In this document: in pieces, positions 1-53,560 of the stretch
Position numbering within the stretch: position 1 is the stretch's first letter
How the letters are laid out: each line of letters starts with the position of its first letter
Source of the DNA: a virus
Taxonomy: Duplodnaviria; Caudoviricetes
Direction: 5' to 3' (one strand)
DNA: 53,560 nucleotides
IMG/VR virus record: IMGVR_UViG_3300006754_000025
Span: 1 to 53,560 of that record
The notes under the pieces: generated by a model
What the model was told of the DNA's origin: nothing
Database searches by the model: none
The model's input: only the letters and a program-made list of their open reading frames with translations
Made by a program: the position numbers and the translations under genes

Positions 1-35
1 ATCTCGACGATCTCGACGATCTCGACGACCTCGAC
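1..35. repeat. 9-bp tandem repeat (ATCTCGACG) x~4
   Basis: Seen directly; encodes LDD repeats in the partial ORF. Confidence 0.85.
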
Positions 36-188
36 ATCGCGATTCTCTCCTATCAAGCCGAATTGATTTGGATTGAGGCAGTCCGCTGCGAGGCGGACCA
101 CTTCAGCGGCGATGTTACGCTAAAGGCTGGCCGAAGTATCGACGACATGTTCGACGAATACGTGGCGCGACAGGCGGGCACGAAATGA
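3..188 (+). CDS. partial hypothetical protein (5' truncated)
   Basis: Open frame from the window edge, LDDLDDLDDLDIAILSYQAELIW...ARQAGTK*, stop TGA at 186-188. Converges on the peptidase gene. Confidence 0.5.
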   Translation, partial: LDDLDDLDDLDIAILSYQAELIWIEAVRCEADHFSGDVTLKAGRSIDDMFDEYVARQAGTK

Positions 189-202
189 CCATCCCCGCGA
201 GT

Positions 203-1108
203 TCAGGCGGCGGGGTAGAGTCTGGCCAATTCACCATCTGAGACGGTCAATCCGTTGGAGCCGGCGGGCGCGGTCGGATCGTCAGGCAGGACGACAGAAG
301 CCGCCGCCCAAGCCCCGCCAGTCGACCAATGCCGCTCAGTGTCGTAGAGTCGCCCGTGGTCGCCCCGGTCGCGATCGTACGAGTCGAGGTATTCGCACAG
401 CCAGCGGCGGCGCTCGTCCTGCACCAGATCGCACCCGCAAATGGCGTGACCGCTTCGCCCGTAGCAGATGGGCATACGGTGCAAGAGGGCGCTGGCGAAC
501 TGCTCACGAGTGTCGAGCCGCACCCATTCGAGGACACGGAAGTGCTTGGCCGTAACCCGCCAGCCGTCTGGGAAGGCGTCTTTGGTCGCAAAGGGTGTGT
601 TTTGGTGGAAGTGGTGTCGGCACAGCTGTTTGGCGCGATCGTGGCACAGGGACAAGCCAGGGGCCTCTGACATGGCACTGGACGACTCAGGGAGTAGCCC
701 GACCTCCGTCAGGCGTTCCATAGCCCCCCACATCGTCGACCCCGAATGGCGACGGCGGGTCACGCAGCCGTAACCGGACATCGGCGAACACTTCATGACG
801 AAACGCTTGCCCAGCTGGCGGGTCCAGCAATACCGCCAAGTCGATTCCGCCGAGTTGTAGACGCACGAGGATTCTGGGGATTGGTCGTTCCAGGGGTCCA
901 GGTACAGTCGGCCCACATGCACAGTGCCCAGATTGACTTCTTGCTCACGCTTCACATCCGCCCATTCCGAGCGGTCGAAGACTCGCAGCGACGATGGCCA
1001 GGTGGCGCCAAACGTCGCGTCGCCCTCTGACGGGACGATTCCGCCCATGCCGGGAGGTAGCCGGAAGTCGTAATCGATATGGGAATCAGGGATGGCAACG
1101 CGTGTCAT
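203..1108 (-). CDS. papain-like (C1 family) cysteine peptidase
   Basis: NDQSPESSC (oxyanion Gln plus catalytic Cys), GHAI (catalytic His), and YLDSY at the position of the usual NSW motif. Confidence 0.75.
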   Translation of the reverse strand: MTRVAIPDSHIDYDFRLPPGMGGIVPSEGDATFGATWPSSLRVFDRSEWADVKREQEVNLGTVHVGRLYLDPWNDQSPESSCVYNSAESTWRYCWTRQLGKRFVMKCSPMSGYGCVTRRRHSGSTMWGAMERLTEVGLLPESSSAMSEAPGLSLCHDRAKQLCRHHFHQNTPFATKDAFPDGWRVTAKHFRVLEWVRLDTREQFASALLHRMPICYGRSGHAICGCDLVQDERRRWLCEYLDSYDRDRGDHGRLYDTERHWSTGGAWAAASVVLPDDPTAPAGSNGLTVSDGELARLYPAA

Positions 1109-1821
1109 TTCACTTCCGCCAAGATGGCGTCCTTCGTGGCTGGAAGGTTTATCGCCTTCGTAATCGTGTCGCCCGCCATGAGGACAAGCGCCGGTAGCCC
1201 GATTTCGTTTGCCTTAACGATCGCCGGCGCCAGGAAAGCGGGGGCTTCTCCGGTTCCTGTTTGAACGCCGGCGCTGACGAAAAAAACGGGTTTGCCCTGC
1301 GATCGCAACTCGTTGGTAGCTCCCTCACCAGCGAGCGGCGGCCCGGCAAGCCCGTCGTAGATGATCGCGATCGCCGTCGTTTTGGTCGGCGCTGGATCTA
1401 CGGGGTCAGGATCTTTAGGCGGCGGCTGTGCGCCTTGGACGTGGATATTCCAAGACGCCGAGACTTCACCGGGCGGCCACACCATGACAAGGTCGCCATC
1501 GGCATCCGTTTTGACCTTGGCGTGATTGGCGAAGAACTCCACCTGGTAGCTGCCAGGTTTCCCGGTGCCGACGGCGGTCGTGTTGTCGTCGTACAGTCGC
1601 ACATCGAGGTCGCCGACCCGCCAGCGAATCCCGAACATCCGGTGACCGTCGGGAAGTTCGACGTTGGGCTTCAATTCAAACAGCGAGTATTCAGAGACGG
1701 TCAGATTCCCTCGCAGCGGCTGCCTAATGACGGTCGGCGGCAAGTATTCGGGCTCGACCGGACGCTGCAAGAGCGTGAACGCCATTGCGGTAAAGAACGT
1801 AAAAACGAATGCTGGTTTCAT
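1105..1821 (-). CDS. secreted/membrane-anchored protein: Ig-like domain, Pro-rich linker, small alpha/beta (thioredoxin-like) C-terminal domain
   Basis: Hydrophobic N-terminus MKPAFVFTFFTAMAFTLL, linker PPPKDPDPVDPAP, C-terminal GLPALVLM...LPATKDAILAEVK. 4-bp overlap with the peptidase gene. Confidence 0.6.
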   Translation of the reverse strand: MKPAFVFTFFTAMAFTLLQRPVEPEYLPPTVIRQPLRGNLTVSEYSLFELKPNVELPDGHRMFGIRWRVGDLDVRLYDDNTTAVGTGKPGSYQVEFFANHAKVKTDADGDLVMVWPPGEVSASWNIHVQGAQPPPKDPDPVDPAPTKTTAIAIIYDGLAGPPLAGEGATNELRSQGKPVFFVSAGVQTGTGEAPAFLAPAIVKANEIGLPALVLMAGDTITKAINLPATKDAILAEVK

Positions 1822-1836
1822 GTCGCCCTCCCGGTC

Positions 1837-2085
1837 CTATTCAGACCACTCCACTTGCATGTTTGGGTGCGTAGCCAAGACCGTAACAACGTATCCCTTG
1901 CCCTCCAGCCACGACTGGATGTCCGCGACGAAACGATCTTCAATGTCCAAAACGGTCATCGTCGTTTCCGTTTGCTTTTCAGCGGCATTTACCAATCGCT
2001 GCACAATGGTTTTCTTCAGACGGCGAGTCAATGCAGCCTGCGCCCCTCGCCTGTTTCGCAATTCTTCCGGTGTCGGTAAATCCAT
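1837..2085 (-). CDS. hypothetical protein
   Basis: 82 aa, AGGAG RBS, fills the gap in a co-oriented operon. Confidence 0.65.
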   Translation of the reverse strand: MDLPTPEELRNRRGAQAALTRRLKKTIVQRLVNAAEKQTETTMTVLDIEDRFVADIQSWLEGKGYVVTVLATHPNMQVEWSE

Positions 2086-2096
2086 CCCTGCATCTC

Positions 2097-3137
2097 CTAC
2101 GTGTATTCGCCAAGTGCGTGCATGACGAAGCGGTCAAGGTTTTTGATATATCGCACCAAGATCATTCGATAGCTCGACGGCGTGTCAAAACTCCAAGACG
2201 GCTCGCCGGTCACGTTTTCGTCTACCCAGTGAAACGTCGCTGAGCCTGACGAAGCCCAGGTTATACCGCGCGACATCATACCCGAATCTTGTTTGACATC
2301 GATAAACCCGATCATATCGCCGTTAGGTTCGGTGAGCGTGATCGTAACGTCGCCAGTTGCTGCCGCGAGGTCAAGGGCATAGGTGTTAGACGCTCCCAGG
2401 TCGAGCGTAACGGCGTTGCTGCTAATGGAGGCTGCATTCGATCCGTGTTGCAGGCCGACTTTGACTTCAATCTCGTCGTTCGTTTCGTCTAGCGTGAATG
2501 CGGTGGTGCCATCCACCGTAAAATGGACATCGTCAGATGTGTCGCAATAGATCGTGCCGCCAGTGCCAGATGCCGCGTTCAACATCGTGAATGTTTCATC
2601 GTTGTCGATCTGCAATCTGCCGCCAGCGACGTAAACCCTGGCTGTCGATCCACCAGCAGCGCCGAATACAACATTTCCCGTGCCGTGATCCCATGTCTGG
2701 ATATTACTGACCCCTGCGCCGCCAGCGTCAGTGCCGGACTGAAGTTTCAGCCGACCGGCTTGCATGAGAAAGTTCATCCACTTGTCGTCCGACGCTCCGC
2801 TCAAATCGACCAGCGAGATGTTTGCCCCACCGGCTGCGCCTTGAACCGACAGGTAGGCGCCATACGTGCCTTCATACAGCTGCAAGTACGAGTGTGCCGT
2901 AGCTGATGTCCAACTGGCAATCGTCTTCGGGTTCTGCGACTCAGAACCAACCGTCGCGTTCTGGCCGACATACAAATCAGCGTTCGCGTCGATGATCACG
3001 CTGCCAGCAGGCGCGAAGGTCAGGTCGCCGCTCGTCGTCGTCAGCCCGCCGGCAGCGGCGAACGTCAACGTCGTTCCGGTGATGGATCGGGTCGCGGCGA
3101 GGTCTAGCGCCGTCACGTCGATCGATGTTTGTAGCAC
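2097..3137 (-). CDS. tail/head fibre-like protein
   Basis: Gly/Thr/Ser-rich beta-strand sequence. C-terminal domain (VTLDLGASNTYALDL...TITLTEP...VKQDS...RGITW...EPSWS) resembles common phage fibre tip domains. AGGAG RBS before the GTG start. Confidence 0.6.
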   Translation of the reverse strand: MLQTSIDVTALDLAATRSITGTTLTFAAAGGLTTTSGDLTFAPAGSVIIDANADLYVGQNATVGSESQNPKTIASWTSATAHSYLQLYEGTYGAYLSVQGAAGGANISLVDLSGASDDKWMNFLMQAGRLKLQSGTDAGGAGVSNIQTWDHGTGNVVFGAAGGSTARVYVAGGRLQIDNDETFTMLNAASGTGGTIYCDTSDDVHFTVDGTTAFTLDETNDEIEVKVGLQHGSNAASISSNAVTLDLGASNTYALDLAAATGDVTITLTEPNGDMIGFIDVKQDSGMMSRGITWASSGSATFHWVDENVTGEPSWSFDTPSSYRMILVRYIKNLDRFVMHALGEYT

Positions 3138-3181
3138 TGGCTGCTCCTGGTTGGGGAGCGCCCGTCAGAGTAGGTCCGCCT

Positions 3182-3190
3182 AGTCTAGCA
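3182..3190 (-). promoter_or_regulatory. extended -10 promoter (TGcTAGACT) for the leftward fibre/peptidase operon
   Basis: TGn plus TAGACT on the minus strand, 45 bp upstream of the 3137 start. Confidence 0.4.
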
Positions 3191-3339
3191 AAAAAACCTG
3201 ACTTTTCACGGATGGCGTGCGGTTTTGGCCTAAAGGCTAAAAAGCGCGCGGTTTTAGCACAGAAAGCGCGAAGGGTTGCCGACTGCGCAAAAGAGTGGCC
3301 GCCGGCCCTGACGCGAAAGATTCGACCGGCGGCCTTAAC

Positions 3340-3436
3340 TCGTGACTATTGGCATTTTACAGGTTTGCAGCCGGCAGGAATACACTGCATAATGTTTTTT
3401 TCGTGACTCTCACGACTCGTGACTGACCTCGTGACT
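3340..3436. repeat. cluster of TCGTGACT octamers (operator- or iteron-like)
   Basis: Copies at 3340, 3401, 3417 and 3429, plus an inverted half-site TCACGA at 3410 (TCGTGA-N3-TCACGA palindrome). Confidence 0.8.
3365..3393 (+). promoter_or_regulatory. sigma70-type promoter of the early operon
   Basis: TTGCAG-17 bp-CATAAT upstream of ORF 3456. Confidence 0.6.
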
Positions 3437-3455
3437 AAATGAAAAAGGGCTATCG

Positions 3456-4376
3456 ATGGCTAACAAGCGTGTTGACGTGCGCCGTGGGCTGGAAACTGCG
3501 GGGCGAGAAGAACTAATCAGCCTCGCAGCGGAGGAGAGGACACATATTCGCTGGGACGAAGCGGAAAGGGGGCGTCTGACCGAGGCGGTCACAACGGCGC
3601 TTGCCGAAGACCCCTCGAAATCGGTCTACCAACACCTGACTGTCGCGCAGGAGAAGGTTCTACCCGCTGATCGCAGACGATACAAGATCGCGTTTAGTGC
3701 ATCGACGTGCGGTTGGCTGCTCAAATCGGTTAGCAAACGACTCAGGACGATTGCTGAGTTGCAGCCGAATATGGTGAAAGTCGAGCAACAACGCGATTTC
3801 GCCCAAGACGAACTGAAGAGTGTTCGTGAAGATTTAGCCAAAGCGGTTTCCCTGCAGGACGATTGGCGAGGCGCCCTTGGCCGCGCTGAAGTACCCGACC
3901 TCATTGCCGCCATTATGTCACGGGGCGGCCAATACGGGCTCGCACTGATGGAGATGTTGGCCAGTATCGAGCAGAAATTGACCAACGTTGAAGCCGCGTC
4001 GTGGGCAATGCACGACGCGTTGAAGAACTCAAAGAGCGGTAGGCGACCCGCAGCCGCCGCTACCAACGGCGTAAAGGCCGCCGAGGCGCCGAATAAGTTG
4101 AAAATCCTCGTTGTTGGTGCAAACGGCACCTCCAAAAACGCCATCAGAAGCCGCACTAAGCACATCGGCGGGCTCATCACGCTCTGCTGGTGCGATGCAG
4201 ACAAGAAGTCGCCGCCGGCGTGCGACTACGCTTATGTGGGATCGAACGTGAAGGAGCGACACAAGATCATCAACGCGCTGAAGGACAAGATGCCGAGCCA
4301 GCGAATTTTCACTTGGCCAGGCGGAACGTCCTCGATTGTCAACGCGCTGAACGAATTAACTGGCGTCGCCGAGTAA
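3456..4376 (+). CDS. coiled-coil protein with C-terminal DUF2325-like alpha/beta domain
   Basis: Central heptads. C-terminus KILVVGANG...CDYAYVGSNVKERH...IFTWPGGTSSIVNALNEL resembles DUF2325. Confidence 0.6.
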   Translation: MANKRVDVRRGLETAGREELISLAAEERTHIRWDEAERGRLTEAVTTALAEDPSKSVYQHLTVAQEKVLPADRRRYKIAFSASTCGWLLKSVSKRLRTIAELQPNMVKVEQQRDFAQDELKSVREDLAKAVSLQDDWRGALGRAEVPDLIAAIMSRGGQYGLALMEMLASIEQKLTNVEAASWAMHDALKNSKSGRRPAAAATNGVKAAEAPNKLKILVVGANGTSKNAIRSRTKHIGGLITLCWCDADKKSPPACDYAYVGSNVKERHKIINALKDKMPSQRIFTWPGGTSSIVNALNELTGVAE

Positions 4377-4460
4377 ACGTCCCCACGTAGATCCCGTGGG
4401 CAGGCATACCTGAACGGGCACGATGCTCCGTTCCCACCCTCATCTGAAAGGGGGCGGGAA

Positions 4461-4862
4461 ATGGATTTCTTTCCAGAGTTACTATCTATCGTCCATGATT
4501 TTTCGGACGGTAGCCTACCCCTCTTCAATCACTACTGCCATCACGTCCGCGTAGAGGGCATGAGCGTTCCCGACGCAAGTCGGGACTGGAACTCGCGTTT
4601 CCCGCATTGGAAATGCGCGTCCCCCATCACGTACCGCCGGAAAGCCGAGCGGTATCGCGATAAGATGCTCGAAGACATCGGCGACGCCGATGCAATCTTG
4701 CACCACTTTTGTGAGTGTCGACGGCGCGGAATGAAAGCAGAAGCGGCGCACCGAGACTGGAACAAGCGCCATCCCTCGCAGACCATACCAAGCGCAAGCG
4801 AATATTTCGTCAGGGCGCGTAGCCGTTTCGACGAAATAGAGGCGGCATTTGGCGACGAATGA
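4461..4862 (+). CDS. hypothetical protein made of two ~58-aa internal repeats
   Basis: HYC..R.EGM...A.RDWN.RFP versus HFC..R.RGM...A.RDWN.RHP. Confidence 0.7.
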   Translation: MDFFPELLSIVHDFSDGSLPLFNHYCHHVRVEGMSVPDASRDWNSRFPHWKCASPITYRRKAERYRDKMLEDIGDADAILHHFCECRRRGMKAEAAHRDWNKRHPSQTIPSASEYFVRARSRFDEIEAAFGDE

Positions 4863-5023
4863 GCGTACAAACCTGCACCAGTTTGAGGAAAAATAAAAAA
4901 AACCCCCGCATTATTCGCGGTGAATGCGAAACAAAATCACTGGTGCAAAATGCACCACCCGAGGTTATGACGACCTCGTGAGCTAAAGTCCTTCCTGTCA
5001 ACAAAGGAACCAGGAAGGACAAC

Positions 5024-5860
5024 ATGGAAGATCGCGACGACGACCAGTTGATTGCCCCGGCACAAGCGGAGTTAATCGACACATCTGGACGCGAAGGCGT
5101 CCGTTTTGGCGAACTCACTATCGCCGATCCCGAAGCAGTTTTAACCACTGCGAAGCAAATCAGCGCCCGACTCAAAGACATCATCGTCGAGCGTAAGCTG
5201 TTCAAGCGGATCGGCCAGAAAGACCACGTCTACGTTGACGGCTGGACGACTCTAGCGTCCATGCTCGGCTGCTCGCCACGAACCGACGACGCCAGCGAGT
5301 CAAAGACCGTTGAAGGCGAATTCGTCGCGACCGTCTCAATCGTCCGATCGGACGGAACCATTGTCTCGACCGCCACCGCACTCTGTGGGCCAGACGAGAA
5401 GACCTGGCGCTCACGCACGCGACAGGCTCGCTGTTCGATGGCGCAAACCAGAGCGACCGGCAAAGCCTGCCGCCTGGCATTCTCTTGGGTGATGGAACTC
5501 GCCGGCTACGCTGTGACTCCGCTTGAAGAGATGGAGTCAGAACCGGCGTTCACGACACACGCCAACCCTCCACGAAACACAGACGCCCCAGCGGCTCAAA
5601 CTCGCAGCCAGCGACAGGAATTCTCTGAAGTGTCCTTGCCTCAGTTCATGCACATTTTCAGATGCTGGATCGAGGACACGCTAGGCATTCCCTACGAAGA
5701 CATCAACGCCGCCGAGCGGAAGAAGCACGGCAGTTCATTCATGGCATGGGTCAAGCTGACGACCGGTCGCGAATTCGACGTGAAGACACCAGCTGCATGG
5801 AAGCGAACGGAATACGTCGCTTGCTGCCGATCCCTCAATTTGGAGCCCCTCGATGAGTAA
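5024..5860 (+). CDS. single-strand annealing recombinase (RecT/Red-beta/Rad52-superfamily-like)
   Basis: HVYVDGW and SMAQTRATGKACRLAF...AGY..TPLEEM motifs; directly upstream of an exonuclease; AGGA RBS. Confidence 0.6.
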   Translation: MEDRDDDQLIAPAQAELIDTSGREGVRFGELTIADPEAVLTTAKQISARLKDIIVERKLFKRIGQKDHVYVDGWTTLASMLGCSPRTDDASESKTVEGEFVATVSIVRSDGTIVSTATALCGPDEKTWRSRTRQARCSMAQTRATGKACRLAFSWVMELAGYAVTPLEEMESEPAFTTHANPPRNTDAPAAQTRSQRQEFSEVSLPQFMHIFRCWIEDTLGIPYEDINAAERKKHGSSFMAWVKLTTGREFDVKTPAAWKRTEYVACCRSLNLEPLDE

Positions 5861-6896
5861 GCGGCAACTTATTAAGAGGAACGACCCCGAGACGATCAAT
5901 TCGTTTTTCCTTACAGGAGAAAACCCCGTCCTGATCGTCGATCGGTCGACGTTGGAGAATTGGTCAGTCTGTCCGCTGCAAGGCAGCCTGTCGGGAAGTC
6001 AAATCGCCACCAACGCGATGGAAGCAGGTTCCGCGTCTCACGAGGCGATTGCGCGAGCGGTCGCCGAATACATCGCTTCAGAGGGCTCGTTGTCGCCATC
6101 GGACCTACGAACCGAACTCGACGCCTACCTGAAGACGAGTCGCCCCGACCTGGCCGACGACGTGTTCAACTCCGTCAAACGGAGCGTCTACACCTTCTCT
6201 GATTTTCTGGCCCGGCAAAGCCCCGTCAATATCTTGCGATTCGATAGTGGCGAAGGTGAACGCAGCGGTCAACTTGCTTACGACATCTCGACGGGCTCAC
6301 ACGTCGTGCGTGTCACAAGTGAGCTTGACTTGCTGTTTGCCGGACCCCAGCCAACATTGCTGCACGAAATAGACTGGAAGACCGGTCGCACCCGATGGAC
6401 GCGGTCGGATGTGGCCTCGTCTTTCCAGTTCCAGCTGCACGCATGGTTGATCTTCCAGAACTATCCCGACGTTGAAGCGGTTGAAATCAGCGTCTGGATG
6501 ACCCAGATGACTCAACAGACGTTCCCCGTCCTAGTCGAGCGGAAAGACCTTCATCTCATCGCGAGTCGCGTCTACACAGCGGCTCTTGAATACTCGAAGA
6601 ACCACGCGTTGGCGAAGCCGCCGGCTTGGCCAACGCTCGAAAAGTGCGAAAGCTGCCGAGTCGCAATGAATTGCGAGATTGGCCGCACTACCGATGTCGC
6701 CACCGTTGAAGACGACCCAGTTAACGCGGTGAAGGAATTGGCGGCGCTCAACGCCCAGGCGAAAGCCTACGAACGGGCGTTGGCAAAGCTAGTTGACAAA
6801 GATGGCGAGATTGAATTGGGCGACGGGGAGTGGTTCGGACGCGAAAAGCCGTCCACTCGGAAGAAGCCTGTCGCGACTTACAAAACTTGTGACTAA
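5853..6896 (+). CDS. Cas4/RecB-like PD-(D/E)xK exonuclease
   Basis: ELDLL...IDWKTG, QLHAW (QxxxY-like), N-terminal CP plus C-terminal CxxCx5C Fe-S ligands. Confidence 0.8.
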   Translation: MSKRQLIKRNDPETINSFFLTGENPVLIVDRSTLENWSVCPLQGSLSGSQIATNAMEAGSASHEAIARAVAEYIASEGSLSPSDLRTELDAYLKTSRPDLADDVFNSVKRSVYTFSDFLARQSPVNILRFDSGEGERSGQLAYDISTGSHVVRVTSELDLLFAGPQPTLLHEIDWKTGRTRWTRSDVASSFQFQLHAWLIFQNYPDVEAVEISVWMTQMTQQTFPVLVERKDLHLIASRVYTAALEYSKNHALAKPPAWPTLEKCESCRVAMNCEIGRTTDVATVEDDPVNAVKELAALNAQAKAYERALAKLVDKDGEIELGDGEWFGREKPSTRKKPVATYKTCD

Positions 6897-6899
6897 GGA

Positions 6900-7898
6900 G
6901 TGAGTGCTATGGGACGTAGGAAGAAACTAGCGAAGGAACCGGGCTGGATCGTTGACGCACCGGGCGAACAGCTGATGGAGATGTGCGGAATTAACTGGGA
7001 GATTCAAGATGTCGACATCAAAGACATCGACCTGCGAGGCTCCCGCCACAACAACGCGAGAATCGAAACCGACAAACTCAATGATGAACTTGCCGCACAG
7101 TACGCCGAAGGGATGAAGACAGGCGTCCACTTCCCAATGCCGATCCTTCAGAAGGGGCGAGGACGAAGCAAGCTATTTACGCTTAGCGGCAATCACCGGG
7201 TCGCCGCTGCGGAGCAAGTCGACCAACCTATCCGAGCCTACGTCACCCGATGCACGGACGAGGAAGCAATCGACATCGTTGTCCGCGTCGCGAACAGTCT
7301 AAACGGCACGCAGTCGTCAGCGAAGGAGCGAATTGAGCAGATTTACCAGCTGCACCACGACCACGGGCGAAGCCTTCCCGACCTGGCCGCGCTGTTCAAT
7401 ATGAAACTGTCTACCGTGCAGTTTAAGATGCGATTGGAAGCCTTCCGGCACGAGTTGGCCGACCTTGGCATACAAGCCGCGACCCTTCCGCTGCACTCGC
7501 TCGACGCGATCAATAGGATTCGCACAAACGAACAAGTGATGGTCGGCGCTGCGGAGCTTGCTATTAGCCAAAACATGACTGCTGCCCGCGTTAAGGACAT
7601 GGTCGGCGAGGTTAAGGCGGAACGCGGCGAACGTAAACAACTTGCCGTCCTGAAGAACTGGAACGGTCAGGCGAAGCAAGAGAATCCCAAACGCGGCACG
7701 AACCTTGCGCGCAAGCCTCGCAAAACGAAACTGACGCGCTTTGTGAATACATTCGGTTCATTTCTGACGCACGGCTACAGCGGCGGCTCGGCGATCGATA
7801 CGCTGCGCAAGGCGCAAATCACGGGCGAGGACAAAGCCCCGATGCGACAGAAGTTGGAATCGCTGCGGGACCTCATTGACCTACTACTGGAGTCCTAA
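6900..7898 (+). CDS. ParB/Srx N-terminal domain protein with HTH
   Basis: PMPIL...LSGNHRVAAA ParB box, followed by an HTH-like segment (GRSLPDLAALFNMKLSTVQ). Confidence 0.75.
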   Translation: MSAMGRRKKLAKEPGWIVDAPGEQLMEMCGINWEIQDVDIKDIDLRGSRHNNARIETDKLNDELAAQYAEGMKTGVHFPMPILQKGRGRSKLFTLSGNHRVAAAEQVDQPIRAYVTRCTDEEAIDIVVRVANSLNGTQSSAKERIEQIYQLHHDHGRSLPDLAALFNMKLSTVQFKMRLEAFRHELADLGIQAATLPLHSLDAINRIRTNEQVMVGAAELAISQNMTAARVKDMVGEVKAERGERKQLAVLKNWNGQAKQENPKRGTNLARKPRKTKLTRFVNTFGSFLTHGYSGGSAIDTLRKAQITGEDKAPMRQKLESLRDLIDLLLES

Positions 7899-8416
7899 TG
7901 CCGACATACGGCTTTTCGCCGCCTACTGACGGACGGCGTCGGAGCTATCGGTTCACCACTCTCACCATCGTTCGCATCTTCGCCGGACGCGAGGACGAGT
8001 GGTTGCCCTTCGCTACGATTGCCGTCCCTCTCTACCCGGTTATTAACGCGGAGCAAGCTGCGGCGGCGTACCGGGACTACCATACTCGCTTGAGCCGCGA
8101 TCCCATCGGCGACCAAGTCACGAAGGGTCGGAGTCGGGTCGTTTTGAAAAGGCTCCACTTCATGGTGAAACTAGGATTCCTCGAACGAGAAGGCCAAGGC
8201 ACCACGTCTAAGTATCGTCTTAGCTGCTGGTTCTGCCAGCTGTGTGGACATCTGGCATCCAAGTCACGCCCTAACAAGGGCACTCTACTCTGCAACGAAT
8301 GCAAGGAACACGCTGATGCACATCATCACCGGGACAAGCGGAAAAAAAATCAAGCTAACGGCAGTCGAGCGAAAGCAACTCGCAAACGCGGTAGCTTTGG
8401 CAAGCTCGATCAGTGA
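7898..8416 (+). CDS. winged-helix plus Zn-finger protein
   Basis: LHFMVKLGFLEREG...KYRL wHTH wing; CQLC...CNEC. Confidence 0.55.
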   Translation: MPTYGFSPPTDGRRRSYRFTTLTIVRIFAGREDEWLPFATIAVPLYPVINAEQAAAAYRDYHTRLSRDPIGDQVTKGRSRVVLKRLHFMVKLGFLEREGQGTTSKYRLSCWFCQLCGHLASKSRPNKGTLLCNECKEHADAHHHRDKRKKNQANGSRAKATRKRGSFGKLDQ

Positions 8417-8525
8417 CATCGCCGGTGCGATCCAGATGGACGCGGCGCAGCAAGCAGCGGCAGCGTCCAGTGTATCGCTGACATCGCTGCAAGCGGCGCT
8501 GGAGCCGGTCAGAGAGTCGCAATGA
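8316..8525 (+). CDS. hypothetical protein
   Basis: ATG at 8316 with AAGGA RBS; stop overlaps the next start (ATGA). Confidence 0.5.
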   Translation: MHIITGTSGKKIKLTAVERKQLANAVALASSISDIAGAIQMDAAQQAAAASSVSLTSLQAALEPVRESQ

Positions 8526-8959
8526 CCGTTGATACTCACACACTCGATTTGATCGCCAACGCGACAGAGATTGGACCCTATTTCAATATCGGCTTTTGGC
8601 GACATTGTGCGATCGGTCAGTATTGCGCCAGGTACGCCAACGACGCCTTGCAGATGGATCTAGGACCCTTTGGTGGGGACCCTTACCCGTTGATGCGCGA
8701 GCGGATGGTCGGTGGGATGCGGGCGGTGCAATGTCGGCTGGGTCTAAGCGAATATATCGTTCACTGGCTTTTCACCTCCCACACGGCACAATCGCCAGCC
8801 GCCATCGACCGCGACTCGGTCGTTCACCGGCTGCGAGTTACCGCCGACTACTACCGTCGCAAGCAAGCGGCGATCGATGAGCATGAACGGCTCATGTCGC
8901 TTCCAAAGCGCGACCGTTGGGCGATCCTACTAAACACGGAGTTGACGACCGCTAGTTAG
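8522..8959 (+). CDS. hypothetical protein
   Basis: 145 aa, translationally coupled to the upstream ORF. Confidence 0.65.
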   Translation: MTVDTHTLDLIANATEIGPYFNIGFWRHCAIGQYCARYANDALQMDLGPFGGDPYPLMRERMVGGMRAVQCRLGLSEYIVHWLFTSHTAQSPAAIDRDSVVHRLRVTADYYRRKQAAIDEHERLMSLPKRDRWAILLNTELTTAS

Positions 8960-8972
8960 TCGGACGGAGTCG

Positions 8973-9326
8973 ATGAAAAGAACAGCTTATCCACCTCTCT
9001 TTGAGGCGTTTTGGCGGGCGTACCCTCGCCGCGTCAAGAAACGACTCGCCTACGCCTCTTGGTGTAAGGCGGTTGAACAGATTACCGAGTCAAGCGGCTC
9101 GACAAGTGAGGACGCAGGTATATGGCTGATCGAACGAGCGAAATCCTACGCTTGTTCCGACGACGCCAAGGAAATTAGGTTCTGTCCCCACGCGTCAACG
9201 TGGCTTAATCAAGAGCGATACGACGACGACGACGACGGATGGTCACACGCGTCAGTTGAACCGGACAAGCCGAGCCCGACTGACTTCGTGGCAAAGTTAC
9301 GGAAGCGAGCAAATGAGGACGAGTGA
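8973..9326 (+). CDS. phage replication initiator C-terminal (DnaD-like) domain protein
   Basis: FEAFWRAYPRRVKK..AY..W and PHASTWLNQERYDD are typical of phage initiator C-terminal domains. Confidence 0.7.
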   Translation: MKRTAYPPLFEAFWRAYPRRVKKRLAYASWCKAVEQITESSGSTSEDAGIWLIERAKSYACSDDAKEIRFCPHASTWLNQERYDDDDDGWSHASVEPDKPSPTDFVAKLRKRANEDE

Positions 9327-9921
9327 CTTCGATAAATGGCTGGCGTATCACGTCGCGGCGTTCCCTGATCTAGCGGACTGGATCGGAAAGAACCCCGAAA
9401 CCGTACATCACTGGCAGCGTGCATTAGAGGGAGTCACGCTACACGAAGCGAAGCAGGCAACCGACGCGATGGTGAAGGGTCAAACCAAAGCGTTCGGTTA
9501 CCAGGATCATCCGTCTGCCATTCGGCGACTGATTGGCGACGATCGATCCAGCACGGCGCGGACGGGACCGAAACGGATTGATGGCACGGACAGTTTTGCC
9601 TGTCCGCTCTGTATGGATTCGGGGCTCGTCCGCGTTTTTTCACCACGGGCGATGAAGGTGTGTCACAGCGGCGAGCTTTCTGGACCTCGCGGCGCCAGGC
9701 TTTGCAACGTCGCCTGCCCGTGCGCCGCCGGCGACCGCTGGTTTGCTGGGACGAAACGATACAAGCCGATCCCGCGATTCAGTGAGCGGCGGATGGTTCG
9801 CGTCGATGGCTCGATGCCGAACAAGGCGGATTTCAAGGCGCTTTGTGACCATGTAAGGACCAGACGGAACGGTGAATTCGATGCATGGAATGCGCAAGAG
9901 GCGGCGAGGGAACAAACTTAA
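9313..9921 (+). CDS. helicase loader/inhibitor-like protein with Zn-binding C-terminal part
   Basis: Helical N-domain (W..AL...TL.EA..A...HPSAIR) as in G39P/lambda P-like loaders; CPLC...CPC. Follows the initiator gene. Confidence 0.55.
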   Translation: MRTSDFDKWLAYHVAAFPDLADWIGKNPETVHHWQRALEGVTLHEAKQATDAMVKGQTKAFGYQDHPSAIRRLIGDDRSSTARTGPKRIDGTDSFACPLCMDSGLVRVFSPRAMKVCHSGELSGPRGARLCNVACPCAAGDRWFAGTKRYKPIPRFSERRMVRVDGSMPNKADFKALCDHVRTRRNGEFDAWNAQEAAREQT

Positions 9922-10156
9922 TGTTGCTAACTACCTCGCCCACCTCGAAGAAGCGGATGAAGTGATGCGAGCGATCAACGCACAGTATTACGACGAGTTG
10001 CCAGTCGACGGCTGGCCGCCGCCACTGCGACGGTCTGGCCCAAGCTCTGGCTTTATAGCCCCAAGACCGCCGCCGCCACCGCGTCCACTCACGGACGATG
10101 AAGAACGTGAATACCGAAGGATCTGCAATGAGTATGAACGGGAGCGAGATTACTGA
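9872..10156 (+). CDS. hypothetical Pro-rich protein (start uncertain)
   Basis: Only co-oriented frame of >=60 aa filling 9921-10128. Confidence 0.35.
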   Translation: MNSMHGMRKRRRGNKLNVANYLAHLEEADEVMRAINAQYYDELPVDGWPPPLRRSGPSSGFIAPRPPPPPRPLTDDEEREYRRICNEYERERDY

Positions 10157-10523
10157 TCTGGTTCAAAAGGAAGTCGAAGAGGTTTTGGGCGACCTCATCG
10201 CGGACGTAATCCACCGCGCTCGCAATCTGCCTACTAGCATCGTGCTGCTGCATGTGCTGAGCGGCGTCACGCGAGCTAACGGCAACGCCCTGCTGCTCCT
10301 CGCTGATACCCTCCGACACGAAGGACACAGCAGCGGAATCGACGAAGAAACCGTGCGTAAATGCTCAGTGCAAATCCAAACCCTACTGATCACCGCGATC
10401 GCTGAGAAGGAGATTGCGAACGATGGACGACTCATCGACATCACCGAACAGATCGACGCCCTCTACGAACTCGCCGCCAAGCACACCCACACCGACGACT
10501 ACCGTCACGGTGAAGAGAATTGA
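10128..10523 (+). CDS. hypothetical protein
   Basis: Helical ORF with AAGGA upstream of ATG 10128. Confidence 0.6.
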   Translation: MSMNGSEITDLVQKEVEEVLGDLIADVIHRARNLPTSIVLLHVLSGVTRANGNALLLLADTLRHEGHSSGIDEETVRKCSVQIQTLLITAIAEKEIANDGRLIDITEQIDALYELAAKHTHTDDYRHGEEN

Positions 10524-10674
10524 CGGCGGGCACTACTTGTATGAGATGCCGGAAAACGGAAACCCAACCGACGAGCAGATCGACGCAATAGCTAGATTCC
10601 TGCTGCGTCGAGCGATGGCGAGGAGAGAGGCAAAGGATGCCGGAACCAATAATCGTCAAACTGACGGCGGCTGA
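10510..10674 (+). CDS. small hypothetical protein
   Basis: GTG start overlapping the previous gene; 54 aa. Confidence 0.35.
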   Translation: MKRIDGGHYLYEMPENGNPTDEQIDAIARFLLRRAMARREAKDAGTNNRQTDGG

Positions 10675-11128
10675 GTTTAACAACGCGGCGATGATTGGTT
10701 GCATACGGCGAATTACCGGGATCTATCGTGATTTGGTTGAGCCCTACGGGAAGCCGAAAAACGTCTGGGAAACGGACGTGCTTGGGGCGGCAGCGGAGCA
10801 AGCCGTCGCCAAGTTGCTGCGAGTGTACTGGCCGCCGGTCGCGACTCAGCCTGAGACAGCGAAAGGCGATTTGGCCTACGGAATCGAAGTGCGGCAGACT
10901 AAGACGCCCCACGGCTGCTTGATGTTGCACAGGAAAGACAGAGACGAGGCGCCATACGTCTTGGTCCGAGGAAAGGGACCAGACTTCGAGGTGGTCGGGT
11001 GGATGTTCGGGATCGATGGCAAGCAGGATAGGTTCTGGCGAACCGACATAGACAACACTGCCTATCTCGTCCCTGCACAGCACCTGACGGACATACGCGA
11101 ATTACAAGAGTGGATTCACACGCAATGA
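10637..11128 (+). CDS. restriction-endonuclease-fold (PD-(D/E)xK-like) protein
   Basis: GAAAEQAVAKLL...GDL..GIEVRQT arrangement (E...D...ExR). Confidence 0.55.
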   Translation: MPEPIIVKLTAAEFNNAAMIGCIRRITGIYRDLVEPYGKPKNVWETDVLGAAAEQAVAKLLRVYWPPVATQPETAKGDLAYGIEVRQTKTPHGCLMLHRKDRDEAPYVLVRGKGPDFEVVGWMFGIDGKQDRFWRTDIDNTAYLVPAQHLTDIRELQEWIHTQ

Positions 11129-11141
11129 AGGAGCGAAAAGG

Positions 11142-11495
11142 ATGCGACACGAATTAACGCTGCAAACGATGATGAACTTGGACGCTGGCCGAGTGGTCGA
11201 AGCGTTCAACCAAGCGATCCGCCGGGTAGCGCTCGACATGGACGATCGACCTGGCGACACCAAGTCTCGAAGTATCACGCTCAATTGTGAGCTTGTGCCA
11301 GTGATTGACGAGCAAGGCCAACTCGACACCGTGCGAGCCAAATTCAAAGTCACGGACAAGCTGCCGGCACGACGGTCGAAGGTCTACGAATTCGACTACC
11401 GGCGCGGCGGCCAAACCGGCTTGGTCTTCAATGACTTGTCGGATGACAGTGCGAAACAAATGACGATCGACCACAAGGAGGACGACAATGCTTAA
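11142..11495 (+). CDS. conserved phage protein (partner of the downstream gene)
   Basis: LDAGRVVEAFNQAIRRV..DM.DRP...KSRSITL pattern; AAGG RBS. Confidence 0.65.
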   Translation: MRHELTLQTMMNLDAGRVVEAFNQAIRRVALDMDDRPGDTKSRSITLNCELVPVIDEQGQLDTVRAKFKVTDKLPARRSKVYEFDYRRGGQTGLVFNDLSDDSAKQMTIDHKEDDNA

Positions 11496-12270
11496 GGAAG
11501 CCTTTCAATGGTTGCGACACCTAGCCGACGAAGCGATGGAGCCATCCGAACTGCGCATCAACGATGATGTCGTCATCGTACATCGCGGCACCGATCCGCC
11601 GGCAGTCTACGACGTGAACCCGCCACGACGGAGACATTTCGTCCGCGATCTGGATTCGCTAAAACGCGCCGTGAGGACGTGGGGCAGCGTCGATGCTTCG
11701 GACGCGGCGATTTTTATCGGTTCCCAGTCAATCACATTCGTCATCGACGATGGTGAGCGACGCGATTTCGTCGATATGAGGCTGACTAGATCGGAAGAGT
11801 TTGATTTCATCAGCCGACTCAAAGACTGCCACCGAATGGATCAAGCTGACCTCGTGCGGACTCTCAAATTCCGGCTGCCTGAAACGAACCCAGATCTGCG
11901 GTCGCTCGTTAAGTCGCTGCGAATGACTCGCAACGAAGAGTCAAAGGGAACGATCGCCGCTGGCGAGGAGTCACTTGGCCGGCAAGTGCAAAGCGCCGTC
12001 TTGTCGGAAGACGGGCAAGCCATCCCCGACCACGTCGAAGTCACCGTTCCTGTCTTCTCCAACCCAGGCTGCGGATTCGATGTCGCCGTGACGCTTGGGT
12101 TTACGGTGCTATTTGACACTCGCGAGTTCAACCTTGCGCCTATATACGGCGCCGTGCGGATCGCGCAGGATGACGCCATCCTATCGATCTTTCGCGAGTT
12201 GGCTGAATCGCTTCCCCAGACTCCGATTTTCCTTGGCCAGTTTCAGGATATGGATGAGGAATTGTTCTGA
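11488..12270 (+). CDS. DUF2303/YfdQ-like phage protein
   Basis: 260 aa with LDSL, MDQADLVRTLK and IP..V.VTVPVF motifs; paired with the upstream small ORF. Family call is tentative. Confidence 0.5.
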   Translation: MLKEAFQWLRHLADEAMEPSELRINDDVVIVHRGTDPPAVYDVNPPRRRHFVRDLDSLKRAVRTWGSVDASDAAIFIGSQSITFVIDDGERRDFVDMRLTRSEEFDFISRLKDCHRMDQADLVRTLKFRLPETNPDLRSLVKSLRMTRNEESKGTIAAGEESLGRQVQSAVLSEDGQAIPDHVEVTVPVFSNPGCGFDVAVTLGFTVLFDTREFNLAPIYGAVRIAQDDAILSIFRELAESLPQTPIFLGQFQDMDEELF

Positions 12271-12773
12271 TGCCAACGTATCGCTACATCGGAGTTGACC
12301 CCGGCAAAGACGGCGGCGTCGCATGGATCGACGAGACGGATCGCGGTCCTTTCGTCCAGGCGCATCGTATGCCGCCGACGCCTCGCGACATCGCCCTGCT
12401 GATGAACAAAGCGATGAACGGGGTTAATGCCGATTGTGCGTTTCTGCTGATCGAGAAGGTCAGCGCCATGCCAAAGCAAGGCGTGTCGTCAACCTTCAAG
12501 TTCGGCTTCAACGCTGGATTGCTGACCGGGCTAATCGTCACCCTCACCGTCGCCTACGAAGAGGTAAGGCCGACCAAATGGCAAGCACCGTTTTCGCTTA
12601 TGAAAGGCAAGGACGTTACCAGCGTTCAGAAGAAGAACAGCCACAAGCGCCGCGCCCAAGACCTGTTCCCGGCGATCGCCAAAATCACGCACATGACAGC
12701 CGACGCGCTGCTAATCGCTGAATACTGCCGGAGATACCGCAAGGGCATCTTGCAAACTCCACCTAACACCTAG
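12270..12773 (+). CDS. ruvC: RuvC-like Holliday junction resolvase
   Basis: IGVDPG, IEKVSAMPKQGVSSTFKFG, ADALLIAEY. Confidence 0.85.
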   Translation: MPTYRYIGVDPGKDGGVAWIDETDRGPFVQAHRMPPTPRDIALLMNKAMNGVNADCAFLLIEKVSAMPKQGVSSTFKFGFNAGLLTGLIVTLTVAYEEVRPTKWQAPFSLMKGKDVTSVQKKNSHKRRAQDLFPAIAKITHMTADALLIAEYCRRYRKGILQTPPNT

Positions 12774-12812
12774 CGGACCTAAAATGACGGAAAAAAACTA
12801 TACGCATATTTG

Positions 12813-13133
12813 CTAGTCTCTTTCCCGTCGCGGCTTGTATTCACTTGGCCGAGGCTGCCGGCGAGGATCGTACGGTGAGTCGCCCGCAGCTGTGCCAGGT
12901 GCATAGTCGTCAACGTCGCCAACGCGACCCGGCGAGTACGCATCCATCGCCAGCGTCGTGCCAGGCACGTAGTCGGTTCGGGCCTGCTTCCGAGGCATGT
13001 ACGGCGTCTGCGTTTCGACCTCTACCACGGCAGTTGCAGCAGCGTAACCAACTCGCGGGATGAAGCCGGTGCCGCCAACTTGCATCCCGCCAGAGATGGA
13101 AAAGCCAAGGGTGACGATTGTCGAAACGCTCAT
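12813..13133 (-). CDS. hypothetical (virion-associated?) protein with YxPG repeats
   Basis: Last gene of the late operon; YMP/YVPG/YSPG/YAPG/YDP/YKP repeats. Confidence 0.6.
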   Translation of the reverse strand: MSVSTIVTLGFSISGGMQVGGTGFIPRVGYAAATAVVEVETQTPYMPRKQARTDYVPGTTLAMDAYSPGRVGDVDDYAPGTAAGDSPYDPRRQPRPSEYKPRRERD

Positions 13134-15910
13134 TACGTCGCCCGTGTAACAGAGGTCGGATCATCGGCGTCGTTCAAGGTGAACGTCGCGGCGGTTGTCG
13201 TTCCGTCTAACTGCCTCAGCGTCTTGGTGGTAAGCGTCAGGTCAAACTCGCCAACATGCGCGTTGATGATGTAGAGCAACTGGGCGCCCGTCATCGCCGA
13301 CCCATCCGTGCCGTACGCTTCGGTGAGCGCCGTCGTCCAGATGTCAGCGGCTGACAAGTCATTGAGCGCCGCGATCGCAGTCGCGTTCGAGTCAACCACC
13401 GTGTCGATCGTCGACAGCTGCGTGTCCAGGTTCGCCGACGCCAGCCCGACCGCCGTGCGAATATTCGCCTGCGACAGATCGTTGAGCGCCGCCACTGCTG
13501 ACTGAGTCGTCGAGTGCTGCGTGTCCTGGGCGGTATCCAACGCGTCCAGCGTCGTAATCGTTCCGCTGATCGTGAAACCAGCCTTGTCTGTAAGAGCCCT
13601 GGTTGCCACGCTCCACACGTCAGCGGCTGCATGGGTACTGAATCCAGTTGCGGTCACCCAGGTCGTCACACCGTCGCCAACAGCCTTGCCGAACGTGCCG
13701 GCGGACGTGTGGCCCGCGTACGCTTCATCCCAAACCGCGTCGGCCACAGCTGCCGCCGTTGGTGCGGTCGCGTTGTCCAATGCCTCGGCGGTGCTGCCGG
13801 ACGTTCCTGAATGGTCCGCGATTGCCTCTTCCCAGACCTGATCCGCAACAGCTGCAGCAGTCGGTGGGGTTGTTGTGTTCCAATCGCCTTTGCCGTCGAG
13901 TGAACTAGCGCCAAAGTCACCCGCTGCGAGAGTGAAACCAAGAGCCGACAGGGTACGCGTACCGCTCGTCCAGACATCGGCAGCTGAATGGGTGCTAAAT
14001 CCAGTCGCGGTCACCCAGGTCGTTACACTATCACCGACTGCTTTACCGTAGGTCCCCGCAGTAGTGTGGCCGCTCGTCGCTTCGTCCCACACCGCGTCTG
14101 TAATAGCCGCAGCCGTTGGGGGCGTCGTGGTATTCCAGTCCCCCTTGCCATCCAGAGCGCTCGCCGCGATCCCGGCTGCCGTCAACCAGTTCGACGTGAT
14201 CGAAGGTAGGTTCGTCAAGTTGGTGGTTGTGGCGACCGTCGTCACGTTGACGACCGTGTCCGATGCAGGGTCAAAGTCATTCATGTTGCCGATGAGGTAG
14301 CCAGCTGATCCAGCCCCGTACGCACCGGGAAGCGCCGTCGACCAAGGGTCGCCAGCCGCGCCAGCCGCGTTCAAAGCCTCCGCTGTCGATCCAGATGACC
14401 CAGAGTGGTCGGCCAGCGTCTCAAGCCAGACTTGATCCGCGATCGCACCAACCGTGGGCGGGGTCGTGGTATTCCAGTCCCCCTTGCCATCCAGAGCGCT
14501 CGCCGCAATACCAGCCGCCGTCAACCAGTTGGATGTAATCGCCGGCAGGTTCGTCAGGTCAGTGGTCGTCGCGACCAAGGTCACGTTGGCCACAGTGTCC
14601 GCAGCTGGGTCGAAGTACGAAGCAGCGGCGAGCGTGCGTGCGTTGAATTCAGCGACCGTCGGAATGTCCGCAATGCCCGCCGTGTGGTCAGCCGTCTGGG
14701 GCGTGTTGCCTGTGTAGGTGGTCAGCGTGTTGACTAGATTCACGGTTCCCACGACGCCAGAGGACGACATTGTAATCGCCGACGCATCGCTGGTGATATT
14801 CGTAGCGGCGCTCAATGTTCGCGTACCGCTCGTCCAAACGTCAGCTGCGCTATGCGTGCTGAATCCCGCCGCCGTCACCCACGTTGTGACCCCATCCCCA
14901 ACCGCTTTACCGTAGGTTCCCGGCGTCGTGTGGCCGCTCGTCGCTTCGTCCCACACCGCGTCGGTGATCGCCGCCGCCGTTGGGGGCGTCGTCGTATTCC
15001 AATCGCCCTTACCATCCAAAGCCGACGCGGCAATGCCAGCCGCCGTCAACCAGTTCGACGTGATCGAAGGTAGGTTCGTCAGGTCGGTGGTCGTTGCGAC
15101 CAAAGTGACATTGGCCACAGTGTCCGCCGCCGGGTCGAAATACGAAGCAGCGGCAAGCGTGCGTGCCGATATGACCGCGTCCAAATTGGTGCCGAGAATA
15201 AAACCCGCCGTGCCACCACCATACGCGCCCGGCAAAGCTGTTGACCACGGATCGCCGGCAGAAGAGGCTGCAGCCAATGCTTCTGCCGTGCTACCCGATG
15301 TGCCGCTATGATCGGCAATTGCTTCTTCCCAGACCTGATCGGCAATTGCAGCTGCAGTCGGATCGTTAAGTGCAGTGAAACTTGAACCGTCTTCAGTCGC
15401 AGCCATCGCAGAGTCTGTGCCCCGCTGGTCGCTATTGGTCGTCGTCGTGTTAACTAGATTGGTCGTCGTCGCCGACAAGTTGACCGATGTCGACTGATTC
15501 TCAACATTCGCCCAGTCGATGCCTATGTTTCCAGTCGCCGTTAGATTCAAAGCCGCTGACAGGAAATTGTCAGGGATCGAAACCATTTCAGGGGCTGCCC
15601 CAGCATTCACCACGTCAAGCATTTGCGAGCCGATGCAGGCGTCCCCCTCAGCTGGTGAGCCGCCAGCGCGATCGTAGGCGGTAACGTGATACAAACCGTC
15701 TACGATCCAGCTAGGCAGTTGCGCCGTGTAGTATCCGCTCGCTGTCCCCTGCTCCGTGCCTGCGACATCGTAGTCCGCGATCGCAGCCGTCGAGTAGGTT
15801 TCAAACGCAAGGTCGGTCGCCACGTCAGCAATGTTGCCGTCGCGATCGCGGATGAAGAAATAGACGTTGTTGCCAGTCGTGTATTGGATACCCAGGACAT
15901 CGTTAGCCAT
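13133..15910 (-). CDS. long repeat-built fibre-like virion protein
   Basis: 925 aa, Ala/Thr/Gly-rich, with repeated AxxVW(D/E)ExxxxH.. modules. Confidence 0.75.
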   Translation of the reverse strand: MANDVLGIQYTTGNNVYFFIRDRDGNIADVATDLAFETYSTAAIADYDVAGTEQGTASGYYTAQLPSWIVDGLYHVTAYDRAGGSPAEGDACIGSQMLDVVNAGAAPEMVSIPDNFLSAALNLTATGNIGIDWANVENQSTSVNLSATTTNLVNTTTTNSDQRGTDSAMAATEDGSSFTALNDPTAAAIADQVWEEAIADHSGTSGSTAEALAAASSAGDPWSTALPGAYGGGTAGFILGTNLDAVISARTLAAASYFDPAADTVANVTLVATTTDLTNLPSITSNWLTAAGIAASALDGKGDWNTTTPPTAAAITDAVWDEATSGHTTPGTYGKAVGDGVTTWVTAAGFSTHSAADVWTSGTRTLSAATNITSDASAITMSSSGVVGTVNLVNTLTTYTGNTPQTADHTAGIADIPTVAEFNARTLAAASYFDPAADTVANVTLVATTTDLTNLPAITSNWLTAAGIAASALDGKGDWNTTTPPTVGAIADQVWLETLADHSGSSGSTAEALNAAGAAGDPWSTALPGAYGAGSAGYLIGNMNDFDPASDTVVNVTTVATTTNLTNLPSITSNWLTAAGIAASALDGKGDWNTTTPPTAAAITDAVWDEATSGHTTAGTYGKAVGDSVTTWVTATGFSTHSAADVWTSGTRTLSALGFTLAAGDFGASSLDGKGDWNTTTPPTAAAVADQVWEEAIADHSGTSGSTAEALDNATAPTAAAVADAVWDEAYAGHTSAGTFGKAVGDGVTTWVTATGFSTHAAADVWSVATRALTDKAGFTISGTITTLDALDTAQDTQHSTTQSAVAALNDLSQANIRTAVGLASANLDTQLSTIDTVVDSNATAIAALNDLSAADIWTTALTEAYGTDGSAMTGAQLLYIINAHVGEFDLTLTTKTLRQLDGTTTAATFTLNDADDPTSVTRAT

Positions 15911-18900
15911 TACCGGCCCTCGCGTTCACGTTGTTCCCGCAGCAATTTGTTTCGCTTTTGCATCGCTGAGATGAGGCGTTGCATTCGTTCAGCCTCTGCC
16001 CGCTCCTCTTTCGGCATCGCCTCTTTCTCGTCCGCTGAGAAAAACGCCCGCTTGAATGTGCCGGCGCCCATCCCCTTGAGCCTGTCGAACGCCGCCTCTC
16101 GCGTCGCCCGTGTCTGCGCGGCGGGTGAAATGTCAGTGACACGGAAGCCAGTGAGTTGATTCAGCGCGTTGTAGAAGATGTCGGTGGGCGACCCTAGTTT
16201 GCGAGGATCTGTCGCGCTACGCAGCCGAGTAACACCACGGCTCGTCGGAAGGTTCGACATGAGCAGTTCAAACGTCTGATTCGTCTTGACTGGCCCCTTG
16301 CCCTCTTCTCGCAAGCCAGTGAGTTCGCCAAGGTTAGACATCAGGCGACCAATAGGCGGATCAGCTGACGCCAACTCGCGAGGCCCCATCGGGCCTCGCT
16401 GGAAGAAACTTTGGCCGGTCGCCATTTCTAGCGGCGCTTTAATCATCGGGTTCATTCGCGACATGCCTTCGAGGAGCGTGTTACGAACGTCCGGCCCGAA
16501 CCCCAACGTGTCCTCGATCGCCAGGCCGCCACCTGTCAGGTATCGCGGCGACCCGTCAGACGCTGTGCCGATGTTGGCGGTGAACTGGTCTTTCAAGTAG
16601 TTCGGCAACGGGGCTTCCTGCTGTCGCTGTGCTTCCATGCCAGCGTAGTTGTAGCCTCGCACCGTCTGCCCCATCGCGCCGCCCGGCTTCTCCAACAACC
16701 GCTTCCAAATCACCGGAGCGATGCGACGAGAGAAGGTGTAGAAGGGCACGAGCCGCCGCATTCCCTGCTTCTCAAACGGCGTCAACCGGCTGTAATCGAA
16801 GTGCAATTCCTCAACTTTGTGCGCCGCCGCGATCGGGTCCCAGCCCTGCTTTTTCAGGTAGAGGTAAAGCGGTACGCGGTTGAACCACTCAACCTGTTGG
16901 TTCAGCTTGCCGCCCGTGTACGCGCCGGTCCTCGCAGCTGTTCGGATTTTCTCTAACCCGCGTCGGAGCCGTTCGAGTTTACCCCACGGCTTCTTGCCGC
17001 CGCTCGCATCCGCACCGAACAATGGATTGTTCGCGACCCATTGCGACTGCTCTTGCCACGTCGTCCTAACGTCTCTCGCACGTTCCGGCACGACGCCCTT
17101 GCTCGTTCGCAAGTTGAAGATGTCCGTATCGATCCCGTGTCCCAATACCTCGTACGCCTCTAACTCACGCAACAAGTCCCGATCGTCGGTCGTCAACGAC
17201 TTGATGTCCTTCCGCGCCTTATTCAGTAGCTCCTTTGCGAATTTGGCGAATTTGGCGTAATCGCCAACGTCTCGTGGAGTCTCCATCAACCCCGACGCCA
17301 TGTTGACATGCTGGCCGGATACCAAGTTGCGAAGCTGGAACGACGGCGTACCGAACCCAACGGTGACGCCTGCCTTCCAGTAACGCATGACCTTATCGAT
17401 ACCCTCGCCAATCACGCCGAACCATTCAGGGTCGGAGTTCAGTTTCTGCAGCGAGACGAACGCGTCCGCAAGATCAGGCTGAACTCGCATCTTTGCAAGC
17501 TCATCGACGTTGGTTTGGGTCTTCTCAGCCAAGTGAACCAATGCCTTGAGCGGCCCATCTGCACCCTCTTTCGCGGTCATGCCCGTTGACCTGAATACCG
17601 ACGCGATGTCCGGCGCTTCCGCAAACCCCTCGTCCCCAGCGTTTATGTAGGATGCAGGGTCGGCCAGCGTCTCATGGAATGCTTCTAGGTTGCCCCTCGC
17701 TCGCGCAAGTTGCTTCTGGTATCGCATGAAGTCGTCCGTGAGGTTCTTCGTGAACATCTCATGCGACTTCCGGCCTTTCAGCCACTCGTCAATCGCCCAG
17801 GCGTGCGCCTCGACGCCTTCATACACTTTGCCGTCGTGCGTGAACGCGTCTTTGTCCCACCATTTATTCGGCTTAATGTCGTCCCCCATGCCCTTGCCGT
17901 GGAATTCCGCATCGAGGTAGCGACCGTACTTTTTGAGGATGTAGTCGTAGCCCTCTTCGCGTACCTGTGGATCGGTCAGCAAGAGGTTGACGATGCCGGC
18001 AGGCAGTGTGCGAATCGCTGGCTGCCGGGCTCGGGCCGCATCAATTTGGACGCTCCATTCTCGCGTCTTGCCTAAGCCCAGTTTGTCGGCCAGCTTCTTA
18101 TCGACTGACCGGGGCGCATATTGATACGAAACGGCGTCGATCATGCTCACGTCGCCGCCCATTTCCTCGTACGGCTCCAACGCCTTCAGCATGCCACGAT
18201 GTAACTTGCCGGCCAACTCGTACGTTTGATCCCGCAACGCAAGGTTGGCAATCTCGTCGCCGCTCAGCATCGAGTCAAAGACCTTGCGAAGCTCAGGGCT
18301 CATCAGCTGGTCAATATTCTTGCCGTCCGCCCCCAGGTACTTTGACCGAATCCCCTGATAGAGCGTCTTCAACCACTGCTTAAGCGACTTGAATACCCGC
18401 TCCAACTTTCGCGTCGGCGACTTCCCCGACCGCATGTACAGTTCAAACGATTCCGCGAAGACCTCTTCCGCCTCTTCGGTCCACCGACCATCCGCATCAA
18501 CTACCTGTGTCGCCTTGTTGAGACGCCCCGCCCTGGCGAGTTGATCCAAGACGCCGCTTTCGGCGTCCCTAAGCAACTGTGGGTCAATGTCCGCAAGATG
18601 CCGCCGGAAGATGTGCGATGTCTCGTGAATAAAGGACGTGAGGTCGCCGCTGCTGTCGCCCGTCTTCGCGTTGCGGAACGCGGCAAAGATCGATTCCTTT
18701 TGCGCATTGAATGCGACGGCGGCCTTCGCCGTATTGCCCCTACCCTGGTGAAAAATGTCTTGGATTGTGACATCCGCATCGTCGAAAATCACGAAGTTGT
18801 TTTTACCCTTCGCGGCTTGTTTTGCCTTTTCCAATTGGTCGACGTATCGTAACTCCATTCGTGATAAACGCTTCAGTCGCGGTGCGGTGTCCGGTTGATC

Positions 18901-21900
18901 TGCGATCTTCTTGCGGAGTTCAGCGATGCGATTCTGAATCCAGGTCACCTGTGACCTCGCGTTCATCACGGACGCGCGCGACGAACCGTCGAAGTATTTG
19001 ATTCCGCGAATACCCGCCTTGCGCAATTCGTCCGACGCGGCTACCTTGCCGCCAACGCTCTTTGAGAGGTCGTGGTAAACATCTTTCGCGGGCTTATTCC
19101 AATTCGATTCCAGGTATCGCTTTTGTGCTTCCCAAAACTCAGGACTCCCTTTCGCTGCGATAAACTCGTCGGTGATACCTGAGCCGTCAGGGCCAATCCT
19201 CTCGCGGAACGCCTTCTTCACTACGTCGGATTGCTCAGACAGTGGTAAGTCCCACTTCAAATAATCATCGTCCGCCGGCGCAAGGTCAACTTTATAGAGA
19301 CGACCTGTCCCCTTATCGAGCGAGACATCTCCTTCCTTCAAGTCTGACATGAACCGATATACGTCCTCCTGGTCCGACAATGTCTCTTTCGCTCGCTTCC
19401 AGTCCGCCTCGTCCCACGAAAGATTACCCCACCGCTCGGGATTAACCGGCTTTCCTAGCCGACCCTCTCGCTTCAGCCCGTCGATATGCCGGAACTTGTC
19501 GTCAGCGCGGCGCAAGTCAAGCTCAATCGACTCCATTTGTTTCGCTAACGCGTCGTCGAACGACTGCCCGCCTTCCAGTAACCACGACAGCTGTGTAACA
19601 TGGTCACGTTTCGATCCCCCTAGTACGCGAGTGGCAAGTTCACCTTTGTATTTGACTACTGGACGCGAACTCAACGTGTCCTTGTAATACCGGGCGATGT
19701 CCTCAGTTTCCGTGAAGTACAAACCATGCCCATACGCCGCCGCGCCCTCGCCTGTCCCAATCTTCGACGAGTCAAACTTGTCAAACTCGTGCGGTGACCC
19801 GTGCCATGCGGTTTGATAAAGGATGTCCTCGTGATTGCTGCCATCGACGGACATCATGTTCCCGTATCTTTGAGAATCTGCACGTCCACCAACACTCCCG
19901 GTGGCATCCTCGGACTCGGCGAATAACTTGTACTCGCCATCTGTGGATTTCGTCACCGATGAAGCATCCGGCCAATTGTTCTTGGCACGACTTAAGGCGT
20001 GGCCCGAATTAAGACCCTTGACTTGATCGTAACTGAATGTTCCATCTGGCCATTCCACACGCACGGACTGCACGAACGGGAACCGTTGTTCTTCAAATCC
20101 ACGCAGCTGATAAAGGATGTCACCTGGAATTGCATCGCGCACCGGAACAACCGTCGAGCCTTGTTCTTTGACCATTCCGGTGCGGCCAACAATCAACTCG
20201 TCCTCTGGAACCTGGAACCTGCGAGATTCCCATCCCTCGTCGAAGCTATCCACGACCCACGCGTGGCCACGTTTCGCCCTCTTGGTGCCGGCGTGTTTCA
20301 TCGGCTTACTGAATTGGTAGCCCTCTTTGCCTTTAACTTTGCGCTGGACGGTAGCGTTCCGCTGTACGGGAATATTTGGCTGCTCGTGAAAGAAGTCAGT
20401 GCCGTATTTGAAATCCTGGCCGGCGTAGCCTGACTTCTCTGCCAGCTGCTTAATTAGCGGATGTAACGATTTCCGCTCGTCTCGCGACAACTTGATCGCG
20501 CCCGACTTGATACTGTCCGTTGCCTTGAACGCCCCTTCCTGATCTGTTAGTTGCCGCAAACGCGAATCGCTAACGTCCCACCCCTTACGCAGCAGATCCT
20601 TGAACGAGTCCTGTCGGAACAGGGACGTAGCGTCCCAGGCACCCGCCACGCCATCGTGCTGCAACGCGTCTAGGAGTCGATTGAAGTTGTTGGCTTTGAG
20701 TCCCTTAAGTCTTTCGCGATGCACAGACAACGCGATAATGCCGCCCCACACTTGCTCCTGAATCTGGGCGGGGGCGATGCCCATCTTTTTAGCCACTTCA
20801 CGGAAAACGGCTGCCGACGATGCGTAAAGCCAATTCTTACCAAACTCGCCACCGAGCTTGTAAGCGGCCTTGCCGTCACGTGCGAGCAGCTTTTTCCCGC
20901 CGAACATCAGCATTGACGCTTCCAACCAGTTGGCGGCCCGAGCCATCCATGTGTCTAGCGGAAGCGGATCGTCCTTGCCCTCTGTCGCCCGCTGAAAGTT
21001 GGGTTGCTTCATCCACTCCTCGCTGCCAGCCCTTAATTCACCCGCGTCAGGAGTATTTGAATTCACGACGCGTTTGATGTTCTTGACGTGTGTGCCAGTG
21101 GCTTTGATGACAGGCTCCCCCTTGACTTCGGATATTCCAATCACGCGAGCCCGAACCGCATTCTTGGTTTCGATGAGTAGCTTATCGATCACTGCATCGT
21201 CAGTTGTGTAGTCGCTGGCTTTCCATCTCACGAGGAAATCAAGCGCCAACTGGTCGTGCTTCTCGACGACGGTCTGTGCCGAAAACGCCGAGCGGAGCGC
21301 CGCGAATCGCCTAGCGTCTGCTGTGCCCAACAGGTTCTTGTAGATGGCGGCACCACGCTTGTATTCACCACCGACAGACTCACCAATTTGAGCCAGCGCC
21401 TTGATCGACGTTCGATCCCAAGTGTTGCTGTAGAACATTTCCATCGACTTGAGCGCCGTTGGGTTCTTGTTTGCTATCGCATCCAGTTCCGCGTCACTGT
21501 AATGCGACAACATCTTGAGGTACTTGTTCGCCACCTCTGGTCCCTGCTTCTTCTCCACGTTCAAAGCCGCTCGTTGTGCTTCTTCTGGGATTCGCCTGTA
21601 CGTCGATTTGGCGGCTCGCGTCGCTTTGGGTCCAAGTGTCTCGTTAAACCGCTGGAACAGGGTCTTGCTTCCGCCGATCGCAGAGTCGTTGTCACGCAGC
21701 GCCTTCATGTCGCCGGCTTCTAGCGTGTCCCATGTTACGTCTTCGTAGAACTTACCGGTCGAGTGGTCGAACAGGTCAAACGTCTGCTTTTCGATTTCGT
21801 AACCGGCTCGGCCCTCCAGTTCATCATTGCCAGCTTCATAGATGTCGTCGGCAATCTGTTTCAGTTTCGCTGAATTAAGCCGGAATGTTTCAAGGTTATT

Positions 21901-23877
21901 CCCTGCCATGCGAGTCCATCCGTAGTGACGCGCAGCGTAAAGCCTCGGGTCGACATTGCCGTTGTAACGCGCCATTTCGAGCAACTCAGGCGAATAATTC
22001 TCGACCTCTCGCAACGCCTCGGGGTTGTTGTGTGCGGCTTCCGCGATCATCTCCGACACAGACTGGAAGTCATCGGCGTCGTCAAAACCTAGTTTGTCTG
22101 CGAGGTCGCGGCGAATAGCAGCCAGCGCCAAGACTTCGTGATTGTCGCCGATGGCCCCGTCTGCAAACCGTACACTCCCGCCTTCCAGCCAGAATTCGCC
22201 GCGCAAGTCTCGCTGCTCAAGCGTTCCGGTGCTGGAATGCTTCTTGGTCGCCGCTATCCACCCATCCATCGTGTCGTATATCTCTCCACCCTTGAACGTC
22301 TTGTAGAAATCGTCCGCCGTTCGGCCAGCCTTCGCCATCGCCCACGTTCGCGCGTACGAATCGACCACCGGCATGAAGCCGTCCGATTGTGAACCGTATA
22401 GCTCGCGTGCGGTCTTGGAGAAGAAGTCGCGACCCTCGCCGAACTCCATCGTCTTCCGCCACTGGGCAACGACTGGATTGTCTTTCGGCAGGTACAAAGC
22501 GAACGCCGAGTCGACATCGCCTGTCTCGCGAGTGAATCGCAAAATGTCTTCGGCGACTTTGCCGTACTCCATCTTCCGCCAGGCGCTGGCCTCGTCTGTT
22601 CCGCGACGATGGGTCACGTCTAGGTTAACGTCTGAGCCGTCTGGCATCTTGTAGGCTGGCGCTGCATCCCCAGCCTTGTAACCGATTTCGCGACTCGCCC
22701 CAGTCTCAGGGTTGCGGAAGAAGACAGTCGTTTCGTCATCTGCGATCTTCGTCACCCGACCGTAGTTGTCCAGGTCCGAGGATTTGACCACGTCGCCAAC
22801 CTGCAAGCCGTGCGGGTCCGCCAGCGCGTTGTCCATCTCTGGCCGAAGCCCGAAGACCTCGTCAATGGAATCGCTATACTCGTCAACCGTCTCGCGGAAT
22901 TCCAGCGAAGCCTTGGCGGCGATCTTGTCGTACACACGACGCCTGGCGTCCGCCTTCCGCGCCAACTCCTGGTGATGCTTCTTGAAGAAGCCTTGCGACG
23001 CTGCATCGAATAGTCCGCGACCGGCTCGGGCGACCTTCGTGTTGCTCAGCCAAGCGCCAGCCGTGTCCATCGCTCGGTTGTACGCCATGCCGCGTTTGCC
23101 GGCGGCGCTGCCGAAGTTCTTCACCGGACCGTACAACGGGACATCGACTGACCACGCGCTGGTCAAGGGTGTGTCACCCAACCGCTTACCGTCAACCATC
23201 ATGTTCAGTGCATCAGCCGCGCTGTCGGTTTTGTACTTACGCTTGAGCGTCCCTGTGATGGCGTCGCGACTTGCACTGTCGCCGAATCGCAAGATGTCCT
23301 CGATAGTCGATGTCGCCCTCGCTTCCCGCACCCCGATCTTGCGACCGAGTTTCCCGGCGCCAGCCTTCGCGGCGGCTTTAGCGGTTGCGGCTGCGGCGAT
23401 ACTCGACCCCTTGACTCCCGCCTTGCCGACTAAGCCCAGCGCCTTTGTCGCCGCGCCGAATCCTCCAACATACGTTAACGGGTCAAGCGCTATTTCAACG
23501 CCCAGGCCCCCCCAAAAGTTTCGCCAATTGTCCTCTTTGCCAGCCCAGCCCAGCTCACGCGCCATATCGCGACCGCTGATGCGAGTGTCAGCGGTCGTCA
23601 TGTTCCAAGGCAACCATTGATCAAACGGATTTCGCCCCGATAGCGTGTCGCGAACCGAACTGCCTGGTAAGTCTAGGACGTTGCCAAGCGCAGCCACCGT
23701 TCCCAGTCCTTGGCCCACGAGCGACTGTGTCGCGTCTGATTCTTCATCTGGCGACATAGCCCGTGACTGCGGACGACTACGATACCTACTCTGGTAGGGC
23801 TTCGGTGCAGCAGCCTGCTGCATCAGGCTGCTCATCGTCGGCAGTGCCGGCATCCCCGGCATCGGCAGTCGAGTCAT
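15910..23877 (-). CDS. large polyvalent protein / putative DNA-ejection (internal virion) protein
   Basis: 2655 aa. ART-like WHGSPHEFDKF..IGTGEG..YGHGLYF; zincin IHETSH...EEVFAESF; HhH-glycosylase-like ...DTWMAR...PAQIQEQVW; LPD38-like C-terminus (FDYS...PFYTF...NPMIKAPLEMATG). Confidence 0.8.
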   Translation of the reverse strand: MTRLPMPGMPALPTMSSLMQQAAAPKPYQSRYRSRPQSRAMSPDEESDATQSLVGQGLGTVAALGNVLDLPGSSVRDTLSGRNPFDQWLPWNMTTADTRISGRDMARELGWAGKEDNWRNFWGGLGVEIALDPLTYVGGFGAATKALGLVGKAGVKGSSIAAAATAKAAAKAGAGKLGRKIGVREARATSTIEDILRFGDSASRDAITGTLKRKYKTDSAADALNMMVDGKRLGDTPLTSAWSVDVPLYGPVKNFGSAAGKRGMAYNRAMDTAGAWLSNTKVARAGRGLFDAASQGFFKKHHQELARKADARRRVYDKIAAKASLEFRETVDEYSDSIDEVFGLRPEMDNALADPHGLQVGDVVKSSDLDNYGRVTKIADDETTVFFRNPETGASREIGYKAGDAAPAYKMPDGSDVNLDVTHRRGTDEASAWRKMEYGKVAEDILRFTRETGDVDSAFALYLPKDNPVVAQWRKTMEFGEGRDFFSKTARELYGSQSDGFMPVVDSYARTWAMAKAGRTADDFYKTFKGGEIYDTMDGWIAATKKHSSTGTLEQRDLRGEFWLEGGSVRFADGAIGDNHEVLALAAIRRDLADKLGFDDADDFQSVSEMIAEAAHNNPEALREVENYSPELLEMARYNGNVDPRLYAARHYGWTRMAGNNLETFRLNSAKLKQIADDIYEAGNDELEGRAGYEIEKQTFDLFDHSTGKFYEDVTWDTLEAGDMKALRDNDSAIGGSKTLFQRFNETLGPKATRAAKSTYRRIPEEAQRAALNVEKKQGPEVANKYLKMLSHYSDAELDAIANKNPTALKSMEMFYSNTWDRTSIKALAQIGESVGGEYKRGAAIYKNLLGTADARRFAALRSAFSAQTVVEKHDQLALDFLVRWKASDYTTDDAVIDKLLIETKNAVRARVIGISEVKGEPVIKATGTHVKNIKRVVNSNTPDAGELRAGSEEWMKQPNFQRATEGKDDPLPLDTWMARAANWLEASMLMFGGKKLLARDGKAAYKLGGEFGKNWLYASSAAVFREVAKKMGIAPAQIQEQVWGGIIALSVHRERLKGLKANNFNRLLDALQHDGVAGAWDATSLFRQDSFKDLLRKGWDVSDSRLRQLTDQEGAFKATDSIKSGAIKLSRDERKSLHPLIKQLAEKSGYAGQDFKYGTDFFHEQPNIPVQRNATVQRKVKGKEGYQFSKPMKHAGTKRAKRGHAWVVDSFDEGWESRRFQVPEDELIVGRTGMVKEQGSTVVPVRDAIPGDILYQLRGFEEQRFPFVQSVRVEWPDGTFSYDQVKGLNSGHALSRAKNNWPDASSVTKSTDGEYKLFAESEDATGSVGGRADSQRYGNMMSVDGSNHEDILYQTAWHGSPHEFDKFDSSKIGTGEGAAAYGHGLYFTETEDIARYYKDTLSSRPVVKYKGELATRVLGGSKRDHVTQLSWLLEGGQSFDDALAKQMESIELDLRRADDKFRHIDGLKREGRLGKPVNPERWGNLSWDEADWKRAKETLSDQEDVYRFMSDLKEGDVSLDKGTGRLYKVDLAPADDDYLKWDLPLSEQSDVVKKAFRERIGPDGSGITDEFIAAKGSPEFWEAQKRYLESNWNKPAKDVYHDLSKSVGGKVAASDELRKAGIRGIKYFDGSSRASVMNARSQVTWIQNRIAELRKKIADQPDTAPRLKRLSRMELRYVDQLEKAKQAAKGKNNFVIFDDADVTIQDIFHQGRGNTAKAAVAFNAQKESIFAAFRNAKTGDSSGDLTSFIHETSHIFRRHLADIDPQLLRDAESGVLDQLARAGRLNKATQVVDADGRWTEEAEEVFAESFELYMRSGKSPTRKLERVFKSLKQWLKTLYQGIRSKYLGADGKNIDQLMSPELRKVFDSMLSGDEIANLALRDQTYELAGKLHRGMLKALEPYEEMGGDVSMIDAVSYQYAPRSVDKKLADKLGLGKTREWSVQIDAARARQPAIRTLPAGIVNLLLTDPQVREEGYDYILKKYGRYLDAEFHGKGMGDDIKPNKWWDKDAFTHDGKVYEGVEAHAWAIDEWLKGRKSHEMFTKNLTDDFMRYQKQLARARGNLEAFHETLADPASYINAGDEGFAEAPDIASVFRSTGMTAKEGADGPLKALVHLAEKTQTNVDELAKMRVQPDLADAFVSLQKLNSDPEWFGVIGEGIDKVMRYWKAGVTVGFGTPSFQLRNLVSGQHVNMASGLMETPRDVGDYAKFAKFAKELLNKARKDIKSLTTDDRDLLRELEAYEVLGHGIDTDIFNLRTSKGVVPERARDVRTTWQEQSQWVANNPLFGADASGGKKPWGKLERLRRGLEKIRTAARTGAYTGGKLNQQVEWFNRVPLYLYLKKQGWDPIAAAHKVEELHFDYSRLTPFEKQGMRRLVPFYTFSRRIAPVIWKRLLEKPGGAMGQTVRGYNYAGMEAQRQQEAPLPNYLKDQFTANIGTASDGSPRYLTGGGLAIEDTLGFGPDVRNTLLEGMSRMNPMIKAPLEMATGQSFFQRGPMGPRELASADPPIGRLMSNLGELTGLREEGKGPVKTNQTFELLMSNLPTSRGVTRLRSATDPRKLGSPTDIFYNALNQLTGFRVTDISPAAQTRATREAAFDRLKGMGAGTFKRAFFSADEKEAMPKEERAEAERMQRLISAMQKRNKLLREQREREGR

Positions 23878-23897
23878 TAGGATTCCCTATCACTTCT

Positions 23898-25976
23898 TCA
23901 CTGCATGTATCGATACGACGTGGGCGGTGCCGGCGGCTGCATGCGTCGTCGGTTCTGTCGGTTTGGGTCCCACTTCACCCCGTCATCATCCCAGTACACA
24001 CCGCCGGGAAATATCTGAACATCGTCTGAGTCTGAGTGAGGCACCTGGAAGAGAGGTCGGACAAGGTTGCCCAACCCGCTCGCCATATACTCGCCCAACT
24101 TGTCCCATTTGCCGCCCCTTCGTCCTCTGCCTTGTGGTTGTGGCGCTTGTGGTTGTGGCGCTTGTGGCACGGGCAAAGACGCGTGGTCAGGTGACGGAGG
24201 CTGTGACGGAGGCTGTGACGGAGGCTGTGACGGAGGCCGTGACGGAGGCTGTGACGGAGGCTGTGACGGAGGCTGTGACGGAGGCTGACTACCCTGCGAT
24301 CCGCCGCCGTATTGGACAGGTCCAGGCGGTTGCTGCGACTCGTACTGTTGCTGCAACTCGTCCAGCATGCCCTGGATTTGCGCCTTCGCCTCGGGATCGG
24401 TGGCGTCTTGTAGCGCCCCCATTAAATCCAGCCGCTGTTTGAAATAGTTAGCTTCAGCCTCTCTCCGATCTTTGCCCTTCATGTAATCCTGCCCCCATTT
24501 GAACTCCGCGTCTCTAAAATCGCCCTGCCTATTTCTGTGTGCCTGCTGATTCAGCATCTCCTGTTCCCGAAGCCTGTTGGCCATCATCGCCTGCTGGTTC
24601 TGCATGCCCATGTGCTGGCCTCGCTGTTGCATCGCCGCCAATGCGGTCGCGGTCTTCGTCGGGTCACGCTGCATCGCTCGCATCATCGCCCAGTTACCGA
24701 TGCCGCCTTGGCCGCCGCCTTGGCTGGCCTGCGCCTTCCGCATCGCCATTCGCTGCTGGCGTTGGGCGGATTTCATCTGCGCCTTGGCTCGCACTCCCAC
24801 CTGCCGATCGGCTTTCACCGCACGTCGGTCATGTAGCCGTTTGTTGCGGAGTGCCGCAAGTCGGCCTGCTTCACCGGGCGCACCCATTCGGGTCTTCGCC
24901 TGAACGTCTTTGATCATCGCTCGGCGTCGCTCTGCAGCACGAGCAATCTCGGCGTCACCATCACTCGAGCGGCCCAGCGATAGGTTTCCGCCACGTCCTA
25001 TTGCCGCCGCACCGCTCTTTTCCCCCGGTGCGTAATGTTGGTACATGGACGGAATCTTAAGAGCAACTTCCCGTGCCCTCTCGTCCAGCCCTGTCGTATC
25101 CCACGGGCTGCCCTTCTCGTGCAAGAGCGCTCGGTCTTCACGAGCGAAAGCCGCTGCCTGCGGGTCTTGCTGGCGTTGCGTTCCAGGCACTGGCGGTCCA
25201 CCCTGCGGCATCGGGACACTCCCAACCGGAGCCTCCCACCCAGATCGGTAGCGATTCATGCCACGGTTTCGACCCGCTGACGACTCCCACGTCCCCTGCT
25301 CCTCAATCTCAGCTGGCAGGTTCCGTTGAGCCGCAATATGGGCGCGGCGACCCGCAATAAGGTCTCGCTTGGCCTGGATCGCTGGCGTCGGCGCTTGGCC
25401 GGAGAAGTCGATTGGCTTCTTCTCCAGGCTGGGGCTGCGGTAGGCGTTGAGGATCTCTAAGTTCGACCTGCCGCCACTAGCCGGCGCTCGCTGTGGCCAC
25501 TCAGCGGCTTCACCACGCTCTGGAGTAAGTAGTCCCAAAACACGCGGATCGACAGGCGGTTGACCTGGACTTTGAGGCGGTTGGGCCGGTGGCGGTGATG
25601 CAAACGCATCACGCGGATCGACATATCCAGCCTGAACAGAGGGGACGCCGCCGTACTGCGCTGCCGATTGCGCCAGTATTTGGGGCGTATTCTCTCCGAC
25701 AGCACGCGGGTCACTTTGGGGCGGTGGCGGCAAATCAAACGGCGCAGCAGCCGGTATAGAAGGAGCAGGTGGCGCAGCAGCAGCTACCGGTTGACCGACC
25801 GAGGGCGGACGACCGTTCGGAGTCAGCGGCGGCGCTGCTCCCATCTGCGCCGGATATTGCTGGACCTGGTTGGTCGGCGTCGGCTTTTTTATCGTTGACA
25901 GTTGCGGCGCATTAGTCGCAGCGTACTTTTGCGACCGTCGTTGCGCCCGTCGTTGCGCCCATCGGTTATTACCCAT
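23898..25976 (-). CDS. Pro/Gln-rich putative internal virion (ejection) protein
   Basis: 692 aa, low complexity, Gln/Met-rich helical middle; directly upstream of the polyvalent protein. Confidence 0.6.
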   Translation of the reverse strand: MGNNRWAQRRAQRRSQKYAATNAPQLSTIKKPTPTNQVQQYPAQMGAAPPLTPNGRPPSVGQPVAAAAPPAPSIPAAAPFDLPPPPQSDPRAVGENTPQILAQSAAQYGGVPSVQAGYVDPRDAFASPPPAQPPQSPGQPPVDPRVLGLLTPERGEAAEWPQRAPASGGRSNLEILNAYRSPSLEKKPIDFSGQAPTPAIQAKRDLIAGRRAHIAAQRNLPAEIEEQGTWESSAGRNRGMNRYRSGWEAPVGSVPMPQGGPPVPGTQRQQDPQAAAFAREDRALLHEKGSPWDTTGLDERAREVALKIPSMYQHYAPGEKSGAAAIGRGGNLSLGRSSDGDAEIARAAERRRAMIKDVQAKTRMGAPGEAGRLAALRNKRLHDRRAVKADRQVGVRAKAQMKSAQRQQRMAMRKAQASQGGGQGGIGNWAMMRAMQRDPTKTATALAAMQQRGQHMGMQNQQAMMANRLREQEMLNQQAHRNRQGDFRDAEFKWGQDYMKGKDRREAEANYFKQRLDLMGALQDATDPEAKAQIQGMLDELQQQYESQQPPGPVQYGGGSQGSQPPSQPPSQPPSQPPSRPPSQPPSQPPSQPPSPDHASLPVPQAPQPQAPQPQGRGRRGGKWDKLGEYMASGLGNLVRPLFQVPHSDSDDVQIFPGGVYWDDDGVKWDPNRQNRRRMQPPAPPTSYRYMQ
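24191..24286. repeat. 12-bp tandem repeat GTGACGGAGGCT x8 (encodes SQPP/PPSQ)
   Basis: Eight contiguous units, one with a single T>C change. Confidence 0.95.
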
Positions 25977-25987
25977 CTAACTATTCC

Positions 25988-26389
25988 TTATGCTTCAAAG
26001 CGGTGGATGGCGCAAAGCACTGCCCCGCCACCATTGGATTGCATGCGCAAAGTCGCAGCTGACGCGAATTGGAACAACGCGAACCCACCGATACCGATGG
26101 TCCCGATGTCCTTCATGGTGGTGTCACTTGCACCCCATGTAACTGTGCTGGCTGCGTCAAGATTGACGATCAGAATCCAGCCGTCACCCGAGACATCGCC
26201 GAAGCTGATGTCCTCTTCCGACGTTCCTACACTGACCAACCCAGGATTGCCGCCGCCCGACCCGGTCAGGTCAAACGTCTGCGAACCAGGATTGTAGTCG
26301 AAGTAGAAAGAGTTCTTGGCGACTGTGAATTGAAGGGCGATCGCGATTTCGTCGGCCATCGACGGGCTCCCGTGGTTAGGGAGCGTCAT
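25988..26389 (-). CDS. small beta-rich virion protein
   Basis: 133 aa in the late operon, jelly-roll-like composition. Confidence 0.6.
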   Translation of the reverse strand: MTLPNHGSPSMADEIAIALQFTVAKNSFYFDYNPGSQTFDLTGSGGGNPGLVSVGTSEEDISFGDVSGDGWILIVNLDAASTVTWGASDTTMKDIGTIGIGGFALFQFASAATLRMQSNGGGAVLCAIHRFEA

Positions 26390-26406
26390 TCAGAGTAGGA
26401 CTTTAG

Positions 26407-26434
26407 ATTGTACCGCAATTCGATTATAGCTCAA
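26407..26434 (-). promoter_or_regulatory. internal sigma70-like promoter
   Basis: TTGAGC-16-TACAAT, plus a perfect TATAAT at 26423-26428, in the 55-bp gap upstream of 26389. Confidence 0.45.
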
Positions 26435-26444
26435 CTTCGCTCGC

Positions 26445-27311
26445 TCAACTCCATAGTGCCAAAACCGCCGTCACGTCCGTTTCCGCTGATGGGGATTCCG
26501 CCCATACCGGGATTGGAGGGAACGGCGGCTCGCTCGGCAATTGGAACCAGTCGCCAGTCGTCCGCAGGATCTGACCACTGGTCGCATTAGCGTATATATT
26601 GCCGAGGACGCCTGCTCGGCTCTCCCCATAAATCAACAGGTGGTCATCCATCTGTAGACCAGACCATTTACCCCACCCCGCCGCGCACGACCCCCGTGGG
26701 AGGTGCGGGCCATCGGCGATCAGAAATGACACCGGCTCCCAGGTGACAGAAAGCGCCCAGTACCAGAACCCGTTCGCCAGAATCGACAAGCCGTCATCCC
26801 CCGCCGCTGGCTCAAAAACCCCTTGATAGTTCGTGCCGGCGAAAAAGCCCGTCCACGTCAAATTCGTCCTCGTGATAATCGATGTCCCGGCGAATCGCAT
26901 GCAAAAGCTCGATCCGCTCGGGTCACTTTGGCTTCGCCGCTTACCGAACAAGCCAATTTGATCGCCAGCGTCGACGACGCCGATCAACGGGTATCCCTGA
27001 ACGGGTTGCGAATCGAACAGGCTACTTCCCCCGCTAACTGGACCGAATAACCGCCCCGTGGTCGCCGTCCCCGAATACTGCGACAGAAATGGCACATCGA
27101 ACGTGCATTGACCGTAGCCGCCCGGCTGCATGGTCTTTGGACTATTAAAACAGGTTGTCTCAATGGCATCGTCGCTGACCTGTTGAACCGCAATGACATC
27201 ATCAGCGCCAACGGCGACGTATTCCATCGCCGCATGCGCGTTCAACTCCACGTCGCCAACATTCTGGCAAGGCGCCCATCGTTGTTGGTTGTAGGATGTT
27301 CGCGGTTCCAT
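26445..27311 (-). CDS. tail fibre/receptor-binding paralog 3
   Basis: Shared N-domain QQRW.PC.N...CFN.PK.M..G.YG..TF..P; TAATG coupling gives the start at 27311. Confidence 0.7.
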   Translation of the reverse strand: MEPRTSYNQQRWAPCQNVGDVELNAHAAMEYVAVGADDVIAVQQVSDDAIETTCFNSPKTMQPGGYGQCTFDVPFLSQYSGTATTGRLFGPVSGGSSLFDSQPVQGYPLIGVVDAGDQIGLFGKRRSQSDPSGSSFCMRFAGTSIITRTNLTWTGFFAGTNYQGVFEPAAGDDGLSILANGFWYWALSVTWEPVSFLIADGPHLPRGSCAAGWGKWSGLQMDDHLLIYGESRAGVLGNIYANATSGQILRTTGDWFQLPSEPPFPPIPVWAESPSAETDVTAVLALWS

Positions 27312-28216
27312 TAGTGACCCCACACTGTAAGGGTCGCAGTTACATCAAAGGTCGCGTCCTCATCGCTCGCGATTGTCGGATTGATCGCGCCCGTCGCTGA
27401 AAATGCGCGGAGTTCCGTCGACGATAGGGTCCCAGACACGTACGCTACCTCGAATTCATCGACTAAGTGATGTGTTAGCCGTGTCAATTTTGACCACTTC
27501 AGTGTTTCGACCGGGTTTGTCCCGCCGCTCTTTTGGCCACACGTCACACCCCAGTACTTAATGAACCAGCCAGCACCCCCAACGCCCCACGGAGTCGGTG
27601 GGATGTCATCGGCCTTATCTTTGATCGTGAAGGATGATGACAGTGAAATGCGGTAAACGCCGATTTTGAGGACGTTGATTCCCGCACCGCCGACGCTCAA
27701 CACGCCACCATTACCGACGCCAACGGTGTACCCTTGCGAGTCGACCGTCATCGACTGGTAAGCACCTGTCCCGTCCGTCGTCCCTGTCAGGCTGACGGTT
27801 AGCGACGGCAAGCCCGACGCTCCGTAGTCGAACAGAGCGAGGCGATTGATCGAATCAATATCCCCGATGACTCCAAAGCCGTTACCTGTCACGTTGGAGT
27901 TGTAGCGCGACGTGACAGCCGGCCCGAAGATTTGACCGTGAAACGGCCCGACCGAAGGCGGGTCGTACGCTCCAATACATGGCGTCTCGAATGTAACGGA
28001 ACCGTAGTCGCCAGCACCCATCCCCTTGGGTCCGTTGAAACACGTATTCCCCACGCCGGCGACCGAAGGGGCTTGCACGCGAACAACCTCTGTTCCTTCC
28101 GCATCCACGTCGACGCCAGTGTATTCGACCACGCCGAATGGAACGACAGCCCCCAAGCCCACGTTTCGGCACGGAACCCATCGTTGCTGCGAATACTGGT
28201 CGTACGTGCAACTCAT
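27311..28216 (-). CDS. tail fibre/receptor-binding paralog 2
   Basis: Same N-domain; ATGA coupling gives the start at 28216. Confidence 0.7.
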   Translation of the reverse strand: MSCTYDQYSQQRWVPCRNVGLGAVVPFGVVEYTGVDVDAEGTEVVRVQAPSVAGVGNTCFNGPKGMGAGDYGSVTFETPCIGAYDPPSVGPFHGQIFGPAVTSRYNSNVTGNGFGVIGDIDSINRLALFDYGASGLPSLTVSLTGTTDGTGAYQSMTVDSQGYTVGVGNGGVLSVGGAGINVLKIGVYRISLSSSFTIKDKADDIPPTPWGVGGAGWFIKYWGVTCGQKSGGTNPVETLKWSKLTRLTHHLVDEFEVAYVSGTLSSTELRAFSATGAINPTIASDEDATFDVTATLTVWGH

Positions 28217-29088
28217 GACATCCTCAGAAATCGCGTCTTGCCCTTCGCGCGCCAACCGAATTCGTCGCGGAGTGAGTTCCTAATCTTCATGTTCCACAGT
28301 GTGAGAAAGCTACCTTGTCCGTTGCTCCGAACTCGCAACCGGTACTCTTTCTGAAACGCTTCGGCGCCAAATGTGTGTTGCACGAGATTTCCCCATTGAA
28401 CCTCTAGGCGTACTTCAGTGTTTCCCCCTGGCGTAACGAGAATACAGCCAGCGTTCGACTCCTCGCTCCACGTCCAAGGAACAAATATCCGTTCCTCGAC
28501 TTCGAGATGCCACGTCGCCGCCATGTGGATGATCAATCGCTGCGATTGAACCGTCCACGTTTCGGGACTCTCAGGAATACCTGCGCCCCCATCACCTGCC
28601 TCGCCCCAGATAATAGGAATTTCATGCCACTGATCGGTAGGAGGAAACGAAAAGAGTGGCATCTCGTGCAGCGTATAAAACCAGCCAGCGCCGACATCTT
28701 GATCCTTGACTCGCTCGACGATCGCGCGTCCGTCTTCGTTTCCAATGATGATCCAGTGATTGACGCCTCGGCGCAGGGCTCCCGAACCAGGGTTCGTTCC
28801 CCAATGTTCGCCAGCCTGCGGGAACCCATCCGAGACGTTGTAGTTAGCCGTCGCCGGACCAGTGAATGTCACCATGCCATATTGGTTCGCCCCGAGCAGC
28901 ATTGCGCCATTGATCGCGGTGGCGTGGGTCGGTTGGGCGACCTGGCGGACGCGGACGACCTCTTCAAGGCCGCCGCGAAACTCCGTGCCAACGTGTTCGC
29001 AAACGTCAAACGGCTGAATGTCGGTCGTCCCAGCGTTGATCGCTTGAACAAACCGTTGGAGCCGAAAGGGCGCCGTTCGATTTGACAT
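28213..29088 (-). CDS. tail fibre/receptor-binding paralog 1
   Basis: Same N-domain, more diverged; TGATG coupling gives the start at 29088. Confidence 0.7.
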   Translation of the reverse strand: MSNRTAPFRLQRFVQAINAGTTDIQPFDVCEHVGTEFRGGLEEVVRVRQVAQPTHATAINGAMLLGANQYGMVTFTGPATANYNVSDGFPQAGEHWGTNPGSGALRRGVNHWIIIGNEDGRAIVERVKDQDVGAGWFYTLHEMPLFSFPPTDQWHEIPIIWGEAGDGGAGIPESPETWTVQSQRLIIHMAATWHLEVEERIFVPWTWSEESNAGCILVTPGGNTEVRLEVQWGNLVQHTFGAEAFQKEYRLRVRSNGQGSFLTLWNMKIRNSLRDEFGWRAKGKTRFLRMS

Positions 29089-30602
29089 CAACCTCCCCCA
29101 TGAAGAAAGTCGAAGTCCATGTTGGTGCTGGCGCGCGTTGTCGCTAGTTCGCCGTTGCCCCAGCGGAATTCGCATCGCTCGATCTTGCCATTGGGAAAGC
29201 AGTCGTTGCGGAAGCCGTCGTATTCGATGTCCTTCGCTTCGTCGAACTTAGTTTCCAGCAAGTCGATATAAGCGTCGCAGGCGTCACGGATGTCCGACAG
29301 GTTGTCGTCGTTATTGTTCTTCAGCCAATCCCCAACAAACGAGTATTGCTGGACAAACCGGCGCACGAGGTCTTCGCGGTAAACGACGGCGACGCCATCG
29401 CTGGCCGGTTCAATCTCCCGTTCGCGGACGTAGCGGTCCAGTTGCCCATTCTCATGGCGAGCGTTGTAGGCGCAGCGGAGATACAACCGGGCTTCGTCTG
29501 TCTGGCCGAGCGTGAACTTGTAGACGGGAAGCGGGAAAAAGACTCGCCCCTCATCGCCCTGGACCTCAAAGTCGCCCAGGTACTCAGTGTTTCCGCTGGT
29601 CGTCGCCATCACCATGTGACCGTTCGCAAACTCACCGAATATCTTAGCGCCTTGCGACAGCTGCTCGGCGGTCAACTTGTCTTCCGCTGACTCCAACAGG
29701 TGGTCGAGGATTGGCCGCGCCTGCTTGGGGTCAAAGATGTCGTCAGGGTCCATTTCTGGAACATCGAGCGGCGCATCTTCCCACCAACTGATTTGGTAAT
29801 ACCGCCAAACCGTCTTCAGCGCCAAGTAGCGATTCGCTCCGACGCCGGCGAACGATTCAGGAGACTCCGAACCCCAGCCAAAAAAGGGACGGTAGCTCAA
29901 GTCGATTGGCTGTTTCCACGTCCCGTCAGACTCTTGCCCGATTGCTCGCAACCGAAACATTGCTTGGAACTCTGTCGGCCCGCACACGACGCGGACGTAT
30001 CGCGGCTTAGCCGACTGCATCGTCCGCTGCGAGTTGTTCATGCTGCCGGAAGTTGGCAAATCGTCGCCCTCGCCAACTTTATGGACCTTATAGCTGCCAT
30101 CTTCAACTGGGCAGAACGCCAACCCCTCTTGCCGGCAAAGCGAATTGATCGCGTCGACTGAGTCGGAGGCGTCCCAATCAACATCGGGGTAGCTGTCGCC
30201 GTCCGCACTCGCGCTGTCGATCGTGATGTCCAGTTGGTCCGCAATCTCGTCGAACAACTCTTGGGCAGACTTCTTGTTGGCGTCGTCAACCGGCTCGTTG
30301 TCGCCGCCTCGCCGATTGAACCGACCGCCGAGCTTGCCTTGCTCGATCTTCCACCGCTGGTCCTTAATGCGATGGCGCATCAGGAACTTTCCGCCACGCC
30401 TCAGAAACACGCTGCGGACGATCCGAATGTCGGGGAAGTTGATCGTCGTCCCGCCGTACGCGAGCGTCAGCGTATCGATGATTGGCGTCGTGTTGGCCGC
30501 TTCGGTGTAGATGATCCCCTCGCCGGGCGCAGCACCAGGCGTAAGCGACAAATAGCCGCCGACAGAACGAAGCGTAGAGAGTGTTGCGGTTCCTTGTGGC
30601 AT
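29088..30602 (-). CDS. tail tip/baseplate hub-like protein
   Basis: 504 aa; AQELFDEIADQL...VDW...DAINSLC..EG pattern of hub proteins; position after the Dit-like gene. Confidence 0.55.
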   Translation of the reverse strand: MPQGTATLSTLRSVGGYLSLTPGAAPGEGIIYTEAANTTPIIDTLTLAYGGTTINFPDIRIVRSVFLRRGGKFLMRHRIKDQRWKIEQGKLGGRFNRRGGDNEPVDDANKKSAQELFDEIADQLDITIDSASADGDSYPDVDWDASDSVDAINSLCRQEGLAFCPVEDGSYKVHKVGEGDDLPTSGSMNNSQRTMQSAKPRYVRVVCGPTEFQAMFRLRAIGQESDGTWKQPIDLSYRPFFGWGSESPESFAGVGANRYLALKTVWRYYQISWWEDAPLDVPEMDPDDIFDPKQARPILDHLLESAEDKLTAEQLSQGAKIFGEFANGHMVMATTSGNTEYLGDFEVQGDEGRVFFPLPVYKFTLGQTDEARLYLRCAYNARHENGQLDRYVREREIEPASDGVAVVYREDLVRRFVQQYSFVGDWLKNNNDDNLSDIRDACDAYIDLLETKFDEAKDIEYDGFRNDCFPNGKIERCEFRWGNGELATTRASTNMDFDFLHGGG

Positions 30603-30603
30603 A

Positions 30604-31920
30604 TCACGTCGTTGCGGCGAATGTGACCTTCACGTCGCACGGCGGGTCCCACACACGTAGGTCCTTCGTCGTGATTCCGTTCAGATCAAGACCCGCCGAC
30701 AGTGTCGCGATGCCTAGCGGATCGGCGTAGCCGGCTCCCTTATAAAGGTCCACCGCGCCCAGGCTCTTGACTCGCGGATCGTTTCGTAGGTCAATGATTC
30801 CACGATCGTAGGCGGCGATTGTGCCAGTGCCGGCAGCCCCCTCGATCAATAGCGTCGTGTACTTGAGGGTGAAGTTGGTCGAGCCCGATTCTGACCGCTG
30901 ATAGTACGTTCCGCCGCCGCCCTTGCCGTCGACCGTGGTCGGCGATGTTAGCGCGTAGACCTTGCCTCCGCTCATGTTCACCGTCCCGTACGTCCCGCTA
31001 CCCAGCGTCACTGTTGCGTTCGATCCGAGGTTGAGCGTGTCGACTTCCGCCGAGTTCCCGTCGCCGACTCCAAATTCAACATCGCCACCGGTGACCGTCC
31101 ACGTTGAAGTGATTGTCGAAGCGGTGATGATGTTGACCGGCGCTTGCGTCGAGCGTACGGCGGTCTGATACACCAAGCCGTTAACCGTTGACGCGGTACT
31201 GGTATCGACTTTGACCCAACTCATCGAATTAGTGCCGGCTTGCTCGCCATTAACACCGACATTGACGGCGATCGTCCCCGTCCCAATTTCCAAATGCGTT
31301 GGTAGCATCTCAGGATATGGGTACGAAGGATCATCGACGTTGATTGCTGGCAGCCCAACCGGATATTTGCAGTCTTTCCGGTAGTCCACTTCCGCGAGGT
31401 TGACGGCTGCTTGGTTGATTCCAAACTTAAGCGGCGAGGTCGCTCGGTAGTCGAAGATCGCGGTGTCGCCGGTACTCGGCGCTGTCCCACCTTCCCAGTT
31501 GGCCGCCGTCCCCCACGCGGCGCCGCTACCCGCTGCGATGTCCACTGATTGCAGCGTCGTGCCGGACCCTGACGTGTCCGACCAATTCAGAGTGAACGGA
31601 CGCCCGTCTACCTTGCCGACGAAATTGAGGGTTGTCGTCGCAGTCGTATACGTGACCGCTGACAACTGCCGGAATTCACCGTACGCCGATCCAAGCCCCG
31701 TAACGCTTGACCCGCTCGTCAGTGACCCGTTGCCCGTCATCATGTAGACCACGTCGTTGCCGATGTCATTGAGCGACGCACTGCCCAGCGTCAACGTCAA
31801 CGAAACCGCGCCGTCTAGGTCGATCGTAATCGTCTCGGACGCGGACCACGTCCCGCCCAAACCGACCGACTCCTCTTTAGCGACATTCGACGCGCCGCCG
31901 ATCCATGCGATATTTGCCAT
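30604..31920 (-). CDS. tail-associated beta-helix-like protein
   Basis: Gly/Thr-rich; W.TAANW.GG..P..GD...F motif followed by short beta repeats. Confidence 0.6.
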   Translation of the reverse strand: MANIAWIGGASNVAKEESVGLGGTWSASETITIDLDGAVSLTLTLGSASLNDIGNDVVYMMTGNGSLTSGSSVTGLGSAYGEFRQLSAVTYTTATTTLNFVGKVDGRPFTLNWSDTSGSGTTLQSVDIAAGSGAAWGTAANWEGGTAPSTGDTAIFDYRATSPLKFGINQAAVNLAEVDYRKDCKYPVGLPAINVDDPSYPYPEMLPTHLEIGTGTIAVNVGVNGEQAGTNSMSWVKVDTSTASTVNGLVYQTAVRSTQAPVNIITASTITSTWTVTGGDVEFGVGDGNSAEVDTLNLGSNATVTLGSGTYGTVNMSGGKVYALTSPTTVDGKGGGGTYYQRSESGSTNFTLKYTTLLIEGAAGTGTIAAYDRGIIDLRNDPRVKSLGAVDLYKGAGYADPLGIATLSAGLDLNGITTKDLRVWDPPCDVKVTFAATT

Positions 31921-31923
31921 TTT

Positions 31924-32685
31924 CTACCTCTTTTCAGGCTCGTCCACGGGGTTAAACCCAATGGGTGCCTCGAATTCGTAGTACCACGTTGTCTTGAAAT
32001 TCTCGAAACCGTTACGTTGGTGGTGCGCGCTGGTGTGACCGACTCGCGTCTTGTCATGTTTAAGGAACGTGGCCCACTGCGGCACGGCTGGCAGCATGTA
32101 AGGTCCGTACGCCATCACAGCGTGACCCCACTGACGGGCACGCCCTTTAGTGAATTCATGCGTGGTCTGGACGACTGGCGGCCCAATCTCGTATTCGTAA
32201 ACCTCGAACCGAGGTCCGCCTGTCCCAATGACTTGAATCTCGTTGTGCCATTCCAGTAGGTTTTGATCGAACTGACCGCTATCAACCGGATACTCTGCCT
32301 TCAATGTGATTTGCAACGTCCGTTGGGTCGCCAACTCCGCGCCATCGTTGCCCGTGAAGTTCATCCGTAAAACTTGAATGCCGTTGATCGATCCGGTCGC
32401 GTCGATGACGTGCGACGTTGGCGTACCGTCATCCCAGAACAAGCCGGCCTGCTCACCAGCGAGCGGCGGCCCGGCAAGCCCGTCGAATCCGTACCCCGTC
32501 CGCAACTCGGAAAGCTCGGTATCGAAGTTCGATTGGCCGGTCGTGCAGATGACGACTTCTGTCGTGAACACCTCGATGCGGCGGAATTGGTGTCCGCGAT
32601 TGCTGTACGTCTGCTGCATATCGTGCGACAGCAAGTTGACTTCTGAGACGGGATGCTCGAAATCGCGGAACTTGAAGATGGTCAT
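31924..32685 (-). CDS. distal-tail (Dit)-like protein
   Basis: 253 aa beta-rich protein immediately after the tape-measure slot; called mainly on position. Confidence 0.4.
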   Translation of the reverse strand: MTIFKFRDFEHPVSEVNLLSHDMQQTYSNRGHQFRRIEVFTTEVVICTTGQSNFDTELSELRTGYGFDGLAGPPLAGEQAGLFWDDGTPTSHVIDATGSINGIQVLRMNFTGNDGAELATQRTLQITLKAEYPVDSGQFDQNLLEWHNEIQVIGTGGPRFEVYEYEIGPPVVQTTHEFTKGRARQWGHAVMAYGPYMLPAVPQWATFLKHDKTRVGHTSAHHQRNGFENFKTTWYYEFEAPIGFNPVDEPEKR

Positions 32686-33668
32686 TCGCTGGTGAACCTC
32701 GCGTCTTCGAGTTGACGAACAGACGAGGTGACGCCACGAATATGATCAGCGATGCTGCCGAACATCTGAATGACTACGTCTTCCAGTTGGTCAATCTGTT
32801 CATTGACTTCCTCGCCGGCCTGCTCGATGCCCGCCGTGTCGAAGTCGCCTTGGCCGCCCTGATCGTGCGTCTGCGTGCCTTGGACGCTCTGCGATCCGGC
32901 GTTCTGTGTAATGTTGTCGCCAAAGTATCCGTCAGCGTTTTGGTTCGACCACTGAGGTTCGTAAGCCTTGGGCGCCTGTTCAGTCGGAACCGCTGGCGGT
33001 GGAACGTCATCAAGCGGAGGATGACTCGTAAACGCACCCCCGACGCGCGGTGAGGTTTCAATTCCCGGCGCCGGAGGTGTCAGCAACGATGCGGGTTGAG
33101 GTAACCCACTACCACCCCAAGGCGCCCCAGTAGCAGGAGGAGAGGCGCTAGGAGTTTCGGGCGCCGCTACCGGCGCGAGGTCTTCTGCGAATGCCGGCTG
33201 CGGATCTTGCCATGCCGACTCTGGAAGTGGCGGAATGCTCGCCGACTGCTGCACCTGGCCGAGCGGTTTGCGGTGCGCCTCGGCCATTTCCCACGGGTTG
33301 GTCGGTAGATCATCCGCCGTGGTTCGACGAGCCTCGCCGCCGAACATTGATGGATCAATTGACGTGGCCGGAAAGTCAGTGGCCTCATAAGGCTCCCACC
33401 CCGCCGGCAGTTCTTGGTCCGGTAGCTTTGGTGATTCACCTACTTCAGCGGCGGGTAGTTCAGCGTCGGGCAACCCCTCTTCTCGCAACGGAGCGTCAGG
33501 AAGGTCGGTGTCGGGCAACCCCTCTTCGGGTGACGGTATGTCGAACGGATCGTCGTCGGCGAAGTCGGCATCACTGACCTCGGGCGGGGTTTCCAAGTCG
33601 ATCTGGAACTCGCCGCCCTCGTGAAAGTAGCCGTCGCCGTATTCGTATTCTTCGTATTCGTTAGGCAT
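32682..33668 (-). CDS. acidic Pro-rich protein in the tape-measure position
   Basis: 328 aa D/E/P-rich with one C-terminal amphipathic helix; directly follows the chaperone pair and overlaps both neighbours. Confidence 0.65.
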   Translation of the reverse strand: MPNEYEEYEYGDGYFHEGGEFQIDLETPPEVSDADFADDDPFDIPSPEEGLPDTDLPDAPLREEGLPDAELPAAEVGESPKLPDQELPAGWEPYEATDFPATSIDPSMFGGEARRTTADDLPTNPWEMAEAHRKPLGQVQQSASIPPLPESAWQDPQPAFAEDLAPVAAPETPSASPPATGAPWGGSGLPQPASLLTPPAPGIETSPRVGGAFTSHPPLDDVPPPAVPTEQAPKAYEPQWSNQNADGYFGDNITQNAGSQSVQGTQTHDQGGQGDFDTAGIEQAGEEVNEQIDQLEDVVIQMFGSIADHIRGVTSSVRQLEDARFTSE

Positions 33669-33987
33669 TTGCTTTCGCCGCCCATTCCTTGGCGTTCCGA
33701 ATAACCACCGCGTTGCGCCTCACGATCGCGTCGCGAGGAAACGAACCGACCGCCTCGCACTCCCGATGGAACTGCCAGGCCAGTCGGTTTTGCTCTGTCA
33801 AAGCCCGGTTGTGGTCGGGTGTTCCTTTGGGGCATCCAACGTCCGTTTCGCACATCGGCTTGGTGTATCGTTTCATCGGTTCGCCGCGCCGAATCATAGG
33901 CTGTCCTGTCGCCTCGTCATATTGCCATTTCAGGCACGTTTGACATTCGCGAGATGAGACGAGCGGATACACCAACGCCAGCTTCAC
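33661..33987 (-). CDS. tail assembly chaperone, frameshift extension (GT-like)
   Basis: In the -1 frame of the upstream chaperone with no intervening stop; Cys-rich. Confidence 0.65.
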   Translation of the reverse strand: MKLALVYPLVSSRECQTCLKWQYDEATGQPMIRRGEPMKRYTKPMCETDVGCPKGTPDHNRALTEQNRLAWQFHRECEAVGSFPRDAIVRRNAVVIRNAKEWAAKANA

Positions 33988-33995
33988 CCCGCTAC

Positions 33996-34337
33996 TCAGT
34001 TTTTTGCCGCTTCCTCGGCGGGTTGGTTTGCCATGACCTGTTCAAACATCTTCAGCTTGACTTTGGGATGCAGCCTCGCGACGTGCTGCGGATGGATCGG
34101 AACTGTACCGTCGTTGCCATCCCGCACATCCCATTCGACCATTGACCCCGCAATCGCCACGTCGACGATGTCTTCTCGGTTCCGCCCCTCCGCATGCAAT
34201 TTCATTCGCGAGTAGACTTCCGCTCGATCGCCGCCGAACTTGGGGCGAAACAGGAAGTTGACTTCAGGGTGCAACCCATCGACCGCGTTGATGCGGCCCG
34301 GCTGTGTGTACCCGTCATAGATGTACGCTGCTGGCAT
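33996..34337 (-). CDS. tail assembly chaperone (G-like)
   Basis: 113 aa after the tail tube gene; VEWDV..DG..VPI motif; ends in the slippery site. Confidence 0.7.
   Translation of the reverse strand: MPAAYIYDGYTQPGRINAVDGLHPEVNFLFRPKFGGDRAEVYSRMKLHAEGRNREDIVDVAIAGSMVEWDVRDGNDGTVPIHPQHVARLHPKVKLKMFEQVMANQPAEEAAKN
33999..34005 (-). other. -1 programmed ribosomal frameshift site A AAA AAC
   Basis: GCA AAA AAC TGA at the end of the chaperone ORF; the -1 frame reads CTG AGT AGC GGG GTG AAG into 33987. Confidence 0.75.
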
Positions 34338-34340
34338 CTG

Positions 34341-35246
34341 TTACACCGTTGCATCATTGGTTACGACTAGTTCTTTCGCCGCGTCCGTTTCGTAGGCGAC
34401 GAGTTTCACGTAATTGGTAATCTCGCGTTTCCCCTGCACCTTTGGCGTTCGCGGCTCTTGGTGCAACGCAGGGAATGTAAAGAGTGTGCTGACCGATCCA
34501 TTGGTGAATGTTAGCGTCCCCGTCTTCGCCGTCGTCCCGTCCGTGTACACGTCGACTTCGTCAGCCGAATTGAACGGCAACGTGAATTCGAGACTAATGG
34601 ACCGCGTCGTCGGGCAAAGACTGGTCGGAGTCAGCGAGTTGGTGAACCGCATGTCAATGCCGTTGTCGATCGTAAGCCGCCAGTTCATCATGGCGATCGC
34701 GTCACTAGCCAGAACCAGCGCACCCGTCGAGTCACTATGCACGTAGGGCTGATCCGCCGCCGTTGATCCCATGCCGCCGGCTGGAACCCATGACGATGGC
34801 GTCGCGTCTTCGGTCGTCCCCATGAACTGCACTTTCAGTTCAACCAACCCGCCAGCCTGCGACTGGAAGATCGCACGGTTGACGTGGCAGCCGGTGAAGT
34901 CGAAGTATTCGCCGTCTAGATACTTGGCGATCGCCACTGCTGGAATCGTCTCAGCCAACGCGAAGGTGTCGCCGGACGCTGCCGCGCCTAAGATCATCGG
35001 CAACCAGACATCCAAGTCGGCTGGCGAAGGATGAGTTGTAATCTCACCTTGCACAAACTGCGCACGATCGCGGGTGCGATTCGAGTGAAGCGACCGCGTG
35101 CCGCGAACGCCATCGCTGTTGACGATCGAGATAATCTGCTCGATCGACTCATTAGTGAATTCGACTTCGTATGCCGATGACGTAATCGCCGCTGCTTGCT
35201 CGATTGCCAGTCGTGCTTGGGCGCCTTGTGAAGCGTTGCATGCCAT
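34341..35246 (-). CDS. major tail tube protein
   Basis: 301 aa; FTNESI...SDGVRGTRS, FTGCHVN.......GLVELKV.FMG, LTIDNG - two-domain tube protein pattern. Confidence 0.75.
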   Translation of the reverse strand: MACNASQGAQARLAIEQAAAITSSAYEVEFTNESIEQIISIVNSDGVRGTRSLHSNRTRDRAQFVQGEITTHPSPADLDVWLPMILGAAASGDTFALAETIPAVAIAKYLDGEYFDFTGCHVNRAIFQSQAGGLVELKVQFMGTTEDATPSSWVPAGGMGSTAADQPYVHSDSTGALVLASDAIAMMNWRLTIDNGIDMRFTNSLTPTSLCPTTRSISLEFTLPFNSADEVDVYTDGTTAKTGTLTFTNGSVSTLFTFPALHQEPRTPKVQGKREITNYVKLVAYETDAAKELVVTNDATV

Positions 35247-35248
35247 GT

Positions 35249-35689
35249 TTAATTTCCTCTCTCTTCACGAGAGATGCAGATAATAGCCATCGTCGTCGCG
35301 ATGTGGTTCTTACGCCACTTGTCTGGTATGACGACGTGACCAAACCGAACGTGTACGGTGTGAACGCTCGTGACGCCGGACAGCCGCTGATGGATAAATT
35401 CACGTCGAATCTTTTGTCGCCAGGTCGCGATGCGGCCAACGTGGTCCGACTCGCTCCCGCTAGTTCCGCGAACGATCGTCACCATGATTGGGTAGGCGAT
35501 GTCGTCGCAGGTGTTCGTGCCTTCTAACTCCCATTCCTTTTCCGGCAGGTGGACTGTTACGCCCGAGTGGATCTTGTGTTGATCCCAAGGCGCAATCCGC
35601 TTGTTCACGCCGTTGTCGCCAAGCCCGTCTAGGCTCAACGCATCAATTTGCGTGACAATCTGATCCATGCTGTCTTCAAGGACGCTCAT
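35249..35689 (-). CDS. tail terminator-like protein
   Basis: 146 aa with alpha-beta-beta-alpha-beta layout, between the adaptor and the tube. Confidence 0.55.
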   Translation of the reverse strand: MSVLEDSMDQIVTQIDALSLDGLGDNGVNKRIAPWDQHKIHSGVTVHLPEKEWELEGTNTCDDIAYPIMVTIVRGTSGSESDHVGRIATWRQKIRREFIHQRLSGVTSVHTVHVRFGHVVIPDKWRKNHIATTMAIICISREERGN

Positions 35690-36864
35690 TAAGTGGGACT
35701 CGCGTTAACAACTTCGTCCGGTACTGTTGACCAACCGCGCCAATGGAACGGGTGTTGAACAGACCCAGACGACGAGTTTCGGTTTCGTGAGTCGCCGCCG
35801 GCTGCCTCTTGCAGCGCCAACATCGCCAGCTGCACGTACTCCGCGCGATCCTCTCGCTTCGTCAGTAACGCGAACTGGGCTTCGCACGCGCGAAGGAAAT
35901 ACGTGTGCATCGTGTCTGTCGTAAAGTCGAGCGGGTCGCTAATCGAATACTTCACGCCAGACGCGCCGATACCTGGCACAGCGTCGATGGTGAGGCTGGT
36001 CGTTGACGCAACCTCATCGACGATTCGGTAAGCGGTGTACGGGTTGTCGCCCTCGCGATCGGTAGGAACCGTGGACGAATCCGACGAAAAGCGAATCACC
36101 GCGCCTTCGTGGTTGGCGGCGCTAAACGCGGTTCCCGTGCCAGTGACGGTCGTCGAAGCCGCGCCATGATCGATCGTGCCGGTGGACTCACTGAATACCC
36201 GCAGCGGTCGCGGGCCGGCTTGGTAGTTGAATTCGTACGTGCGTGCCGTCGATGGCGGCGGGCTTAGCGTCATCGTCAACGCGCCGTAGTAGTCCGAGTC
36301 GCCAGCGTTGATCGTGAAGATGGTCGGCGTGCTGGGCGTCTGATACCAAATCGAGTGGCCTAGCGCTTCGGGCGGGTCGCGATAGTCGATCGCGTAGTTG
36401 CCGATGACATCCCACGCCTTATCGATCTTGCGGAAGTTCGACGGGAATGGATAGGAAGCCCGGTAGCAGATGTAGGAAGTTCCAGCAACTACATCTGCAC
36501 CGGGATTCAACTGTTCGGAAAGCGTCACGGTCGTTGACGAACCGTAAGACTCGATCGGGTAATGCGCCTGATCGCTGGCGAAGTAGATTCGGTACAGATC
36601 CGCGTTCGTCGGAAACGTGTCGCCCGTCAACGTGACGGTTCGCGTGGAATGCGTGTAGGCGACGCTTCCGTCTGACACCGACGCTTCACTGCGGATCGAA
36701 TAGCGTCGCTCGTAGTACCGCCACTTATAGACGTTCGGCAAAGCTCGATACGCAGCAAGGATCGCTCGGCGCACATTGCGACCTTCCCGCCCCGTCGTGT
36801 CAACATCGAAGACATCAACGACGTGGTCGTAAGCATCCTTATACGTGTAAAGCTCAATCGACAT
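35689..36864 (-). CDS. head-tail adaptor (podovirus-type) with two inserted beta domains
   Basis: RRAILAAYRAL...W...Y.FP.NF...P..F....LSPPP....Y...Y..P adaptor pattern; inserts TVTLTGDTF and TVTGTGTAF. Confidence 0.6.
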   Translation of the reverse strand: MSIELYTYKDAYDHVVDVFDVDTTGREGRNVRRAILAAYRALPNVYKWRYYERRYSIRSEASVSDGSVAYTHSTRTVTLTGDTFPTNADLYRIYFASDQAHYPIESYGSSTTVTLSEQLNPGADVVAGTSYICYRASYPFPSNFRKIDKAWDVIGNYAIDYRDPPEALGHSIWYQTPSTPTIFTINAGDSDYYGALTMTLSPPPSTARTYEFNYQAGPRPLRVFSESTGTIDHGAASTTVTGTGTAFSAANHEGAVIRFSSDSSTVPTDREGDNPYTAYRIVDEVASTTSLTIDAVPGIGASGVKYSISDPLDFTTDTMHTYFLRACEAQFALLTKREDRAEYVQLAMLALQEAAGGDSRNRNSSSGSVQHPFHWRGWSTVPDEVVNASPT

Positions 36865-37429
36865 GGTTTCCACCGTGTTTTTCGATGATGTCCGCCGTCT
36901 CGGTCTTGACGTTCAATTCAGGATTGGCCGCCTGCCGTTCGCGCAGGTGACGAGCGACAATATCCTTCCCTAACGTCACGCGTCTTTTGCGGGCTCGCTC
37001 CGGTCGCGCCGGGGCTTCCGCATCCGTGACCTTGCACGAGCCCTCGCACGGTACGCCTCGTTCGATGCACCGCTCTTGGACTTCGCCTCGCGATTTCACA
37101 AACGCTTGTGGGTCGCCTTCGTCGTCGGCCAGGCCAGGTTGATAGAAGTCGCCCGGCATCGGCGTGTAGCCTTTGGCTTTCGCCTTGGCAACGATTCGTG
37201 CAAGCCCTGCTGGATCGTCGGCGAACTGCTTATCCAACGTGCCAACGCCCGCGAAGAATGTTGAGTCGGTGACACAGCCCGGCGCTTTCCCTGCCTTGGC
37301 CATTTCGCGCATTCGCTGCTTGTCCCTCGCGATCTGTTCGTCAGGCAGAGGCGGGTCGTACACCGTTTTGCCGGCGACGATGGTTGCGCGATAAGACACA
37401 CCGTTGATTTTCGTAGTCCAACCAGCCAC
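36854..37429 (-). CDS. hypothetical protein in the head module
   Basis: GGAG RBS before GTG 37429; 191 aa. Confidence 0.6.
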   Translation of the reverse strand: MAGWTTKINGVSYRATIVAGKTVYDPPLPDEQIARDKQRMREMAKAGKAPGCVTDSTFFAGVGTLDKQFADDPAGLARIVAKAKAKGYTPMPGDFYQPGLADDEGDPQAFVKSRGEVQERCIERGVPCEGSCKVTDAEAPARPERARKRRVTLGKDIVARHLRERQAANPELNVKTETADIIEKHGGNHVD

Positions 37430-37433
37430 GTAA

Positions 37434-37760
37434 TTACTCCTTGATGTAGCGGAACCAGCCTGTGACGCGACCGGTCGTGGTAAGCACGACTTGGAACGCT
37501 TCCCCGGCGACGCATTGAACAACCGGAATCAATTGATTGGCCGGTTTGTCGATCGCCCCGCCTGCGATCAAGCCGACAGGACCGATCTTCACCGTCGCCG
37601 CACTCGTTAGCGAAACGTCGTTCGCGGCGACCGCACGGAGATGGGCTTCGTAGACTGTGATGCGTTGCCCCGCCGTCAACGCAACAACCTCATGCGTCGC
37701 CGCCGTTGCTTCATCGAACTGGACGGTCACCAGTTTCTTAGGGTCAGTTAGAATCGTCAT
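37434..37760 (-). CDS. small beta-rich virion protein
   Basis: 108 aa downstream of the portal gene. Confidence 0.6.
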   Translation of the reverse strand: MTILTDPKKLVTVQFDEATAATHEVVALTAGQRITVYEAHLRAVAANDVSLTSAATVKIGPVGLIAGGAIDKPANQLIPVVQCVAGEAFQVVLTTTGRVTGWFRYIKE

Positions 37761-40176
37761 TGTTTCCCTCCGACGCTGGCTTCTTATCGATCAGCGTCAG
37801 TTGTTTTTGCTTCAGCTTGATGTCCTGCTTTTTCAACTCGATGTCGAGTTCTTTCAGGTCCACTTCCAACTTCTTTTCTTCCACGTCGTACTGAGCGATT
37901 GCCACGTCAGCCGCTGACTGCATCGCAGCCGACTGAGCATTGACGCCAGCTTCCTCAGTCTTGATGCGAGTCTCTTCCACCTTCGCCATCGCGTCGGCTT
38001 GCTTCAGCGCGGCGTCTTGCTGCTTGGTTTGGGCGTCGGCTTGCTTGACGGCAAGTTCCAGCTGGGCGGACTGGGCCGCCGTTTGTGCTTGGACCTGCGC
38101 TTTCTGCATCTCGATTTGCGCTTTCTGTTGGTCAACGGCTGCCTGCGCCTGCGCCGCCTGTATGTCGACTTGCGACTTCTGGATCGCCAGTTGCCCCTTC
38201 TGCAACTCGGCCTGCGCCTTCGCTTGCTCGGCTTCCGCCTGCTGCTGCATCATTTGCTGCTGCTCTGGCGTCGGCGGCGGCGGCGGTGCCGGCGTACGAG
38301 GACCCATCCGAAGCTCGTCAACGTCCATCTCGATCGCATCGCCCCATTGCTCGACAAACGCGTTGAGCGGGTTCGTGTCCGACGTAGCGTCGGCGTGCTT
38401 GTCCAGCACCGGGAAGAGGGTCGAAACGACCGCGTTGATATTCTCGGTGTCTCGCTCTTTATTAGGCTTGCGCATCGAACCGGCGGTGACTGTAGCGCGC
38501 ATTTCCCGCACGACGACTTCCGGTTCTACGCCAACGACCTTCTCGTCCCAGAGACGAGCGCCCACCGGGCCAACGAGGTCTTGGATGTCTTTTCCCTCGA
38601 CAAACCACCGCGCGACGAACTTCTCCATGTCCGCCGCTAGTTCCATCCACGCTTCGACACGCCTAGCCATATAGTCTGGCCGGACTTGGCTGTTCTTGTT
38701 CTTGATTTTGCTGTCGGTCGCCGAACGACTCTGCGCGCCGCCAGGATTCAAGCCGTACACCAACTCGTTCAAGCCGGTACGTTGCTCAAACAGATGTGTG
38801 ATTCGGTCGATCATTTGGAACGCGTCGGTATTCACGTTCGGCTGGTCGATCCATTGAATGCACTGCTTCAGGTCTTTATTGACTTCGCTGATCTTGATGA
38901 TCGCCAAGTCTTCCGCCGATCGTAGCGGTCCCTCGACTTCCGCAGCCGCCCGCTCCAAGACCGCGATGATGTCACGGCTGCTCGACCACGTTCGCCCAGC
39001 AAGATGGCTGATGAAGATATTGAGGTAAGTCAACTCGCCCAAGCCGGGCGCCATCGGTGCGATTGGGTACGGCGATTTGGGGTTCGGGTAGAAGTCCAAC
39101 ATCGCAAACGGCCATTTGTCATCGCGCCAAAACGGGATCGGCCAACGAAACCGCTTCTCGATCTGATCGTCCGATTCCCTCTCAATCGCGTCGCTTGGCG
39201 CGTTGAGCGGCCAGTCGCAGCCCTCGCAAACAACGACGTAGCAATAGTCGCCGCAAACCTCGTCCAACGTCTCTCGCAAGGACGTGTCAACGCCGGTCAG
39301 TCGTCCGCCGCAACCCATCTTCGACCAGATACGGTAGAAGACGATTAGGTCGTTCGTCACGCCCTGCTTGCGATGAAACGACGCCAGGTCGTCGCCCCTC
39401 TGCTCACCTCGACCGTTGTGGCTTTCGGCAGTCGCTTTGTCCTTCAGCGAATCCTTCGGCAGATTGAATTCGCGTTCGACCTTCCAGTACGGCAAGACCT
39501 CTCGTTTCGCCACCCACCAAGCGTCGTCGAGCGAGGTGCAATCGGGGTCATAAAACAGATTCTCTTGCGAGTCGAAAAAACATCCGGTCAGCGTTCGCTG
39601 CGAACCCGGCATCTTATACTGGCGCGGCCAGACGACCCCTCGCCCTGACACCAACGCCTCGGTGATTGCTGAATGAGAGTTTTCGGCGAGGCCGCCGAAC
39701 GGCTGCTCGTCCGGCGTGTAGTTCAGATAGAGTTCCATCAACTGGGTGCGGATGTCGTCATCCATGTCGCGCTTCAACTGCTCTTGCACAACCTGCTGAA
39801 ACATCGGCGACTCTTCCCCGCCGAACATCTGAGGGTCAGGCTCGAACTGTTTACGCGGGCGGACGGCACGAGCCGGATTCTGGTGGTACATCGTGGGTCC
39901 AAAGATGGACACCAACTCGAATCCCTTTTGCAGCGTGATCTTAAAACGCGGCTTCATCTTGCCGTTGAGGTACTTCGCTTGGAACTTGTCGTCCCACATG
40001 AAGCCCATTTCGCCGCTGAAAAAATGGTGGCACTGGTTCGCAATCGAGTCCCACGGTTTGCGCACAGCTATCGCCTGCTGGATCTTGCCGAGCCAGCCAC
40101 TAACGAGCGGTCGCATTACTTCCGTCTTCTTCGTCGGATCGGGCGACACGCGTGAGGATTCGAGGGCGCTAATCAT
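37744..40176 (-). CDS. portal protein with long C-terminal coiled-coil barrel (P22-like)
   Basis: 810 aa after TerL; EALVSGRGVV, FEQRTGLNELVYG, SATDS motifs; poly-Pro followed by a ~160-aa Q/A-rich helix. Confidence 0.85.
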   Translation of the reverse strand: MISALESSRVSPDPTKKTEVMRPLVSGWLGKIQQAIAVRKPWDSIANQCHHFFSGEMGFMWDDKFQAKYLNGKMKPRFKITLQKGFELVSIFGPTMYHQNPARAVRPRKQFEPDPQMFGGEESPMFQQVVQEQLKRDMDDDIRTQLMELYLNYTPDEQPFGGLAENSHSAITEALVSGRGVVWPRQYKMPGSQRTLTGCFFDSQENLFYDPDCTSLDDAWWVAKREVLPYWKVEREFNLPKDSLKDKATAESHNGRGEQRGDDLASFHRKQGVTNDLIVFYRIWSKMGCGGRLTGVDTSLRETLDEVCGDYCYVVVCEGCDWPLNAPSDAIERESDDQIEKRFRWPIPFWRDDKWPFAMLDFYPNPKSPYPIAPMAPGLGELTYLNIFISHLAGRTWSSSRDIIAVLERAAAEVEGPLRSAEDLAIIKISEVNKDLKQCIQWIDQPNVNTDAFQMIDRITHLFEQRTGLNELVYGLNPGGAQSRSATDSKIKNKNSQVRPDYMARRVEAWMELAADMEKFVARWFVEGKDIQDLVGPVGARLWDEKVVGVEPEVVVREMRATVTAGSMRKPNKERDTENINAVVSTLFPVLDKHADATSDTNPLNAFVEQWGDAIEMDVDELRMGPRTPAPPPPPTPEQQQMMQQQAEAEQAKAQAELQKGQLAIQKSQVDIQAAQAQAAVDQQKAQIEMQKAQVQAQTAAQSAQLELAVKQADAQTKQQDAALKQADAMAKVEETRIKTEEAGVNAQSAAMQSAADVAIAQYDVEEKKLEVDLKELDIELKKQDIKLKQKQLTLIDKKPASEGNNDDSN

Positions 40177-40679
40177 TCAGTCGATCCTGCGGTTACGCGT
40201 TGGGTCGTTCGGCTCTTAATCACGCTACTAACCGTCATGGCGTTCCACTTGCCGCCGACTTCTTTCGCAATCTCTTTATTGGACTTGCCGGCTGCGTTCA
40301 GTCGCATAATCTGCACACGCTCTTGCTCGCCCGTCTCCGCTTCAGCGACGTGGGCCTGCGCTTGACGCGATTTCGCGATACGTTCCGCGTCCTTGAGTTG
40401 CTGGCGCTGAATCGATTCACTGAGCGTTTCCCAGAGTCCGTACTGGGCGGCGACTGGGTCTTGGACATCCGTTAGCACATGGTTGACGTTGCGTCGCAGA
40501 ACGAACTGCATCGCGTGCTTGGGAAGCGTCGCCAAGTGGCAGCGATTGAGATAATCGATGTCGGTGACGACCGCTGCGATCGGCGTCGCTCGCGTGTCGC
40601 CCTTCTCGTAAAACACGACCTGACAACCGATGACCGTTGTCTCGCCACTGTCGAAGCCTTCTCGCTGTTTGCTACTCAT
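40173..40679 (-). CDS. hypothetical protein with C-terminal HTH
   Basis: ATGA-coupled to terL; RLNAAGKSNKEIAKEVG...TVSSVI HTH. Confidence 0.6.
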   Translation of the reverse strand: MSSKQREGFDSGETTVIGCQVVFYEKGDTRATPIAAVVTDIDYLNRCHLATLPKHAMQFVLRRNVNHVLTDVQDPVAAQYGLWETLSESIQRQQLKDAERIAKSRQAQAHVAEAETGEQERVQIMRLNAAGKSNKEIAKEVGGKWNAMTVSSVIKSRTTQRVTAGSTE

Positions 40680-42427
40680 CGTTGGGAAACCTCGTTTGTT
40701 GTTGCGCCGGGTCCACACGTCACTGACATGCGATCCTGCTTCGGCGCTGGGGACCACTGACTACGGAAATACTCAAGCGCCGGACTGGCCGGCATAGCGT
40801 TGATTGGCGGCGGCGCGTACTGGAAGTCGCCAGCACACCAGTAGCGGATGCAGTCACAAAGAGGATCGATCTGCCGGCCTGCCGGCTTCTCGCCTGTGAC
40901 GCCGGACGAGGGATGTTCCTCTTTGCGGTACATCGCCATCTGTTTGATAAACGCCGGGCAGTTGCCGGTAACCAGGCGCAGCTTGGGGCGACCGTTCCGG
41001 CGGATGTATAGTGCTTCGCGGACGGCTTCGATTCCGCCCATCAAGTCATCGCTACCCATGCGGAATGTGCCGCCAGTCGAGACGCATCGCAGACTTAGAA
41101 GATTGAACGCGTCTTCGTAATGCTCGCGAACCGTTTTACTGAAGCCCATCGGCGTCGTTCGGCCAGCGTGCGAGTCCATCACGAAGTAATGGAACGACTG
41201 ACTCTTCGCCTTGTGCAAAACGTGCTTCGCCAGCGTGTGGGCGTCGCAGCTGGGGATATAGACTTCGTCGTAAATGACGTGAACATCGCCACCGCATACC
41301 TCGGCAACGTCAGGCGGGGCGATCGCGGTCAGCAGGACGCCAGGGTGCGAGTGACCAGGGTCGAGGATCAAACCGCGACACCAATTCGTCGGCGGCATCC
41401 CGCCGTTCTTCGCGAGGATCTTATCTGCCGCGTCGTAGTCGCCTTCGCTGGCCGGCGGCGTACGGTGAACGAATTCGCTGAAGTTCGGGTAGACACGAGA
41501 CGCGCCGAAGACGAACTCGCCGTCATCACGCGACTTGATTTCCTCTGCGCTCCAGCCCTCTCGCCGCTTCCGTTTCTCGTCTTCCTTGATGAACGGGTTG
41601 TCGCTGAATCGCAAGACGACTTCTTCAACGTCCGGCTTCTTCCGGTCCTGTTGATCTTTCGCCCGTTTGCTCAAATCGACGACGACGTGCGAGCCGTGGC
41701 CAGGCCAAACCGACCAGACGATGCGTCCCTCATGGTCAGAGATACGCGCTTGCCACTCCGCGTAGTGACCAGGAAATTTGATTTTCTCATCGATCCAGAT
41801 GTAGTCGACCGGGTCGCCCATCTTCGGGTCAGCCACCGACGTGAACGCGTAGATGGTCGTGCCGTTCGTTAACTCGCATTTGGTGAACAGGCGGTTGGCT
41901 TTGTCTTTCCAACCCCAGCCTTTGGGGTTAATCAGCCTTTTGGGAATCGCCGGCGGCGAGGGGCGGCGATCGGCTTGACGGTCCTGATCCGTTTCAGGGT
42001 CATACGCTCGCCACTTGTCCGTCTCAAGGTCTTTGACCATGTCGAACAAGCCGCGTTGAAACAGCAATCGATGCAGCGTCTGGCCGATGTGCTTTTCGCC
42101 AAGCCCGATCGTCCACATCGTCATCGGGCGGTTCTGCTCGTGCGCAAAAGCGTGCGGCCCATAGATCGGAAGACTATTGCCGTCACTGTCATAGATCGGA
42201 ATCCCAGTACACGCCGACGCGAACAACATCGCAGCGCACACCGACTTGCCCGATCGGTTGCCGCCTCGCAACAGCAATTCCGACGCGCCCGAATAGAAGA
42301 CCTTCAGTTGGTTGGGCTTGGGACGAAATATATTCAACGCCTCTTTCTCCAACCGCGATCGATGCGCGGCGAGTTTTAAGAGTCGCTGTTGATTGCTAGG
42401 CGTAATGCTACGCTGCGTCTTCGTCAT
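40676..42427 (-). CDS. terL: terminase large subunit
   Basis: Walker A GGNRSGKS, Walker B YIWIDE, nuclease motifs ILDPG and DPLCDCIRY. Confidence 0.92.
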   Translation of the reverse strand: MTKTQRSITPSNQQRLLKLAAHRSRLEKEALNIFRPKPNQLKVFYSGASELLLRGGNRSGKSVCAAMLFASACTGIPIYDSDGNSLPIYGPHAFAHEQNRPMTMWTIGLGEKHIGQTLHRLLFQRGLFDMVKDLETDKWRAYDPETDQDRQADRRPSPPAIPKRLINPKGWGWKDKANRLFTKCELTNGTTIYAFTSVADPKMGDPVDYIWIDEKIKFPGHYAEWQARISDHEGRIVWSVWPGHGSHVVVDLSKRAKDQQDRKKPDVEEVVLRFSDNPFIKEDEKRKRREGWSAEEIKSRDDGEFVFGASRVYPNFSEFVHRTPPASEGDYDAADKILAKNGGMPPTNWCRGLILDPGHSHPGVLLTAIAPPDVAEVCGGDVHVIYDEVYIPSCDAHTLAKHVLHKAKSQSFHYFVMDSHAGRTTPMGFSKTVREHYEDAFNLLSLRCVSTGGTFRMGSDDLMGGIEAVREALYIRRNGRPKLRLVTGNCPAFIKQMAMYRKEEHPSSGVTGEKPAGRQIDPLCDCIRYWCAGDFQYAPPPINAMPASPALEYFRSQWSPAPKQDRMSVTCGPGATTNEVSQR

Positions 42428-42935
42428 TTTCGTCCGCCAATAAACGCAATCCCATTTGGGACGCCATGCGCTCCACTTCGGCGCTTACGTCTTCCAACTC
42501 CATCGCGTCGATGTCTGTATTGGCGGGGCGATGTTCAGCTGCTTTCATGTGCAGCCGGACCAAGTCACGGAAGTAGTCAAGCACCAGCCGCGAACCAGGG
42601 TTCCTTGACATGGCGGTGTCGACTTGGTGTTTCCACTCAAGGCAGAAACCCTCAAGCCCGCCATGCATCGACATCATGCGATCGCACACCTGGACGACTT
42701 CGGCGTATTTGTCGCCAGCTTGCAAAAGGATGCTGCTGGTCTGCTTCATCAACTCGCGCTTCTCGCGGCTGATGGTCGGGTCTACTTCCGGCTTTCCCTC
42801 TTTCGCCATCTGGGCGTCGAGGCGGCATTGTCGACACAGGTTGTAATGCTGACCGTCCACGCTCTTACGAATCGGGCGCTTGCAATCAGAATTGCGACAC
42901 TTGTGTTTTTTGTCGTTGCCGTTGTTTTCAGTCAT
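42408..42935 (-). CDS. putative terminase small subunit with N-terminal Zn finger
   Basis: Immediately upstream of and overlapping terL; Cx4C...CxxC, then helical. Confidence 0.5.
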   Translation of the reverse strand: MTENNGNDKKHKCRNSDCKRPIRKSVDGQHYNLCRQCRLDAQMAKEGKPEVDPTISREKRELMKQTSSILLQAGDKYAEVVQVCDRMMSMHGGLEGFCLEWKHQVDTAMSRNPGSRLVLDYFRDLVRLHMKAAEHRPANTDIDAMELEDVSAEVERMASQMGLRLLADENDEDAA

Positions 42936-42944
42936 CGCCTTACC

Positions 42945-42984
42945 AAAAAAGCCGCGACTCGGTTTACTACGCCGAATCGCGGCT
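42945..42984 (-). terminator. Rho-independent terminator between the capsid and packaging genes
   Basis: GCCGCGATTCGG/CCGAGTCGCGGC stem followed by T6 on the minus strand. Confidence 0.75.
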
Positions 42985-43023
42985 CCCTACTCTGGAACTG
43001 ACGCTCCAGTGATTCAGCTTTTG

Positions 43024-43536
43024 TTAGGAATACAACAGGTTCAGCCACACCCGCCCGGTCGTGCTGGCGATCCCCGCCATAGCGCGGCCAACATCGTTGT
43101 CCGTTGGAGGGGATGAGGCGTTGTCGATCTTGCCGCCGGCAGCGCAAGCGACAATCGTGTCAGCCGTAACCGTTCCGAGCGCGTGCGCAGTACACGGACC
43201 CTCTTGAACGATCCAGAACCAGCTACCGACGGGCACGCCGCCTGAGCCGATGTATTCATCCACTAGCCCAGCCGGCTGATCGGTCGCAGCTGCATAGTCG
43301 TCGACTACTTTGCCGAACGAACCAGCCTCATAAGTGACGAGCAAAGACGCGGTAAGCGTCGTCGCATCGTTGTTTTGAACCAACCGACATTTGACGAGCG
43401 AGTTGCTATTGCGAGGCTTCACGCCTTGCTGCGACCAGTCAACGTCGGGGAACCACTTGACCAAGCCTTCCGCATCCGACGGAATACTCGTCCAAGACTT
43501 ACCTCGGGGCATTGAACCCATTCCAGCACCAGCCAT
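43024..43536 (-). CDS. capsid decoration/cement protein
   Basis: GSWFWIVQEGPC...V.A...VA...GG.I, VGRA motifs of DUF2190-like cement proteins. Confidence 0.65.
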   Translation of the reverse strand: MAGAGMGSMPRGKSWTSIPSDAEGLVKWFPDVDWSQQGVKPRNSNSLVKCRLVQNNDATTLTASLLVTYEAGSFGKVVDDYAAATDQPAGLVDEYIGSGGVPVGSWFWIVQEGPCTAHALGTVTADTIVACAAGGKIDNASSPPTDNDVGRAMAGIASTTGRVWLNLLYS

Positions 43537-43619
43537 CAGATCACCTCTCTCTCAAAAAGTTCCGCCTGCGTGCTGTCGGGGTTCACCCTGTTCACTCACA
43601 CGCAGCCGCTTGTTCCGCT

Positions 43620-44063
43620 TTACGCGAAGGTGATGGCGTCCGATGCGACCAACTTCCCATTGGGAAGAACGACGATCAGATACCATGTGTCGATGCTCGA
43701 CTCTTCAACATTGATGTCGAAGTCGCCGTCAGATTCACTCGTGACAAACCCGGCTTTGTCAGCCGTCGTTTCTTCCAGCACGCCGTCGGTGCCGATCGAG
43801 ATTCCAGAGTCCGGCGCCGTACTAGCGATCGAATCGCCGTTCGCGTCGTCGGACAGATAAACCCGCACGCACGAACGAACTGTCATGTCGAGGCCGCCGG
43901 CGTCCAGCAGCTGCACCGCCACGTTGATGACATCTGTCGCTTCAGTGCCAACCGTGATGGTTGCGCCATCCACGCCAAACTTGCCAACGACATCCGCAGC
44001 GGCGGCGTTGCTCCCAAGCGCCGTCGTCAAGGCCGGCACTGTTCCTGATTTCAAAGCCATCAA
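43620..44063 (-). CDS. capsid-associated Ig-like protein
   Basis: 147 aa beta-rich protein directly after the MCP gene. Confidence 0.55.
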   Translation of the reverse strand: MMALKSGTVPALTTALGSNAAAADVVGKFGVDGATITVGTEATDVINVAVQLLDAGGLDMTVRSCVRVYLSDDANGDSIASTAPDSGISIGTDGVLEETTADKAGFVTSESDGDFDINVEESSIDTWYLIVVLPNGKLVASDAITFA

Positions 44064-44077
44064 ATCGCTCCTTCGGC

Positions 44078-45175
44078 TTAGGCCAAGTCTTTGATCAGCG
44101 CGAAGTATTTCGGCTGATACCGTGCGTTGCCGAAGAAGCCGGCTTTGAAGAGGTACGCATCCGACTTGATGTCGTAGTACGGTCCTCGTGTGCCGAACAA
44201 AACGTCATCCCAGGACGCGAGTTCCATCTGATGGACGTTGATCGCGTAGACTTCCGTCGCCGGCACGTCAAATTCGTACTTGACCATCACGCCGTCTTGA
44301 TTGAGCGTGTCGGGGAAGCCGAGGTCGCGGGCTTCGGGGTGAGGGATAATGTTCCGAAACTTCGCTTCGTGATAGTCTTGGAAGCCGTTGAACTTGTTGT
44401 TGCCCATCATGTAACAAGTTGGCCGACCATCTTTGCCGCCGTTCTTCGTGAGCCAGGTCGTGGTTCGACGAAGGATCTTGCCGCAATTGTCTTCCCAGTT
44501 GGTCGTCGCACCCCAAGCGGTGGACGAACTGTTGACGATGATCGGCGACAGGTAGTCGTAATCACTGTCGCCTTTGCCGTCCGGCCAGTCGGTGTTGATC
44601 GTCGAGTTGGGCTTCGTGCCAAGGTCGGTCGACCATTGGCCCGACTCCGACGCGAGCGCCGTCGATCGAGTGCCATACGTGTCGCTAGGAACAGCGACAA
44701 TATCGCCAGCGGCGACGGTTCCGTAGCCAAGGAACGACTGCAGACCGTGAAGCCGGTTGCCGTTTCCAGTGGCGTAGCCGTCGATGTAAAGCTCACCGTG
44801 GAAGTGGTCGTCCAACGACTTCTTCAGGTTGGGCATAATCCGCTTGTAGCGATTGATGATCGCCACGTTGCCCTTGTTCATCAGCGTGTTCTTAAAGTCC
44901 ATCTTGTCCGTGGCGACATAGCCGCGAACATCGACGTTAAGCTGCCGATAGAGGTCGTGTTCGTCGAACGAATACTCGCCACTGGCGCCATGCGATTGCA
45001 CGGGCGGTTGCGAAAATTCGACGTTCCAATAACAGGACTCCCCGTTTTCGTTGAACGAAATTCGTCCAGCTTCGGACAGCAGTCGTAGGAAGAGTCGCCG
45101 CCGTACCGTCAGGTCGGCAGCGCCTGCGAAATACTTTCGCGCAGTCGTGTTAACGACCGTGAGGGCTTCAGCCAT
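44078..45175 (-). CDS. major capsid protein (HK97 fold)
   Basis: 365 aa after the scaffold; LYIDGYATG...LHGL and LGFPDTLNQDGV..KYEFDVP...Y.IN motifs. Confidence 0.85.
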   Translation of the reverse strand: MAEALTVVNTTARKYFAGAADLTVRRRLFLRLLSEAGRISFNENGESCYWNVEFSQPPVQSHGASGEYSFDEHDLYRQLNVDVRGYVATDKMDFKNTLMNKGNVAIINRYKRIMPNLKKSLDDHFHGELYIDGYATGNGNRLHGLQSFLGYGTVAAGDIVAVPSDTYGTRSTALASESGQWSTDLGTKPNSTINTDWPDGKGDSDYDYLSPIIVNSSSTAWGATTNWEDNCGKILRRTTTWLTKNGGKDGRPTCYMMGNNKFNGFQDYHEAKFRNIIPHPEARDLGFPDTLNQDGVMVKYEFDVPATEVYAINVHQMELASWDDVLFGTRGPYYDIKSDAYLFKAGFFGNARYQPKYFALIKDLA

Positions 45176-45189
45176 CTCTTAGACTCCGT

Positions 45190-46434
45190 TTAGATGATGC
45201 CTTGTTTCTTCGATTCCTCGTCAACCATTTCCGCGAAGTCCATGTCCTCCGCTGCACGCTCAGCAGCAGCTGCGACACGCCGATTAGTTGGCGGCGTATC
45301 TGGCTGGCCGTTGATGCGGTTCTTCTCTTTCGCGAAGCCCTCTTTCAATCGCTCATTGCGATGTTTCGGAAGCTCCGGCGAAGTTGGCGCGGTTGGTTGA
45401 GGGGTTTCCTCGCCGCTCGTTGCTGTTTCAGATGGCGATGGAGCGGCGGGGCGCCAATGCTCCATCGCGTAGTCGTTGAGCGCGTTGTCGTCGGCTTCAA
45501 TGTTGTATTTCTCGAAGAAGGCGCGTCCCTGTTCACGGACGGCTAAGAATTGCTGGCCTTCTTCGGACACCTTTGCTGCGCCATCGCCCTGCAGCTGGTA
45601 ACCGCCGTCCGCATCCAAGGCGAACAGCTGCTCACGGTAATGGTGCAAAAAGCCGTTGTACTGCTGGTCGGATTCGCTGAGTTGCTGTTGCTGTCCGAAG
45701 TAGTCTTTGATTTGCGATTGGACTCGCTCATCGAAGTCACCTACTTGTTGTTCAACCAGGCGTTGCGTGGCTTGCTCGACCAGGGTTGGGAATTCGCGAA
45801 CCAGCTTGCGGGCGTGGTCGGCTTCCCAGCGTCGTGCCGTCGTAATCTTGTCGGCGATGGATTGGTCAACCCAGTCCCTCGCGGCGACGAAACGACCCGC
45901 TTCGGCGTCGTACTCGATGTCGCCTCTCGCGACGAGGGCTTCCCACTCGTCGCTAACTTCCGGCGGCGTCCAGTCCGCGAACGGTCCAGGCGTCTCTTCC
46001 TCTGGTTCTGGCTCTGGCTCAGGCGGGGCTTGGCGTTGCTCTTGCCACTCTTGGTAGGCCGGATCGCGAAGCCGTTCAGCGGCGTCCATTCCATCGAGTG
46101 CTTGCCGTTCAAGCTGGGCGACGAAGTCGGCGTCTGTCTCGTAGCCTTCTAGGTCGATCCCCCGTGATCGGTACGCGTCGAGGATTGGCGTGCTAACTGT
46201 CTCAGTTGGCTCGACCGCTGTCTCAGGCTCAGGCTCGGACGGCGTCGTGGGCGCAATCGACTCGGGTGACGGTAGCAAAGCGCTTGAGGGGTCGGCGGTT
46301 TTGTCGTCGCCGCCCTGCAGCTTGGCAGCAGCTTCAGTGAAGACATCAAGCGGAGTTCCACCATTGACGGGGGCGCCCAGCGTCTCTGGGGCACCTTCGT
46401 TCATGTCATCTGTGAAGTCGTGTTGCTTTGCCAT
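45190..46434 (-). CDS. capsid scaffolding protein
   Basis: Acidic, helical/disordered 414 aa immediately upstream of the MCP gene. Confidence 0.7.
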   Translation of the reverse strand: MAKQHDFTDDMNEGAPETLGAPVNGGTPLDVFTEAAAKLQGGDDKTADPSSALLPSPESIAPTTPSEPEPETAVEPTETVSTPILDAYRSRGIDLEGYETDADFVAQLERQALDGMDAAERLRDPAYQEWQEQRQAPPEPEPEPEEETPGPFADWTPPEVSDEWEALVARGDIEYDAEAGRFVAARDWVDQSIADKITTARRWEADHARKLVREFPTLVEQATQRLVEQQVGDFDERVQSQIKDYFGQQQQLSESDQQYNGFLHHYREQLFALDADGGYQLQGDGAAKVSEEGQQFLAVREQGRAFFEKYNIEADDNALNDYAMEHWRPAAPSPSETATSGEETPQPTAPTSPELPKHRNERLKEGFAKEKNRINGQPDTPPTNRRVAAAAERAAEDMDFAEMVDEESKKQGII

Positions 46435-46511
46435 CTCGTCTCCCGGCTGCTCGTTGCTGGATGCAACTCGTAACCGAGGGACCGCGCAAACTTAAAACAC
46501 CTCAGCAGCGG

Positions 46512-46541
46512 TTGGCCGTAGACAGGGGGACACGGTAGAAT
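46512..46541 (+). promoter_or_regulatory. sigma70-like promoter
   Basis: TTGGCC-18-TAGAAT upstream of 46562. Confidence 0.4.
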
Positions 46542-46561
46542 AAAAGCAGACCCGGTAATTC

Positions 46562-46852
46562 ATGGAGAGAAAATCGATGTCCTGCGCAATCTTGGATGAA
46601 TCGCCGTTTATCATCACTGACGCCAAACACAAGTGTGTCTACAGTTACCGCCAGCTAGAGCGGTGGTCGCGGGAAGGACTCAGGGCTGGCGACGACAAAA
46701 AGGGGCCGATCGTCAAGCTCGAAACAGTTCGCATGACGACAGGGAAAGCGACCAGCCTGGCGGCAATCCGCCGATTCCTACTGGCGCTCAACGACTCGTC
46801 AGAGAAGTGCGACCGCGCTAGAATCGAAAACTACGTTCCATCACGGCAGTAA
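46562..46852 (+). CDS. DUF1580-like (excisionase-type HTH) protein
   Basis: YRQLERWSREGL...VKLETVR...ATSLAAIRRFL matches the DUF1580 pattern known from Planctomycetes. Confidence 0.7.
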   Translation: MERKSMSCAILDESPFIITDAKHKCVYSYRQLERWSREGLRAGDDKKGPIVKLETVRMTTGKATSLAAIRRFLLALNDSSEKCDRARIENYVPSRQ

Positions 46853-46894
46853 TTTTGGTAGGATCACCGGGTGTCTGACATAAGGAGCAAACAG

Positions 46895-47029
46895 ATGGCA
46901 AATTCCAGTGGCGCCCAAAAGGGCGGAAGCAACAGTGGACAAGGCGGACGCGGCCCGACGAAACTTCCGAGCAAGAAGATGACCACCGTCAAAGGTGCGG
47001 CTATCAAAGGCCAAACGTCCAAGAAGTAG
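46895..47029 (+). CDS. 44-aa basic Gly/Lys-rich peptide (absent from the ORF track)
   Basis: TAAGGAG RBS 7 nt before ATG; extended -10 TGgTAGGAT at 46856-46864; MANSSGAQKGG...KGQTSKK*. Confidence 0.65.
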   Translation: MANSSGAQKGGSNSGQGGRGPTKLPSKKMTTVKGAAIKGQTSKK

Positions 47030-47095
47030 AAACAGCCCGCTGCGGGGTGGAGCCCGCAACGAGCCTCACAACGAACCCTAATAGGAGGGAACGTC

Positions 47096-48229
47096 ATGTC
47101 TGATGACATTCTAAAACGCTGCAGCAAGTGTGGGCAAGAGAAGCCTCGCGACGACTTCTACAACTCGATCGCTGACGAAGACGGCAAAAAGCCTGACTGC
47201 AAAGCCTGCTACACGCGAGGCACACGCAAGAAAGTTCGTCAAACGCCACTCTGGCGTGAGAAGAAGGCGCTTGACGCCAAGATCGCGAAACTCAATAGCG
47301 AACGCGAAGACCTCGTCTTCTTCGAGGCGTTTGAAGCCGACCGCGAACCCAAGATGTTCGAGTACATCCGCGTGTCGGACGACAAGCAGGTGGATAGCGG
47401 CTTGGGGCTTCAAGCCCAGGACCGGCGGCTGCATCACTTCTCGGCGATGATCGCAGAGTCAAACGACATCGACCCCAAAGCAACCGAGCGGTTTTCCGAG
47501 GAGGGTGTGTCTGCCGCCAAGATACCGCTTATCGAGCGCCCCGCCGGCAAGAAGTTGAACTCGAAGCTGCGTCGCGGCGACCACGTCGTCTTCGCTAAAG
47601 TCGATCGCTGCTTTCGCAACCAGAAAGATTTCGTCCTCACGCAAGAACTGTTCAACGCTAAAGGCGTCAAGATGCATTTCGCAGACTTGGGCATCGACAC
47701 GTCGACTCCCCAGGGTGAGATGATGCTGACTACTCTCGTCGCATTTGCGCAGTTGGAGTCACGCCAGACTGGTGAGCGAGTCAAGGAAAGCGTCGCAGCT
47801 GGCCGGCAGAACGGCTATTGGGCCGGACCCTCGCCAGCGGGTTACGAATCCGTGCGAGTCAAAGGTGAGAAGGGACGCAAGCGGCTGCGGATCAAATACG
47901 AACTCACGGCGTACATGCGTCTGATCTTCCGCTACCGCCACACCTACCGCATGCCCTTCGAGCAGATCAGCGACGCGATCGAAGTTGCGATGGCTCGCAA
48001 GCAAAACCGCAAGCCGTATCACCGAATCACCTGCAACGGTAAGAACGACCGCTACTTCAAGGTTGCACGGATTCGGTGTCTGTACCGCAATTACTGCAAA
48101 CACACCGCCAAGGTCGAACCATTGACCGTCGAAATCGATCCGACCCCACAAGGACAGATGATTGGCCGTATCGCTGCGGAGAAAGTCGGCGGGCTCCCCC
48201 GCACCGACAGGAAACGTAAACCCGCTTAA
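47096..48229 (+). CDS. serine recombinase with N-terminal Zn finger
   Basis: YIRVSDDKQ (catalytic Ser), VFAKVDRCFRN, FAQLES...GERVK; N-terminal CSKC...CKAC; GGAGG RBS. Confidence 0.9.
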   Translation: MSDDILKRCSKCGQEKPRDDFYNSIADEDGKKPDCKACYTRGTRKKVRQTPLWREKKALDAKIAKLNSEREDLVFFEAFEADREPKMFEYIRVSDDKQVDSGLGLQAQDRRLHHFSAMIAESNDIDPKATERFSEEGVSAAKIPLIERPAGKKLNSKLRRGDHVVFAKVDRCFRNQKDFVLTQELFNAKGVKMHFADLGIDTSTPQGEMMLTTLVAFAQLESRQTGERVKESVAAGRQNGYWAGPSPAGYESVRVKGEKGRKRLRIKYELTAYMRLIFRYRHTYRMPFEQISDAIEVAMARKQNRKPYHRITCNGKNDRYFKVARIRCLYRNYCKHTAKVEPLTVEIDPTPQGQMIGRIAAEKVGGLPRTDRKRKPA

Positions 48230-48240
48230 GGACCGAAACG

Positions 48241-48477
48241 ATGGCCGAAGAATATCGCTACCCAACTGTAATTCACCCCGACGCCCTTTATGGCTTCCAA
48301 CACCTGCGCAAAGAGATGGGTTTTGGCGAATCGCTACTCGCCCGAATCAAGAGCGAAGGCGGCGAAATCTACTACTACGGACGTGGCGCCTGCATCACCG
48401 GCGCCACGCTGATCGCGCACATTAAAAAACATGGTCGCAAGGAGCATCCGAACGCATCAAAACCCGTCGGTGGGTGA
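48241..48477 (+). CDS. small HTH protein (excisionase/RDF-like)
   Basis: LY....LRKEMGFGES.L....... then a beta hairpin and helix; directly after the recombinase gene. Confidence 0.55.
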   Translation: MAEEYRYPTVIHPDALYGFQHLRKEMGFGESLLARIKSEGGEIYYYGRGACITGATLIAHIKKHGRKEHPNASKPVGG

Positions 48478-48481
48478 AAAT

Positions 48482-48510
48482 TTGCATGCCCGCGACTTAT
48501 ACGCTATAGT
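48482..48510 (+). promoter_or_regulatory. sigma70 promoter followed by TCGTGAC sites
   Basis: TTGCAT-17-TATAGT; TCGTGACT at 48546 and TCGTGACG at 48556. Confidence 0.6.
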
Positions 48511-48551
48511 GGCGATCCAGTTACTAAGGTATCCGATCGCTCGACTCGTGA

Positions 48552-48821
48552 CTAATCGTGACGCTCGATCGGTGAAAACCACGGTTCGATGAAGAACCCG
48601 TCGACAGCCCAGTCCAGTTCGTCTGAAGCTCGCTTCATATCGTCTGCGACCAAGCCTTCGTGCAGGTATTCAAAGAAAGTGGTCCCGTGTAGACGCAACC
48701 GACAAAGTCGATAAAGGCATTCACCTTCGTCTGTCGGGGTGCGCACTGCGACCGTCCAGGTTTCGACGTGAGGGATCTGGTTGTGCCAGGGGCCGCCGAA
48801 GAATCGTATCCTTCCACTCAT
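48552..48821 (-). CDS. small hypothetical protein
   Basis: IRFFGGPWHNQ (FxGGP motif common in small phage proteins); start uncertain. Confidence 0.45.
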   Translation of the reverse strand: MSGRIRFFGGPWHNQIPHVETWTVAVRTPTDEGECLYRLCRLRLHGTTFFEYLHEGLVADDMKRASDELDWAVDGFFIEPWFSPIERHD

Positions 48822-48851
48822 GTTTAGATTCATACCCGAAAAGGGGACGCT

Positions 48852-49277
48852 GTGGCAAAAAAATCGAGTGCTGTCCAATACGGGGCGAGGCTTTCATGGA
48901 CTCGGGCTCGCCGATTAGCTGAACTCTGCGAGTTAGAGGAAGTGGGCGAAGTGCGTGGATTCCTGTCAGAGTTGAAAAAGGCTGGCCGCTCTGACGACAT
49001 CGAGTTGCTTGACGACGAGGGCAACGACAAACGCAACCCGACCATCAAAACAATGGCCGAGGAATGCAAAAAACACCTAGCGAAGCCGAAAAAAACGCCG
49101 ACTTCCCGAAAGCCACGAGCCGCCAGGGCAGCGTCTGCCGCCGTCGTCTCGGTCGCTCAGCAGGAAGCCACCGACACGTTCGCCCTGCTCAAAGAGATTC
49201 GGTCGTTGCAGAACAAGTACGGTTCCAAGGAAGTTAAAGAAGCGACCGCTTTCGTCGCTGATCTGCGAGGCGACTGA
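48852..49277 (+). CDS. hypothetical protein
   Basis: GGGG RBS and GTG start; TGATG-coupled to the next gene. Confidence 0.65.
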   Translation: MAKKSSAVQYGARLSWTRARRLAELCELEEVGEVRGFLSELKKAGRSDDIELLDDEGNDKRNPTIKTMAEECKKHLAKPKKTPTSRKPRAARAASAAVVSVAQQEATDTFALLKEIRSLQNKYGSKEVKEATAFVADLRGD

Positions 49278-49702
49278 TGAAGATCGGGGCGAACAAACTC
49301 GCGCGGCCTGGCCACTGCTTCGAGGACACGTTCTGCATTCATCACAACGGCTGGTATGACGAGTTGGATGCCGAATGCCTGCTTGTCCACGGCTACCCGC
49401 ATCTGACCGACAACATCGACAGCGGGCACGCTAAAGGTACGCCCTTTGGCCACGCTTGGCTGGAAATCGACCTTCCTCTCAAAGGCTTCGGGGCCGAGGT
49501 ATTGCCGTGCGTCATCGATCCGTTGTACGGCTTCACTGACCACGCGAAGCCGATGCCGCGTAAACTGTACTACATGGTTGGCGAAATTGAGGAAGCGGAC
49601 GTGCGCCGCTACACCAAACGGGAAGCCCGCCAGATGACTGTGGAGCATAAGCACTACGGCATCTGGCATGACGGACCAGAAGGAGCGATCTTTACTGACT
49701 AA
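49277..49702 (+). CDS. transglutaminase/papain-fold-like small protein
   Basis: GHCF...LVHG...GHAWLE...VIDP: Cys-His-Asp triad order. Confidence 0.6.
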   Translation: MKIGANKLARPGHCFEDTFCIHHNGWYDELDAECLLVHGYPHLTDNIDSGHAKGTPFGHAWLEIDLPLKGFGAEVLPCVIDPLYGFTDHAKPMPRKLYYMVGEIEEADVRRYTKREARQMTVEHKHYGIWHDGPEGAIFTD

Positions 49703-49894
49703 TCTGATAGACTAATCCGTGTGCGTGGCCAGGATGGTCGGACGTACGAGGTCTGTTGACGGCGATCGGGAACGACCCTGCCGCCAATGCAAGTCGGTTT
49801 CACACCGGCTGCTTTGGTGGCACCCGGCGCACGTTAGCGGATATTGATAGACAGAGACAGGATTAGTTTGGTCCCAAACAAAAGAGGGATCGTT

Positions 49895-50131
49895 ATGGAT
49901 CATGCAGCCGAGCGGCGTTTGAAGAACGGCGTCAAGAATGTACTCACAGAATTGGAGGAATCCCGCGTAGACCAGCGAGTGTCCTGGGCGGTGCTTTCCA
50001 GCCGATCGGGAGTTAGTGAATCGACCTGTCGCCGCGTCCTCGCCTACACGTCCAAAACAGTCAATTTTCTCAGCGTATGCAAAGTCGCAGCTGCGTTGGG
50101 ACACCGTATCTCCTTCAGGGAGAGAAACTAA
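49895..50131 (+). CDS. XRE/Cro-type HTH regulator
   Basis: R....VSWAVLSSRSGVSESTCRRVL......FLSVCKVAAALG; GAGGG RBS. Confidence 0.75.
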   Translation: MDHAAERRLKNGVKNVLTELEESRVDQRVSWAVLSSRSGVSESTCRRVLAYTSKTVNFLSVCKVAAALGHRISFRERN

Positions 50132-50153
50132 CGTCTTTTATGGAGCGACAATC

Positions 50154-50429
50154 ATGGAATGGGTGACCATCTTAGCGCCGATCTTTCTGAAACTCTTCGA
50201 GCGTTGTCAGGAAGATAATAATAAATCGCGGGCCAACCGCATCAAGCGAAACGGACCACTTGTTCGGATGCGACTCGCCAGCCAGTTGCGAGGGCAGGGT
50301 TACCGAGGCAAGCGACTTCGACGCGCGCTCAACGACGCGCGGGACGACATCGCATCGGCGTCTGAAGAGGAAATCGAATTGTTCCTCGACGACGTGGAGC
50401 GGGAACACGCAGCTGCATCTGCCAACTAA
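50154..50429 (+). CDS. hypothetical protein
   Basis: GGAG RBS; hydrophobic N-terminal helix. Confidence 0.6.
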   Translation: MEWVTILAPIFLKLFERCQEDNNKSRANRIKRNGPLVRMRLASQLRGQGYRGKRLRRALNDARDDIASASEEEIELFLDDVEREHAAASAN

Positions 50430-50436
50430 GGAATGT

Positions 50437-50496
50437 GGGGACGCCGGGTTTTTTTCACTCTTGTGGACAAATGTTCTACCGGCGTCCCCCGTTTTT
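50437..50496 (+). terminator. 11-bp inverted repeat followed by a T-rich tract
   Basis: GGGGACGCCGG (50437-47) and CCGGCGTCCCC (50479-89), then GTTTTTCT; the 31-nt loop is long for a terminator. Confidence 0.4.
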
Positions 50497-50625
50497 CTCT
50501 CGTGGCTTTCTGCAAATACATCTCCGACCCTGACGGCGGGTTGTCGCCAGGGGCGTTAACACCCTGGGCGCTCGCGATCCGTTAGGCAAGAGCGTCGCCG
50601 TTCGGATGGAGAAGAGGGAGAAATC

Positions 50626-50868
50626 ATGAAGCTCAGCGAAACGATGATTAGCCCAGCTGGCGTTCTTCGATGTTGCCTCGCCCACTGCTTCGACGGCATG
50701 GCGGACGATACGGAAGTCGAGCTTGGGCAGACGATCGCTTGTAAACACTGCGAGCGTGAATTCACGCTGACGACTGGCGAAACGCGATTCACGAGGGTTC
50801 AGTCTGTGCGACTCGCCGAGTGGCGCCCAACCGATGAGGACCAAGCTAACGCCACGACCGAACCCTGA
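50626..50868 (+). CDS. small Cys-rich (Zn-ribbon-like) protein
   Basis: RCCLAHC...CKHC; GGAG RBS. Confidence 0.55.
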   Translation: MKLSETMISPAGVLRCCLAHCFDGMADDTEVELGQTIACKHCEREFTLTTGETRFTRVQSVRLAEWRPTDEDQANATTEP

Positions 50869-51202
50869 ACCATTGGCCGTTGCTGGCTTGGCACGCGGCG
50901 TCGCCAGTCAGCGTCATCCCGTAGCCAGGCACGCACGTCCCACAACTCGGCGTGGAGCCAACGCCCCAGCCTTCAAAGTTGCCGATGTTCGCGCCAACAT
51001 GGTAGTAGGCGTAGTTGGCCGCCATGTAGTTCGCTTCGGCCACGCATCGCTCTTGATCGTTGGCGGCGACGCCCCAGACGTTGACGTACGTGTAAGCGTA
51101 ACTTGTGGACCGTTGGCGAAACCATCGGCGTCGCGCTTGGGTTTCTGGCGTGACGGCGGCGAAGAGAAACAGCACGCCGAGCAGCGAGAGTAGATATTTC
51201 AT
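50846..51202 (-). CDS. secreted Cys-containing protein (minimal CAP/SCP-like)
   Basis: Signal peptide ending AQA; A..MA....H.G....EG.G...C...G.A....NG.W pattern. Confidence 0.6.
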   Translation of the reverse strand: MKYLLSLLGVLFLFAAVTPETQARRRWFRQRSTSYAYTYVNVWGVAANDQERCVAEANYMAANYAYYHVGANIGNFEGWGVGSTPSCGTCVPGYGMTLTGDAACQASNGQWFRVRSWR

Positions 51203-51567
51203 TTGACTTTCTGTTCCAGGTTTTTGACGCGTTCTTCTAAATCGATCACATCGCGAATAACACCTTGGGGATGAGGAAGCCCGTCAGGACCGAGATTACA
51301 GTGAGCATCAAGGTCAGTTCTAACGCGCTCAATGCTTCGCTTGAGCGAGACTGTTTCCTCTTTGAGTGTTTCCTCAATGCGTTCCAGCCGACCGCGATTC
51401 TCACGAATGTCGAATTCAAGAGCGGCACGCGTCGAATAGTAAGCGCCAATAATACCGCCAATTGGCACCAGCAAGACCAGTAAACCACGAGCGGCGTTAA
51501 GGAGTTTTGCATCAGTAGATTGGCATGGCGCCAACCTTCTCGATTCATTGCGTTCTTCATTTGCCAT
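51199..51567 (-). CDS. single-TM coiled-coil protein (lysis accessory/spanin-like)
   Basis: TM segment LLVLLVPIGGIIGAYY followed by a coiled coil; lies in the holin cassette. Confidence 0.55.
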   Translation of the reverse strand: MANEERNESRRLAPCQSTDAKLLNAARGLLVLLVPIGGIIGAYYSTRAALEFDIRENRGRLERIEETLKEETVSLKRSIERVRTDLDAHCNLGPDGLPHPQGVIRDVIDLEERVKNLEQKVK

Positions 51568-51796
51568 CTTTGCCCCCGATAGGACGTTCAATAGGGGCAC
51601 CCGTAAGGAGCCTCAACACTGCGTTGCCAACGCCAATGAACACCGTAATCCACGGCAGGGCTTTGGGGGTGGTGATTGCGTTAGCGCCGATGGCTAGATC
51701 GATCGCAAGCAACGCGAGAGTGATCGCGTTGAACCAAAGAGTTTTGGAGAGATACCAAGGTTTCGCGCCATTGGGCGCATCAGGAGCATTGGACAT
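51557..51796 (-). CDS. holin-like 2-TM protein
   Basis: KPWYLSKTLWFN...TM...TM...NAVLRLLT.API pattern of small phage holins. Confidence 0.65.
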   Translation of the reverse strand: MSNAPDAPNGAKPWYLSKTLWFNAITLALLAIDLAIGANAITTPKALPWITVFIGVGNAVLRLLTGAPIERPIGGKDGK

Positions 51797-51828
51797 TTGC
51801 CTGTCACTTTCCTGAAACCTCGCCCGCC

Positions 51829-51857
51829 ATTCTAGGAAACTCGCCCATGATCGCCAA
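51829..51857 (-). promoter_or_regulatory. sigma70 promoter for the holin cassette
   Basis: TTGGCG-17-TAGAAT on the minus strand. Confidence 0.55.
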
Positions 51858-52057
51858 CCGGAAAACACCGCCCCCGTCTAAGAAAGCCGAGATGGTCGCT
51901 GGCGTCCTTGAACGCGGCATTCAGCCCGCGCCATAACTGCGATGACGCTTGACGGTAGCGGCAGAATCCGTACGCTGGGCGGATGACCGGCGCATAAAAT
52001 ACGCAAGCTGCTCCTTGGCGGCTCAGCGCGGGCGGGCGTCATCCGCAACACTCAATG

Positions 52058-52093
52058 CCTCGCCGAGTAGTGATCCCTCGGCGGGGTGTTTTT
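52058..52093 (+). terminator. terminator-like hairpin
   Basis: CCTCGCCGAG/CTCGGCGGGG stem followed by TGTTTTT. Confidence 0.45.
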
Positions 52094-52123
52094 CAGTCCA
52101 CGAGAATTCCACGGAGCAAGAGA

Positions 52124-52357
52124 ATGCGAACCGCCGTAATCCTGATCGCCCTACTATTCGCCACCCCTGCCTTTGCTGGCCGACTGGTCCCAGTCCAGAA
52201 GTCAGCCCAGAAGGTAGCGGCCCAGAAGTCCGCCCCCGTCGCAGCCCAGAAGGCGTCGCAGAAAGGCGCCGTCCAGAAAGGCGCTCGACGCGTCCGACGA
52301 ATCCGGCTGTTTGGCTCGCGTCGAGCCCGAGCCTGTGCCGCCGGCGTTTGCCGATGA
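52124..52357 (+). CDS. small secreted cationic peptide with QK repeats and C-terminal CAAGVCR
   Basis: GGAG RBS; signal peptide MRTAVILIALLFATPAFA; six QK units. Confidence 0.7.
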   Translation: MRTAVILIALLFATPAFAGRLVPVQKSAQKVAAQKSAPVAAQKASQKGAVQKGARRVRRIRLFGSRRARACAAGVCR

Positions 52358-52379
52358 CCAACTACCACCGGGGGGGGAA

Positions 52380-52424
52380 GTTCGATCGTTCGGTAACTGT
52401 TCGCCGAACGATCGAACCCCTTTT
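52380..52424 (+). terminator. 14-bp perfect hairpin, terminator-like
   Basis: GTTCGATCGTTCGG/CCGAACGATCGAAC followed by CCCTTTT. Confidence 0.65.
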
Positions 52425-52677
52425 CAGGCGCGGAGTTACCGCTATATTGGCTCCCGTTGGACCCAGTCCAACACACTGACCGGGCCGTCTACCTGCCCCA
52501 GGCGAGCCGGTCGCTTTTATGCGCCGTATGACTGGGCGGCGTCGGGGTCAGGTCCAGCCCACGTTGGCCGCCCGGCGCCGTTCGGATCATGGAAGCGGTT
52601 GGCGGTTCGTTTTCTTTGCCGCCATTTGGGTTTCAGTAGGCCACGCTTCCACCATTTGGGTCAAAAATGGGTCAATT

Positions 52678-52705
52678 TTGACCTACGTCGCATTTGTCGT
52701 ACAAT
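52678..52705 (+). promoter_or_regulatory. sigma70 promoter with overlapping inverted repeat
   Basis: TTGACC-16-TACAAT; GGTCAAAA...TTTTGACC palindrome covers the -35. Confidence 0.55.
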
Positions 52706-52710
52706 CCAGG

Positions 52711-52779
52711 CTCCCCATGTTACTCAACATGGCCTCCAGCCGCTGATGTAGTGTCCCCCCAATACATCAGCGGTTTTTT
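52711..52779 (+). ncRNA. candidate ~70-nt small RNA or attenuated leader
   Basis: Promoter, then hairpin CCATGTT/AACATGG, then terminator CCGCTGATGTA/TACATCAGCGG-T6. Confidence 0.4.
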
Positions 52780-52798
52780 CGTGACTGGGCGACTCTAA

Positions 52799-53065
52799 AT
52801 GCTGAAATCAACTCGCAATAAACACGAGTTCGTCCGCCAGTGGGTTGATCGCGGCGCGAAGATTCGCGAGGTCCTTGAGGCTGACGGCAGCCGACGTGGA
52901 AGACTTTTGCGGCGAATACCGCAATGCAATCAGCGACAAAAGGTTTTGATTGACGCCCCGGCCAAAATCACTACAACCAGGCGTACCTACTCTACCGACG
53001 CTCCTCTGGTTGCCAACGCACCGGGGAAACCAAGCGAAACGCAGCCCAAATACTCGCCCGAGTAG
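52799..53065 (+). CDS. hypothetical protein
   Basis: 88-aa ORF downstream of the promoter/terminator; no clear RBS. Confidence 0.3.
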   Translation: MLKSTRNKHEFVRQWVDRGAKIREVLEADGSRRGRLLRRIPQCNQRQKVLIDAPAKITTTRRTYSTDAPLVANAPGKPSETQPKYSPE

Positions 53066-53560
53066 GAAGGCGAAACCGGCAGCTGTCGCCGTCATGGAAG
53101 GGTCTGAAACGACCCGCTACACAACCATCGAAGACAGTCGAAGTCGTCAGGATCGGCCAAAAACCGAAACACGCAAGACGCTTCAACGTGGTGGACCTCC
53201 GAGTGTCCCACGCCCCCAAAATGGTATGGGGACCCGTTATGCGCTGACACAAACGATCGTAGCGCGAACCGCACCGTATCTCCGCTTGAGCCGGAAAAAC
53301 GGACTCGAAGGGATGTCCCGCTGAAGCCCCCTAGCGGCCTCACTGGCGAGGGTTAGCGTTCCGCCTCTCCCTACCCGCCAAATCGTGCGAGGTGAATAGA
53401 CAGGCGAAGGGTGGATGACAGAAACGGGGGAAAAATCTCCAGGGTTGATAATACAATAAACGCACGCCCGCGCGTGGGCACCGCCCCCTGGGTTCGGTCG
53501 CCGTAAGTCGTTTGACTGCAACGGGTTAGGCGCTGCCCGACGGTCCCGATTTTCCCCGCC

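Follow-up and report, generated by a model that had tools for sequence, protein, structure and literature searches.

The window analysed here, the whole 53,560-nt stretch of DNA, is an assembled IMG/VR record in which no end repeats were found, and it carries on its minus strand an operon of 26 ORFs running from 46434 to 13133. All 26 lie at the coordinates given by an earlier sequence-only reading, which had proposed that podovirus-type head and ejection machinery is joined here to a long-tail-type tube module. The absence of a sheath noted in that reading agrees with the family searches, as none of the 26 operon proteins matched a sheath family in Pfam or PHROGs. The head and neck genes are the following:

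44078..45175, minus strand: major capsid protein, 365 aa (phrog_9953 major head protein, E 5.2e-6)
40676..42427, minus strand: terminase large subunit, 583 aa (PF03237 Terminase_6N, E 7.3e-6; phrog_2, E 1.4e-9)
37744..40176, minus strand: portal, 810 aa (PF23899 SU10_portal, E 1.1e-13; phrog_1216, E 1.3e-12)
36854..37522, minus strand: conserved protein between portal and adaptor, 222-aa ORF (found by jackhmmer in 44 of 50 viral loci)
35689..36873, minus strand: head-to-tail adaptor of T7/SU10 type, 394 aa (probable start 36864)

The capsid protein of loci L001-L003 shares 82% identity with that of the window, and the closest isolate for the terminase is Pseudomonas phage tf, at 23% identity. 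The PF23899 match of the portal is limited to residues 429-657, a point against the podovirus-type neck. Its C-terminal extension of ~170 aa is rich in Q, A, E and K (the last 180 residues are 68% A/Q/E/K/L/M/R and 5.6% P/G), a composition consistent with the long Q/A-rich C-terminus predicted previously. The interval between portal and adaptor holds two ORFs, of 108 and 222 aa, without family assignment (the 222-aa protein matches nothing in Pfam or PHROGs, has relatives of ~165-210 aa and occurs in loci of both tail types). The lack of a separate head-closure gene, also noted from sequence, can therefore not be asserted. Such a lack would not be odd in any case, because the siphophage T5 is likewise described without a stopper in the sections of the T5 study used here (PMC11313276), and a missing stopper was rejected as a hybrid feature.

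The adaptor of the window has no Pfam match of its own, which counts against a neck of podovirus ancestry joined to a siphovirus tube; PF24175 SU10_adaptor is matched by 11 of the 41 members of its family (best E 2.4e-7). The AF2 model (pLDDT 89) has helices at residues 11-48 and 321-361, beta structure at 55-312 and disorder at 366-394, which gives a plan of a helix bundle, large inserted beta domains and a disordered C-terminal tail. Foldseek matches in the PDB are to the tails of Pa223, SU10, Moo19, VP1, crAss001, GP4 and KHP30, and the named BFVD matches are 'Head to tail adaptor [Podoviridae sp.]' and 'Tail tubular protein A'. The domain plan agrees with the description of the SU10 adaptor, said to resemble those of T7 and KP32, in the excerpts of the SU10 study used here (PMC9509320), although the window's adaptor is ~170 aa longer than the solved ones (202-234 aa). 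The podovirus-type adaptor claimed earlier is thus upheld by fold and family. The adaptor and the portal both fall among podovirus necks of the T7/SU10 type, sharing with kuravirus SU10 and T7-type podophages the portal and adaptor families (gp11 / tail tubular protein A) and, in the adaptor, the helix bundle, the inserted dock domain and the C-terminal loop. In SU10, however, a hexameric nozzle and a tail needle follow the adaptor, according to the same excerpts (PMC9509320), whereas in the window the 146-aa ORF, the tube gene, the chaperone genes and the tape-measure-slot gene come next:

35249..35689, minus strand: 146-aa protein in terminator position within the tube module, so named from gene position
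34341..35246, minus strand: tandem-domain tail tube protein, 301 aa (PF18906, E 8e-21; phrog_290, E 9e-21)
33996..34337, minus strand: tail assembly chaperone G, 113 aa, with the slippery heptamer A_AAA_AAC at its end (34005-33999)
33661..33987, minus strand: T portion of the GT frameshift product, read in frame -1 and carrying a conserved Cys motif
32682..33668, minus strand: tape-measure-slot protein, 328 aa, acidic, Pro-rich and of low complexity, with a C-terminal amphipathic helix
31924..32685, minus strand: 253-aa protein in Dit position, so named from gene position
30604..31920, minus strand: 438-aa tail protein, rich in G/T/S, judged from sequence
29088..30602, minus strand: 504-aa protein in hub position, so named from gene position, of a very large uncultured family

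The 301-aa protein had been taken for a tail tube, and Pfam, the PDB and structure prediction all bear this out. Its family profile finds gp93 of the Thermus phage P74-26 (8ed0, 2.7e-10) and the major tail protein of the Acinetobacter phage SH-Ab15497 (8xan, 2e-6), the closest solved relatives, and the AF2 model (pLDDT 87.4) has the tail-tube fold, with Foldseek TM scores of 0.81 to SH-Ab15497, 0.80 to P74-26 and 0.74 to T5 pb6, a tandem-domain tube like that of the window. On profile and model evidence the tube groups with siphovirus tubes of the T5/P74-26 type; a tblastn search with the window's protein found no match among 50,697 phage records. The P74-26 and SH-Ab15497 tubes come from long-tailed phages, and the comparison is one of tube proteins. 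The tail of P74-26 is extremely long, and its tape measure has ~5000 aa. The model also matches the 298-aa T5 tip chain 7qg9_G, a single-ring protein, at TM 0.72, nearly as well as it matches pb6, which counts against a polymerised tube. Like that T5 tip protein, the 301-aa protein might make no more than one ring or a few and serve as nozzle or gate beneath the adaptor of a podovirus-like short tail, a design with which the podovirus-like neck and late gene order would fit. The best matches by E-value and TM score, however, are polymerising tube proteins, and the Pfam family is a tube family.

The genes behind the tube bear on the same question. The heptamer A_AAA_AAC at 34005-33999 immediately precedes the stop of G, the T ORF lies in frame -1 to it, and all four distinct loci in which G and T are separate ORFs have a slippery heptamer at the junction (A_AAA_AAC also in L003/L010 and L009, G_GGA_AAC in L059), so that the G/GT pair recognised from sequence stands. 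In L014, L021 and L070 one ORF of 204-239 aa follows the tube, and its C-terminal half is a T-like domain. G/T genes are absent from 9 of 16 distinct tube-type loci, which counts against a tube-building system and makes the chaperones an optional element of the design. The slot protein, which has no family match in Pfam or PHROGs, is likewise short, acidic, Pro-rich and of low complexity in the nine relatives read (142-304 aa) and in L060 (606 aa). The circular 63.8-kb record G001 has no ORF longer than 1269 aa and lacks a long helical tape measure. Given these lengths and this circular relative, the tube is probably short, and a short tube is plausible from sequence. The loci lacking chaperones and a slot protein of down to 142 aa would also suit a tail of one or a few rings, but where present the frameshifted chaperone pair and the slot protein with its conserved C-terminal helix look like tube-polymerisation apparatus, and a tail with no true polymerised tube is regarded as quite unlikely.

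Of the 50 viral and 17 genome loci sharing the adaptor, 13 and 6 respectively carry the tube module, and the others lack a tube behind the adaptor. What follows the adaptor in the ten tube-less loci that were examined is a protein of 729-1665 aa, and phrog_3287 is common to nine of these ten large proteins. The adaptor family thus occurs with and without a tube, and two tail designs are present on one neck family. The adaptor tree shows strong clustering of tube and no-tube states, with 3 changes of the label needed as against 13.6 when shuffled (0 of 500 shuffles were as low). The distribution also bears on whether the mosaic could be a chimeric metagenome assembly, a podovirus head/neck contig joined to a siphovirus tail contig, as might be suspected of an assembled record without end repeats. 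The capsid-to-hub order is repeated in many samples, on contigs independent of one another and with adaptor identities of 25-62%, and once on the circular 63.8-kb record, which makes an assembly artefact extremely improbable.

The 146-aa protein is present in 12 of 13 viral and all six genome tube-type loci and in none without a tube, and the 253-aa protein is kept in 11 of 13 and six of six. The 438-aa protein, found in seven loci, is missing from the tube-type relatives L021 and L022 and has no family match in Pfam or PHROGs. No similarity to the 146-aa protein was found in Pfam, in the PDB or to T5 p142. For the 253-aa family, 0 of 32 members match PHROGs and there is no similarity to T5 pb9; the top PDB match is SPP1 gp16 (E 0.06), and the Atlas Sipho_tail leads are weak. 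In the 50% library the 504-aa family counts 2204 representatives (E<=0.001); none of 35 members matched Pfam, and the family has no PDB match and no similarity to T5 pb3. The three proteins match no terminator, Dit or hub family in Pfam, PHROGs or PDB profiles or when compared with T5 p142, pb9 and pb3, which counts against a siphovirus-type tail tip; it is their gene position that suggests one.

The operon continues with the following genes:

26445..29175, minus strand: three tandem paralogues of 320, 314 and 292 aa with a common N-terminal domain
25988..26389, minus strand: conserved small protein, 133 aa, upstream of two large proteins, with homologues in L009, L010 and L015
23898..25976, minus strand: 692-aa low-complexity protein, Pro/Gln/Arg-rich, candidate internal or ejected protein
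15910..23877, minus strand: 2655-aa multi-domain protein (phrog_9880, 1.8e-16)
13133..15910, minus strand: fibre-like protein, 925 aa, with internal repeats, last gene of the operon

All three paralogues match one 229-aa ORF of L001-L003 over the first ~110-135 residues, and the C-terminal 124 aa of the fibre-like protein match an ORF of L015 (E 3e-24). The late gene order of T7 is gp14-gp15-gp16-gp17, and the 133-, 692- and 2655-aa proteins followed by the fibre gene at the operon end parallel it. The 692-aa protein has no family match in Pfam or PHROGs; its core motif is conserved in a ~825-codon ORF that crosses the ends of circular G001. The 2655-aa protein consists of conserved N-terminal (~33-469) and C-terminal (~1904-2613) modules, which match no described family in Pfam or PHROGs, with variable central enzyme cassettes between them, and its 1269-aa homologue in G001 matches the end modules only. 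Polyvalent proteins, reportedly a feature of phages and conjugative elements, are similarly very large with several unrelated enzyme-like domains; the sole link to them is a Pfam ART-PolyVal match at 7e-4, below the cut-off. Neither large protein resembles known ejection proteins in Pfam or PHROGs, which counts against the podovirus side of the proposal, and the label 'ejection-type', drawn from gene order and domain make-up, is unproven.

One of these proteins could instead be a displaced tape measure with embedded enzymes (692 or 2655 aa here, or 1269 aa in the relative), in an ordinary long-tailed siphovirus with a minimal T5-like connector and an adaptor whose extra domains serve neck fibres. 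Tape measures with embedded enzyme domains are known, G/GT chaperones are said to be a hallmark of long tails, and the nearest solved tubes are all from long-tailed phages. L062 moreover encodes a 359-aa homologue of the large protein's N-terminal domain within the tube-to-tip block, between the slot gene and a 253-like gene, which counts against a head protein and links this domain to the tube interior. In T5 (Demerecviridae: portal pb7, adaptor p144, terminator p142, tube pb6, tape measure pb2, Dit pb9, hub pb3) the order of adaptor, small protein, tube, small chaperone-like ORFs, slot gene and tip genes is that of the window, and the connector, in the sections used of PMC11313276, comprises portal, adaptor and terminator only, on a tube of trimeric rings. 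The T5 adaptor in the same sections is nevertheless only 170 aa without a large insert, as against 394 aa here, the T5 tape measure gene is 3660 bp (~1219 aa) as against a 328-aa slot protein, p142, pb9 and pb3 show no detectable similarity to the 146-, 253- and 504-aa families, and the T5 tail region viewed contains no annotated product above ~1400 aa. The 2655-aa sequence looks more like a string of globular domains than an extended coiled coil, differs twofold in length between relatives, and has its N-terminal domain retained in the tube-less L027, L028, L034, L038, L065 and L073. The gene directly behind the chaperones, the tape-measure place, encodes a short acidic protein in every relative examined, and a long-tailed virion of this kind is considered unlikely.

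The mosaic proposed from sequence is borne out in that portal and adaptor form a podovirus-type neck and the tube is of siphovirus type, a mixing of modules that is unusual, though it has precedents. As an explanation of the whole, with a probability of about 60%, the operon specifies a virion with a non-contractile tail whose two modules differ in ancestry. The one next to the head comprises the portal with its long C-terminal helical extension and the large adaptor, of the T7/SU10 neck class, whose inserted beta domains occupy the place of the T7/SU10 fibre dock and whose flexible C-terminal tail takes that of the embracing loop. No nozzle protein follows, its place being taken by a conserved four-gene core of the 146-aa protein, the tube protein of the T5 pb6 / P74-26 gp93 class, the acidic slot protein and the 253-aa plus 504-aa pair, to which the window's phage adds a G/GT pair made by programmed -1 frameshifting. 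The 146-aa protein may cap the tube and dock it to the adaptor, like T5 p142, and the tube would polymerise as trimeric, pseudo-hexameric rings around the slot protein, probably to a short length. The 133-, 692- and 2655-aa products probably lie inside the virion and exit together with the DNA, and the last would bear exchangeable enzyme cassettes between its conserved end modules.

Planctomycetota titles are carried by 12 of the 17 genome loci, so that a planctomycete host is plausible for this uncultured phage, and a short tube extended by an ejectosome might suit the planctomycete periplasm.

The window, a linear virus record from IMG/VR with 53,560 bases, has one minus-strand operon, running from 46434 to 13133 and comprising 26 ORFs. 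The head and tail genes that could be assigned through Pfam and PHROGs are as follows:

34341-35246, minus strand: tail tube protein, 301 aa (PF18906, E = 8e-21; phrog_290, E = 9e-21)
37744-40176, minus strand: portal (PF23899 SU10_portal, E = 1.1e-13, residues 429-657; phrog_1216, E = 1.3e-12)
40676-42427, minus strand: large terminase (PF03237, E = 7.3e-6; phrog_2, E = 1.4e-9)
44078-45175, minus strand: major capsid protein (phrog_9953, E = 5.2e-6)

The majority of the remaining operon proteins have no match in either database. When compared with 50,697 phage records by tblastn, the large terminase returned nothing beyond matches of 23-27%, and the tube, the portal and a 504-aa protein of the tail-tip region returned no match. 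No sheath family was matched by any of the 26 operon proteins in Pfam or PHROGs, as the sequence-only reading had supposed, and a contractile tail is thereby ruled out. The genes are most readily understood as encoding a mosaic virion, in which a podovirus-type neck is joined to a siphovirus-type tube module, a reading to which we give a probability of roughly 0.6.

The neck is predicted to be of podovirus type both by family and by fold, because members of the adaptor family match PF24175 and the modelled fold matches adaptors of short-tailed phages. The window's own 394-aa adaptor (35689-36873) had no Pfam match at E ≤ 0.01, and PF24175 SU10_adaptor was matched by 11 of 41 aligned members of its family (best E 2.4e-7). 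The AF2 model of the adaptor (pLDDT 89.1) has helices at residues 11-48, a beta-rich insert at 55-312, helices at 321-361 and a disordered tail at 366-394. An excerpt of PMC9509320 describes the SU10 adaptor, like those of T7 and KP32, as a helix bundle with a fibre-dock domain and an embracing loop, and by this definition the layout and the Foldseek matches give the window's adaptor a helix bundle, an inserted dock domain and a C-terminal extended loop. Among solved structures Foldseek retrieved adaptors of Pa223, SU10, Moo19, VP1, crAss001, GP4 and KHP30 (probability 0.84-1.00, TM by target 0.39-0.64), the first four with a probability of 1.00 and a TM by target of 0.51-0.64, and this list contained no siphophage or myophage adaptor. 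Named matches in BFVD were 'Head to tail adaptor [Podoviridae sp.]', 'Tail tubular protein A' and a PhiCHU protein, together with one metagenome entry labelled 'Siphoviridae sp.'. The only match of the adaptor profile in the PDB, to a 'Distal tail protein gp20' (E 0.0023), was discounted, as it lies in a short low-complexity TGTGTAF-like motif. The podovirus-type neck that had been proposed from the sequence is thus upheld, with no grouping with ordinary siphovirus necks seen. In SU10 the adaptor is followed by a hexameric nozzle, according to the same excerpt (PMC9509320); a nozzle gene is absent after the window's adaptor, where the next genes encode a 146-aa protein and then the tube.

The portal has the Q/A-rich C-terminus previously attributed to it, the composition extending over about 170 C-terminal residues. 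Across the window and the portals of related loci L009-L075, which were found in adaptor-based scans, a long charged or Q-rich C-terminal extension tracks tail type. Portals of at least 700 aa occur in 13 of 15 distinct tube-type cases, and those of loci without a detected tube are mostly 631-682 aa with a Pro-rich end, the exceptions being L024, L030, L034, L036, L043-L045 and L073. The gene at 36854-37522, between portal and adaptor, encodes a protein whose family recurs in 44 of 50 related viral loci, with either tail type, and which matched no known family in Pfam or PHROGs.

The 301-aa protein scored 75.3 bits against PF18906 Phage_tube_2 (gathering cut-off 27), and this family was recovered in all 84 of the tube homologues found. 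Searching the PDB with the tube, portal or adaptor as a single sequence gave no useful information, but a tube-family profile built from 33 of the 84 homologues matched 8ed0, the gp93 tail tube protein of P74-26, at E 2.7e-10, and 8xan, a 'major tail structural protein', at E 2e-6. The AF2 model (pLDDT 87.4, pTM 0.84) takes a tail-tube fold, in agreement with the assignment first made from sequence. Over its full length the model matched the SH-Ab15497 major tail protein (Foldseek TM 0.81), P74-26 (0.80) and T5 pb6 (0.74), as well as a 298-aa T5 tail-tip chain (TM 0.72). Single-domain tubes such as lambda V and R4C cover half of the model (approximately 150 columns, TM by query ∼0.32-0.34, by target 0.59-0.67). 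Since the fit to tandem tubes is full-length and that to single-domain tubes half-length, the protein is predicted to be a tandem-domain tube, with two tube-fold domains in one chain. By analogy it would belong to the class making trimeric rings in T5, the tube of which is described in an excerpt of PMC11313276 as '40 trimeric rings'. In a Myxococcales-titled MAG locus (L062:11658-13211) the tube protein reaches 517 aa, about 170 of which form a C-terminal tail enriched in S, T and P. Stenotrophomonas phage A1432, which bears PF18906 and is reported as 'short-tailed' (PMC11236537), was weighed as a precedent and set aside, because the description comes from one micrograph measurement and close relatives are long-tailed.

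The two ORFs that follow the tube appear to use the G/GT expression strategy of long-tailed phages, and the chaperone pair named in the sequence-only reading is thereby supported. The 113-aa ORF ends in GCA AAA AAC TGA: the heptamer A_AAA_AAC (34005-33999) immediately precedes its stop codon, and the 108-aa ORF, which lies in the -1 frame, would be reached by a -1 slip at this site. The same heptamer occupies the equivalent position in L003/L010 and L009 (42-52% protein identity), and in L059 the G-like part ends with G_GGA_AAC; a slippery heptamer was therefore seen in all four distinct loci with separate G and T ORFs. The strategy is not universal in the relatives. In L014, L021 and L070 the T-like domain forms the C-terminal half of a single ORF of 204-239 aa after the tube, the N-terminal half being visibly G-like in L021, and nine of 16 distinct tube-type loci lack G/T genes, with the next gene directly after the tube. 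Neither the G nor the T ORF matched a described chaperone family in Pfam or PHROGs. The T part (33661-33987; also L009, L010, L021 and L059) has a conserved Cys pattern, CxxC ... C ... CPKG, which looks like a zinc ribbon, something unusual for tail chaperones.

For the 146-, 253- and 504-aa proteins the labels terminator, Dit and hub are candidate assignments from position and co-occurrence, because no tie to terminator, Dit or hub families was found in Pfam, PHROGs, PDB profiles or hhalign. Of the tube-bearing loci, 12 of 13 viral and all 6 genome ones also encode the 146-aa protein, which was seen in no tube-less locus; the other two are retained as well, in every tube-type locus whose contig reaches that far, and the very large hub-position family has 2204 representatives at E ≤ 0.001 (50% library). 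Against Pfam, 15 members of the 146-aa family gave no terminator family, the two rows returned being unrelated (E 0.044 and 0.092); hhalign against T5 p142 gave E 0.095 and a probability of 0.6%, and the family profile found nothing relevant in the PDB. The 253-aa protein had no match in Pfam, nor its family in PHROGs (0 of 32 members), PDB profile searches or hhalign against T5 pb9. Its Atlas model, a poor one (pLDDT 0.50), reached Sipho_tail clusters weakly (TM 0.37-0.48) and also tail terminator or completion clusters (TM 0.32-0.54). The 504-aa family was likewise negative in Pfam (0 of 35 members), in the PDB and in hhalign against T5 pb3, and hhalign of the 253-aa and 146-aa families against the tube family gave nothing.

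The tape-measure slot, between the T part and the 253-aa gene both here and in relatives, is occupied by a gene (32682-33668) whose 328-aa product is rich in D, E and P, of low complexity, and with some 50 helical-looking residues, judged by eye, at its C-terminus. A protein of the same kind, of 142-304 aa, fills the slot in all nine relatives read, and that of L060 has 606 aa; from 142 to 606 aa the make-up is the same, and the window's protein does not look like a long, mostly alpha-helical tape measure. Genome G001, the source of locus L003, is 63,828 bases in length and circular, because its ends overlap by 22 bases, and its ORFs do not exceed 1269 aa, none of them resembling a long helical tape measure. 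A tail whose tube length scales with the slot protein would be short. An ordinary long-tailed siphovirus, with which the tube and the G/GT strategy are in keeping and this slot protein is not, is considered unlikely. That the tail is podovirus-like, with only a ring or two of the tube-fold protein, would suit a podovirus-type neck and a short slot protein, and sits poorly with the best structural matches, which are to tubes that polymerise, and with the frameshifted chaperone pair; we regard it as somewhat less likely still.

Downstream of the tip genes lie those for the 133-, 692- and 2655-aa proteins, which are candidates for an internal, ejected set. None matched known ejection proteins (T7 gp14-16, P22 gp7/16/20) in Pfam or PHROGs. 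Their order, followed by a fibre gene, resembles the gp14-gp15-gp16-gp17 order of T7, and this supports, by analogy and short of proof, an internal ejected role for them. For the 2655-aa protein, the homologue in G001 is 1269 aa long and aligns with two stretches alone, residues 33-469 and 1904-2613, so that the central part, which matched phrog_9880 and gave a sub-threshold ART-PolyVal match, is a variable insert. The N-terminal domain recurs in tube-less L027, L028, L034, L038, L065 and L073, mostly cut by locus ends. In tube-type L062 a separate ORF of 359 aa encodes it, placed after the slot gene and before the 253-like gene, an arrangement that argues instead for a link of this domain with the tube lumen.

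The adaptor family is associated with two kinds of tail. A scan of viral contigs with the adaptor alignment gave 50 loci, 13 of them with the tube, and a scan of species genomes gave 17, six with the tube; 12 of the 17 carry Planctomycetota titles, one of these lying on a 2.7-Mb contig. In the tube-less loci the adaptor is not followed by a tube. Ten of them were picked, and in each a protein of 729-1665 aa is encoded downstream of the adaptor instead, often after an ORF of about 100 aa; such a large post-adaptor protein was seen in tube-less relatives only. Nine of the ten proteins share phrog_3287 'virion structural protein', and in Pfam the ten matched no nozzle family, giving weak E1_FCCH and unrelated domains only. 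One, in tube-less L024 (11146-16143), is an enzyme-bearing protein of 1665 aa directly after the adaptor, in the post-adaptor tail-protein position, with 2OG-Fe(II) oxygenase (E 4.8e-14) and cpYpsA SLOG (E 6.7e-19) domains. A quick tree was made of 56 distinct adaptors (17 with tube, 26 tube-less with at least 3 kb downstream, 13 undecided), leaving out those below 300 aa and identical copies. The tube/no-tube label changes three times on it, compared with 13.6 for shuffled labels, and none of 500 shuffles was as low. Such few changes suggest that the two tail designs are old and rarely exchanged, and the clustering argues that the window's design is not an assembly artefact. Chimeric assembly was ruled out, as the same synteny recurs on many contigs.

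Compared with T5, the window's gene order from adaptor to tip runs parallel. The connector of T5 is given in an excerpt of PMC11313276 as portal, adaptor and terminator only, and the missing stopper is therefore not a hybrid trait. In none of the solved phages retrieved does a T7/SU10-class adaptor occur together with a tandem-domain tube and a slot protein that is short and non-helical, as in the window. At the level of abstracts, no described phage combining a T7/SU10-type neck with a tandem-domain tube was found in the literature. Morphotypes of tailed phages are commonly regarded as neck-and-tail combinations that stay together, and the present adaptor family occurs in two of them, with a tube module or with a tube-less tail and a large post-adaptor protein. 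This offers a natural test of how an adaptor of podovirus type, a dodecamer, can dock a tube that is pseudo-hexameric, and of what sets tail length when a conventional tape measure is lacking. The mixing of head and tail modules is well known in tailed phages, so that the window's mosaic belongs to a known kind.

A bolder version of the mosaic, which is tentative and somewhat doubtful, would make this a third kind of non-contractile tail. A short tandem-domain tube of trimeric rings would sit directly on the T7-type adaptor, the disordered, acidic slot protein would act as the 'ruler' that sets tube length in place of a helical tape measure, and podovirus-style ejected proteins, among them a giant carrier with swappable enzyme cassettes, would finish the channel through the envelope. 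If true, this tail would stand midway between the podovirus and siphovirus designs, in a widespread uncultured clade. Ejection of the large proteins, if it occurs, would make the 2655-aa protein a natural vehicle for delivering cargo that can be exchanged. No member of this large clade has been cultured or solved, and its tail-tip proteins are blind spots of current annotation.

CheckV rated the window 67% complete and G001 56%; these figures are probably too low for this lineage, the window's included, because G001 received 56% despite its overlapping ends and an ORF running across them. Adjoining the structural operon is a 377-aa ORF (47096-48229), labelled a serine recombinase on first reading, which together with the position of L064 on a 2.7-Mb Planctomycetales contig suggests a temperate lifestyle. 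Within the operon, 26445-29175 holds three tandem paralogues with a common N-terminal domain of approximately 110-135 aa and differing downstream parts, and the same domain is present in a single 229-aa ORF of L001-L003.
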